In this document: one piece after another, positions 1 through 64,000 of the stretch
Position numbering within the stretch: position 1 is the stretch's first letter
Layout of the letters: the number at the start of each line of letters is the position of its first letter
From: Carcharhinus longimanus
Taxonomy: Eukaryota
Assembly (NCBI GenBank): GCA_030264375.1
Contig: JASCQW010000119.1
Coordinates: forward strand, 10,945,896-11,009,895
Direction: 5' to 3'
Length of the DNA: 64,000 nucleotides
Notes under the pieces: generated by a model
What the model was told of the DNA's origin: nothing
Databases searched by the model: none
The model's input: only the letters and a program-made list of their open reading frames with translations
Position numbers and translations under genes: made by a program

Positions 1-290
1 CTAGTAACAATAATGTCATTGAGACCCTCCAGTCCTACCACCTTTCCATCGCTAACACCCGGCAAATTATTCACGTCCTCTTCCGTGAAGACCGAAACAA
101 AAAAGTTATTCAAGACCTCAGCTGTTTCCCCATCCTCTACCACTGAGTCCCCCCTCTCATCCTCTGAGGGTCCAACGTTCACCCTAGCCAGCCTCTTCCT
201 TTTCATATATTTATAAAAACTCTCGCTATCCTTTTTTATATTAAGCGCTAGCCCAGCTTCATAGTTTATCCTACCCTTCTTTAAACCAAC
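1..290 (-). mobile_element. CR1 LINE ORF2 fragment
   Basis: Minus-strand translation AEVLNNFFVSVFTEED is the typical CR1 EN-RT linker. Confidence 0.85.
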
Positions 291-829
291 AAACTTCGGT
301 GAATGTCAACTTAGATTTTGAGTGCATGTGTGCAGTTGTAGAATGTTACGAACAGGATTCCCCAAATTCTTCGAGAGCTTCGTAGCGTGCATGATTGTAC
401 TCTGTGCAAGTGAATCATTTGTGAGTCCCTTTTCTTTCAGTAAAGCGTGCAAAGCACGCACTCACCAAGCATGTGCCCATTGTGCAAGCCACCGCAAGTA
501 AAATATGCAAGGTCACCTGACTCTTAACTATACTCAAAACTGTGCACATGTTGGAAATCTGAAATTAAAACAATACATGCTGTGTAAGCTCAGCAAGCCC
601 TGAAGGATCTGCCGTGAGAATATAATGTTAACGTTTCACAACCGAATGGCTCTTCCACAGAGCAGTTACCGTTTGCATTTCAGATCACTGTTATGCTTTG
701 TTCTGTGTTGACATTGGTGAATGCACAAGGCTGACACAGTAACATTGATTTCAAAATGTCTATTTGAAAGAGTCATCACATGATATCAGAACGTGATTGG
801 CAGATGGCAATTGAAATGAAGTGCTCGAC

Positions 830-1330
830 GACAGGAGCAGAGATGTCCTATTGAAACTGTCGGAACACTGATTAAGCCTGCATTGACTTATTATGTGCAT
901 TACTGAACACCACATTGTAGGACGATGTGCTTGCAGTGCAGACAATGCAAAGGAGCTTTACATTTTACCTTTGAAGAGAAATTGGAAAGGTTAGGTTGTT
1001 TTCGATGGAGCAGCCAATGATGAGTAGGGAACTAAAAGAAATGGATGGGATGATAATCGGTATAAATGTGTTGCATAATCAGGCATTTTTTCCTTTAGTA
1101 GAGTGGCCAACAACACCAGGCATAGACGGAACTTAAGTGGTAAAATGCGAAGAGGGAAGTCAGGGCAAATATTTTCTCCTTATGTTGGGCTTTTTTTCTG
1201 AAGTTCGCTGCCTGAAACGGTAGTTCCGTTAGAAACAATCGTAAAATATCAATGTTTAGATGTTCACTTTGGCAGTAGCACTGTCCCGCGTTATTGACCA
1301 AGCGCTGACAAATAGATGCATCTTGCCGCA
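830..1330 (+). mobile_element. Old degenerate CR1 3' fragment
   Basis: Remnants SRDVLLKL...EKLERLGCFRW...FPLVEW of the CR1 ORF2 C-terminus. Confidence 0.65.
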
Positions 1331-1600
1331 TCTTTGTTGACAGACATGAGCATGATAGTCTACCAACGCATATGAATCTATGAATGCAATGTGACAATTC
1401 GACTAACATCCATGTTGTCGCAAATATAGAGTGGAACATCAGGAATAAATTGCCAGCGCAAGTGCTAAATTTGGACAATGGAATTAATTGCGTAGACGTT
1501 TATTGAAGTATGCACTGACAATGGATCCTTGCATTTATGCATTCTTTCAGCTGTGTCTCTACTGACGAAATAAATCAGCCTTGTCGTCTCAAATCCACAA
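1330..1600 (+). pseudogene. Degenerate IgV-like exon
   Basis: NIEWNIRNK ... DNGSLHL ... STDE across frames. Confidence 0.35.
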
Positions 1601-1625
1601 ATCACTTACCATTTCTTGTGTTTAG

Positions 1626-1652
1626 AATTGGAAGATCTGCAGCTTAAATGCA
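1626..1652 (+). CDS. 27-nt phase 1-1 microexon (E)LEDLQLKC, family B
   Basis: tttag|AATTGGAAGATCTGCAGCTTAAATGCA|gtaagt; paralogs at 23831, 42828, 61952. Confidence 0.75.
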
Positions 1653-1730
1653 GTAAGTAGCAGAATAAGTGAATATACGCTTTGGAATATCTGATAATCA
1701 GCACGAATGCTCTCTTACTATAGTGCACAG

Positions 1731-1754
1731 ATACAGACGGATTACTGGAAGCCA
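1731..1754 (+). CDS. 24-nt phase 1-1 microexon (D)TDGLLEA
   Basis: cacag|...|gtgcgt, open in phase 1. Confidence 0.35.
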
Positions 1755-1947
1755 GTGCGTCACTTGAACCACTTCCACAATCCAATCACAACAATCCATG
1801 TGTATCCTGAATATTACGAGCTACATCCATTGGCATCCTTCCAGAACAATGACACTGATGCCCGGTTTGAATCCCCAACTTATTTCTTCCCAAATTTCCT
1901 CAGAGCTAAGTTGAAGTTAGTGCTGTTTTTCTTTGCTTCTTCTTTAG

Positions 1948-2027
1948 AAGCCGCATTCTAGTTCTCCTGGGATTGCGTGTCCATGACTTGCTGAACAGGG
2001 AAATAGAGAGAGAAAAGATAGAGTACA
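1948..2027 (+). pseudogene. 80-nt coiled-coil-like exon, frameshifted (LRVHDLLNREIEREKIEY)
   Basis: Strong polypyrimidine acceptor, gtaagg donor, 1 nt short of 81. Confidence 0.4.
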
Positions 2028-2376
2028 GTAAGGGTGTATGGGCTCAGCAACTCAGACTAACGGGGAATGTGAATTACATAGAAATAAGTATAATTATATT
2101 GGAATTGGATGCATGTCACATAAACGGAATATTATGTCCAATCGCTCTTACGGTGCTTATGTCCCTTTAAGAGATCCGTCCATCCACCTTTATCTGTATT
2201 GGCGTATAAATAATCATCAGTAAAGGCATCTATAGCATTTGCTTCAACACAGCTATTGTAATAACTCAACGCAGTTGAGCAAATATTCCATTCGTTAAAT
2301 AGAGTGAGTGTCGTCTGCATCATGCTCCACTGATTTTCCATCAGATATACGACCGGTTTATTCTGTTTTCTCACAG

Positions 2377-2403
2377 AGCTAGATTCGGCGGGAAAAGGCT
2401 CAG
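2377..2403 (+). CDS. 27-nt phase 1-1 microexon (E)LDSAGKGS
   Basis: ttttctcacag|...|gtaaag. Confidence 0.6.
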
Positions 2404-2472
2404 GTAAAGCAAGATATTTTCTAAGATATATTTTCTCCATATGATTCAACAAAGGGTAACATGATTTTACAG

Positions 2473-2830
2473 CATTAGCTTCATTGATTTGCAATAAATG
2501 ATAAATCACGTATATCTATGCTGCGTTGTCGTCCATTCAAGGAGGTATATTCTGTTCATTTCTTGGGAATGTCAGCCGAAAAGTCAGATGTAGTCTTTTT
2601 GGAGTCTCGAGTCCATTCCCATTGCAAAAATGCCTTTTTTGCTGCAGAAAAGTGAATCAACCCCATGACCCGGGTTTTCCACCAAAACTAACTAACTGTC
2701 ACTCAGTTAATACGAGGGAAGACAAATTGCAGGTTGCCGTGTGATCTGTTGATTCAGGGGTGTGTTCGATTCGGAAGCAAACCAGCACCGTCAAAAAAAG
2801 GGTTGATGGGACACATAAATATTCGTTTTC
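2473..2830 (+). pseudogene. Degenerate IgV-like exon
   Basis: acag acceptor; IFCSFLG, SRVHSH, SVDSGVCS across frames. Confidence 0.4.
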
Positions 2831-3008
2831 TTTAACTTTTTTATACACTTGAAATAAATAATTAGAATTCTCAGTTTTTAACGTGAAAATTCTCCATGTT
2901 CTTGCACGTTTTGACTGGAGAGAGCTGTTATATAGCCTACAACTCTCTCTGAAAGACGATTCGTTTTTCTGTTATTCATTTAATTCTTTCCCCATCTTTT
3001 TACCATAG

Positions 3009-3230
3009 CCGTCCCTGAGATATAGAAACGTATCCTTTTGAATCACCTTCAGAAACAGTCAGTTTCTCCAATTGCCTCATTTCATACTTTGAATGGGTTT
3101 CTTTCAACGTTGTTTTGGACATCGGTTCCATATGCCAAAAGGAGGAGACCCGTGGACTCATCTATGCGACAAAGGCCACATTTTTGAGTGGAACCGGGAG
3201 GCAATGTTGTTATGGAATAATGTATATAAC
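3009..3230 (+). pseudogene. Degenerate IgC-like exon
   Basis: Strong acceptor; AVPEI, LNGFLSTLFWTS, EETRGLIY. Confidence 0.35.
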
Positions 3231-3399
3231 TGTATATTATGGGACATTATTGTTCTCATTTATGAGATCGGCTTTACATTCACTGATGTGTGCATTGCCA
3301 AAATACCGCTACTATTACCTAACAGCTAACTGAAACATGATTTACATCACTGCCAAAACAACAACCAAATTCAGGTTGTCAACCAATTCGCCTTCGCAG

Positions 3400-3426
3400 A
3401 AAAAGAGCACCGCAAAGAGGATGATG
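3400..3426 (+). CDS. 27-nt phase 1-1 microexon (E)KEHRKEDD
   Basis: ccttcgcag|...|gtaaga. Confidence 0.6.
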
Positions 3427-3695
3427 GTAAGAATTGCGAATCTGAACTTCCGTTGAACTTATTTTCCGTTGTTCTGTCAAATGAACTTGCCCACTGCCAA
3501 GTTCCAATTTCATTAGCCACCGGTCTTATCAGACAAGAAGTACCTGACCCCACTTTAAATTAATGAGATGAAAATGTCGCGGGACTGACAGCAAATAAAA
3601 TTAAATATGGACACTGGGATAGTCGGAGCCGAACGATTCCCTCCAACAACTTGGGACCAGACCCACAACGTAACAACCAGCGACCGTTTCAACAG

Positions 3696-3722
3696 CTTCC
3701 CTCTGAATTACAACAGTTGTAC
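3696..3722 (+). pseudogene. 27-nt microexon candidate (stop in phase 1)
   Basis: tttcaacag|27 nt|gtaagg. Confidence 0.35.
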
Positions 3723-3856
3723 GTAAGGTTTCCTCAGATTTCAAGAGCAATGGCATTGTTTTGCGCGCTGCCCCAATCGAAACATAATCTTAATTACCTG
3801 AATTCCCCAATGCGAGACGTGGGTTTGAAGCACTTTACTCATGCCTTCTGCCTTAG

Positions 3857-3874
3857 CGTTGTCCAGCAGCACTG
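3857..3874 (+). CDS. 18-nt phase 1-1 microexon (A)LSSST
   Basis: ccttctgccttag|...|gtaata. Confidence 0.4.
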
Positions 3875-4108
3875 GTAATAGCGGACTAAAAGCATAAATC
3901 AGTTTCGGTCACAAGACTATAAACTGTGATTAATCGAGATTTATTTTTTTAGAACGAAAGCTCGAAAATGGATGTTTTCAGCTGAATCATGTTATACTTT
4001 AATATGTTAAAAATGCAATAAATTTCACCAAATTATTTAAATAAATCAATCATTTCAATGAATTATGTAACTGTCATTTGATGGCTATAGAAATGTTTCG
4101 TAAAACAG

Positions 4109-4334
4109 ACGTTTGTGGGTGTCATGCTCTGGGAAAAACGAACCGGTGTCCTTGTGTTGTGATATTGCAACTGACTCCAGGATTTTTTGCCGGGATTTTT
4201 ACTCCTTCCGGCTGCATTGAAGTCAGAAACCTCTTTAAGGAGGTAGCCACACAGCCATCAAAGAAGAAGGACGACAGTGGGCGTTAAAGTGGTAAAACAA
4301 TACGTAGACCAAATTACTGACTGTTCGGTCCATG
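4109..4334 (+). pseudogene. Degenerate Ig-like exon
   Basis: aacag / gtaagg boundaries; EPVSLCCD, DDSGR*SG (decayed DxGxYxC), KLLTV. Confidence 0.35.
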
Positions 4335-4419
4335 GTAAGGTGAACGGACCAGTTGAAATGCTTTGATGAATTGATGTAAACACGAATTGAAAGATTTAGT
4401 TCGCATCATGGCAATTAAG

Positions 4420-4440
4420 CATTTAACACCACTCTACGAA
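4420..4440 (+). CDS. 21-nt phase 1-1 microexon (A)FNTTLR
   Basis: aag|...|gtaaga; weak acceptor. Confidence 0.3.
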
Positions 4441-4659
4441 GTAAGAATTTCTATGAAGACGACTATTTCTATTTTAATAGGTTCGTGAGATATCGATGTT
4501 TTCGGCATTTGTTACCTACCCTTACCCGGCTACATCCTACAGTTCAAAGACGTGCGGGTTAGGTTGATTGGCCATGCTAGCCCTTGTGTTACGGGGATCA
4601 GCAGGGTAAATGTGAGGGTCTGAATGACCTCCTTCCGTAGTGTAGGGATTCTATGAACT

Positions 4660-4920
4660 TATTTCCCTGTGATTGGATGCAGCGGCAAATTAACAATACA
4701 TCGCAGTACAATGAGTCTGTAGTAACATGGAGGAAAGGAGGAAGGGAGGTTTTTCTACTCGTTCTGGCATTAATAAACAAATTGCCCCCTTCACCTTCCA
4801 ACAACTGATGAAATCTGTGATGGCTTCCATCATTGTGATTAGATTTATTTTACAGATGATTCCTTTCAAATTGCATTCCGCCCACGACTGCGTTCTCCAA
4901 TCCCAATAAAAGATAAATTT
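4660..4920 (+). pseudogene. Degenerate IgV-like exon
   Basis: SVVTWRKG ... QQLMKSVMASIIV ... TDD. Confidence 0.3.
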
Positions 4921-5539
4921 GCACTGGTTGCGTGCATTTCTAATCCCGTAACGTTATAATCCTGTGTGCTGATGATGCCCTCGAGTCAAAGGCATGGATC
5001 TGAGGTGCAATTCTTCGTGCTGAGTGAGGAATAATGTCCATGTACAGCCCGTGGTGGTGTATGTACGGGCAGACGAATTCATCATAATCGTTGGTAAATG
5101 TTTAATTTATCGCGTTTGTTCGTCTCTCTAACGGTCATTCTCAACGTATACTCCAGAAGACTTAGAACATTGAACATTACAGCGCAGTACAGGCCCTTCG
5201 GCCCTCGATGTTGCGCCGTCATCTGCATATCCAACTACTTGCCACCACCAGCTCATGTGTTATTGTTAGCCTCACTTAGGAGCAAAATGAATATACCATC
5301 TGTGCTCATGTTGTTGCGTAACCTTTCCTCACACCCAGCTCCATGCTTGAAACTTAAATCCTTCCATAGTGTTGCCATCATTTTTCCCCATGCTTCCCGA
5401 AAACACATGATCAAAACTACCCCCGCCACCATGTGTCTCTGATGACATGGATAAAGTGTCCATCTTCATGTGGGCTTGCCTACAACTGTTAAAAGGTTGA
5501 TCACATGAACTTCCTCAACCCACCGCCAAATGCACATTC

Positions 5540-5780
5540 GTAGTATTGTTCTTGACTGTGCTAATTGTTATCCAATTGTCGCAGCAGTTTAACTTTCAAT
5601 GTTTCTCTTCCAATTACCCAATCACGGAAATTACTGTTCTGTGGAACATATGCTAATTCCCTTATATTTTGACATTGTCTGAAACCAGTTATCCCAACAG
5701 AATCTCTCATGAGACCTGCATGGTCGCTAATCTGCGAGACTGGCAAGCTGAATGAAAGCGCTTTGTTCACTGCGCTCATT
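5540..5780 (+). pseudogene. Degenerate IgC-like exon
   Basis: NYPITEITVLW ... TCMVAN. Confidence 0.4.
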
Positions 5781-5932
5781 CAGAGGATTGAATTATTTGA
5801 GTTTGGCATCAACTCTCGACGCGATTCTTTCAGTATTGCATCCAATGACTTGATAACGCTTGAAAAAAATATTGTTTGAAATCTTCACTTGGCACTTCAG
5901 CTCAAATTAACCAACCTCTGTTAATGATCAGA

Positions 5933-6257
5933 GACATAGAACCCTACAATGCAGAAAGAGGCCCTTCTGCCCATCGAGTCTGCACGGACCACAATCCCTC
6001 CCAGGCCCTACCACTAATCCTTCCCATTAATTCCTCTAACCTACGCATCCCAGGACACTGAGGGACAATTTTAGCATGGCCAATCAACCTAACCCGCACA
6101 TCTTTGGACTGTGGGAGGAAACTGGAGCACCCGGAGGAAACCCACGCAGACACCAGGAGAATGTTCAAGTTTCACACTGACAGTGACCCGAGCCGAGAAT
6201 CGAACCCAGGTCCCTGGTGCTGTGAAACAAAAATGCCAACCACTGTGCTACCGCCGC
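5933..6257 (-). mobile_element. HE1-type tRNA-derived shark SINE
   Basis: tRNA-like head, core ggttaggttgattggccatgctaaattg, CR1-like tail. Confidence 0.9.
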
Positions 6258-6714
6258 CAGATTAGCGGCCATGCAGGTCTCATGCCTCTTCCTAGTTCCA
6301 AACAATCACCAACTATTCTATTTCATTACTGACTTGTCTCCACCCTGCTTCACTGCCTTATGGAAAGTTAAATTGCCCGTGCCTTTACTCGTAGCAATGC
6401 TCGTTCATCTAACAGCACCTTGCCCGCTGGTTCGCACGGTTCCTATCAAGCAATAATTTGATAAAAATGTTCTTTCAATCTTCTTTTTCAGCTCTCTCAA
6501 TGCCCTCACCCACTTACCTTTGTAATCTAATTAACTCTCACAATCCTTTTACACCTCTGATTCCAAGCTTTTTTAACATTTCTCCTGGTAGTCGCACCAT
6601 CGTCACTTTGACGTGCTGCCAGCTATCTAAGGCAGGAACCCTGAAATAGTGTCCCAACATGTCTTCGTCTATTTTCGGAGCATTAAATGATTCCCTTGGA
6701 TTGCTATGCCACTT

Positions 6715-6990
6715 TTAGTTAAGGGTCTACCTGAATTCGTCATTGATGTAACTTGCATGCGCATAGCATCCCCGCAGATGTTGTTAGCCTCCTTTGGGTG
6801 ATCAGACATGAAGGTGTTCATTGCATATTGAATTGAATAACTATTTTCGGCCCGAAGATTCGAGTTAAAGTCATATTTCAGGATTTTATCGTGGCGGGAG
6901 GCGCTTTAGTTACGTTTCCAAAGAGGTTGACTTGATAATCGTGATTTAATAATGTTGATTTGATCAATTGAACTTTGCAATACATACGAT
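6715..6990 (+). pseudogene. Degenerate IgV-like exon
   Basis: SLLWVIRHEGVHC ... IFQDFIVAGGALVTF. Confidence 0.4.
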
Positions 6991-7249
6991 GGCAGGCAGG
7001 AAAAACGTTTTCATCCAACCTAGGAAAAGCAATGATAACCAAATACAATAATTTGCTAAACAAAAATGTGGGTCAATCTGAACTGGAAAAATGGATTGAT
7101 AGTGGCTAGTTGAGGGGAACGCCAAGTCCGGCACGTGGGAGGCTTATTTAAGGCCAGTTCACCGAAGGGGAGGACAGTCATCTCCCGAAGGAATGTCTTT
7201 GAAAATGAAGGATAGAAATGGCAGGATTCGGGAACCATGGAAGTTTTTA

Positions 7250-7465
7250 ATGTATAGGGGCTGCCTGAGGATATGATGGAAACAGACACGTTAGCAACAC
7301 TTAAGAGGCATCTGGATGGATGCATGAATAGGGAAGAAATAAAGGGATGTGAACAAGAGAGGGCAGAAAGCGTTCTTTTTGTTGTTAGTTAGGTCATCAT
7401 GATTGCCATCGGCTAGGAGTTCCATTCTGTTCCTGTACTATAATTTTATTTGTTTTTTTTGTTCG
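7250..7465 (+). mobile_element. CR1 3' end fragment
   Basis: ETDTLATLKRHLDGCMN, followed by a 3' tail. Confidence 0.75.
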
Positions 7466-7927
7466 CATGGAAGTCTCTGGTTATAAGAGTGTTGTAAATG
7501 CATGGCACCTGCAGAAGGAGAGGTGTCAGTCATGGGTACTTTATTTGCAAGTACCCATTATTTGTTTATTTACAAACAAATCGGCACAACCATCAGTCTA
7601 CTGTACTGCCCAGTGGGTCCACATGCCGAAATATCGGATTCAATATGAATGATTGACAAATGGCATTTAAAAAGGCATTTAAATTTCACACCCAAACATC
7701 TAAGATGCTCTATTATTAATACAATGAAGGTGCATACAGTAAAACGTTATATACATATATATGTATAGACCTTCAAAGCAATTTGCTTCAATTTGAACTT
7801 TGGAAATAACATATTCAGAGTGGGTCTGCTCATTGAATACTTCAAATCAATATTAGCCACTTAAAACATAAAAATTACATGTCAAAGGTTTGTGGTTATG
7901 TGGTTATAATGCTTATTTCTTTAATAG

Positions 7928-8211
7928 TGGACGGCTGGTGAAAATTAAGGAGTAATCCGAAAACGATATTATAACCCATCGTGATAATATCAAGAACGGT
8001 ATCCCAAACTATCTTGAAGAAATGACAATGGAAGTCGTCGTAATGTCTGAAGTGCAATGGCGGGGCAATCTGAAAATGTCGCCAATATTGGGACCACAAA
8101 TAGTGATTTGTCATTTGTCAGACCATTCAAATCACCTGAAAAAAAAAACTCCCACGATGGGACGCGTGGCCGATGGTTCAATATAACATGTCATCCAGCA
8201 AATGTTCGCAG
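7928..8211 (+). pseudogene. Degenerate IgV-like exon
   Basis: ttaatag / gtgaaa boundaries; PIVII, EVQWRG, DLSFVRP, DG. Confidence 0.3.
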
Positions 8212-8381
8212 GTGAAAGATAATGATATGGAATAACGGCAAAATACCGATTCCAGTTGCTTACAGCAATGAAAGTTAAGATTGATATTGACTAGAGAATA
8301 ATTGAATCATTCCCATTTTGCTGCATACGGTGACAATCTAGGCTTTGTAGTTCACGTTATTCCTTGTATTCATTCTATTAG

Positions 8382-8417
8382 GTTTAGAAAATCTTAAAGC
8401 AGCTTTAGTGCGATCGG
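8382..8417 (+). CDS. 36-nt phase 1-1 microexon (G)LENLKAALVRS, family C
   Basis: ctattag|...|gtgagt. Confidence 0.7.
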
Positions 8418-8704
8418 GTGAGTGCACAGTGCTTGTGTTTGGTTAAAGTTTAGCTTTTTTTAGCGAGCTTTCATCTTATTTCGATCAAACATTTGTTTTC
8501 CATTATTCCCCACTGGTAGTCGTTATTAAGGAAGTCTCAATGTATTTCGCAATGTTTAAAAGAAACGAAGACATGTAATCAACGTATTGTCAGCATTCAA
8601 CCTGAGTAATTATTTGAGGATTCACTTTTACTGCATTCGTTCCATAACCACTTAAGGATTATATTCCACGTTGAATGATTTTATATATATATATATGTGT
8701 GCAG

Positions 8705-8960
8705 AAATGATAACAATATCATTCACTCTGAAACACATGATCTGCTTTCAATAGTGTTGCTGAGCAAGCATTTTTAATGGTGGACAGAGGATTTGAAAAC
8801 AAATATCTAGATTGGACGGTAGTTAGGGATGAACAAGGATTTATTCAAAGTGAAATCAGACAAAGACGGTTGAATGAAAGCAACATCAAGTAGCCAAGCG
8901 TATTTTGAAGTGCGGTAATGCATCTCTTTTGAAAAAAAGAACGATGACAGTGTTAATTTT
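8705..8960 (+). pseudogene. Degenerate IgC-like exon
   Basis: WWTEDL ... NKDLFKVKS. Confidence 0.35.
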
Positions 8961-9059
8961 CATTCAATAACGTGTCGTGAACAATAGTTCGCAGTTTAAT
9001 AGAATTGAAATAAATTACCAGGCCCCTCAACGCATTTATTTCCGGTTATTTTATCACAT

Positions 9060-9086
9060 AAAATAATCTGATTGCCAAGCAAAAAG
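9060..9086 (+). pseudogene. 27-nt microexon (E)NNLIAKQK, family A, acceptor mutated
   Basis: cacat (for cacag)|...|gtaagg. Confidence 0.5.
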
Positions 9087-9419
9087 GTAAGGAGTGTGAA
9101 CCGACATTTCCTTTGAATGTGCACGTTTGATTTCGATCATTTACAAGTTTAGGATTGCGCAATTGAATGAGAAGGTTTAAATGTTACGTCCCGGCTTCCA
9201 ACTAAACGGTTATATGTTAAATGTTCATATGTCACATACTGTAGGGAATAATCGGCAATAAAATTAAAGTGAGATACTTGTGAATTAACGAGAAGCAATG
9301 ATGACAATGGATTGCTTCTAACGGATATGACGTGTGTGAAGAACATGCTTACTTAAAAATTATCGGCAGTCTTCGGAATTCGGACATTCTCGCCCCTGAG
9401 TTTATTTTAAGATAACAAG

Positions 9420-9670
9420 CGCACTTTAGTCCATGAGTCAAACGTTTTTGTTCCCCAAATAAATTGCGAAACTTCATCTAGATGGCCAGTGTGACACTTG
9501 CTGAAGTCACAATTGTCTTATATATTTGTATGAAATGATAACTGCTGCTGACAGCCTGACTGCTCAGCTTGATCCATTGATAGAACATGGTTTGTTCGAA
9601 GGCCTTTTCTGGACATTTCAGTTTGAACACAGTGTTTGCACTTGAAGACGATTTTGAAGAAACAGCGTTG
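9420..9670 (+). pseudogene. Degenerate BTN-type IgC exon
   Basis: INCETSSRWP ... DSLTAQLDPLIEHGLFE. Confidence 0.45.
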
Positions 9671-9713
9671 CTCCTTGTTTTCCTGCTCCTGTGTTATCTG
9701 CAATCTGGTGGAA
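9660..9713 (+). pseudogene. Leader-like hydrophobic exon remnant (ALLLVFLLLCYLQSGG)
   Basis: Hydrophobic core, phase-1 gttagc donor, about 540 nt upstream of an IgV exon. Confidence 0.35.
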
Positions 9714-9909
9714 GTTAGCTTTCAAACATAAAATGTCCAGCTCTGCATAACAGAGTTATTTTGACAACTTGCATAGCTTTGAGAAGCAAAGGATAACAAA
9801 GAAATTAATTCAAACAATTTCCATCTGAAAAGACGTCCACTTATCCCCTGTCAAGATAACATATGAAATCAACAGTACCAAGATACTTTCAACCATCATC
9901 CTTCTTTAA

Positions 9910-10020
9910 GTGTTTATTTGTGTGTGTGTGTGAGTGGTGTGTGTGTGCGCGCGCATGTGTGTGGACATCTGTGTGCATGCGTTTGTGTGTATGTCCAGGA
10001 CATGCATCTGGATGTGTATG
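9910..10020 (+). repeat. Imperfect (TG)n microsatellite
   Basis: Directly visible. Confidence 0.9.
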
Positions 10021-10251
10021 TTGGATATTCAACATGATTAAATTGTTACAATTCCTCATTATGCCAACCAGTTTTGAACTTTTCTGTAACTAAGTTCTGC
10101 TTCGTAATAAATTTATTGGCAGAAGCCTGTGTGAAGTTTACTTTCTGATGGATATATGTGATGCCGTCGTCATGTTCGTGAGTGTGTCAAAAGTTGATGC
10201 TATTTTTTCGACCTGGCCATTAGTGGGCTTAGAATTAATTGCACACTTTCC

Positions 10252-10609
10252 AATTTCTATCTCATAACAAATATGCTTATTTCCCTTTCAGTTGATGCAG
10301 TGTACTTTCGCTGATTAGTTGGATTTCGTTGACTAAGGCCTCCTATGGCATTTTAGGATGACGTTCTACATTTATATGCAGCTCAGATACTAAAGAGTTG
10401 ACAAGAATACGTAAATTCGTGACAATGTCGCACCATGGTATATCGGTGCAGACTACAAAATCATACAAGTGAAATATTGAGAAGTGGAAAAGGAAGCAAA
10501 GGCAATGCTGCCGCCGGTATGAAAAAATTCGTTCTGCTTGATAAATCAACTACGCCTTCATTCCTTCTGATGGAATATCCAATAATGCTTTGTTAAATTA
10601 AAATAAGAC
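10252..10609 (+). pseudogene. Degenerate butyrophilin/B7-type IgV exon
   Basis: DAV ... LLWHF, DDVLHLY ... QEY, KGNAA, SDGISNNALLN resemble BTN IgV (VVHLY, KGNAAL, DG..EA.L.L). Confidence 0.6.
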
Positions 10610-11758
10610 ATACTTTATGTTTTACTGCTTATAAGCAGCAAGAGTCGTGCAACTAGATTATATATTGTACCGTGCTGAAAGACAGGTAATTCATAATGTT
10701 AGAAATGCTTTTGTAATTTGATACATAGAGAATCGGAGGGTTGAACTTGGTTACTTTACTCCAATCCCCCAAGGCACCACATATGATTTTTGCTGGATAA
10801 CTGTTGCTTTCTGTAGAATGTTGTACGTTTTTCATATTTTGAGTTTGAAGATGTGTCTATAGGCCTTTTAAACACTCACATTGTTACGCTTTACAATTAA
10901 ACATATGTTTCCAATTAATTTTTATATGATACTAGCCAGTCCCGATTTAATGAAAAACGGGTTTACATAGGGGCAGGGAAATCTCAACGTATTTGTAGGA
11001 TATGCTCAGTCATTCAACGAGATTTTCTTATTAATTTATTTTGTTTAGGTATGGGCGTCGTTAACAAGACAAACATGTGTTTCATATATCTAATTGGCCC
11101 AAAGTGAATGGGTGGAAAGGCTTTATTTTTAAGTGGACTGTTAGTAGTCAGGAACATTGCTTTGGACCTGGAGTCTGTTAAACACAGAGATTCATCCTCT
11201 TTACCTCAGATCGTAACATGCTAAGTTTGGGGAAGTGTTATCTGTTCATGATTAATGTTTAGAGATCCACTAACATAAAGGCTTGCTTTAAAAGAAGGGT
11301 AGACAAAGTGTTATATTTAAATAACCAGGAACCTCAGGTTGAGTATCCAACATACAAGTCCACATGCATGTTCTGCACATTATGAAACTCAGGTACAGTT
11401 CGATGAAATGCTGTTCGAATTACACAAGGAACATTCATTGCTTAAAGCAAAAATATCAGAATTCGAGTAACACTCAACAAATGATACAACCAGACTTGAT
11501 GAATTTTAGAAGCTTTCTGTAGTCGTTCTATAGTTTTGTGCTGTCTTTAAGCGCTGATAGAACATTTACCTTTTGCTGGTTCGGAGCTAGTTATGTGTAA
11601 GACGTTTGTGAAGCTGGCAGGATTAAGAATTGACTGTCCAGCTAATGTAATTGCGATTAACTGCCTTTAAATGCTTCAGGTGGTCTGGCTCCGCTTCTGG
11701 TTGAACTTTTGGCTCAACACATGGCTGGACATCTGGTTCAACTCTCCTCAAAGCAGTT

Positions 11759-12365
11759 ACATAGCAACATAGCACAGTACAGCATATTACAGGCCTTTCG
11801 GTCCTCAATGTTGTGCCTAGCTATGCCCAAACCCAAGATCAAGCTATCCCACTCCCTATCATTCTGGTGTGCTCCATGTGCCTATCCAATAACCTCTTGA
11901 AACTTCCTAAAGTGTCCGAATCCACTATCACAGCAGACAGTGTATTCCACACCCCAACCACTCTGAGTGAAGAATCTACCTCAGACATCCCTCCAAATCT
12001 CCCACCATGAACCTTATAGTTATGCCGTCTAGTAACAGCTACATCCACCCAACGAAATAGCCTCTGCATGTCCACTCTATCTATCCCCCTCATCATCTTA
12101 TAAATCTCTATTAAGTCGCCTCTCATCCTCCTCCGCTCTAAAGAGAAAAGCCCCAGCTCCCTCAACCTTTCCTCATAATATCTACCCTCCAAACCAGACA
12201 GCATTCTGGTAAATCTCCTCTGCATTCTCTCCAATGTTTCCACATCCTTCTTATAGTGAGGTGACCAGAACTGCACACAATATTCCAAATGTGGTTGCAT
12301 TAAGGTTCTCTACAGTTGCAGCATAACCCCACGGCTCTTAAACTCAAACCCCCTGTGAATAAATG
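11759..12365 (-). mobile_element. CR1 LINE 3' fragment
   Basis: ORF 11839-12300 PHLEYCVQFWSPHYKKD...GDLIEIYK. Confidence 0.95.
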
Positions 12366-12373
12366 CTAATCTC

Positions 12374-13185
12374 AAAGAACAAAGAACAAAGAAAATTACT
12401 GCACAGTAACAGGCCCTTTGGCACTCCAAGCCTGCACCGACCATGCCACCTTTATGAACCAAAACCCCCTATCCTTCCAGTGACCATATCCCTCTATTCC
12501 CATCCAATTCATATATTTGTCAAGATTCCCCTTAAAAGTCACTACTGCATCTGTTTCCACTACCTACCCCGGAAGTGAGTTCCAGGCACCCACCATCCTC
12601 TGTATAAAAAAATGTGCCTTGTACATCTCCTTTAAACCTTGCCTCTCACACCTAAAACCTGTGCCTCCTGGTAATTGACTCTTCCACCTTAGGAAAACCT
12701 TCTGACTATGCACTCTGTCCATGCCCTTTGTAATCTTGTAGGCTTCCATCAGATCACCTCCCTCAACCTCTGTCATTCCAGTGAGAACAAACCAAGCTTC
12801 TCCAGCCTCCCCCCACAACCTCATAGCTAATGCCCTCCATACCATGCAAAATCCTAGTAGTCTTTTCTATACTCTCTCCAAAGCCTCCACATCCTTCTGG
12901 TAGTGTAGCAATCAGAATTGAACACTATATTCCAAGTGAGTCCTAATTAAAGTTCTATAAAGCTGCAACATGCCTTGCCAATTTTTAAACTCAATGCCCC
13001 AGTCAATGAAGGCAAGCATGCCACATGCCTTCTTGACTATCTTCTCCACCTGTGTTGCCACTTTCAGTGACCTGTGTACCTATGCATCCAGATCCCTCTG
13101 CCTATCAATACTCTTAACGCTTCTGCCATTTAATGCATATTTGCCATCTGTATTAGACCTTCCAAAATGCATTACCTCACTGGAC
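12374..13185 (-). mobile_element. CR1 LINE 3' fragment (second subfamily)
   Basis: agaacaaagaacaaagaaaatt tail plus RT C-terminal remnants. Confidence 0.9.
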
Positions 13186-13777
13186 TAGTGAGCTAAAGAG
13201 CTTTAATTATCAACCAGTGACCAGACAACCTGAATTCTCCATAGTGACCGGAAGACAAGTAGAGGAGAGATGTTGTTGAGTCCGCATTAAGATCTTAACA
13301 GTCATTTTAACTGGAACTAAGGCTTCAGTGGCTGCTAAAGTCATTACCAAGAACTTTGTTTCTCCCTTTAATCCTTCTGTGGGATGAGGGCATCATTGGC
13401 AAGACCCAGCATGTATTTCGCATCCCTAAACACCATGGCTTGCTAGGCCATATCAGAGGATAGTTAAGAGTCAATCACATTCTGTGGGTCTGGAGTCACA
13501 TATTTTTGATTTAATTTGATTTGATTAGATTTATTATTATCACATACATTAGTACACAGAGAAAAGTATTGTTTCTTGCGCTATACAAAACATACAGTTC
13601 ATAGAGAAGGAAAGGAAAGGGGGCAGAATATAGTGTTACAGTCATAGAACAAGAGTGAAAGATATAATTAGAGGGAACAGTGGATACAGCTCGAAGAAGT
13701 CGCCACGCTCTTGCTATAGGTTAGATCAGCAGTGTTAATGTAAGCCTATTTGTGATACTAATAAATAAACTTTTAAC

Positions 13778-13895
13778 AATTTAGCATGGTCAATGCACCT
13801 AACCAGCATGTCTTTCAGACTGTGGGAGGAAACCGGAGCACTCAGAGAAAACGCACAAAAACGCAGGGAGAAGATGCAGGCTCCACACAGACAGT
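13778..13895 (-). mobile_element. HE1 SINE fragment
   Basis: aatttagcatggtcaatgcacctaacc...ggaaaccggagcac. Confidence 0.8.
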
Positions 13896-13979
13896 GCCCC
13901 TTAGCATCCTAAAGTGAGTGTGTTAGAAAGAATTAATGAGCTAAATATATGGGTTGACAGGGACAAGGTTTGGATGAGG

Positions 13980-14372
13980 GTGCCACGGTGGCACAGTGGT
14001 TAGCATTGCTGCCTCACAGCGCCTGGGACCCAAGTTCGATTCCCGGCTTGGGTCATTGTCTGTGCGGAGTTTGCACATTCTCCCTGTGCCTGCATGGGTT
14101 TCCTCTGGATGCTCCAGTTTCCTTTCACAGTCCAAAGATGTGCGGGTTAGGTGGATTGGCCATGCTAAATTGCCCCTTGCTGTCAGGGAGACCAGCTAGG
14201 GTAAATGTATGAGGTCACGGGAATAGGGCCTGGGTGGGATTGTGGTCGGTGCAGACTCGATGGGCCAAATGACCTCCTTCTGCTCTGTAGGATTGTATGA
14301 TGAGATGCTCTGCTGGAGAATGGGTGCAGAACTGATGGGCTGAATGGCCTCCTTCTGCACTGCAGGGTTTCT
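13980..14372 (+). mobile_element. HE1 SINE with duplicated 3' tail
   Basis: Full head ggtggcacagtggttagc; tail ggtgcagac..atgggc..cctccttctgc present twice. Confidence 0.9.
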
Positions 14373-14899
14373 ATAATAAACACAGAAATACTTCAACTAA
14401 AGCTGCCTAGTCACCAGAACCACCATCAGGCTTCTGAAGATGCAATTCTCGTACCTGGACCAGTCAGCTTGTGCCCTGCACTACACTTCTGCAAAGATCT
14501 CGATCATTATGGAACTCTCCATTGCATGGTCTTCCAAAGGGGTAAGGACCATGAAGTGGATGAAATACAGATTGGCAAACCATCAGGGGTCTTGACTGGG
14601 TGCATGTGAAATTGATGCTTCATCTTAAGAGAGAATCTAGAACCAAGGATTACTGCTTAAGTTTGAGAGAGAGATGAAGAGAAATTATTCCTCATACAGA
14701 GTTTTGAGTCTTTTGAACTTTCTTCCTCAAAAGATGATGGAAGCAGAATCCTTGAATATTTTTAAGGCAGAAGTGGATATAATTTTGATAATTAATGGGG
14801 TAAAATGATATGGGAGTAGGCAGGAATTTTGGGAAATCAGATCAGCCATGATCTTTGTAATGACTTCAGCAAGGTTCATGAGTTGGACCTGTTGGGATG

Positions 14900-16500
14900 T
14901 GAGCTCTCTAACTGAGGTTTGTTAAGGCTGCCCAATCAGGGAGCTCATCAGAGACATATAATTTGGAATGTCCTGGTCACCGGCACTTGTNNNNNNNNNN
15001 NNNNNNNNNNNNNNNNNNNNNNNNNNNNNNNNNNNNNNNNNNNNNNNNNNNNNNNNNNNNNNNNNNNNNNNNNNNNNNNNNNNNNNNNNNCTTTTGTGAA
15101 CCATGGGTCTCTCACTCGGCCAGTTCCTCCCTGCCTGCCAGGGACATATCCATCAAGGATACACAGTGGTTGTTCCTTGAAAAAGCTCCACTTTCCATTT
15201 GTGCCCATACCTGACAGTTTCTGTTCCCATCTTATGCTCCCTAATTCTTGTCTAATCGCATCATAATTACCCCCGCAGCAATTACAAACCTTGATCTGAT
15301 GTATGACCATATCCCTCTTCATTGCAATAATGTAGGACACCGAATTGTGGTCACTATCTCCAAAGTGCTCTCCCACAAACAAATCTAACATTTGGCCCGG
15401 TTCATTACCCAGTACCAAGTCCAATGTGGCCCAACCATTTGTCGCCTTATCCACATACTGTGTCAGGAAACCCTCCTACACACATTGCATAAAAAGTGTC
15501 CCATTCAAACTATTCGAACTGTAAAGGTTCCAAACAATATTTGGAAAGTTAAAGTTACCCATGATAACTACCCTGTGATTCCACGCCTATCCATAACCTG
15601 CTTTGCCATTTCCTCCTCCACATCTCTATTACTATTTGCGGGGGAGGTGGTATAGAAAACTCTTAACAACATGACCGATCCTTTCCTATGTCTAACTTCA
15701 GCGCATATTACCTCAGTAGGCAGATCACCCTCGAAATGCCTTTCAATCGCCGTTAAGCTATCTTTGATTAACAATGCTACTCCTCCATCTCTTTTATCGC
15801 CTTCCCTGCTCTTACTAAAACATCTATACCCCGGAACTGCCAACAACCATTCCTGTCCCTGTCCTAACCATTTCTCCGTAATGACCACAACATCATAATT
15901 CCAAGTACCAATCCACGCTCCAACTTCACCTACCTTATTCCTGATGCCCCTTGCATCCCATTAGATACACTTCAACGCACCATCCTCTCTGCCCTGTACA
16001 CTCCTGCGATCTTGGTACCTTCCTCAGTACCTCAAGACCCTCAACACTGGCTTTTGGACTACGTCTCATTTTCCCAACCCCTGTCAGATTAGTTTAACAC
16101 CACCGTCCCCCCCCCCCACCACCCCACCCCGAAGAGCCATAGCAAATTTCCCTCCTAGGATATTACTGCCCCTCTGGTTCAGACGCAAACTGTCCTGTTT
16201 GTACCAGTCCGACCTTCCCCAAAATGTGTTCCATTATCCAATTAAATGAAACCCTCTCTCCTGCACCATCCCTGCAGTCACATGTTAATCTACACTGTCT
16301 CCCTGTTCCTCAACTTACTAGTACGTGGCACCGGCAACAAACCAAAGATGACAACATTTTTTTTTCCCTGGCTCTCAGCTTCCATGCTACCTCCCTAAAT
16401 TCCTGTTTTAAATCCCCATCCTTTCTTCTACCTACGTCGTTGGTACCGATGTGCACCTCGACCTGCAACTGATTCCCCCTCCCCCTTATGGATCTTAAAT
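14900..16500 (-). mobile_element. CR1 LINE 5' portion (ORF1 esterase + APE endonuclease)
   Basis: LDLVLGNEPGQ..GDSDHNS, ITEKWL..GGVALL, VHIGTNDVG. Confidence 0.9.
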
Positions 16501-19171
16501 TACGTCCCTTTTTATAGTACTGATGACATATTACCATTCCTGAAATTGGATTGGCTTGAAATTGGCAAAAGTAGTAAATACAAAGTTGATTGGTCTTAAT
16601 ACTTGGGTGTTCTATTTAAACTCATAGGCTGTGAGCCAAATGTCTTCTTTAAACTCAAAGGCTATCACAAACAGGAAAATTGACAACACTGATTACCAAG
16701 GCAACCTTGCTGTTTTTGATCTTGAACAAATTTGCCATTTGTGTACTCTGTATCTGCATTTTAAACATTTCAGCATAGAACACAAAACTTTTTTTTAAAG
16801 GGACCCTGGACTGTTTTCTTCCCTCTAATATTTCCTCTTCCAAGACATTGCCTTTGTATGTGAGCATTATCTGTACTCTGGGTTACCAATGCCCATTTGC
16901 CGGCCTTTATTGCATGCAAGAATGCTGTTCCTGCATCGATCATTCACGTCTACAGTCACTGACATGCGGATAATCAAGCCAGTTTTAAATAATTATCTGA
17001 TGTTTTGACATGAACTAACGTTGGAAATCTCATTCGATTCAATTGCCATACCTTATTTTTGCCACCGTGTAAAGCACCTCTTCTGAAGCCTGAGCCGACT
17101 TTGGTCGTTTTATTGACTGAAACTTACTTGCCAATACCCACGAAGTAAGTTCATCTTTGTGCTGTAAGTATCACGTTCTCCTTCTTTCCCCACAATTTTC
17201 CAAGTTTGGATTTGGATATGAGTCGGCTTCAATTATTGTGTTGACCTTCTAATAATCTTCGAACAACCGCGGAGGTTTGGAAACCAGCACGATCAACGAA
17301 CTCTATTCACCTTGTTTGGGTTCTCTAATATTGCATTGTTTCATCGCATTCCCTTGCTTTTGAACCTGCGCTGCAATGAGCGGATTGAGTCGATATGGCT
17401 GTTGTTTTGTCGGAACAGCATGCACTACGTCAACCTCATGTATTAGGGCATCAGTCCTACGTAATCTGCTTTTACATAGGTCCTCACAGCACTGTAACAC
17501 GTTTTTCACCTCAGTGTTCTGATTCTGGGACAGATAATTCACTGTCCGACTCCAGTTTTTAAGGACTTCTTTGTTAATTAATTTGCTTTTAGGTACATCA
17601 AGACCCGTAACACCGGGATTGGATTACTCACATTTTGTATAAGAATGTTCATATCCCATTTAGGGTTGTTTAAATCTGTTAAAACCGTTCAAATACCGTT
17701 CAGATCCTGGACGAGCCCCGTTATTTCACGACACCGAGGTCTCTTTAGCTCCCGTCGTAGTCTGCTTAATTATTCTGGAAGGTGTTGTCTGTTTGTAATT
17801 AACATTTCAAGATTCGTTGAAATAAAGGCATGATACTTTTTCTAAGTGAAGAATTAGCAAGAGATTTTATGCAAATATTCATGAATTTAAACTAAACAAG
17901 TAGCACATTAACTCAAATACGGATAGACTGAAATGCTGGGCGGATAACGCAAGGAAAATCGATTACTTAAAGTAGAAATACAAGGATTACAGGAACTCTC
18001 AAGGAAATGATACAACCAGACTTGATGGAATTAATCATTTCCTGGAGTTCTTCTGTAGTTGTCTATTGGCTGTACACGCTGAAGGAACCTTGACCTTTCA
18101 CTGGTTGGAGGACGAATTATTTTAAGACATATCTGGAACTGGCAGTTAGGAATTAACTGCTGCACAAAATCTAGCAGCTCTTAACTGCCTTTACCGGCCT
18201 CAGGTGACCTGGTCCTGCTTTTCGTTGAACGTGTGTCTCAACTCTCATGGAATTTCCGGTTCAACTCCCCTCAAGGAGTTGCGTTCATTTTTTATAGTCC
18301 TTGTGACCTATTAAAACTCTTGTTGGCTTGACATTGACAACAACGTTAAATTTTGCTGGCTCTTAATAGTTAAGTGTTTTCTTTAAATTCATAAGCTAAG
18401 AACTGAGTGTTTTCTTTAAATGCAAAGCCTAATGCAAATACAAAAAACTGCAGAGCTCGTTAGCAAGGGAACCCTGATGCGTTTGGTCTGAAACAAATGT
18501 TGCCTTTTCTGCACACCATATATCTGCAATTTAAGCATTTCAGCATCAAACACAAAACAACAGTGCTTTTTAGCCAACTCTAACAGATTTTGAATTCATT
18601 TTACATCTTTATACACTTTTTTTTACATTTTTAGAAACTCAGTTTCACAACAAGTCTCATGGGGCCACATAACGGCCACTCATTATCCTTCCTCCTTCCC
18701 TTAACTTTGAGAACGAATTGTGTTTTCAAAAAAAAGTATCGACAGTTTCATGCTCACCATTACTCAACACTATCCAAGGTTACGGGGGAAACGGAACAGA
18801 TTGCAGAAATATTTCATGTTCGTTTGAATAGCTGATGTAATGATAAAGTGGTCTCCTCCCGTATCGTTACAATTCTGTGATTACTGACACTAATTTTCAC
18901 TTTCAAATGTAATTAGCTGAATTGAAGTTGCAGTAGCTGTTTTCATGGGATGCCAAATCCATGGACTTTCTCTTTGAGGTTTGTTTTCTTCATCATTAAT
19001 TCAGCAATATAGCCAATGAAATACCACCACTCTATTGTCCAAGGTTTCTGACAAAACACTTCATCATATTCATTCAGTATCTCTGAATATTTTTAGCTGA
19101 CAGTCATCCAGCTCACAACGCTTTCAATTCCGCGAGTTTCCAGGTGCAAAGGAAGTACAACGTTCTCTCAG

Positions 19172-19207
19172 GAACACAAAAAAAGGTTAATAATTTTACC
19201 CATAAAG
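19172..19207 (+). CDS. 36-nt phase 1-1 microexon (G)TQKKVNNFTHK
   Basis: ttctctcag|...|gtactt. Confidence 0.4.
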
Positions 19208-19329
19208 GTACTTGAACTATTTGTTTCACTGATGGTTCTTACAAATTCCAATTGAAGACACCAGTCTCTTTGCCTATGTCATCTTGCAAACATCGGCCAT
19301 ATTTCAGTATGTATCTCTTCAACTTACAG

Positions 19330-19450
19330 GAAAATTAGTAGATTGCCTCATTGTTGCACGCATTGCGCGTCAATTTCTGTTATACTATTTCTTTGCTGCT
19401 GCTGTTTGTTCCGTTCTTTCGCTGTGCAACAAAAGTATTGAGAACATCAT
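19330..19450 (+). pseudogene. TM-like exon remnant (FLLYYFFAAAVCSVLSL)
   Basis: ttacag acceptor, open in phase 1, hydrophobic stretch. Confidence 0.35.
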
Positions 19451-19609
19451 TGTAATTGTCGCTAATAAAAGGAAGACTTTTAACCACATTGCAGTTGTGA
19501 GCACTCTTTTGCAATACAGGAAATATTTAATTATTACGAAACTCAGTGAATAATAAGTAGCAACTAGTTCTAAATTTTGTGCATAAAATGATTCCCAGAA
19601 AGAGGGAAT

Positions 19610-20690
19610 GGTGTCTCAGAAGACATACGAAGTTTGAATGCTACACGGAAAATAAATTGATAAAGAGGAATTAGTTGCTGAATAACTGGGGAAGGGTGAC
19701 ACATCCAATGGTAACGGCAAGATTGGAAAGTATAGATGGATAAGCCATAAACTTTGCAACCTCATTAGAAACAAGGGCACTAATGAGAACTGGACAACTG
19801 CATATGTTACACCCTTGACCCAAAACGGTGCAAGCATAACATCAGCCAATGCAGCCGTACCTATTTAATTTTTGTGGTCGGTTTGTTCCTTTTGCAATGA
19901 TAATAAGGCATCAATTGGCATTTCCTTCAACAAAAGGGAAACTTGAAGAAACTCTGCACCGCCTTGGAGGATAAAGTGTGCCCTACTGAATTAGTTGACT
20001 ATTGTCATGAATGAGCAGGGATTGATTATGTCAATGCATTTCTGTTCTCATCATGAACCTGAGAAATAAAATTTGACGTAATGACAGATAACAGATTTAT
20101 CTAGCACCATATAGTCCATTGAATGATGGAAAATATAACAGGGTAAACGTGATAAAATGTACTGACAAAAATCAGATAATTGATGAAGAGTTATTTTTGT
20201 TTTCTATCTGGATGAAGGGGTATACACAACATCTAAGACGTTGGAATATGATTGGAGCTTTTCCTCGAATATTTAGAAGTGAATGATCTGTTCTTTGGCG
20301 TGGCACCAGTTAATATTTTAAACTGTGTAGGGGTGGTGGGGGTCGTATTAATGGTAGCTTCCAGAGGACATAGGTGGATTACTTGTCAACAAGGCCGAAT
20401 AGATTAACGTTTTCAGAAAAAGAGAAGAGTTCTATGTAAAACAAAGGGTGCATTTATAAGGAGTAGAGGGAGTTCGTGTTGAGCTTAGATAACTGAATGT
20501 GGGAGGAGATCCCCACATTCTGATAAAGAATGCAATAAAATATTCGTGATGAAGGGCAAACATTTCACAAAACGTTATTTTTGGCCTCAACGAGAAAACA
20601 GTCTCTAGTAACAGGATGATGTTGCCTTAGGAAGGATAAAAAGACATTATGTAGGGTGACGAAAAAATAACAAAAGATCAGTTTCAGGGA
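19610..20690 (+). mobile_element. Old degenerate CR1 RT fragment
   Basis: NWTTAYVTPL motif and downstream RT remnants. Confidence 0.6.
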
Positions 20691-20699
20691 GGAAACTTA

Positions 20700-20945
20700 T
20701 TTATTAATGTCACAGCTAGGTTCAAATTAACACAGCAAGGAAGTTATTGTGAAAATCCCCAAGTCGTCACACNNNNNNNNNNNNNNNNNNNNNNNNNNNN
20801 NNNNNNNNNNNNNNNNNNNNNNNNNNNNNNNNNNNNNNNNNNNNNNNNNACATCTTTTAAACTGTGCAATGAAACCATAGCAACTGAAGGAACACGGCGC
20901 AGGTACGGAGAGAATGTGTAGAATTGGCATAGACAGTGACCCAAC
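20700..20945 (-). mobile_element. SINE fragment (gap-containing)
   Basis: ttattaatgtcaca..gtgaaaatcccc tail; cacggcgcaggtacggagagaatgtg. Confidence 0.75.
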
Positions 20946-21143
20946 TTCCTCCATGCTACTTGGTTCTATGCTTCCATATTTGCAACCTTGGCTGAAATTT
21001 AAATATAATCAATTGGCCACTGCGAGTGTTGTTTTGCCCTGAGTTCGTAAAATGTATGTGACAAATTTATCCTCTAATTTTCATAATTGCATGTTGCTAA
21101 AACATTCCTTTAATGCAATCATTGGCTTTCTCCATGGTTTTAG

Positions 21144-21179
21144 AACTGGACCAAATGAAAGAAGTTCTGAAACGTGCAG
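21144..21179 (+). CDS. 36-nt phase 1-1 microexon (E)LDQMKEVLKRA, family C
   Basis: ggttttag|...|gtgtgt. Confidence 0.7.
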
Positions 21180-21489
21180 GTGTGTCTCAAAATAAAAGCC
21201 ATTTTTTTGCTTCCAAATTGATGTCTATCCTTCCTTTATATCTATTGTATTCACATGAAATACAGTTTTCAATTCATTAACTCCATTAGGCATTGTTATC
21301 GTGTTTTAACTTATTGCCCACCTCAATGTAATCTCTATATTATGTAAATTGATGAATACAAAGCAAGAAGCGAAGCTGTCGGAAGGACAAAATTAAACAG
21401 TTTGTTCACACTCCTCTAACCCTACCATTAGTTTGGAGTGATTAATTTTAAATTTATTTGTATACCACTGAGAAACACATTGGTCCTCC

Positions 21490-21890
21490 TCATGTGGCCA
21501 CGGTGCCACATTTTTACAACTCAAAGCGCCAGGCATGTGATTTCAATTCTGGCCTTGGGTGGCTGTCTGTATGGAGTTTGTATGTTCTCCCGCTGGCTCT
21601 GTTGGGTTTCCGTGGAGTGCTCCGGTTTCTATCCACAATCCAAACATGTGCATGTTAGATGGACTGGCCATCGTAAATTATTTCATATTTTCCAAAGGTG
21701 TATAGGTTAGGTGGATTAATCATGACACATCTGGAATTATTGGGACAGATTTATGAGAGCGAGAGAGTTGCGTAAGGGAGTGCTGGAAGGGAAGAGGGTG
21801 TGAGTTAAGTGGGCTTGGATCGGATGCTGTGTCGGAGAGTCGGCACAAACACGATGGGCCGAATGACATAGTTCCGCATTGTAGGAATTA
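21490..21890 (+). mobile_element. Degenerate HE1 SINE
   Basis: Head, core and tail recognisable. Confidence 0.85.
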
Positions 21891-22036
21891 GAAGGCCCTA
21901 CTGTATCTGGCAAGTGCAAAATTTCCTGCTAGTCTGGCTCCCTTGAATTTGTCGTAATATACCTGATTTCTTTTCCACTATTGGATACTTTGCAACAACC
22001 AATCAGCTCTAAAATCATTTACACAGCACTGCTAAG

Positions 22037-22300
22037 ATGCATTGAGTTTTGCATCGGATATTTCACAAATCGATAGCGGGCCGGATAAAGGACAGAGTTA
22101 ATCAGTGTAACACCTGATAATGCGATTCAGTGGCTTTCCCACAGTGCAGATCATGCTTAGTGCAGTGGACGTCAGTGGAAGTGAATCACGGACGACCTTT
22201 CTTTCAGGCTGCGATGCTGCAGGTTGTGTCGTTCTATGCGAAGTTGATTAGAACCTTATAAACGTATAGGCATTGATAATTTCCAGGTCCTCAAAGTTGA
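22037..22300 (+). pseudogene. Degenerate IgC-like exon
   Basis: HLIMRFSGFPTVQIM ... DAAGCVVL. Confidence 0.3.
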
Positions 22301-22341
22301 CTCTCCCCCTCCAAACTACTCGTCTGACCTTATCATCATAG

Positions 22342-22368
22342 CTCAAAGACTGGATTACAAGGAAAAAG
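22342..22368 (+). CDS. 27-nt phase 1-1 microexon (A)QRLDYKEK, family A
   Basis: catcatag|...|gtaaga. Confidence 0.7.
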
Positions 22369-22752
22369 GTAAGAAATGCATCAGCCGTTATTCTCCATGA
22401 TATTAGGTGTGGTTGAATTGATCTCGATACCAGGGCTGCATGGGTGACAAAGGGAAACCATCAAATCGTGATACTGACTGAGACAATTTGTAGCCAAAGA
22501 ACAAAATAAATCAATATTTTCGAATGATTGAAGTCAAGCTCCACACCATTTTATGCATCCGATATATTTTGAATCAAAAATACAATAATAATTCCAGCTT
22601 TATAAAATTTCGCTCGAAAGTGTGTCTCTGTACGTGCGAAGGGAACTATGCTAAGGGAGAGAAATTCCCGAAGTGGAATGAATATTTTTCGATGGCAATG
22701 AAAATAGTGAGATGACATTGTTTAGTCCAACATCTATGTCAAATCCTTACAG

Positions 22753-23045
22753 GCGAAGCAATGGCTAGATTTCAACGCTCGTTCTGTGCCAAGCAGGCGA
22801 ATTATGCGTACATTGTACCACATGTCCATAGCAGTCTGGCACAGGTTAAGGCTTTAGATCAATGATAGGGTTCACACCGATCGACACAAACCTTGAGAGA
22901 AAACGAATCACACACATTTTCTCTCAGGATTTTATATTGTTTTGAATTACGATTAAAACTTCGTACTTATAGTAAGGTAGACGATATTTTCCTCGTGATC
23001 GCAGGGAGATGGCAAGGAGGCTGAGTCATTAAGCGCATCGAACAT
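22753..23045 (+). pseudogene. Degenerate IgV-like exon
   Basis: ccttacag acceptor; AVWHRL..DRVHTDR, HIFSQD, GRRYF, DGKEAE. Confidence 0.4.
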
Positions 23046-23201
23046 GCTGTTCCATTTTATTTGATCATGAGTGACTGGTGGCTTTAATCCATATAGAGGT
23101 CCGTAAAAATCTTAAAAATGACGAATAACATGGCTATGAATTTCAGTTGTAAATTTAACAGATGATGTATTGTATTTTGCATTTGATGAATATAGTTTTA
23201 G

Positions 23202-23480
23202 AAACCAGTTGTCCCGTTCGTTAAGAATTGTTTCATCCTTCGATGAAAATCATAAAACGTCGAGAAAGCTGTGCTGGCCGCCATCAGTTCTGGAATATGC
23301 ATCATCATTTGGTTTCTGCCCTATTTAAAATACAAGCAGACTTTTGTACAGATGAAAAAAAAGGTCTATTCCCATTGTATTTTCATCCTCGGCATATGAA
23401 AGCCAGTCTTCTCAACGCCATTTTGAAAGTTTTCTGCAAGATTTAATTGGCAACCTGCATCTATAGTCACAATAGCCTGT
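23202..23480 (+). pseudogene. Degenerate BTN-type IgC exon
   Basis: RESCAGRHQFW ... TDEKKGLF in one frame (ORF 23228-23446). Confidence 0.5.
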
Positions 23481-23644
23481 TTTACCAAGTTTTGAATTTG
23501 CAACTAGCTCACGATTTTGCAGGGCATTGATAGTGGCAGCGGCAATCATTATATGAGACGCAATCTTTCATTCTCTGCCACTTTATAATTCTACGTCTAT
23601 TCATGTGCCCCATATATGCATATTGATAATAGTATTTTTTTTAG

Positions 23645-23671
23645 CTAATTGGGAATGGAGGCGTCCAAGAA
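23645..23671 (+). pseudogene. 27-nt microexon (A)NWEWRRPR, donor mutated
   Basis: Strong acceptor; ga instead of gt; WRR as in BTN tail exons. Confidence 0.35.
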
Positions 23672-23830
23672 GACTGAACAAAACGCACGTTTTTTTTTTC
23701 TTCCGCCCCTTCACCTATTCTAATAATCACTTGACTGCTAAGTGTGTTTGTCTGCTTTAAAATCCGTGGTCTAGGGCAGTGTGTGCTCTACCTTAAAGAA
23801 ACGTTTAACATGTGTTTTAACATGCTTTAG

Positions 23831-23857
23831 AATTGGATGATCTTCGGCAGAAGTGCA
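23831..23857 (+). CDS. 27-nt phase 1-1 microexon (E)LDDLRQKC, family B
   Basis: ctttag|...|gtaagtagca (same donor flank as the 1626 copy). Confidence 0.75.
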
Positions 23858-24039
23858 GTAAGTAGCAAATGATTTACCCTATCACTCTCGGCATGAAATT
23901 ATTAAGTATTAGCTCAACATCAATTGTCATGTTTATCGTCAAGGTACCTTTCAGGCTATTTGAATATACAAATGAAAGAAGACGTGATTATCACTTCAGT
24001 TGTTTTTTTTTAACGTGGTCTTTGTTGAATTTATGAGAA

Positions 24040-24385
24040 AACATAGACCCTGATGTCCCATAATGCGCTGGCATACCAGTAAGGGAAGCCAGATGGAACT
24101 TACAATACAAAGCATCTTCATCCCCTTTACACGAAATGTTCGTTTAGCAGAATACTCTTTCTATGGGCAAAACATGATAGATTTCTTCAAAAATAAAAAT
24201 GTTCCTCATCTTCAATGTAATGGGGACTCCCAGGAGGCTTTCTCGACTTCGATGAGTTATGGCCAACTTCTGGGGCTTTCACTACACAGTGTTCATCAGG
24301 TCATGATGCCTATTTAGGACTTGCAATTTAATTTGTATTTATTTCTAAACACGACCGTGAGCCAACTTCAACTTCAGCTTAACTG
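24040..24385 (+). pseudogene. Degenerate IgV-like exon
   Basis: SIFIP..LAEYSFYGQ ... LSLHSV ... LQLQL. Confidence 0.3.
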
Positions 24386-24389
24386 GTCT

Positions 24390-27300
24390 AAAGATGGCAT
24401 GTTTCGTTCGCCAGCAGAAATTTGCCCAGCTGCTGCTGCATATACAAATATCCTGACAAAGACAAAGGGTTTTCATGGTTTGAAGAATTCCCTCTGCTAA
24501 ACCATTGCTGGATGGATTGCAGGATTCACAACTGATGTGCTGAAATTAATTGCATTCCAAAAATTTCCAAAACTCTTGCGAGAATAGTTATTGGCCCCTT
24601 GTCTGGTTAACTGCAATGCCAAATCGTTTTTATAGCCTTTTAATTGCACTTTCAGCTGTTATAGAGGACATAAGTAAGCTGCTGCCTATTTCGCATGAGC
24701 ATCCAGAAGCACCATGAAAATTATTACTTCAAATTGACCGGAAAATACGACGTGGATGCGCTGCCAAAGGTTTTCTGGTCAATCCCTTGAGTGAAGAAGC
24801 GACAGTTAAGGCATGCTCTCACATAAAAAGGACCGTCCAATGTCACGGATTTAATAATTTCGTCGACGCCAATCCTCTAAACGAAGCTGCTGGTGATCTC
24901 TTTCATGTGAACTGTTCCATGGCATGCTGAATGCAATGGGTGCAACAGTGGTTTCCTCAATGTTTACGCAATAATAACTCACGGAACTGAAAACAAACAT
25001 TGTCGAGTGACAAGCAACTTCATCGTCCACGTTACGTAAAGATGAATGTCAGCTGAGACATGAAAGTGTGGGCAAGAGATGTCAAGCCTGACAAATTCCA
25101 TAGCTTTGGTCAATGTTGGCTCCACCCGAGTGACCTTCTTGACATGGCATGAAAAGTTGGGTGTGTTATCCACTTGTGAAAAGTTGAGGGGGTGTCAATA
25201 AGTAGTGTATCTTTGAGTATGCTTTTTGCTTGCAGCAAAAAAAGTGATACCTGTGGTTGCGCCGAATATTGATTCGAGTGGTCAATCGTGAATCAGGATC
25301 GTGATGTTCCAGCCAACCTAGTACTGCTAAAATGTGTGGATACGAACATGATGAACATTCCCTCGTATTCTTTTTCAGCATTTGGATCGATGATTTTTTT
25401 TTAAGTTCAAAACGCGAACTCTATGCGCCTCTCCACGTCAGTGTGCATTACGTGTGAAACAGCGGCCCCAATTCCGTTAAATAAAGCATCGCATGCAATA
25501 GTAAAGAAAAAGAACGGTCAAAGTGTGTCACTGCCTCGTAATTCTTCTGTGCTGCTTTAGACTTCTTGAAAATATCATCACAATATTCTGCGTATTTCCA
25601 GACGTCCTTCAGGAGCACATGGACGGGTTCGCTGTCGTAGGAGAGTTGGCTGTTTTTCTGACATGATGAAGCAGACGTTATAGCCCTGACTTGGAATGTG
25701 ATTTGTGATTTCCAGGAGCATTAATGACGCACCATAATTGTTCAAAAGAAAGCTGCAAAAACTCACATTCGACATTGTAAATTCACGCGCGGTACATCTC
25801 TTGCATTTTCAAGGTAACACACTAGTTATTCAGGTGATCGTCTTCAGTATTATCAGTGTGTCATCAAGCTGGTCCTGAACACCAAGCAAGCGACTAGGGA
25901 TCTCGTAACGGGCCTTTGAAGAAAGGGTTGCAGCTGACATTAGTGCACAATGCAAGGAAAAATATCAGTACTGCCCTGTGTGCTTTGTTATACTAGCATG
26001 TTCTTATGAGTTCTCACGAACATGCATTTTTAAATAGGCCTGGCAAAGCTCTATTCTGCAAAGCTCCTGTCCATTCCAGACCATAAAACTAATCCATAAC
26101 TCCAGAAAGTGGATATTGTTCCTGACATGGGAAAGAGTTGAGAGGGTAACAATGAAATCCCCAGAGATGCGGATGGAGTATTGCTGCTTGCGTACTGGAA
26201 CGATGGCTGCGACCCATGAACTACGGGAGACATATTCAAAGATCAAGCGTTCCAGCTTAGCTTCAAAGTTTGGTCGAATTGTATATGGCATAGATCTGGA
26301 GTTCAGAAATTGTGAATGACAGTTAGATTTGATATTCAGTAATGCAGTCATTTCCATTATGCTTCCAAAATAGCCCTTGAACGCGACCACATTTTTATAA
26401 CAGCTGTCAGACCAGGTTTCTCAGCTACAATTATATATATTGCGTCGCAGTTTGACCGGATATTGTCAATACACGACGGTCCTACAAATGCTGTCCAGTT
26501 GCCTTTCACACAATCACAGGTGATTTGGCAGTCTGTCCATTTTTTTTTCAAATTATTTCTTACGTATCACATCTACAGGTTTCCATGCTTTCAGATCTAC
26601 TTTTGAGGGAGCCAGGAGAAGATTATTAAAATTTCCTTTATACACTGCATTTGGGACCAGAGAGACTGCTGCACCTGTTTGTAGTTCTCATCTGTTTGCG
26701 ATATAGGATGGAGTTGCAAAGCAGCCCTGTCAACTCACTGCCACTGTCAGTATGTGGCTGGGTGGATGCCTGGGCGCGGGACGGAGGGAGTTTGCCGGGG
26801 AGGGGGGGGGCGCAGGTAATATTCGGGTTCTATGTTTCTTTGTATGTGCGCGAACACTTAATATATACCTTCTTACAACAGTGACGCGAGTCAAGGCATC
26901 TTGCCGGCCTTTTAGCATTTCCAACTTCTCTAGTGCTTGTCATCTTGTGTGCATGCTCAACTGTCATGTTTGTGAATCCACTTGACGGCAATCTCCAATT
27001 TTCTGCAGAATGAAGTTGCTATCGGTCACTTGTGTATCCAGTAGGGAAGTCCGAGATCAACTATCACGGGGTTATATCGGTTAATACTTGATTGCATTCA
27101 CAATGTTCAGTGAGCTTCTTGCCTATTGAAACAGTGCAGTAGAATCCTTTCTCTATTTTCTGGATTTGTTTTATGCCTCCGAGGCTTTTACAATGTCCTC
27201 ATATGATTTCGTGCGACGCTTTTCAGCCAGCAGCAAAATTTGCAAAATTAATTCACACTTAAGAAGGTTGCCACATTTTCATCAATTACAATTCTAACAA

Positions 27301-28200
27301 CAGTCAATGCAAAAACTCGGCATCGCAACCGTATCTCAAACTATTTCATCGGGCCGCACAGTCTGGACACTTTTGTCTTTCTTTTCTCTCTGTCAGTAGT
27401 AATTCCGTTTTATTTGTCTTGTTGACTTAATTATATTGCCTTTTTAAGACTTTCCCCTTTGTTTTTCTTCACTCAGATGCCTCTGCTGTTCTCGTCTGAT
27501 TCCTTTTTTTCCCTCATTCTTTGTCAGGGAGACGCCCAGTTGTGGCTGTGCTTCTTTTTCTCGACCTCTGACATTGTGGAACCTATTGCATTATTTCTAT
27601 GTTTTGTTTTTGTACATGGGGGCTCTTCACAGCCCCTCAGTTTTCACTGATTTCCCACACCTTTCCTCGCACTCTAGTTATTTAGCTTAGAGCTGCTTTG
27701 ATTCCTAGCAGTGTTTTCACTCGTGATTTAATTTAACGGTTAACTTTTACAAATGTTACTTTTAATGCTCCATTGTTTTGTTTTACTTAAATGAGCAGAT
27801 TTGCTGATGATCTTCTTTAAAGATCAGCAATATAGCTGCAATTCTTCACATTTTCAATTATATTGTACAGGTTTAATTTGTTGCATAAACTTCAGGCCCC
27901 ACAATTAGCTGCTGCCTTTTCCTGCCGGTTAAGACTTACGTGTGGGTCAGGTGGAAATGAAAGATTCCTCACTTTCGTTTCAATGATCAGTGGCATTAAG
28001 AAAATGTCTGTCGTTCTGTTCTCCAGTGTGTACTGTTTTTGGTCCTGGTACACTTCAACATCATTCAGTACAGAAGTAGATAGCAGAGGTGATCAACATC
28101 ACAGATAGTGTTTTCTTCTCTATTGTTTCAACTGAGGAGAATGCCTAGTGTACAGTGAACAGCATTGACACAGTCACATGGGAAAGTGCCAAGCCCCAGG
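24390..28200 (-). mobile_element. Degenerate Ty3/Gypsy retrotransposon (gag-PR-RT-IN)
   Basis: RT PYTIRPNFEAKLERL..SSWVAAIVPVRK..IRISGDF..LCQAYLKM (26004-26390); integrase NPSSNGLAE near 24500; outer boundaries approximate. Confidence 0.8.
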
Positions 28201-28216
28201 GCACGGAGTTTGGAGA

Positions 28217-29050
28217 TTAGTTTCGTAGGAATAATGATGTTGAAGGTGGATCTGCAGTCAATAAATATGAATCTGACATAGATATCGTTATTGCCTTAGT
28301 ATTCCAGAGTTGAGTGTACGGGCCAGTGAAATGGTGTGTGTGCGCTGCAGACAGTGGCAGGCGAACAGTAGCGGATCCAGGAAATCTGGAAGGCCGGCAT
28401 TCATTCGTTCCATTTTGAAGCGCTTCATAATGATGAATGACGGAGCCATAGGATGTCACGCTGCTTGCAAGCTGCTTGTTTGTTTTTTTCTTTCTTTTGT
28501 GCCGGGATGATGGTCTTTTTTCTTGAAGCGGATAGTGACCTCAGATTTATTTAAGTAGAGGATAAAGATGCCTGCAGCTGACCCACGCATGACCTGAGTG
28601 CGCATCTGGGTACCCCCATCTAGGCCTGTCTTGTTTCTTGGGTTGACTTTTGAGAACACTTCTCTGGCGTCTGCGATGGTGACCTCTAATACAGTTTCAT
28701 CCGGTGCTCTCGGGGTTGAGGGCGCGGTCACACTGACCTCTTGCTTCAAATGGCATGGAATGCGTTGAGCTCATCCGGGAGGGATGTGTTGGTGCCGGGG
28801 ATTTCACGTGCCTTACTCGTGTAGACTGTTATGTCTTGCAAACCGTGACATAGGAGGTTACAGCCCATGGGGCTAGCCTGGGACTCCCAATTGTCCGGAT
28901 ATTTTTTTTGGCATGTCTGATGGATCTCTTTAGATCATATATGGATTTCGTGTTTAGGTTAGAGTAGCTTGACCGGGACGCCTCAGACTGGACTGCAGAA
29001 AGCAATGGCTATCCCTGATCATTGATGGTTTCTGGTCCGGAAACAAAGGC
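28217..29050 (-). mobile_element. Rex1/Babar LINE RT fragment
   Basis: VTIADAREVFSKVNPRNKTGLDG ... SEVTIRFKK. Confidence 0.85.
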
Positions 29051-29289
29051 TTCTTTGATCTGCAGGAGTTGACTTTTGACTTTACACTACAGGGGCTAAA
29101 TCATGTCAATCATGCTTCAATATGAGCAAAATACATTGCGAGGGCCCAAGGTCGTGAGATAGGTGAACCAACTGTGAACAAGGTCACAATTCCTGAACTT
29201 GCACCCAAGGTATGCGCCATGCTATGTTGTGGAGTATTGCACTTAATTCTTTCACTTTATAAACCATGGAACATTTAATTACCATGGAA

Positions 29290-29640
29290 AGGCCATAGTA
29301 TAGAGGGAGACAATTCGGCCCATTGGCTCTGTACCTACTCCGTCAACAAGCACTTGACCAGTGCCCACAACCAGCCACCTCTCCTCCTTAGGGTCCTAGC
29401 TTTAAACCTGCAGATTCGCCGTGGCTAATCCACCTAACGTTCATATCTTTCGATTGTCGGGGAAATTTCTCATCACCAATGCAGCTAACCTGCAGATTTC
29501 AAGACTATGGGAGGAATCTAGACAACTGGCAAGAAACCCAAGCAGACACGGGCACATGTGTAAACTCCACACAGACAACAACACAAGTTTGGATTCAAAC
29601 ACGGGCTCCTGATTCGGTGAAGCATCCCACTATGCCATGC
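29290..29640 (-). mobile_element. Degenerate HE1 SINE
   Basis: gtggctaatccacctaac; gtaaactccacacagac. Confidence 0.75.
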
Positions 29641-30035
29641 AGTCATTGGCATAATTAAGATCATTAGAGGTCATTAGAGATCAATAGTTTACTTCAATCA
29701 GGCTTGAATAAGGTATAGAATGAAATCAAATTTGCTGCATCCACATTGGGTGTATCCAACAAATACTGCATTCCAGCAATTATGTTACCTATAGCTATGC
29801 TTTTGTACATAGCTCTGTAAGTTGTTACGGGTATTAGTTCAGATTCCATTTTCCACTCGCAGAAAACTGCACTAAATAGATGGGCTATATCCAATACGAG
29901 GAAGAAATTATTGTAATGCCAAATCATCTTTAAAAGCAAACATTTTAATTATTTCTCGAATTGTTACTAATTAAATGATAAGTACAATCAACAATGTCCG
30001 TTTATGTAGCAACTTCCGTGTAATTTTCATCCTAG

Positions 30036-30400
30036 GGTTCATATTAGTGTACTCGAACCTTGCACAGACTGACAGCGATGACAATTCTTCAGATCGAAAA
30101 ACATTAACATTCCTCTTAATTTAGAGTAGTATGAAAGCAGACTGCCCATAATAAAGAATACTACATCCCTCTCAAAGGAAGTAGAGCTAAGCCTGATGAT
30201 GAGTGAGTATGCAAAAGGCATAAAACTATTTCAAATTCCTGCTATTACCAATATCTGACATCTTTTTTACTTACTGTTTTTTTTTCATCACCGTTTTGCC
30301 CAATACCAGCAAAACAGTTTTCTGTTGTATGTTCTGTTCATACGTACTATCAGACCGTCCTCCCACAGTTAGCAGTGGCGTTGCAGCTGAGTATTCTGAT
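30036..30400 (+). pseudogene. Degenerate BTN-type IgV exon
   Basis: catcctag acceptor; LMMSEYAKGIKLF resembles QMxEYRGRTxL; ends VALQL. Confidence 0.4.
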
Positions 30401-30860
30401 TAAATGCAATTGGTCTCCTAACTTTTTCGAATAGTATCCCTATATATTGACGATCTCAATCATCAAGTTCAATGAGACAAAATAGCGAAAATGAGGTTGC
30501 AGCAATGTAGCGCAGAGAGTGCCATTCAACTCAAGTATCTTTGAAACTAATGAATGTTGGACAAGATGCATGAAGGCAACTAAATATATATCTATATGGT
30601 TGTGCAAAATATTCACTTAGACATTGCAAGCAAAAGCATACAAAAAATCTGGAGATTAAATTTTTTCCATCCAAATGTGGGAAAAGGAGGAAATCACCAC
30701 TCTGATTTCACCTGTGTCATACTGCAATGTTCTCCATGAAATATTGTGTGCACTTTGCCCAGTGTATCATATTTGATGAAGTGCTTTTACTTTATGGGAT
30801 AAAGGTCTGCGGATCAAACATCGCATTATTAGCATCATCCCGAATTTAAAAAAAAAACAG

Positions 30861-31110
30861 CTCTTACACATTAAATCAAGCTCACTGCCACAAGAATAGG
30901 GAGGATGCCTGAGAAATAGATATCACCCGGTCTGGTGAGATCGATTCGGTCGTTGGATTCAATCTACTGAGCTGACGGCAACAGGACAACTCATGGTCCT
31001 CTTTGCACGAATATGGATCCCCAACACCATCTGGCGTCGTCCCAGGACACGGTATGACGGTATGTTTCGTAGAGTTTTCACTGGATTTTGTCTTGAATAT
31101 TGTTTTTTTT
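30861..31110 (+). pseudogene. Degenerate BTN/B7-type IgC exon
   Basis: CL..YHPVW*DRFG ... QQD ... TVCFV. Confidence 0.4.
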
Positions 31111-31542
31111 CATGTGTCTTCTTCCTTCTTCGAATGTTCGCTGATTTGCAACCAATGGCGTGACAGGGCCGGGGGTCACAACACCCAATGACGGTATGTC
31201 AGGTCAGCCCCGTTGCGCATTTTTTTTTAAAGCAGAGTCTACTCAACCTATGGAATGCACACTTATATTGCCTTCCGCTTGAATACTTCCTGACGAGTTT
31301 CGGTTTTTAACGATTGTTCCATTGTAAATTATGAACCTTTCTGCTTAATATATAAGAGATCTGTGTTCTGGTTTTGGGTCATGCTGGTTTCCCTACTATG
31401 CGTGTAATATTCGCCTGTGCGATATGCGAGACAGGTCTGGTATGGTTCTCTGTTGGCTTTTCATCTGTGATACCGCAGTATCAGCAAATGTTAGCTATAT
31501 TAATTTAAAATATCCTGTTCTATTTTCGGTGTGATTTCTTAG

Positions 31543-31687
31543 GCCTTGCCCAGTTGAACATATTATGCACTACAAGTAGTTCTGCACATCATGCAATGTG
31601 TGTTTTTTTTGCATCTTCGCTGGAGTTGAATGTATCAGTTATAACTATTTGCTGGCGTTGAATGGTGAAGATTTTATCAGTTATATG
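31543..31687 (+). pseudogene. TM-like exon remnant
   Basis: ttcttag / gtaagt boundaries; hydrophobic, frameshifted. Confidence 0.3.
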
Positions 31688-33126
31688 GTAAGTACTTTTA
31701 TGTATTGCCAAGGAGAGGATAGTTGAGCGCAGCTGCTGATTTGGAGAGCCAATGAGGTAACATCCATACTTGAAGTATACATACTGAGATTCCAGTGAAT
31801 GAAGGTTTATTTTCTGCTGAAGTGTTTATCAACAAGCATTTGGGGATTTTGTGCAATCAAAAGCATGCTCGTCGCTGTTGGACATTAATAAAATGTGTTA
31901 CACAGTCCAAGTATTTCCAGAATTAAACAATCTCGTTTGTACCTAGTGTAAATTCAGTTCAGTAAATAAATCTGCTATTGTTGCCCATACATTTGTCAGC
32001 ACTCCAAAGCTCTATCATGATAATTCATCTTTGGTATGGCAACACCATAAATATCACTGCTGAATAATTTAATTGCCTGATATTATCACGCCTGAAATTA
32101 ATATGAATTAAGCATTGTTGGAACATAATCGAATGGTGGCCTGAATTGGGGAGATACCAGCACGCACAGTGTCAATTTCCCTAGAAATAGAGAGCATAAT
32201 TTATGTAAATCTTTCGTCCGCTTAAACAAACGCATCACTTAATCGAAGTATGCTCCAGTCTCCTAACCACAACAGATCTTTTTTAATCAACCAAACACAG
32301 ACAGAACTGGACGGCTGCAAGACACAACCAGTTATTCACTTTTGATTTGCGTAGGAAGAATTGTGTTAGCAATATTTCAAAATTTAAGAACACCAGGAGT
32401 ACAATGAAAGTGATCCGGCTCCATTTAACACGTGTCACTTCATTCATTACTGTATTGACACAGCTGCCGAGAAAGATGGATAAAATTCCTAACATCACGT
32501 CATGATTTTATATGAAGCTTCCATCAACTTGAGCCCCCAGGCTCGAACCAGCGTACGGATCAGGTCCTCCGATTGCACCTTGATTTATTTTTTAACTTTT
32601 AACTATTAACTACCCTACATCAAAACGAAAAACAAACTATCTAACACTCAATCCCATTAAATCAGATTGAATAAGGCATTCTTGTAATGAACCTTTCATT
32701 ATCTATGGCATGGCAACCAAAAATTATTCTGCATAACAGTTGTAGATCGTCCTGCAAGGTCTTGTGACTCCTGACATAGAGCAAGGCACTCTTGCATTAT
32801 TTGCTGAACGCAAGACAACTTAACTTCCTAGTCTTAAATTCCACGAGTAATTCAAAGTACAACTTCAATAACCTCCATGAATGTTGTTTTTGTTTTTCAT
32901 CAATCGTTCATAATCGTTTCCATCCCTATATTGGTACTTACCTCCGCATCTGTGCGGACTAATGGCTTTGTGTGTTAAAATAAAACAAATCAAACAAAAA
33001 AAAAGTGTAGATATTCTACTGCATTGTGTAAACCTCTATGTTTTACATACGCATTATTTAGCTGTTGCTGGGATGGATATACCTCCTACAAGGTCAGCAG
33101 TTAATTAGCATTTTTTTAAAATTAAG

Positions 33127-33162
33127 AAACGGACCATCTGAAAGGTGCTCTCCAGCTTGCAG
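33127..33162 (+). CDS. 36-nt phase 1-1 microexon (E)TDHLKGALQLA, family C
   Basis: attaag|...|gtgagt. Confidence 0.7.
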
Positions 33163-33190
33163 GTGAGTGTGATTCGGAAGTAGGTTGCCA

Positions 33191-33620
33191 ATGGTTTTCT
33201 TCTGCTCTTGCTTATGCATCACTTATTCTCCTCATCGCACTGAGGTATTTCATTTATTTTATCTCGTTTCTGTTTTATCCGCCATTTATAGGCGATAGGC
33301 TATCCATGTCTGATGCTTACTCCATTAGCAGCTCGATTGATGTCATAAACCAAGTGGCAAGACTGGTTTGGGCAACAATTGTTGAAAAGCAGTTCAGAGA
33401 AAAATGGAGTCAAGCGTATACAGTTTCAAGAAAGGAGTGCCTCAGACCAATCAACTCATATGTATTTTCACTGTAATTACCCAATATGGCCCCAAAGGAG
33501 GTTGAATTCTAGCGACCAATTTCTCACATTCAATGTTTCCGACGTAATTCATAACTCATTTATACAGCTGTGGGGTATCACCATCCAATTGTTAAATTCT
33601 CCCTGACATATAGAGTCGGC
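33191..33620 (+). pseudogene. Leader remnant (33191-33244) plus IgV-like exon (from 33292)
   Basis: ATG..FLLLLLMHHLF with phase-1 donor; IgV EKWSQ, TNFS, LYSCGV. Confidence 0.4.
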
Positions 33621-33859
33621 ATAAATTTGATTGAATAGTTGCTCAGTAGACATTTTTCAGACGTAGAATAGAACATTCAGCAGGTGACGTCGATGCAGTT
33701 TCTACAAATTAAATTCACCAACGCCATCTCTATCACCTTAATGCCTTGCTCCGACAACAGGTCTTCCCGAAGACAATTGTTCTTTTTTTCCATCATAAAA
33801 ACTAGGATTGACGTCAACACCCTAAATATTCTCGACGTGGAGATTCCGACCTTGCACTG

Positions 33860-34065
33860 AAGTGGGTGGAATAAGAGGTCTCATAACACAAGGTTAAAGT
33901 CCAACAGGTTCATTCGGTATCAGGAGCTTTGAGAACGCTGTTCCTTCATCGGGTGAGTCATTGGGTAAATCATCTTAATCATCTGATGAAGGAGCAACAC
34001 TCCAAATGTTCGTCATTCCAAAGAACCCGTTGGCTTTAAACTGGTGCTGTCAGGTGGTTTACTAA
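33860..34065. mobile_element. Penelope-like terminal repeats in inverted orientation
   Basis: ggttaaagtccaacagg...ccttcatcgggtga / ctgatgaagga...gttggctttaaactgg. Confidence 0.65.
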
Positions 34066-34179
34066 ATATTATCAGCAGATGGTATTCACATTTTATGCAT
34101 CAGTGGAGGCAAAGTATCTTCCATTCAAGTTGACTTCGATTGTGTTTTTGCAAATCAATTTAACATTTCTTGTCAACAG

Positions 34180-34206
34180 AACAGAATCTGTGGAGGAAAG
34201 AGAAAG
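34180..34206 (+). CDS. 27-nt phase 1-1 microexon (E)QNLWRKEK, family A
   Basis: tcttgtcaacag|...|gtatgt. Confidence 0.7.
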
Positions 34207-34339
34207 GTATGTTTCAACCATATATTCTTTCTGAAATGCAGCATTTTTGTCAATGCGCTATTCTGTCAAAACCACATCATTGTGTCAAAATTGAAGCCGG
34301 AAACATTTTATTCATGGGCATGTTGAGGAGCAGCTGACA

Positions 34340-34630
34340 TGGTATTATTCTAAGACAGAAGGCATGAGGTTTAGCAGCGTGTTGAAAAAAGGAACATTTT
34401 AAATTCAGGGAATGCAGTTATCTGGACTGCACTGCCTCTGAATGTAGTGGAGGCTTGAAACCTTACAATATTTAAATAAAAACTATATTTTGATGAGCAC
34501 TTGAAATATCATAACATACAAAGATATGGGTCAAATGCAGTAAACGAGCATGAGCACGCCTTTCGTGGGCAGATATTATCGGTGCCGCCTCGACGAGCCA
34601 ATTAGCCGTTTCTGTGGCTATATGACTCTC
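34340..34630 (+). mobile_element. CR1 3' end fragment
   Basis: IWTALPLNVVEA; 3' tail. Confidence 0.7.
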
Positions 34631-34861
34631 TTGGAGCTACACAGTTGGAACTTTTTTTCAGGAAACCAAAACCGTCTGCTGGCAAGGAAAAAGCGACACA
34701 CAATGTCTTAATTTGAGCCATTACAGTGCTGTATTGCATTGGCGTTATTCACTTGCCACATATTATTCAATGCAATTCTATAGGAAATAGCAGCACAATC
34801 GATAGCACAATTTGAGTTCCTGCTGCGTCAGAAATTTGGTGTTATGAAACAAATGCCGCAG

Positions 34862-35180
34862 GTTTGAATAATAAACAGCTTTATGGCACTTCAACGCAGT
34901 ACCAAGAGCGCAATGTAATTTGAGTGTTGGCGTTTGTTTCAGGTGTGCTGCTACGTGTAAGCACGATTTGTTGTTCAGTTGAAGTAGTACATTGTATAAG
35001 AGGAGGGAGCTTATGGCGCCCATCTCAGACAGCTTTCACCCTATCACCAGACAAAATCAGAAAATGTCAGTGGTGTGTTGGATTCGGAGGTCAGCGGGAT
35101 GAACACATCTGCCAGCATTCAGTAGAAAGCGAAATATGGCAATGAATATTATTGAGAACATGATGAGCAGATGTCATAAC
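34862..35180 (+). pseudogene. Degenerate IgV-like exon
   Basis: EVVHCIRGG, ENVSGVL, RDEHIC. Confidence 0.3.
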
Positions 35181-35698
35181 AAGTTAATAGCAAAATAAGT
35201 GATAGCACTCTCCGAAAACAAAACAAAGGGACAAGTCAGAATGACGCTCTTGGGGATAACAAGTGCCTAATGGCCTTAACAATGAATTCAATGGTTTCAG
35301 AAAATTAACTCCGTTTGTAACACTTTGTCTTAAATATACTTCCGGCCACTTCAGGTCTGAAAATAATCATGGGGAATCCAAGCATTAAGAATATTTCTAG
35401 CTGCTTAAATGCTGTGAAAGTTGTTCAGTTTTCTGTCGTTATTTTCCGTGTTTCAGAATTCTAGCATTTACTATATTTTATGTTATTGTTGTCAATAGAT
35501 ACAACATTCATTTTAGCGTGGGGCTTCTCCTGACAAATTGACTGGCCCACTACCAAAATATCAATTGTTCAAAATGCTACTGCAATTCAGAATAAAGCTT
35601 GTTGCTGATTCGAGCAAATGTAAAATAAATCTTACATTTTTGACTAGGAGATCGAACTGATAGACCTAATGCAGTCGTTGATTCCCGAATCTCCCTAG

Positions 35699-35734
35699 AG
35701 CTGGAGAATGCAATTGGAGCTTTAAAAAGTTCAG
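35699..35734 (+). CDS. 36-nt phase 1-1 microexon (E)LENAIGALKSS, family C
   Basis: ctccctag|...|gtgagt; an alternative in-frame acceptor at 35648 gives 87 nt. Confidence 0.7.
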
Positions 35735-35844
35735 GTGAGTGCAGAATCTTTGTAGCATTTGAGTCTTTCTCTGAGTATTCCGATGTTATTGTCACAGAAT
35801 ATATTACTGTTTATCACAATTTACTGTACCTTTGATGGAAATTA

Positions 35845-36090
35845 ATTCAACAACAAGTTGGAGATTCCCCTCCAAGTCACTCACCCAAGCTGACTTGAAA
35901 ATATATCACCTGTGCTTGACCGTCGCTGTGTCAAAATCCTAGAACTTCTTCCCTGGCTGCACGGTGGACATACCTACAGCTCAGGGATTACAACGGTTGA
36001 AGAAGGCTGCTACCACTACGAAATACAACGTGACATGGATAACAAATGATGGTCTAGCCTCCAAAATCCACATCCCATGAATGATTCTGT
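35845..36090 (+). mobile_element. LINE (CR1/L2 group) 3' end
   Basis: gtcaaaatcctagaac ... ccacatcccatgaatga; same family at 11050 and 13380 (minus), probably also the RT at 50850. Confidence 0.65.
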
Positions 36091-36489
36091 AAAAATTGAC
36101 CTAATATTTCTAGAAGTATATTTTGAAGCATGCTGTCACTTTTGTATTTCATTCATTATCTTCATAATGTCTTAAGACTCACCAGTTGATTTCTCAGTTA
36201 TGAAATTCCAGGAAGCTTACAAGTCTCTCGCGTCTTTTCTAATATCCTTGAATATGTGGTGTTGTGTGGGTTTCTGAGACAAATAAAATCAGATTTGCTT
36301 CAACAGAATAGCCTGGAAAGCACAAACACAGGGGAGTTCAGTGACAGCTGGCTTACTGTTGGAATGGAGTGGCACAAAACGTGCCACATATGCAGAACAT
36401 TAATTAAGGGGGCCACATGTTGATTATCACATCAAATGCCATACTGCACATGCAATATTCAAAGTTCATTAATAGACATCATATTGGTA

Positions 36490-37510
36490 AAAAGGTGGAT
36501 AGCAAAAGTTTCTAAAAATATACAGACAGCAAAAGCTTCTACAAAGTGATAAGACGAAAAAGGGTGGGTAAAATAAACATTCGTCTTTCGAGGATCAGAA
36601 GGGGGATGTAAAAACTGGAAATGAGAAAATGGTTGAGGCATTGAATAGGTATTTTGTGTCGGTCTTCACAGTGGCAGACACAAATAACATGCCTAAAATT
36701 GATGACAGGAAGGCTATGGCAGGTGAGGACTTAGAAACTATCATTGTCANNNNNNNNNNNNNNNNNNNNNNNNNNNNNNNNNNNNNNNNNNNNNNNNNNN
36801 NNNNNNNNNNNNNNNNNNNNNNNNNNNNNNNNNNNNNNNNNNNNNNNNNNNNNNNNNNNNNNNNNNNNNNNNNNNNNNNNNNNNNNNNNNNNNNNNNNNN
36901 NNNNNNNNNNNNNNNNNNNNNNNNNNNNNNNNNNNNNNNNNNNNNNNNNNNNNNNNNNNNNNNNNNNNNNNNNNNNNNNNNNNNNNNNNNNNNNNNNNNN
37001 NNNNNNNNNNNNNNNNNNNNNNNNNNNNNNNNNNNNNNNNNNNNNNNNNNNNNNNNNNNNNNNNNNNNNNNNNNNNNNNNNNNNNNNNNNNNNNNNNNNN
37101 NNNNNNNNNNNNNNNNNNNNNNNNNNNNNNNNNNNNNNNNNNNNNNNNNNNNNNNNNNNNNNNNNNNNNNNNNNNNNNNNNNNNNNNNNNNNNNNNNNNN
37201 NNNNNNNNNNNNNNNNNNNNNNNNNNNNNNNNNNNNNNNNNNNNNNNNNNNNNNNNNNNNNNNNNNNNNNNNNNNNNNNNNNNNNNNNNNNNNNNNNNNN
37301 NNNNNNNNNNNNNNNNNNNNNNNNNNNNNNNNNNNNNNNNNNNNNNNNNNNNNNNNNNNNNNNNNNNNNNNNNNNNNNNNNNNNNNNNNNNNNNNNNNNN
37401 NNNNNNNNNNNNNNNNNNNNNNNNNNNNNNNNNGTGTTGATGTGTTCGGCGCAACTCGTGGGCCGAAGGGCCTGTTTGTGCTGTAGTGTTCTATGTTCTA
37501 TGTTCTAATA
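36490..37510 (+). mobile_element. CR1 LINE spanning a gap
   Basis: MVEALNRYFVSVFT; (ttctatg)n tail. Confidence 0.85.
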
Positions 37511-37579
37511 AGGTTTGTGAGGTACAACCTTCCTTTCACAAAACCGTGTTGACTATCCCTAAACAAATTATCCCTTTCT

Positions 37580-37920
37580 GGACGATTATAAATCCAATTT
37601 CTCATAATCCTTTCCATTTGGGGCTGGTCCCCCTCCCCCGAAAACATGACCCGAGACATCACGGACCCCGGCACCTAGGAGGCAACACACCAGCAGCGAG
37701 TCTCTCTCGTTCCCACGGAGTCTCCTATCTGTCCCCCTAACTGTGGAGTCCCCAATGACTAATGCTTTACTCCTCTCCCCCCGCACTTCCCTTCTGAGCA
37801 ACAGGGGCAGACTCTGTGCCAGAGGCCTGCACCCCATGGCTTACCCCTGGTAAATCATCCTCCCCAACAGTATCCAAAGTGGTATACTTGTTATACAGAG
37901 GAACGGCCACCGAGGAAACT
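37580..37920 (-). mobile_element. CR1 ORF1 fragment
   Basis: ALVIGDSTVRGTDRR..VCCLLGAGVRDV. Confidence 0.85.
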
Positions 37921-37984
37921 GTGGGCCAGCAGTTTTAACCACTGCGCCACCGTACTGCCAATCCTGGGCAGTCTGCTGAGCCAG

Positions 37985-38325
37985 TGCACGGGAAGTTGTT
38001 TCCACTGGCGGGTGAAACCAGAACTCGGGGGCATGGCCTCAAAATAAGGGGTAGCAGATTTAGAACTGAGTTGAGGAGAAACTTCTTCAGACAAAGGATT
38101 GTGAATCTGTGGAATTATCTGCCCAGTGAAGCAGTTGAGGCTAATTCATTGAATGTTTTTTTTAAAGCAAGGGAAGATAGGTCTTAGAAAAGTAGCGGAA
38201 TTAAGGGTTATGGTGAGGGGGTAGGTAAGTGGAGCTGCGTGCGTGAAAAGATTGGCTATGATCTTATTGAATGACAGAGCAGGGTCGAGGAGCCAGCTGG
38301 TCTTTCCTGCTACTAGTTCTTATAT
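37985..38325 (+). mobile_element. CR1 3' end
   Basis: LFPLAGETRTRGHGLKIRG..RNFFRQRIVNLWN. Confidence 0.9.
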
Positions 38326-38457
38326 TTTTAAAGTAAGATGACACCACACATCTTACACACATTATTCTTTAGCATTCACATTGGAGTGGTTGCTCATGTA
38401 GAAATGCATATCCATCTATTTTGCTCAGCAACTTTCCCTTTACCCTTACCATCACAG

Positions 38458-38484
38458 AACAAAGACTGAGTGATACGGAAAAAG
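38458..38484 (+). CDS. 27-nt phase 1-1 microexon (E)QRLSDTEK, family A
   Basis: ccatcacag|...|gtatga. Confidence 0.7.
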
Positions 38485-38849
38485 GTATGAAAATTCTCCT
38501 GCTTTCATCATTCACTGATTGCCTTTGCTAATTTCTGCAAAGACACGTTTAAAGTCAAAAGAGATATTTTGATTCAAGTTGAGTTTACAGCACTGTTTTA
38601 GTGAAATTGCTGAGATAGCTCACTTGACGCATGTTGTGTGGAATTACAAATCCATCAGTCTATCCCTCTGCCCCCGTCCATTTCTCTCACCATCTGCAAG
38701 TACATTCATCCGTCCCTCCTTCCTTCCCTCTCTCCCACGTTCTATTCACTCATCCACACATATTGGCATCCATCCATCCATTCATTTGCCTGTCTATCTA
38801 TTGTTGCTAATAACCCTCCTCTTTGTGAAGTAATGTCGAATCCTCGAAA

Positions 38850-39630
38850 GGGAAACACCGTGTGGAAAATGGTGAACACTAGACAGTGATGATTTGTGGT
38901 TAACTAAGAGAAATTCCTGGCATTCACTTTAAATTGAACCTTAACAATTCATTTTTTGAGCTAACAGAATTGTAACTAAACAAGTAGCACATGGAATAAA
39001 ATAAGATTTTTATATGATGTTGCTCAAATAAATACAATGCGCATTCATTAACCAAATTAAAAACAACAATAGAATATAGTCAATCTCAAATCACTTTTTT
39101 TGGCTTTCTGCATCTTTTGGAACTCCTCTGTTGATTAATCTGTCTGTTAATTCTTTGCAATTTGGTACCTTTCGCTTGTTAGATGGTGCACTCTGTTCAG
39201 ATAACTGAAGTTGAGGGCTGTTCTCTCCCTCTTGAGGCTTAAGAGATGGCAAATCTTCTGTTGCGCTCCTATTCCACATGCCCACACCTCACCTCTGCAC
39301 TGTCTTTTATACCTTTGATGACTTTTCAGTTTTCCAACAATAGGTTGGCCTAATGTTGTCAATACTATCAAATTTAATTCTATAGGCTCTTGATAGCCAA
39401 ATGATTGTTTTAAATTGATTAGGTAAAACTTTAAACAAGGTTGTAATTTCAAAGCTACTACTTGACCTTTTTTGATACAAATATTTCAGCTTGGATCCTG
39501 TATATACTTTGGATCTTAGATTTCCAAACGGTGAAAAAAGAACACTAGCTTTCAAAGTCATACCTCATTGTTTTTTTCCCTTTAGCAATTTTATATTTTT
39601 TAACATCTTTACCAACATCAACTTCGCTAC
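38850..39630 (-). mobile_element. Solo LTR related to the 17727-18680 LTR
   Basis: Shared aactaaacaagtagcacat and ggctctt(g/a)atag blocks. Confidence 0.55.
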
Positions 39631-39689
39631 ACTATCTATTTAATTGCAAATGCTGCTCAGTTGTTGCCTTCAGCATAATACTTAAATTG

Positions 39690-39836
39690 TCTAACTATCC
39701 ATCTGTCTGTCTATCTATCGATCTATCTCTCGATCTATCTACCTATCTTTCAATCTGCTTATCAATCTACCTGTCTATCTATCTATCTATCCATCTATCT
39801 ATCTATCTATCTATCTATCCTTCTTTCTATCTCTCT
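39690..39836 (+). repeat. (CTAT)n microsatellite
   Basis: Directly visible. Confidence 0.95.
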
Positions 39837-40394
39837 CGTACCTAGTTGTAAATTTATCACTTTGTTGATCACATAAATCCTTAAATGTTTTGTTCAACTA
39901 TTTACATTTTTCAATTCTTTATGAACGTTTTAAGTTATTAAATTGTTTCAGACACAAAGACTTTTACATTGATTATATCAGATCATTGAGCTGATGTTGA
40001 CCTTTAGCCTTCTTGGCCCATATCCTTCATCTGACTAAACGAAGCTATATCTCAAAGAGTCAAAGTCGTAACATACATATCATCATTTGATTTTTTCCAG
40101 AAGAGATCTTACAGCTAATACAGCACATACTGCTCTTGATACAAAGAACAAAGAACAACCCAGCACGGGAAACAGGCCCTTCGGCCCAACGAGCCCGCGC
40201 CGCCGCATCACCNNNNNNNNNNNNNNNNNNNNNNNNNNNNNNNNNNNNNNNNNNNNNNNNNNNNNNNNNNNNNNNNNNNNNNNNNNNNNNNNNNNNNNNN
40301 NNNNNNNNNNNNGACGCAGTACTCCAAATGCGGTCTAACCAACGTTCTATACAACTGAAGCATTAGACGGCAGCTTTTATACTCTAATGTGTCT

Positions 40395-41150
40395 GATGTG
40401 TTGAAATTCCTTCTAATTTTATTCCTGTTATACTTGCTCCTGTCACTATTATCGCGGAGTCCAAGCCCTGGAATTCATGACACAGATTCCACCAAAACAC
40501 AACTGTCGGTACCTTCTCACAGTGGAAATCACCACGCTATTTGAAGGTCATAGGGACTTTCCTTCGCTTGAATGGGAAAGTTCCCGTCACACACGAGCTG
40601 TCAGATTCATAGTCGGACCCTGTCCATATTGGTAAGAGTTGAACCTGGCTCCGCATTTGGACCAGCAAGATCCGAAATCAACCCAACACAGGGTTGTGGT
40701 GGAGATGCATAGAGCCTGACGGGCAGGGATCCGATAAAAGGTCTTTTCGGGGGCGGGAGGGGTTGTGGTTGGGTCTAATGCATTAGCAGAAGTGCTTTGG
40801 ATGATTGCCCCTTGACGGATTCTCTGTGAATTCTTCAAGCAAATGCTCTGAAGCGCAAATGTTTTTTTTTAACTGTCCAACTCTTTCAGAGTAACGATAA
40901 ATACAAAGCAGGCAGAATCAAACAAAGTTACCGATTAAAATCAGTCTCCCGGAAGACTACCAACACAGGACATTTGCCCAGAGGGCGTTAGTCTTTCGCG
41001 ACAATGCATTCTCAGAAAAATCACAATAATATCATCGTTGACGTACAAAAGTTACTCGAAAACAACCATGGCTAACTTACACTCTCCGTACAGCTTAACT
41101 CTTGTGTTTGATTACTCTGGTCAAAGAAGAAATCCCCTCTGAATCGTTAG
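40395..41150 (+). pseudogene. Leader (FLLILFLLYLLLSLLS) + IgV (40523-40880) + IgC (40890-41150) remnants
   Basis: LKVIG, LRIW, SFRGREG, ILCEFF; IgC GHLP..VDVQKLL..NSCV. Confidence 0.45.
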
Positions 41151-41519
41151 GCAAGTGTTCAGGAGGCAATTATCTTGAAAGGCAACCTCCTTTGGACAAT
41201 CATGTAGCACTGGGATGTAAATCGTTAATGTCGGATGCTTCTGCTGGTTTACACTACAGTTGGAAGAAATGTAACACCTTTAGCTTAATTGTAAATCTTT
41301 AGATCTGACCTTTTCAACAACCCCTCCTAACTGCCCTCCCCCTTTCGCCCCACCTCCCCCCTCCCTCCCCCTCCCCTTCTAGCTACCTCCACCGACACAT
41401 TATCCTGTAACTCCGCACATTAACTGTGGCTAATCCACTTCACCCACTCATATTGGACGCTATGGAGTAAGTTAGAATGGCCAATCGAAATCTTGTGCTC
41501 ATTTTTGGACTGTAGTTCC

Positions 41520-42000
41520 GCACACATGAGGACGGTCTCAACAAGGATTTTGGGTTCATGTCGCACTACGTGTAACCCCCGTGGCTTGCCTGGGTTTGCA
41601 AAACCTCACTTACTGTACTGTCTGGAGACAATACACATCTCTTTAACCTGTGATCAGNNNNNNNNNNNNNNNNNNNNNNNNNNNNNNNNNNNNNNNNNNN
41701 NNNNNNNNNNNNNNNNNNNNNNNNNNNNNNNNNNNNNNNNNNNNNNNNNNNNNNNNNTCAGCCACTTTAAGACTTGAACAGCAGGTTAGGTGTAAAGATT
41801 CGCATTCTAATCAGTAATCTGTAAACTGTCTGTGTTGTTATATACTCTGTCTGAGGCCAGAACTCTCCATTCACCTGACGAAGGGGCTAATCCGAAAGCC
41901 TGTGAGTTGACTATCAAATAAATCGGTTGGACTTAAAACCGGTGTTCTCAGACTTTTTACTGTGTTTACCCCAGTCCAACGCCGGCACATCCACATCACT
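41520..42000 (+). mobile_element. Penelope-like element fragment inserted in an HE1 SINE
   Basis: cacCTGACGA...GAAA and gttggacttaaaaccggtg terminal motif; further copies at 46016-46090 and 49055-49145. Confidence 0.6.
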
Positions 42001-42300
42001 TTTGGACTATCAGAGGAAGCTCGAGCACTGGAGTAAAACAGCACATTGATGAAGAGAATGCACACACTTCATTCGCCAAGACTGAACCCATATCCCTGGT
42101 GCTATTTAAAAAAAACAGTGCCGTCCACTACCAGCCCCTTCCCCACAATATTCCACCACCCCGAAAATCCAATGAACTCACCATAGACACTGACATGCTT
42201 CATTTCCTGTAATTTTCAACTGGACATTTCTAGTCGCTTCATTTTAGGAACCTGATGTCTCCTAGCTTGTTTTCCTTCGTTCTGCTTCATTTGCACATAG

Positions 42301-42379
42301 ACGCTGTGCTTCGAAAGCTTGAATCCCACTCGACTTGATTCGATCGCGTCGAATGAGACACTTAAGAATTTTAGCACAG
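42301..42379 (+). pseudogene. 79-nt exon, frameshifted (AVLRKLES / RLDSIASNETLKNFST)
   Basis: cacatag / gtaact boundaries. Confidence 0.4.
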
Positions 42380-42513
42380 GTAACTGTGTATGGCATTGGC
42401 ATGCTGACGTTGATTGCCACTCCGACGAAATTATGATCATATTTGTAGTTACGAAAACGGAATTGCTTTCCAATAATTTAATACAGACGCTAACCCACGA
42501 TTTAGCAGCACAG

Positions 42514-42652
42514 TGGCACTGAATGGACAAATTGTGAACAATAATGTTACATTGCTATACATTACTGGAGTTTTGGCATTGATGTTTATTCTCGCTAATG
42601 CACGTATTGTTTGTTGGACAGAATTAACACAAATGGAGGAAAACTAAATCAG
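42514..42652 (+). pseudogene. Transmembrane exon remnant VTLLYITGVLALMFILANARIVCW
   Basis: cacag acceptor, phase 1, about 22 mostly hydrophobic residues, lies between IgC and tail microexons. Confidence 0.5.
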
Positions 42653-42827
42653 ATACCATTGATAACACTTCCAACATATATATAACGGACCGGATTGCCT
42701 CATTATTGAATTGCATGGTACTGCTTGCAACTTTCATATCGGTATTTGTTTTATATTACCAATTAAGCCGAACAGTCTTTCATACATGAAATGTGCTTAC
42801 CTCGAAATGTGTTTGTTTTTTTTTCAG

Positions 42828-42854
42828 AATTGGACGAACTTAGGATGAAATGTA
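42828..42854 (+). CDS. 27-nt phase 1-1 microexon (E)LDELRMKC, family B
   Basis: ttttttcag|...|gtaaga. Confidence 0.75.
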
Positions 42855-43119
42855 GTAAGATGCAACGCATTATGTCCATCCTGACCCCTCCAATGATCAC
42901 TTTCTCCAATCCATGCCAGCTGCCTTCTATTAAGTTCTGTTCAAGTTGCACGTTTCAAATTCTAATAACAGTATTCTGTCAACTGTTATCATAATGAGCG
43001 TTAGGAACAGCAGGTTTCCTTGCTTCTTCAAACAATGACGAACTTCTTTTGCACAAGTGCCTGATACGAATTTAAATTTCACGTCTGCTGAACACACAGC
43101 CGTTAAGATGTGAATAGTG

Positions 43120-43450
43120 TCAGAAAAAAAAACCTTTGCGGAGGAATTGTAATGTAAGGGTTATATCCGACTTTTTTTATCAAGTCACAGTGCCAAATAT
43201 ATTCGATTAATTGGCATAGTAGGTGAGGGGTGGCAGTTAGAATATTGGCAGCGTTGTGCAGGTGCCTCGCATGAGATGTCCATGACGTTAGAAAAGCAAG
43301 ACTTGACAGCAATGCATCGGATTTTAAGATGTCCCCTGACAAAAGGAAAGGCGATAGAAGGTCAAATCATTACTTATTGCTTTCAATTTAATGAGGATAA
43401 TATCAAAACCAGTCTCATTAATGAAAACTGCTTTACGTTTGTACGTTTGC
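43120..43450 (+). pseudogene. Degenerate IgV-like exon
   Basis: DVHDVRKARLDSNASDFK, AIEGQI, G*YQ. Confidence 0.3.
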
Positions 43451-43452
43451 AG

Positions 43453-43479
43453 GGAGTGCGCGACACCATACTTCCGAAG
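43453..43479 (+). CDS. 27-nt phase 1-1 microexon SARHHTSE
   Basis: tttgcag|...|gtaact. Confidence 0.5.
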
Positions 43480-44067
43480 GTAACTGCTATTTCTTGCTAT
43501 CATGGCCCGAAGCATACAATTATTGGCAGTAAGAAGCCGCAAATATCCAATAAATCACTACCGAGCATGCAAATCAAACGAGTACGCTTTACATTGCATT
43601 TTCATTGGAAAATACAATAACTTGGAGTTGTGCATGTTTAATAGGTAGTTAACTCGCTGGTTACACAGTCAATATTTATTATCATCATAGTTTCCATGGT
43701 GCACAACTATNNNNNNNNNNNNNNNNNNNNNNNNNNNNNNNNNNNNNNNNNNNNNNNNNNNNNNNNNNNNNNNNNNNNNNNNNNNNNNNNNNNNNNNNNN
43801 NNNNNNNNNNGTGCACAACGAGTCAACGACCTCCCAAGCATTATTTCCATCTGAGCATAAGATCACAATTTGGAAATGTATGAATTCTAATCACGATTTT
43901 TGTAAGAAGAATAGCTGACCAACACTCTTTTACTTGCATGAGATGAATTTTATAAGCCCTCAGTTCAGATTCATTACATTGGTAATTGTGATCAGCAATT
44001 ATTGTTTCTCAATTTTCCCTTTAAATTGACCATCCAAAGTTTAATACAGTGTTCGATCTCTCCCTAG

Positions 44068-44094
44068 AAATCGATGGAGAAGACCATCCCTTAG
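44068..44094 (+). CDS. 27-nt phase 1-1 microexon (E)IDGEDHPL
   Basis: ctctccctag|...|gtaaag. Confidence 0.6.
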   Translation, partial: KSMEKTIP

Positions 44095-44274
44095 GTAAAG
44101 GTGCATTGCCTCATTTGAATCGTTCTGAGATAATTTCAGATTGTGCAATAGCACGATCCATAAATTTTGAATCGAATTCGCGTTTATAGGAAGAAACTAA
44201 TCATGTGCGCAAACGTAATTATAATAAATTGCGGTGCTGAAATGATCTCGAAGGAACAGAGTAAACTTTAATAC

Positions 44275-44560
44275 CGATTTTGGAACCAGCTATCAATCTT
44301 GTGGCAAAATGCGGGCTCATGTTATGTTGTGCACTGCTCCGGCTTGAACAACGCTACAGTCAGCATTTGAGGGACTGCAATTCCAGGTCAATTGTTATCG
44401 TGTTTTCAAATCGAATTAATGGAGAATATTATTATCTATTATTATTGTTGTTACTTCATCAGAAGTGAGCATGTTAGTCAGGATAAATCGTTGTTTTCGG
44501 TACCAAATTACTCTTAAGCAGGCAACTATAAGTTTTCGTGAACGGCTGCAACATTATTGG
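44275..44560 (+). pseudogene. Degenerate IgC-like exon
   Basis: EPAINLVAKCGLMLCC ... LRDCNS ... INRCF. Confidence 0.35.
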
Positions 44561-45675
44561 TACACGTTTAGTTCTGAAAGGAGCATATTTAAAACCTTTT
44601 CGGGAAGGAACGGTGAGTTAATTCGTAGCCAGAGTACGGTCTGTGTGAGAGGCAACTTTCATGAGACTCAATTCGCATGCACCTGCATTCAATGTCATGT
44701 TATTGCTGGAAGTATGTAACATGTAACAAACCGAAAGACTTCCGTTAAGAAGTATTAGAGGAAGATTGGCGGATTGCCTCGCTGGACACAAATGACATAT
44801 GTTGCAATTGAGCATCGGACGCCGAGGGAATTGTGTTCATGGTGTCGACTATCACTGTTGTCCTAGTATCTTCAACCTTCTTGAGATATGTTGGGGCACT
44901 AGCGACCTAGGAGAGTTTGCCAACACCTGTCTGATTTGTTTTCTTAACGGTGAAGTGCATTTTGAGAGTTAGAAGGAAAGATCATTTTGATGAACTTGCC
45001 AACCTGTGAGCTGCTTCTGCAGTATTTTTTATATGGCAAGTAATGTGATGCATACTGTAAGTGAGCGTATGAGGAGATCATCCTCCTCGTTTTCCTGGCA
45101 TTTCGCTTTTTACTGTGTACGGTCCAAACTGCTGGCGTAGAGAAACCCTAAAATGACTGCCAAATACCAAAGGCATCCGCCGAAAGGGAAAGTCTCTCGA
45201 CGAATATTTCTCCAGCTGCGTTTTTTCATGCTGAAATGTCAAAACCCAGTCCATCGACTCCTCAAGCTAAAGCTCCATAGAAATATGCAAGATACTTGTG
45301 TTCCAAGACTGCAATCCACAGACTTCACAGTATTTGGTGCGTCGAAAGCAACCTCGCAATAATGCCCATTAACTTATCGTCAACTCGGGGAAGCAGAAGC
45401 TAAATGCAATAGACCATGATAAGAAACCTGGAAAGAAAAAAAAGTAACGCCTCTCCGAAGTTGAATCAAAGTCGCCTAATTTTACTTTAGAAAAAAAAAT
45501 ATACGCTGCCCCGTACATTCTGCTTTCTTGCTAGAACTCCAGCGCCCACTATATTTTCTTTTCACCATTCTTTAAGCATGTTCGAATTCCACAAAATCCT
45601 GCACCCAATGCGAAGCCAGATATAGCACTTTGCGTTACTAGGGATTCAGCTGGCTATGTCTTATCCTTTGTTTAG

Positions 45676-45915
45676 ACATCTTAGTGTCTCTTCATGTTGC
45701 CCTGCCTTTCACCGCAGAGATGGTACTCAAGTTCTGATACAGAGCTTAGAAATGACCGTGGAGGCAGCAATTACGACACATAAGCCAAGCTCGCTTTACG
45801 GACTTTAAAGCTTCCTGCGAGTATGGCAGGGGGCATCCTGTCCAATTGGTCAGCCACTACCTGCCACAGGTCCGGAATCCTCCGACAAAGGAAGTGCTGA
45901 ATTAGCATCGTGCAT
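45676..45915 (+). pseudogene. Degenerate IgV-like exon (runs into a gap)
   Basis: gtttag acceptor; MLPCLSP, PWRQ. Confidence 0.3.
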
Positions 45916-47388
45916 NNNNNNNNNNNNNNNNNNNNNNNNNNNNNNNNNNNNNNNNNNNNNNNNNNNNNNNNNNNNNNNNNNNNNNNNNNNNNNNNNNNNN
46001 NNNNNNNNNNNNNNNCGGTTGGACTTAAACCTGGTGTTGTCAGACTTTTTACTGTGTTTACCCCAGTCCAACGCCGGCATATCCACATCACATAATAGTA
46101 AGCACAGCCATGCGAATATGTTAATGCCTTCCCTGTAATTTAGTTGAGTTCGGCGAGAAAGCAACTGAAGATGATTAGTTCCATAATCATTGCGTAGCTG
46201 CTGCTGCTGAGATGATGGAGAATTATATTGATGCAGGTTTTTCGAATGATTGCATTTGCTTACGATTTTCTGTGTTTCCTTGGAGACATTCGCATTCAGA
46301 TGTTGCCTTGTTAATCAATGCATTAACTCACGTCTTAACTCCTGAGTTCAGATCATGTTTTGTTTTCATGTTTGACTCAAAGATGCAATAAGGCATCAGG
46401 CGAGTGAACGTGTATCACCTTAAAAGGAAGGTCGCTGAACAGATTAGGTGAGATAACTTCCATGTTGTAACATTAAACTGTCATCATCAGTCTTCTGAAA
46501 AATTCGCCGGATTAAATTTTCCTGTTTTTGTTCATGGGGACACGTAAAGCATGGATAATGTTCTACATCGTTGGTTGAATGCCATCTATACTGGAACAAC
46601 TGAACGAGGGGCACAACAAATAGAGTCTGAAGGGTTTTCAGAACGAGAGGCTGGATTCTTATAAGGTAGTTTTTTTTTGTCGCCATTGCTTTTGAAGTTC
46701 TTGATATCACGTGGCTGAACTGAGCTGGTTAATACTTGAAATGGGCAGGTGGACTTTTGCGAAAATGTTGGACAGTCTCAGCTTCCATCCTCTGGAATTT
46801 TGGAGAGAAAAATAAGGTTTAATCCTATATAATCTTGAAGGTTCTTGATAGACTGCATGTGGAAAGAAAACCATTTGACGGGTGTTACTGCTTAAAATTA
46901 TTGGGTCATTCATTCGAAACTTCCATCACGCAGTTTTTAGTCAAATGTTCCGGGTATTTGTCAACTCTCTTGCTGAAAAAGTAGTGAAAAAAATCGTTAA
47001 TTTAGACTTAGGTCGANNNNNNNNNNTGCTGTTAAACATGAGGTTAATGTGGGTTTGGGAGTAGATGAGGCACAGATCTGAGACTGCCAGATTAACCATT
47101 GCCTTATTAAAACCTGGAACATTTCGAGTGGATGAATGGCCTACTCTTCCTCGGGTATGTATTTTCCCACTTGTGTACTGTCTGTGAGGACGTCAAGGAT
47201 ACAGGCAGAGGTAAAGAAATTGAGTTGAGGTGGAACATCAGGCATCAGTGAATGATGGAGCAGGTTTGAAGAGAAGAGTATTATTCATTATTTCTAATAT
47301 GAGAAAGGAATATTAGTGTTGGCGTGATGAATTTTCAACAAAGCCTTCTTGATTAGTAATCTAAATTAAAGTTGCGACTACAATTGTA

Positions 47389-47650
47389 GGTCAGAAGCTG
47401 GAAAGTCTGTGGGGAATAGTGCAACTTCTATTCCGCTTTGCCTTGTGGCAATCGAGGAAGCACATTTGAAGAGTGTGAGAGAATAATTTCCAATGTCAAG
47501 TTTTAACCCAATAATCTGCTATTGGAGAGGCTCCGTGATGAAATATTATTTCTTGATAGACTCATGATTCTTCTGGCAGCAGCGGAGGACTGTACAAGTC
47601 AGGAATCTTCCACCAGCTAATGCATTTAGTTTTGCAGAGTTCACTGGGTG
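47389..47650 (+). pseudogene. Degenerate IgV-like exon
   Basis: SVGNSATSIPLCL, PIICYWRG, GGLYKS; gtgaga donor. Confidence 0.35.
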
Positions 47651-47808
47651 AGAAGGATGGTTAAATTTAGTTGCATTGGTGCATTAATGGGTTGTCGAAT
47701 ATTTATACATAGAAGTTCAATTCCTATGTGGCCTTTTGTCACATTCTTGTTCACGCATTTGTGAACCCCATTTCTCTGTAATAATTTGAATCATGATTCT
47801 TACCGTAG

Positions 47809-47835
47809 AAAGGAAGTCAAATGCAAAGGACAAAG
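47809..47835 (+). CDS. 27-nt phase 1-1 microexon (E)RKSNAKDK, family A-like
   Basis: ttaccgtag|...|gtagcg. Confidence 0.55.
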
Positions 47836-47879
47836 GTAGCGATTTCAAAATAACTTGTTTTTTTTATATTGAAAGAGCG

Positions 47880-48110
47880 CTGCTTGCTTCCAGATGAGAT
47901 AATATGGCAACTGTATTTTAACTCATTACTAGAAAGCCTTTTTTGAGTGTGAATGGGGTTGTAAAGCAAATCTATGTACATATCAGAAATCACAAAACTA
48001 TTGGCTATTGTTGTTAAATGTTTTGGAATGAGCTAAATGGAAATTCGGTAACTATTTCATTGCTGAAGACTTAGTGAAATGAAAATATAGTTGCCATCAG
48101 AAGATTCCAG
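47880..48110 (+). pseudogene. Degenerate IgV-like exon
   Basis: FWNELNGNS ... KYSCH; gtgatt donor. Confidence 0.4.
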
Positions 48111-48159
48111 GTGATTACTGTAGATCCAGTTAACTGAATAGGTGCATGGGAGATCATAT

Positions 48160-48480
48160 AATCAGAGAAACTCTATCGTGTAGAAAGGGAACATTCAGCC
48201 CATCTGTTTGGTACTGAAAACAATCCCACCCCAAGCCCTATCAACACAACCCCACACATGTCCCCCGCTAATCCCTCTAATTTGCACACCCCGGGCACTA
48301 TGGCGAATTTAGCATGGCCAATCGACCTTACCTGCACATTTTTGGACTGTGGGATGAAACCGGAGCACCCAGAGGAAACCTATGCAGACACGGGTAGAAT
48401 GTGTGAACTCCACACGGACAGTGACCCAGGTCCCTGGAGCCATGAGATAGCAGTGCTAACAGCTGTGCCACCGTGTCCCC
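48160..48480 (-). mobile_element. HE1 SINE
   Basis: Core aatttagcatggccaatcgacc; head gtgccaccgtg. Confidence 0.9.
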
Positions 48481-48849
48481 CAACCCCCGCCCTTTTGATG
48501 CACGAATAAAAATATATATGCTAATAAATCCAGATTGCCTATACTATTATTAAGTTACTATGAAAGCATAGTTGTGAGCTGAACGCTTTGACCAAATAAT
48601 TTGTGTATGTTTTGCGCATACAGGTTGATTGACTGGTCTAAATAGGAAACGTTCATATTTGTATTAAAAAAAACTACTGCTAACGATGTGCTTCTCTCCA
48701 GCTCTCTGTAATGCATAACATGAACGCGGGAAGTGAAATGGACAGACACTGAGAAAAAAACAAGTCTATTTTACATGTGTTATTACACTTTTTGGTGGCT
48801 CATTTAATTGCATAAAGTACCACGTGTATCCTTTACCTTTATTCATCAG

Positions 48850-48885
48850 AATTGGACAGGGTGAAAAAGGCTCTTGCAGACACAG
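48850..48885 (+). CDS. 36-nt phase 1-1 microexon (E)LDRVKKALADT, family C
   Basis: attcatcag|...|gtaagt. Confidence 0.75.
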
Positions 48886-50029
48886 GTAAGTTGCAGAGGC
48901 ACAGTTGGAATCTAACTGTCAAATTCGTACAATCCGAAAACATTATAAATCGACTTGGAGGATGGTGCATATTGACTGTAATCTCCACATGGTTGATGAA
49001 GCATCACAAATATTGCAATGTCCGAGTGTGTGAAATCTGGAACAGGACAGATGATCACCTGACGAAGGGGCAGGGCTCCAGAACCTCGTGCTAGCAAATA
49101 AATCTGTTGGACTTTAACATGGTGTTGTGAGACTTCTTACTGTGCCAATTGTATGTCACAAAGAAAACATCTCATCAGATTTGAACAAATCGCATCACAA
49201 GGCTCAACTGCTCCCCGCAGAAATTAATACAACAGACTTGCAATCGATTGAGAACAAAAAAAAACTCATCTAGCAGTTAATTTGAAAGGCCTGTTTGAAA
49301 AATTATTCTCTTGTTCTTGACTATTCAGATATAGAACTTTCTTCCAAGAACCCAACCCATGATGTTCCCTCCGTCTCTGATATATATATATATATATATA
49401 AAAATTGGACCTCTCATTATTTCAAATATCTCTGTACACAAAATTAACGTACTTAATGTTGACTCATATCATGTCTGGTGGTTTTGATTATTTGAATTTC
49501 CTCACTCTGTTTACTGTTTGAGTTTCAATTGTTTGGGGATGCCTTCTCCACAGAAGGCAAACATTGCAAAATATTTTCAGGCTACAACATCATTTTTTTT
49601 CAATATTCATTAATTCAACAGCATCAGTCGTTGAGATCTTACTTTCCTTATGAATTTCCTTCATTGGCCATTTTATAAGCCGTTACTTTAGGCCAATGGT
49701 ACTGTCAATGGTACAGCTAAATGGTACTGTCGCTTGAAATTGCTGAAGGTGGAATGTTAAAAAAAAACAATCAAATACCTGGATGCAAAAGTCTCACGCT
49801 GATCATGAACATTTTGTCTACTTTGGTATCAACTCTGTCTCGTCCATTGACTCTGAAATGGCCTGGCAAGCCAATCAGTGGAATTCAACAGCTACAAATA
49901 GACGAAAAAGTAATGGAAATGGATGCATCACCCAGCATCAACCTATACATTGCAATCATACCTAACTGGTAATGTCCCAGAACGCACCATTAGCATTCCT
50001 CGATAGGTCCTGTGCCATCGATAAGACAG

Positions 50030-50307
50030 AACCAGCATTTGTGATGGTACAGTGGTAACAGCCCAGCTTTGGGAGTCTTAAACAACTACAGCTCACATGG
50101 AACCCGATAAAACATGAAAAAGGAAACGTATTGCTGATTATTATCATCTGCAATCAATCAACCAGCATTCCTCCAACTAAGCACCACTTAGGTAGCAAAA
50201 GCGGCAAATGTACTCTGAGAGACGTCAATGTCCATCCCCAAGACTGGCTCAGTTGTACCATCAAAGATGGACGGTCCTAAAGCACATTTTGATAGACTGG
50301 GACTCTG
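50030..50307 (+). pseudogene. Degenerate BTN-type IgV exon
   Basis: VVTAQLWES ... TLRDVNVHPQDWLSCTIKDG (compare LRIHNVRPSD.GQY.CF.KDG); phase-1 gtaggt donor. Confidence 0.55.
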
Positions 50308-50479
50308 GTAGGTCCGGCACATTAATGCAAAAGTTAAGGCGTTTTGCATTTGTAATAATGTTCAAGCGGGTGCTGGGTGGATGTTCTATATGAGCTTCAT
50401 CCGTAGCTTCCCAGCATCACAGAGAGCAATCTTCTGCCAGCTTAATTCAAGCAATAGGATGCCATTAAACGGCTTCAAG

Positions 50480-50780
50480 CAGTAGATGTCACAAAAACTA
50501 TGGGCCATGATAATATTATAAAAATGGCCTGAAGTTTCCTGTTCCTGAAGGTTTCACGCCCAAAACCAATTTGGTGCAGTACAACGAAAACATTGGTATC
50601 TACGTGACAACGGAAAAATTGCCCACGTACGTCCTGAACACAAGATACTTGACAAATCCAATCCATCAATTTAGCGTCCCGTCATGCAACTTAAATCTTG
50701 ACTCAAGTGGCCATCAAATACACTATCAAGAAGCACATGCTTGTTCATGGGTGCTCAGGTTGGGTTCCTCGAGGATCAAC
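50480..50780 (+). pseudogene. Degenerate BTN-type IgC exon
   Basis: YYKNGLKFPVPEGFTPK (compare GY..GGI.L.C.S.GW.P.P), QFSVPS. Confidence 0.5.
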
Positions 50781-50849
50781 GCGCTCTTGAACTCAATACA
50801 TTTTTGGTTCAAACATGAACAAAAGAATTGAATTCCACAGTTGAATGAA

Positions 50850-51265
50850 TCCTACCTCCGTATTCGACCGAGTTTGGCATTAAGGAAAAGTAACATAACT
50901 GGAGTCAATGAGAATCTGTGAAAATCCTACGCTGGTTGGAGTCATACCTGTCACAAAGGATGATGATTGTTTGTAACTGCATGTCAATCATCTCAGCTCC
51001 AGGGGTCACTGCAGAAGGTCCTCCGGGTAGCATTATAGACCCAACCATCTTGAACTGCTTCAAAAATGATCTTCCTTCAATCATATGGTTAGAAGTAGGG
51101 ATGTTTGCTGATGACTACATTATTTTCAGGATACTGAAAGTATCCTGATACTGATACTGAAGTAATCTGTGATCAAATGTGGCGAGAGCCGAACAAATCG
51201 AGGCTTGAACTGTGAAGCAGAACGTAACATTCGTGCCAGCTAAGTGCTAGACAGTGACCATAAAA
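50850..51265 (+). mobile_element. LINE RT fragment (CR1/L2 group)
   Basis: LRWLESYLSQR..PGSIIDP..NDLP..MFADD. Confidence 0.85.
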
Positions 51266-51649
51266 AAAATGTACACAACAACTTCCAAGCCTTCTGTCAG
51301 TCATAAATGTTTAAAACACCCTTTAACATTCAGATCACAGTATTGGTCACACTAAAACAACCTGGACAAATGGCTCCCATGCCATGCATATTCCTATTCT
51401 ATTCCATCAAACCACATAATTTGTGAGAAGAATTTCACAATTCAAGTAAAGAATGTTTAGTGCTCTTTCTTTTACTAATTTTCTTAGCGCTGTGATTAAA
51501 TGTTACTGCACTCTTAAACTTGAACAATGAAAACAAAGAAAAACAAAGAAACTTACGGCACAGTAATAGGCCACCAATTGTGCCGATCATAGTTCTCCAA
51601 CTAAACTAAAGAAAATAAACCCTCTGCTCTCATTTAGTCCGCATCCCTC

Positions 51650-53700
51650 TCATTGAGGTTTACAGCATGGAAACAGGTCCTTTGGCCCAACTTTCCCATT
51701 TTTAAAGACTGATTTTGAGCTAATCCCAATTTCCCGCCTTTGTTTCATATCCGTCTACACTCACTGTACCTATGTGACTATCTAAATGTTTTTTTAAAGA
51801 CAAAATTGTACCCGCCTTTCTTACTACATCTGGAAGCTTGTTCCAGACACTCACCACCCTCGCTGTGAAAAGATTGCCCCTCTGGACACGTTTGCCCCTC
51901 TCCCCTTTCTCCTTAAACCTATGCCCTCTCATTTTAGATTCCTCTACCTTTGGGAAAAGAAATTGACTATCTAGCTGACCTATGCTGCTTATTATTTTAT
52001 GGACCTCTGTAAGATCACCTCCTGCACTCCAGAGAAAAAAGTCACAGTCTATCCAGCTTCTGCTTGTAATTCAATCCATCAAGCCCCAGTAGCATCCGAG
52101 TATATCTTTTCTGCACTCTATCTAGTTTGATAATATCCTTTCTATACTAGGGTGACGGGAATTGCACACAGTATTCCAAGTGTGGCTTCACCAATATCTT
52201 GTACAACTTCAACAAGACATTCCAACTCCTGTATTTAATGTTCTGACTGATGAAACCAAGCATGCCAAGTGACTTCTTCATCATTCTGTCCACCTGTAAC
52301 TCCACTTTCAAGGAACTATGAACATGTAACACTAGATATTTTTGTTCTGTAACTCTCCGCAACGCCCTACCATTAATTGAGTCACTCCTGCCCTGGACTA
52401 CCAAATCTATTAATATGCATCACCTCACATTTGTGTAAATTGAACTCCATCTGCCATTTGTCAGCCCACTGGCCCAATTCATCAAGATCCAGTTGCAATT
52501 GAAGATAACTTTCTTCATGGTCCACAATGCCACCAATCATAGTGTCATCTGCAAACTTACTAAGTACTTTTCCTATATTCCCATCAAAATCATTGATTTA
52601 AATGACAAATAACAGTGGACGCAGCACTGATCCCTGAGGCACACCGCTAATAACAGACCTCCAGTTTGATAAAACAATTCTCAACAACCACACTCTGGCT
52701 TCTGTCAAGAAGCCAATTTTGTATCCGTTTAGATAACTCACCCTGGATCCCATGAGATTTAACTTTATGCAACANNNNNNNNNNNNNNNNNNNNNNNNNN
52801 NNNNNNNNNNNNNNNNNNNNNNNNNNNNNNNNNNNNNNNNNNNNNNNNNNNNNNNNNNNNNNNNNNNNNNNNNNTTAGGCTGATTGGTTTTACCAAATTG
52901 ACACTATTCTCCCCTGAATCTGGCTAAGTCAGGGGTCCTATTTGTAGATACACAGGGTAGAATAGGTGTAGGGTGATGCGGCGGCGCGGGCTTGTTGGGT
53001 CGAAGGGCCTGTTTCCTGTGCTGGGTTGTTCTTTGTTCTTTGTTCTCCATAGCTATCGTAAACCTAATAGAATAATGATCACTGGTCCCAAAATGATCCC
53101 TCAATAACACTTCTGTCACCTGTCCTTCCTTATTTCCCAAGAGGAGGTCAAGCTTTGCCCCCCTCTCTTATTGGGCCGTCCACATACTGAATGAGAAATT
53201 CCTCCTGAATACACTCAACAAATTTATCTCTATCCAACCCTCTAATATGGCTGTCCCAGTCAATGTTCGGAAAGTTAAAATCTCCGGCTATTACCACTCT
53301 ATTTTTCTTGGAGCTATCTGTAATCTCCTTACATATTTCCTCCTCAATTTCTCGCCGAATATTTGGGGGCTTACAATGCAACCCTATCAAAGTGATTTCC
53401 ACCTTCTTATTTCTCAGTTTTATCCATATAGACTCAATGGCCGAACCCTCGGATATACCCCCTCTCAGTACGGCCGTGATGCTTTCCCTAATCAAAAATG
53501 TAAGTCCCCCTCCTCTCTTACCTCCTTATCTATTTTTCCTATGGCATCTGTTCCCTGGAACATTGAGCTACCGGTCCTGTCCCTCCCTTTGCCATGTTTC
53601 AGTAATTCTATAATATACCTGTCCCAAGCACCCATCCATGCCCTGAGTTCATCGGACTTGCCCCTCAGGTCTCTTGCGTTGAAATAAATGCAGTCTAACA
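51650..53700 (-). mobile_element. CR1 LINE (RT + endonuclease) with gap and nested CR1 tail at 52890-53040
   Basis: ORFs 51720, 52147 and 53148 (GDFNFPNIDW) and 53492 (YFNARDL). Confidence 0.95.
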
Positions 53701-53779
53701 TGGACTTCCTTTGTTCTCTGTCTGGCTTTTGCCCGATCTGTCTGGTACTAGGATTACTGGCACTGCCTTTACTACTTAA

Positions 53780-55250
53780 TGTATGTCATGTTCTCTGTTC
53801 CATCCTTATTCATGTGCCCATCCAGATGCCTCTATACTTTGCCTGCTCCTAGCCTCCTCTTGAAGTGTGTTCCAGGCACTGCCACTCTGCATGATAAATT
53901 TCCCTCTCACATCTCCATAAGCTTCCCCCTCACCTTCAACGTGTGCCTGCTTGTAATTGACACTCCCGCCCTTGGAAAAAAAGAGCCTCAGCCTCTCCAA
54001 ACTGTCAATGTCTCTTATAATTTTGTAGACATCTATCAGATTTACCCTCAGTCTCCGTCCTCCCTGTGAAAACACTCTGATGTTTTCTTTCAAACTCTCC
54101 TCATAGCCAACACTCTCGAGACCAGGCAACATCTTGAACCTTCTTTTCAAACTCTGCAAAGCTTCCACATCCTTCGGGTAGTGTGGCGTCCCGAGCTGCA
54201 TGAAAAATTCCAATGCGGCCAAAGCGGGGTTTTATATAGCTGGAACATGATTTCCTGACTCCTCTACTCAATGCCCCGGTGTTAAATGCAAGTAAGGCAT
54301 ATGCTTTCTTACTCATCTTGGCCACATGTGTTGCTACTTTTAGAGAACTGTGGACCTGGACGCCCAGATCCCTCTTTATGTTAATGTGCCTAAGGGTTCC
54401 AAAGATTACAGTACATTCCACACGTAACTTTGATCCCAAAAAAAGTATCACCTTGCATCTGTCCATGTTAATATCCATCTGCAATTTCTGTGCCAACACC
54501 TCAAATCTATCTATACAGAGTTGCATCATGTGACAATCCCAAGGCACTATGAGAAACTTCGCCAATTCTGGCGCCATCCACTAACTTACAAATCAGACTA
54601 TCCAGCCCGCATATTCTACTCCAGATCATTTATGTGCACTGCAAACAAAAGATGTTGCAACACTGATCCCTGCACAAAACAGTAGCGGCAGATCTCCATT
54701 CTGAAAAGCACTCTTCCACCATTAACCTCTGTCCATATAACCAAGCCAGCTTTGTATCCAGCTCGCCATCCCACTATAATTCGCACGTGATGCAATGTTT
54801 TGTACCAGTCTGTCGTGCAGGATTGTGTCATACGTCTTACTAAAGTCTATATACACTAAATTCCCTCATCAATTATTCATCATACCTCTTAAAAATCTCA
54901 ATCAAATTGGTGAGACATGGCATTTTCCGATTAAAACGTGCTGTCTATCAGTAGCTACTTCGTTTGCTTCCAAATGTGCATATATAACGTCCTCAGTATC
55001 TACTCTAAAAGCTTTCTCAATACTGATGCGGGGCTCACCAGCCTAAAAAAAAATCCCGGATTATCTGTGCTTCCTTTCTTAAACAAGGGAACAATAGTGG
55101 CTATTCCCCAGTCCTCTGAAAACTCTCCTTTCCTTGGGGTCATAAATGATGGGAAGATATTTGTTAAGGCCCCAGATATTTTTTGCATTGCCTCCCGCAG
55201 TGACATGTGATAGATACGACCTTGCCTCCGGGATTGTATACCCTAATGCA
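53780..55250 (-). mobile_element. Older CR1 RT fragment
   Basis: DWGIATIVPLFKKG, QGSVL..INDL, RDLGVQVHSSLK. Confidence 0.9.
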
Positions 55251-55254
55251 GAAG

Positions 55255-56045
55255 GTATTTCCTCTACCCACACTATTGTCAAAGTGACTGAGTCGAATTC
55301 TTTCAAAGTCCTTCTCTGCTGCATGATAATCTTCCTGTTTTACATTGCAGCGGTTCTTTCTCACACTTCAGGCAACGTGATGGAGTCGACTTCTCTCCGA
55401 ATCATCCTCTGCCAGCTCGGCTGTTGATCGTCCTCCAGCTTTTCACTGAAGGTGTTGTTTGTTCCACCCACAGCACAGTCGAGGTAACAGAGTCGACGTC
55501 TCCCAGAATCCTACTCTGCTGCCTCATTTGGATAATCCTCCTTCTACCCGGAGTACAGTTGATGTGAATGAGACGACTTCTCCCAGAATCCTCTTCTGTC
55601 GCCTCTGCAGCATGTTCTTCCTCCTATTTTTTCACTGGAGCAGTTCTCCCTCGACCCACAGTACTGTCGAGGTAACAGAGTTATTATCTCCCAGAATCAT
55701 CCTCCGTCGCATCTGATAGATTATTGTTTCCCTGTCTGTCACTGGAAGGGTTCTTTCTCTACCTAGATTGCAGTCGAGGTGACTGAGTCGACTCCTCCAA
55801 GAATCCTCCTCTGCGATGTCTGCTGGATGACGTTCCGTCTGTTTGTCACTGGAGGGGTTGTCCCTCTACTCACAGTCCAAGCGAGGTGACTGAGTCGAAT
55901 TCAGTCGGAATCATCCTCTGCCGCCTCCACTCGATGATCTTCCAGTGTTTCTTTGGACTGGTTCTTTCTCTAGCCACAATACAGTCAAGGTCTCTGAGTT
56001 GACCATTCCCAGAATACTCCTCTGCGGCTTCTGCTGGATGATTTG
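55255..56045. repeat. Diverged tandem repeat, ~105-bp unit, ~8 copies
   Basis: Recurrent tctacccacag..gtcgaggtgactgagtcgac..cccagaatcctcctctg. Confidence 0.9.
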
Positions 56046-56379
56046 CTTTCTAATCAGCCCCTAGGTGTGAACTGAAATTCATTTTTATGTACACGAACGT
56101 GCTAATATCAAATCTCATCATTATCTTTTGTTGATCCTTCCGCTTCTTTACTTATCGATCTTTGATACCCAAAATGTAATCAGTTAATCTTTTTGCACTT
56201 GAATACACTCAAAAGTCCTGCAGCCACGTGATTGTCTAAATCATCGGTATAAAGATATTCAATTTCTCTCTTAGCCCTGTTGTCATTCCACGCAAATGCA
56301 ACTCCTTGGATGAGTTTGTGTGAAGAATGATGGGTGAATCCAGAGTTTGATTATTGCGCAAGAGCGATCTAAATTAACT

Positions 56380-56720
56380 GGAAATCTTTCAAAAGTGCTT
56401 AAGTCTAATTGCTGGTCAACATGTGGAAATGTATCCACTCTGGCAGATGATGTTTACTATACAGAACTGTATGTCAATTAGTCTCCATCTCCAGAAAGGC
56501 AAACCTGTGCAAGATGAAGTTGAACTGTATTTCTGACACAATTGGACATCAGTGAAGCGTATGGTTAAAAAAAAAAGTGACTGTTTAGAGTGAGTTATTA
56601 ACAGGCTTGCTATGATTTCCCTCGAAACATGAGTCACCCTATGTATGTCCCTAATTTTTTTAGATGCATTGAAAGATGAGATCTGAGGATTTACACCCAT
56701 TTCGGTGCTGTCCAAATCTC
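56380..56720 (+). pseudogene. Degenerate IgV-like exon
   Basis: IAGQHV, ELYVN*, SEAYG..LF.SELLTG, FRCIE. Confidence 0.4.
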
Positions 56721-56789
56721 ATGATCATACATATCCGACCGGCAACAAAAAAAGTGCAATGCAGATTGCTGATTCTTTTTTAACGCGAA

Positions 56790-56816
56790 AAAAAAATCTG
56801 TTCACATGCGGACTAG
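56790..56816 (+). pseudogene. Family A-like microexon with lost acceptor (KNLFTCGL)
   Basis: gtaagg donor; acceptor altered, A-run slipped. Confidence 0.35.
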
Positions 56817-58219
56817 GTAAGGAGATTGGCGTGGACTTCCGTAAGGGCTGCTTGGTGACGGTGAAAGTTGAATAAATACCATATTGTGTTAAAAATGACG
56901 TTTCTGCGTGTCGTCATCGTATGGTCCTAGTGGTCTGAGTGATATTCCGTCTTTGTATTCCTAGGCGCGTTGTTATTCATTAATGTCTTGACATTCATAT
57001 TAATTAAGAAATTTTAACAAAGGCCTTCTCGTCAGACTTACGTTATCCGCACAGGTTCACCATTCAAAATGATTGGTGATTGCTTATGCAATACACGAAG
57101 TTTAAAATTCATTTCCAATTGTCAGTAAATTTTAAAAACAAAATTCTTTCAATTCTGTCTGTGATAATGCAATTCGTTTCACTGTTCTTTCCGTTCGAGA
57201 TATACACATTATCACTATTTATTATATAAGGAAAAAATAAAATCTGAGAATCCCCATTGTACTTATCAGGGTAAATTTTACATGCGTGCTCCCAAAATGA
57301 TTCACCCCACGAGTGCACACACTGTTGTTCTGCTTCATAAATGGAACCATTTGTTAATCAAAAGCTTCAGCTGGAGTTTATTATTGAGGAAAGTGAGCTA
57401 TCGCATTTTGGCAGAAATGATAGCTCCACGCATGTGTAGACTGAAAGACATAGTTTTCAGATTTGTGCAGGACTGGAATAATAAGTGTTCAGGTGCATCG
57501 ATATTTTAAGGTCGCAGAAATATTGAGAGCTAGTTAGAAAAACATGTGAGGCTTTGTGATTCACAAATGGAGATGTGGATCAGAAATAGCGTGGGATTAA
57601 TGTTTAGCCCTTATGAAGCTTCCCTTCATCCAAAACTGGACACTAGCGTACAGTTCTGGCATCTGCACCTCAGGAAGCATGCAAATGTCCTCAAATAGCG
57701 CAGAACAAATGTACCTTCAGCATTCCCATGCTGCGGGATTTTAACTAAATTATTCCTTTTCGTCAAGCTGGAGATGTTATCCTTGTCGCAAAGGACAGTA
57801 TTATAAAATTTGGCAGAAGTGCACAAGGATCTTTTTTCGTAAGGTATTGAGATAAAAAAAATCAGCTAGCTGATAAGTCACAGACATAAACTCTTGGAGG
57901 AAAGTCGCGGGTGTATATAAAAAATAAAATATCCACATAAAACACGTTGTGGCAATTGAAACTCGTTGCTTAGCTGCATGATATATATAAATATATATAT
58001 ACGTATGTATGCATGTATTCACACATACATGAACAACATTTGCCATAATTACACGCTAATATCATGCTGGTTCTAAAATCAGCTGTTGCATTATTCCAGC
58101 GAATTTTGGTCTATCCATTGGCTGCAAGACGTTACCTATCAATTTTATGTACAACCGTACAATGCAGGGTTGTTGCATTCGAACTTGTTATTACTTGTCA
58201 ATTTTATTTGTCGCCACAG

Positions 58220-58246
58220 ATAAAATGCTAAACGACACAAAGGACG
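58220..58246 (+). CDS. 27-nt phase 1-1 microexon (D)KMLNDTKD, family A-like
   Basis: tcgccacag|...|gtaaga. Confidence 0.65.
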
Positions 58247-59544
58247 GTAAGATGATATTCATACAAACAGCCATTATTTAATTGCTTCTCAACATTTAAC
58301 CAAATAACAAATCGCCTGCCTACCTCAGGTGTTTCCCTGTTTAGGGGGCCAGTAAGTACCCGATGTTCTATTTTATCCATATGTCAAATATTTCCATTTT
58401 GTTAAAGACCAAAGTGGAACAAAGCAAACAAATATACTTGAATGAAAAGTCACAGGTTGAATGTTGAAGGCATTTATCACCCGACGAAAATTTAGTTAGA
58501 GGCCAAGAGTTTGGCATCTGGTTTAAAAAAAACAATCCCAATTTTGGGGAGATAAGTCAATTGTGCAAGAGATTCGATAACTGGAGGTGTGTTGTGATGA
58601 CTTCGCGATAAGGGATAGCAGACCCAGAAGACTTGACGGATTTTAATGATGTAGGAGATTTACAGGGGCTGGAGTTTTTAACAGAGGCAGGAGTGGCCAT
58701 GAACTGCACCAACATTGCTAGGAGGTGTATCAAGAGTGTTCTGGAAGCACACTTGTTAAAGGTTGAGTCCAACCAAATTTTACCAAAATTAGAGTTGTGG
58801 TCAATTGAGTGTTTTGTGAAGTGCCGTCAGATGTATCGACATCCAAATTTTCCTCCAAACAACTATCTCAACCCAACCTTTACAAGAATGTGCAGCGCAG
58901 GATGGGCAGATTCTGCTCAATGTGAAATTCTCAGCTACATGTCAGATTCAATCGATTAATTAAACACACCGAATATTTCAATTTTCCCTGTTTTTTAATA
59001 TTCGTTTTAAAATTTTATTTATTTTATCCTCATTTTAGAATGATTCTGGAGTTCAACGTGGTCGAGCGTCACTGCGTAAAAACACATCGAACTCGTTAAG
59101 GACTAGTTATTTATCTATTTTTGAGGGAGTAGCATTCAGGTTACGGACCCTTCTGTTGTTAATGGTAATTCCAGAGAAAGAGAACATGAGCACTGGAAGA
59201 CAATATACCACGGTTTTCACTCATATTGTTTTGAAACTCATTCAGTTAATTGCTGATCTGCTTGTTAAGTTGTCCTGGTACAGCAACAAAAACCTATTGG
59301 CATGGAAGAATAAATAACATATACAAATATCACATGCAAATATATTAGGAATTCATCTTTAATACCATGCAGGGAACGTAAACAGCTTTCAGAAGCAAAA
59401 GTTAATATCAAAGGTTTGATTCGAAATGGAAATTGTGCAATCGTTACTTAAAATCAGAATCATGAAAACATTTCAAAAACGCTTTGAATGATATATTGGA
59501 CTATGTTGTGGGCTGTGATGTCAGCTTTTTAATTCATCACATTT

Positions 59545-59860
59545 TTACCCTTCAAGTAATCGGACCAAGTCACGAAGTTCTCCAGAATAGCTGCTTTAAT
59601 CAAGATATAGCGTGGTCACTGGAAAATCACAGATTGTTGGTGGTAATTAGCTTGCACCGAGAACTGAGGAATGCACAAGCAGTTATACTTTCAAATTCGA
59701 TTACAAGTAATTAGAAGATGTCAATCACGGTTTATGAGTTATCTCTATCCACTTGGAGTTAGTTGTTAAGGTTACACTATTCAAATATTAAACCAATCAC
59801 AATGACATCACACTTGCTAAATTGTGATATCCAATGAATGCAAATAGTTAATCAAATACT
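59545..59860 (+). pseudogene. Degenerate BTN-type IgV exon
   Basis: TLQVIGPSHEV (compare FxVIGP), YSNIKP, LNC. Confidence 0.4.
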
Positions 59861-59867
59861 TAAACAG

Positions 59868-60230
59868 GATGGCACGGTGGCACAATGGTTAGTACAATAG
59901 TCTCATAGCGCCAGGGATTCAGATTCGATTCCAGCCTTAGGTTAGTGTCCGCGCAGAGGCTGCATGATCTCTCCATGTCTACGTGGTTTCATCTGAGTGT
60001 TCCGGTTTCCTTCCGCATTCCAAAGATGTACGGGTTAGATAGATTGGCCATACGAATTAGCCTCTTAGTGTCCAAAGACATGTTGGTTAGTGGACTAGCT
60101 GGATATGTATGCTTCACTAAAGGGCTACAGCAGGTGGAGGGCTTGGGCAAGACGCTCTGTTGAAGAGTTGGTGCAGAATCAATGGGTTGAATGGTTTCAT
60201 TCTGCACAGTAGGGATTTCGTGAGTCTATG
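59868..60230 (+). mobile_element. HE1 SINE
   Basis: ggcacggtggcacaatggttag head, core, tail. Confidence 0.9.
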
Positions 60231-60282
60231 CTTCTAAGTCAGTTGAGTTAAGAGTCATTATTGCATGTTATCATTTTCCCAG

Positions 60283-60500
60283 CTTGTGAATGTGTCTGTA
60301 GATATCACTCCCCTTTTCCAGTTCCGGATGTCTGATTTAATAAATTCTCTCAGACCCATCGCCTTGCTGCTTATCTGTGAAAATTTTAATCAGAAGAATT
60401 GATTTTTATCATAGCAGCTTTCTAAACTGATCTGATCATTAACCAGTTCAGGCTCCTTTATCACCAGCTAATCAAACAGATTGTATGTCCTCTCTTTAAC
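60283..60500 (+). pseudogene. Degenerate IgC-like exon
   Basis: ttcccag acceptor; CRYHSPFPVPDV*. Confidence 0.35.
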
Positions 60501-61951
60501 ATGCTCTGATGGCCCCGTGCATGTTGAGTGCTGCACGGCAGTGTCAGCCGAGATGTTGCGTCTCCTCCTTTGCTGGGAAAATTATATCACAAACTTTTGA
60601 TTTAGAATTCAGAAGTTGCACACTAAAAAACACCTGACGTGATAATTTTCTTGAATGATGCAGGCAAGCTGAAGTGCACTGTATGATTATGAAAACACAA
60701 TTTTTTCTAAGAAAAAATAGGCAATTTCTCCATTTGTTTTCTTTAAAATAGTAAATCGAGCCCAATTTCAGAAATTGTGCTATCAGTCTTTGCATACCTG
60801 TGTTGGATTTCTAAACAATTGTGTCAGAGAGTCGTAGAAAGGTAGAGCGCAATGAATTACTTTTCGGCCCAACATGGCTGTTCTATCAAGGGGAATTGAA
60901 GGCCCCCTTTTCATTCTACACATCTACAATGACCCATCCATCCATATGTCCACTCATTCATAGATTTCTGCAATCCATCATGCCATCTTTGTCAGTCCTA
61001 ACAATTAGTTTCAGTCTCCAGCAGACCATAGCTCTGGAGGTGGTAAAACAGACCATTTAGTTCATCGAGTCTGCTCTGCCTTTCAAAGAGATCACGACCG
61101 ACCCAATATAATAATCCTCAACTCCGCATTTTATCCATCTCTGCATAAGCCCTGAATGCACAACTCAATAAATGTCTGTCTGTCTCAGTCCTGTACACAC
61201 TTAACGACTAAACCTCCGCAATACCCTACTGTAAAAAAAATCCGAAGATGCATAACTCACTGAGACAAGAAATCTGTACTAAACTCTGTCTTTAATGAGT
61301 TAACCATTGCTCTGACATGATGAACCTGGTGCACAGAATTTGTTAAGTCTTTTGATTTGTCCCATCTCTTCATTGCGAAGTTCAACATTTAGGTCACTGG
61401 GAAAGTGTATATACATTCATAAACACAAATTATTCGAACAAAAATCGTGTCCTTCCCCAATTTGATGGAGAAGAAAGTACAACTCCAGTTTATTCAGGTA
61501 ATGGATCTCACTTTTCTTTGAAAGACGACCGCCCCATCACCAAAACCTTCACGTCCATCCTACATTGTGGTGCCAAAAATTCTATAGATGACCCCAATTG
61601 AGCGTTGATAATATTCCATGTGAAATTTATAGTCGATCCCACTCATGTTCGCAAGTTCATCCCACGCTATTCTACTGACTGTGTGCGCCACAATAACATT
61701 CTGTCAGTAGAGTGTAAAGTGATTTTAATTGTAGCATACAGCCCGTGACACAATGTTATTGTTTAAAAGTAATATTTACTGAGTTCAAATGACCACTAAT
61801 TAGCAGATGCACGTTTAACTCATGTCACCTTAGATATTATTCAATCTAATCATGTCCTTCACAGTAAAACTCCAGGGGAACAACTGATAAGAAATTAACA
61901 AGAAACTCCACTTTGTAAAAATATTAATCATAATATTACTTTGTCCAGCAG

Positions 61952-61978
61952 AATTGGAAAAACTGCGGAAAAAATGCA
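61952..61978 (+). CDS. 27-nt phase 1-1 microexon (E)LEKLRKKC, family B
   Basis: ccagcag|...|gtaagt (NAGNAG acceptor). Confidence 0.75.
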
Positions 61979-62686
61979 GTAAGTAATTGAGGGCATCATG
62001 ATGTATCAGCCGTTTCATTTCAGAAGGTTGTTTACATTGATTGCTCTTTGACTTGTGATATTTTACACAACACATTTTGGTTCGACGAGAAAACCACGAT
62101 TTCCAGTTTTAAGTAATACCATCGGATAGGGGAGATGAAAACGCTGCCTTGAAAAGTACAGTGCATAGAACCACGGACAATGTGCGGAATGAAAGACAAA
62201 TTATGATATACGGTTATTACATTATAGTTCGGTTTCTTAATAAGTGTTCACGTTTCAGTTTTAAAACGTTTTAAAAATAGTTCAGATGGTGTGAAAAGAC
62301 GACAACGTAACAAAACTATATATTACTGCATATCCAACGCCACCAGGTCATTCGCCCCCTATTCTGGCCCCACGTTGCAGAATTCTGGAACCGTTTTCAA
62401 TTCATCACAACAGGAAGCTCATCTCAGTTCATTCCCCCTCTAGTAGTTACGAAATAGACTTCAGGTTAAGTAATCATTGTCCTCGTGACTTTGTGACGAT
62501 ACTGTGCATTTGAGAAATATACTTTCTTTACGATTATTGTAGACGATCTGTTTTAGTCGTTTATATTTCGTCATAATCAGAATCATGCATTGTTAATGCA
62601 GCTGTATAATTGCATCTAATTGCTAGAGGGATTTTTTTTTAGATCTGGACCAACTTGTTACTTTCTTATTTCTTGTTCCCCTGGAG

Positions 62687-63024
62687 ATTTGCTGCAAAGG
62701 ACTTGATTAGATTGAATAATATCTAAGGTAACATGATCGGCTAGAGCGAGGCTTACGCAGAATCTTCGGGTCAATTGTTCATATAGTGGTTGATTTGCGT
62801 TGAGAGAGTACTGTGTTCTTTTCCCTTGTCTGATGTTGGGAACTGAAATCTGCCTGGAAGTATTTTTTTTCTCTGAAATTATGTTCAATGGAAGTGGATC
62901 TTTCTCTGAATGTTGCTGCTTGGAAGCAGCAGAAAGGCAGATATCCCTTTCTGTATCTGAAGGCTGGACTGGACGTTGTCAGAAATTAGGCTTCAACTCT
63001 GATGTTCTACTGATTGCCACACAG
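62687..63024 (+). pseudogene. Degenerate B7-type IgV exon
   Basis: QLFI*WL..RVLCSF, FSEIMFNGSGS, KGRYPF (Cys to Phe); gtaccc donor. Confidence 0.45.
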
Positions 63025-63096
63025 GTACCCTTTATTTAGAGTTAGTACGCCGCTTCTGACAAGAATACTGAAATATGTCTTCTCATTCCCTTTCAG

Positions 63097-63400
63097 CACA
63101 ATTACGCTCCATTCTTCTGCGTATTCCATGACGTCACCCACCTGGTTCAGGCTAAACTAACCTTTGAGATTTCGAGGTTCAGGTATCCACTCAGCTGGCA
63201 AACTGGAACGCCAGTTGACCGGTGGGATGCAGGGGATGCATTTTAAGTATTTCTTTGCGCGGACAGCTCGGTCAGCTAAAACGTTATTTCAAAAATTGAA
63301 CATTCAGCGTTTCGACTCTGTTATGACTCTGTTACAGCTGATCTGCTATGGCCAAAACTCCACATTCACGATTACCCTGGAAATCATGGAACTTTTTCTG
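63097..63400 (+). pseudogene. Degenerate IgC (C1-like) exon
   Basis: Strong acceptor; AKLTFEISRFRYP, ADSSVS*NVISK, QLICY. Confidence 0.4.
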
Positions 63401-64000
63401 GCTCAAATAACTATACATCTCCTCCTGAATACAACTGGATAATCCGCCCCTTAGTTTCTTTCGATCAAGAGAATTCTAAGGAATCCTGACTGTCTGAGAA
63501 AAACGTATTGTGGTCTTTGCTGTTCTAAATGGGAGATGTGTTGTTTTTAACCTGTTTTCCAGAGCTCAGATCCTTCCCACGACGGCAAACATTCTTTCCG
63601 AATCCACCCTCCCAATTCTGCGCAGTACAGTGTCTGGGCACGGAGGGTTTTGAAAACAAAAAGTGATTTGTAAAACGTAGGTATTGCTGAATCGGAAAGT
63701 GGTAAATGCCAAATAGCGTCAGAGCATTTAACGAACGATTTTCCACCCATGTTGGTATAGGGAGAAATCCACAGATCGAGACGTGGATAAGCCTAGATGA
63801 TGTGTTCTTGGAGCGAGCTCATGGGGCTGCAATATAATTGCATGTATGATTTGGGCGGTATTCGACTTGTTTTAGATGCTGTATTGTCTACTTGATTGAA
63901 TGTAATATTATTAACATGAATATATTTCTGCAGGTGGAAACGCAAATGAAGATTAGCTAGGGTGCATTTCCACTTTTTGTTATTGTGCTGTGGATTTTGA

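Follow-up and report, generated by a model that had tools for sequence, protein, structure and literature searches.

Four intact 27-nt microexons as one exon subtype of a predicted giant coiled-coil and B30.2 gene in Carcharhinus longimanus

A 27-nt microexon encoding the motif ELxxLxxKC, here called family B, recurs four times in a 64,000-nt stretch of Carcharhinus longimanus DNA (the window), raising the question of whether these copies are chance survivors of a dead gene, units of a large tandem repeat, or working exons of a gene that extends beyond the window. The initial annotation had described four intact copies, open in phase 1 and about 20 kb apart, and our analysis reproduced their coordinates, spacing, and splice flanks:

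1626..1652, + strand: family B microexon copy 1, ELEDLQLKC (27 nt, phase 1-1)
23831..23857, + strand: family B microexon copy 2, ELDDLRQKC (27 nt, open in phase 1)
42828..42854, + strand: family B microexon copy 3, ELDELRMKC (27 nt, open in phase 1)
61952..61978, + strand: family B microexon copy 4, ELEKLRKKC (27 nt, open in phase 1)

All four have the form AG|27 nt|GTAAG, and successive copies lie 22,205, 18,997, and 19,124 nt apart. When a profile of the four copies was run over the window, the copies scored 47.9 to 51.9 and the next best site 8.6; the top four scores are circular, as the profile was built from the same copies, but the score gap is not, and it implies that the window holds no tail of decayed family B copies. 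Moreover, an exact degenerate pattern matched only these four sites in the whole 2.68-Gb genome, while a control pattern matched none. In copy 4, a NAGNAG acceptor at 61949 would additionally allow a 30-nt form.

The copies do not stand alone. The entire window falls within a predicted gene of about 555 kb. The model extends some 212 kb upstream of the window, and on the other side its B30.2 terminal exon lies at C119:11288327-11288851, 342.4 kb from the window start and 278 kb past the window. Besides family B, the following features are predicted in the window:

1..64000, + strand: interior of one predicted gene (entire window)
2377..2403, + strand: linker-type (non-heptad) microexon ELDSAGKGS, 27 nt
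3400..3426, + strand: microexon EKEHRKEDD, 27 nt
8382..8417, + strand: heptad microexon GLENLKAALVRS, 36 nt
21144..21179, + strand: heptad microexon ELDQMKEVLKRA, 36 nt
22342..22368, + strand: common-type microexon AQRLDYKEK, 27 nt, immediately preceding B copy 2
24656..24673, + strand: uncertain candidate microexon AVIEDI, 18 nt
33127..33162, + strand: heptad microexon ETDHLKGALQLA, 36 nt
34180..34206, + strand: common-type microexon EQNLWRKEK, 27 nt
35699..35734, + strand: heptad microexon ELENAIGALKSS, 36 nt
38458..38484, + strand: common-type microexon EQRLSDTEK, 27 nt, immediately preceding B copy 3
43453..43479, + strand: linker-type (non-heptad) microexon GSARHHTSE, 27 nt, moderate confidence
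44068..44094, + strand: linker-type (non-heptad) microexon EIDGEDHPL, 27 nt, moderate confidence
47809..47835, + strand: microexon ERKSNAKDK, 27 nt
48850..48885, + strand: heptad microexon ELDRVKKALADT, 36 nt
58220..58246, + strand: common-type microexon DKMLNDTKD, 27 nt, immediately preceding B copy 4

The final gene model comprises 134 predicted exons in phase 1 (86 of 27 nt and 48 of 36 nt) encoding 1,350 aa, of which about 4 to 7 exons may be false according to minus-strand counts. A scan for splice sites only, over a 557-kb span, returned 101 27-nt and 73 36-nt candidates on the plus strand, where other lengths averaged 24 (SD 6), whereas the minus strand gave 22 and 36, respectively, against 26. 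Of the 101 plus-strand 27-nt candidates, 93 are open in phase 1, and the remaining two phases give 52 and 50. Likewise, a profile trained solely on the neighbouring paralogue found 94 sites scoring at least 15 on the plus strand of the gene span and 3 on the minus strand. Exon sizes in the model alternate 87 times (61.6 ± 5.3 when shuffled), and the predicted rod shows a period-3.5 power of 0.586, compared with 0.188 ± 0.029. The gene span contains 44,907 N bases (8%), and a search for the first exon by scans and a comparison of the 5' regions of four paralogues yielded only repeats and background-level candidates, with no convincing leader or transmembrane exon. On this evidence, we consider it likely, with a probability of roughly 0.8, that the family B copies represent a single exon subtype within a gene of ~555 kb whose predicted 27- and 36-nt microexons encode a segmented coiled-coil rod followed by a B30.2 domain.

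The initial annotation had placed the copies among decayed Ig exons; none was detected, and family B is flanked by further intact microexons belonging to this gene. A BTN-Ig profile on both strands and tblastn of the analysed gene-region DNA gave no Ig match, and Pfam identified no Ig domain in 131 plus-strand stop-free frames of at least 62 aa; sub-cut-off matches to SRP1_TIP1 and SpeFL in these frames were dismissed. In addition, none of the 57 C2-set or 150 scored V-set candidates (of 928 V-set candidates genome-wide, a lower bound) lies at C119 6-11.3 Mb. A RING/B-box profile had 0 hits over the analysed DNA. One RING-like tblastn match near 26.0 kb of the window (E 1.5e-4, 46 queries) was weak and was rejected, as it contains a stop and lies opposite a frame that reads like a retroelement. 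These searches bear on a reading in which the protein is secreted or membrane-anchored, as a butyrophilin- or BG-like receptor or a secreted rod, with leader, Ig, or transmembrane exons lost in gaps or missed and the family B cysteines acting as disulphide staples. In its favour, two of seven family protein models (skate P0151 and chimaera P0161) have a hydrophobic, signal-like start, and a paralogue carries, close to its 5' end, a leader-like exon whose donor is strong (C119:9694798). However, SPRY is the sole domain detected in the family models, with no Ig, RING, or B-box, a catshark model of 945 aa starts without a hydrophobic leader, and leader-like hits are equally common on the opposite strand. 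We regard a secreted or anchored protein as unlikely.

Comparison of the four copies with one another indicates that their coding sequence has been retained. Pairwise identity is 70 to 78%, with a pS of 0.59 and a pN of 0.21, while the flanking introns are at background and unalignable. Sixteen of 27 columns are invariant in the exon (6/9, 7/9, and 3/9 at codon positions 1, 2, and 3) as opposed to 0 of 27 in flanking intron, so the introns are not as conserved as the exons, and purifying selection, as proposed earlier, is supported. Copy 2 (23831..23857) shows no change in runs X3 and X5 of a relative among the differences listed (40/249); the probability of this by chance is 0.23 to 0.29, which makes it uninformative taken alone. 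Neutral decay in a dead gene, with the copies surviving by chance, might be argued from the preferential finding of intact copies and from a 36-nt exon 67.6 kb upstream of the window that has a TG acceptor and is possibly decayed. Nevertheless, synonymous sites are near saturation, yet the splice sites, the frame, and the E, L, L, K, and C residues are kept in all four copies. A continuum of decayed copies is absent, a stop occurs in just 1 of the roughly 130 exons that the profile recognises, and the B30.2 exon is constrained, which together make chance survival very improbable.

The terminal exon encodes an open B30.2 domain of 175 codons (Pfam SPRY, 1.9e-15) with BTN3A1 as its closest PDB match (8.5e-25). 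Aligned with run X3 of a relative, it has 6 synonymous and 6 nonsynonymous changes listed over 123/396 sites and no indel, giving an omega of ~0.3 (P 0.043, with 12 of the 15 differences around the exon listed); with run X6 included, the figure was 7 of 13 changes (P 0.018). Judged from these substitutions, the exon is under constraint, with a dN/dS of ~0.3 against a relative.

The regular spacing had also been taken as a possible sign of a ~20-kb higher-order duplication unit. The coefficient of variation of the spacing is 0.09, which is borderline under resampled introns (P 0.047-0.057), and P falls to 0.011 when a weaker family B-like copy 19,981 nt upstream is included post hoc. Local exon resemblance points the same way: exons 22342 and 38458 match at 32 of 41 nt, and some of the 36-nt exons in this region are each other's nearest neighbours. 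Moreover, the neighbouring paralogue contains a recent 15- to 20-kb multi-exon duplication whose introns are still ~90% identical. However, self-BLAST of the window at two sensitivities revealed no periodic or collinear homology at ~20-kb offsets beyond dispersed repeats and the exons themselves, and all 12 intron-flank comparisons among the copies fell within the null range. The exon content between successive copies also varies (5, 4, and 5 exons of differing types). DNA copied in tandem four or five times is thus a quite unlikely explanation of the locus. As a present-day DNA repeat the unit is refuted; it is tenable only as an ancient, eroded event that forms part of the best explanation, old multi-exon tandem duplications being probable. 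The spacing regularity is probably a relic of such duplication: the family B copies likely stem from a 36-27-B module, some 5 to 6 exons long, that was duplicated in tandem long ago, and such a module at ~4 kb per intron would space them ~20 kb apart.

The genome holds seven B30.2 paralogues of this family. In a quick tree, which includes TRIM_P0264 as a long, poorly filled row, the B30.2 domain falls in its own 16-row chondrichthyan clade (SH-aLRT 100, branch 1.03); this tree does not separate a butyrophilin from a TRIM origin. The sister group of the family (support 91) consists of chimaera proteins, one of which combines a hydrophobic segment, short heptads, and B30.2, an arrangement that would suit the membrane-anchored reading. 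The clade also contains the unnamed coil-B30.2 models XP_042192744 (chimaera), XP_055510696 (skate), XP_038672306 and XP_038668997 (catshark), and XP_069775384 (electric ray), which share the 9- and 12-residue modules of this gene; unlike the present model, they are automatic predictions only and mostly far shorter. Both its place in the clade and its 9-/12-residue phase-1 rod modules mark the gene as a member of this chondrichthyan microexon coil-B30.2 family. The longest family model in databases has 1,722 aa and most have fewer than 500; word-indexed protein searches were insensitive to the family (0/509 candidates; 2 matches; one new member among 107). In the publications retrieved on butyrophilins, BG, TRIMs, and microexons, no title or abstract opening describes it. 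A homodimer prediction for a skate family protein scored 0.01, which is uninformative either way.

Three known systems resemble parts of this architecture. The cytoplasmic part of butyrophilins (BTN3A1 and others) consists of heptad repeats followed by a terminal B30.2 (PMC4046983, PMC8813856, PMC12841164). Cytoplasmic-type heptads (power 0.586 versus 0.188) and a C-terminal B30.2 are both found here, whereas searches detected no IgV or IgC exon and no convincing transmembrane exon; there are ~134 microexons rather than a few heptads, and the B30.2, divergent in its PRY part, sits on a long branch in a clade of its own. In chicken BG, numerous small exons make up a coiled-coil tail of great length that expands by duplication; these exons are 21 (or 24) nt, number 13 to 36 per gene, lie downstream of IgV and TM, and are described in the source without B30.2, while zipper protein, a soluble BG tail, regulates actin-myosin (PMC4046983). 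By comparison, the present gene has 27- plus 36-nt exons (three heptads per pair), at least 130 of them over 555 kb, with B30.2 and no Ig. TRIM proteins with B30.2 (TRIM21, pyrin, TRIM39/69, and A33) likewise join a coiled coil to a C-terminal B30.2, and family members are automatically named as such; however, no N-terminal RING/B-box was found in the analysed DNA or family models, and the coil here is built from microexons. The predicted protein would act as a butyrophilin tail of heptads plus B30.2 does, or as a BG tail, in either case lacking an ectodomain: an oligomeric and probably cytoplasmic spacer that would present B30.2 heads to a ligand.

Within this predicted rod, family B agrees better with the 36-nt class, compared over its first 27 nt (11.1/27), than with the other exons of 27 nt (7.9/27). 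It looks like a heptad exon of 36 nt (core positions 2, 5, 9, and 12) cut to nine residues, with Cys substituting the core Leu at position 9. Such an exon would cap a helical segment, often before a non-heptad hinge, and its Cys could pair with that of a second chain. This cap-and-hinge role fits only loosely, because the common-type 27-nt exon that precedes copies 2, 3, and 4 is absent before copy 1 and a clear linker exon follows only two of the four. The B motif is present in three of seven family protein models (skate, catshark, and chimaera; shuffled mean 0.09), whereas other B30.2 proteins gave 1 match in 148,661 residues. As a tentative extension, cartilaginous fishes may possess a distinct giant B30.2 class in which one transcript joins over 130 microexons, each frame-neutral, to encode a segmented coiled-coil arm of ~200 nm; family B would be an ancient Cys cap, predating the divergence of sharks and chimaeras, that acts as a staple or hinge of the arm, whose geometry would be set one module at a time by exon duplication and skipping.

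If transcribed as predicted, the gene would belong to a cluster of very large vertebrate genes rich in exons, of which annotation pipelines capture only pieces, generically named. It would extend the butyrophilin/BG principle of an exon-by-exon coiled coil to a three-heptad 27+36-nt module with more than 100 exons, and would offer a test case for the splicing of long microexon runs in multi-kilobase introns. The four family B copies are a detail of this gene; what they add is a conserved core-Cys exon subtype traceable in sharks, skates, and chimaeras. The neural programme of alternatively spliced microexons is marked by tissue-regulated inclusion, as seen in junction reads. In line with the 9-residue modules, the isoforms that databases give for three relatives differ by internal blocks of 9, 9, 9, 7, and 6 residues. 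The neighbouring paralogue carries the B motif in three exons, and it also has a zone of 21-nt exons.

The initial annotation described four intact copies of family B, a 27-nt phase-1 microexon encoding ELxxLxxKC, and their positions and intactness were borne out. Each copy is bounded by AG and GTAAG and is open in phase 1.

Family B copy 1, window position 1626, reads ELEDLQLKC
Family B copy 2, window position 23831, reads ELDDLRQKC
Family B copy 3, window position 42828, reads ELDELRMKC
Family B copy 4, window position 61952, reads ELEKLRKKC

In a profile scan of the window, which covers C119:10945896-11009895, these copies scored 48–52 and the runner-up site 8.6, and the exact degenerate B pattern matched these four copies and nothing else in the whole 2.68-Gb genome. 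Pairwise, 19 to 21 of the 27 nucleotides are identical, and 16 of 27 columns are invariant in the exon versus 0 of 27 in the flanking intron. Pooled, the copies gave pS = 0.59 and pN = 0.21, and the similarity of their 500-nt flanks fell within the range of unrelated introns in all 12 comparisons, which together support the proposed purifying selection. Judged from these sequence comparisons, the B copies are old paralogues maintained by selection.

A second explanation offered earlier, a repeat unit of ~20 kb, would account for the even spacing. The coefficient of variation of the intervals is 0.09, with P = 0.047–0.057 when the gene's introns were resampled in sums of 5–6 and P = 0.011 when a weaker upstream B copy was included post hoc. 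However, no collinear DNA homology was found between the B units and their exon content varies from one to the next, so such a unit is not supported. Nearby exons are somewhat more similar to one another than distant ones, and the neighbouring paralogue, the preceding family gene upstream on the same contig (C119), contains a recent multi-exon tandem duplication of 15–20 kb with introns ~90% identical.

Recent duplication, C119, ~343–308 kb before the window start, blocks of 1.1–3.7 kb with 88–90% identity including introns, offsets 15.3–19.7 kb

The B spacing likely reflects an eroded series of module duplications, each of 5–6 exons at ~4 kb per exon.

A scan from splice signals only revealed abundant phase-1 microexons inside the window and on either side. 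In the 557 kb that begin 215 kb before the window start and end 342 kb after it, plus-strand candidates numbered 101 at 27 nt and 73 at 36 nt, where other lengths averaged 24; the same scan of the minus strand gave no excess (22 and 36, respectively, versus 26). Phase 1 is open in 93 of the 101 plus-strand 27-nt candidates, and the other phases in 52 and 50. Likewise, a profile trained on the neighbouring paralogue only found 94 sites scoring at least 15 on the plus strand versus 3 on the minus strand. The working gene model comprises 134 exons, 86 being of 27 nt and 48 of 36 nt, for 1,350 residues, and its mean intron is 4.15 kb; from the minus-strand counts, an estimated 4–7 of these exons are false. 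The window contains 18 of them plus one uncertain 18-nt exon. What may be a decayed 36-nt exon, with TG as its acceptor, lies 67.6 kb before the window start.

The two sizes alternate, with 87 changes versus 61.6 ± 5.3. Large hydrophobic residues occupy positions 2, 5, and 9 of the 36-nt class (fractions 0.94, 0.81, and 0.88) and position 4 of the 27-nt class (0.60), and a pair thus forms 21 residues, or three heptads. The predicted rod has a period-3.5 power of 0.586 versus 0.188 ± 0.029. In the neighbouring paralogue, we also observed a zone of 21-nt one-heptad exons, like those of chicken BG genes (C119:9795896-9805895).

Family B matches the first 27 nt of the 36-nt class at 11.1 of 27 positions and other 27-nt exons at 7.9. 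Because its L2, L5, and C9 align with core positions 2, 5, and 9 of the 36-nt class, we infer that B is a shortened 36-nt exon with a cysteine at a core position. A 36-nt and then a common 27-nt exon precede B in three of the four copies, copy 1 being without the common 27-nt exon, and non-heptad exons (e.g., ELDSAGKGS and GSARHHTSE) directly follow B in two of four. Weaker B members were also seen 18.4 kb upstream of the window start and 105 kb downstream of it, with another three in the neighbouring paralogue. Three of seven family models carry the motif too, as ELEDLKGQC in skate, ELVKLREKC in catshark, and QYQELKGKC in chimaera, whereas shuffling gives a mean of 0.09 and other B30.2 proteins, over 148,661 residues, yield one match. 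The skate and catshark motifs come after a 12-residue and a 9-residue module, as in this gene. Provided that the chimaera motif is a true homologue, the B subtype would be older than the shark–chimaera split. B would act as a segment cap, a hinge marker, or an inter-chain disulphide.

The run of microexons closes with an open B30.2 exon at C119:11288327-11288851 (Pfam SPRY, 1.9e-15), whose best PDB match is BTN3A1 and whose nearest Atlas clusters are SPRY and butyrophilin-like. Against a relative (run X3), this exon has no indel and, among the changes listed (12 of 15 differences), 6 synonymous changes at 123 sites and 6 non-synonymous at 396 (omega ~0.3, P = 0.043; P = 0.018 with the change from another run, X6); intron divergence in X3 is ~5%. 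No first exon was identified in our search. The previous gene finishes with a B30.2 exon of its own, located 265 kb upstream of the window; it apparently spans ~1 Mb, with 9.81–10.15 Mb sampled only, head to head with a third gene. Of the seven family B30.2 exons, six are on C119, at 6.3 to 11.3 Mb, and one is on another contig, C81, where many other B30.2 and Ig genes surround it.

Searching 1.84 billion representatives, together with cluster look-up, returned chondrichthyan proteins with a coiled coil and SPRY only, to which automatic naming has given the labels TRIM39-like, TRIM69-like, A33-like, or nuclear-pore anchor-like. Between isoforms of these proteins, as read from the protein models, internal blocks of 9, 9, 9, 7, and 6 residues vary, a pattern that would fit microexon skipping. 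A quick tree of 53 B30.2 domains places the seven paralogues and nine of these proteins in one clade (SH-aLRT 100), with two chimaera proteins as its sister (support 91). Catshark proteins are the close partners of two paralogues, which marks the genome as probably that of a shark; the microexon-built C81 paralogue (C81:94.26-94.33 Mb) pairs with catshark XP_038672308. Butyrophilins and TRIMs are intermixed outside the clade, so the tree favours neither as the family's origin. Three turbot proteins of 1,200–1,350 residues (P0222–P0224), with a signal-like start, a long coiled coil, and B30.2, also fall outside it and are possibly an independent teleost parallel.

We found no published account of this gene family, subscription journals and supplements being outside the search scope. 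As described in PMC4046983, PMC8813856, and PMC12841164, butyrophilins join IgV and IgC2 domains to a transmembrane helix, a small number of heptads, and B30.2; chicken BG genes combine IgV, a transmembrane segment, and 13–36 exons, each 21 or 24 nt long; and a soluble BG tail regulates actin–myosin. The predicted rod would work like these tails. However, the gene differs from butyrophilins and BG in lacking a detected ectodomain and from TRIMs in lacking a detected RING, and was therefore placed in neither family. The decayed Ig exons once described beside the B copies are not supported: searches detected no Ig, RING, or B-box, with 44,907 bases of the gene span being N.

Several minor observations concern the surroundings. 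Two family genes apparently stand head to head at C119:9.66-9.69 Mb, and a leader-like exon with a strong donor at C119:9694798 is not above background. An open frame ~483 kb before the window start resembles a retroviral envelope fragment. On the minus strand ~419 kb after the window start, a Cys-rich exon, likely of a neighbouring gene, resembles tectonic. Within the window, 11200–18600, 26000–26420, and 51600–55250 hold relics of LINE-like and LTR-retroelement-like type, predominantly on the minus strand, with many SINE copies, and a diverged tandem array whose unit is ~93–100 nt long occupies 55250–56050.
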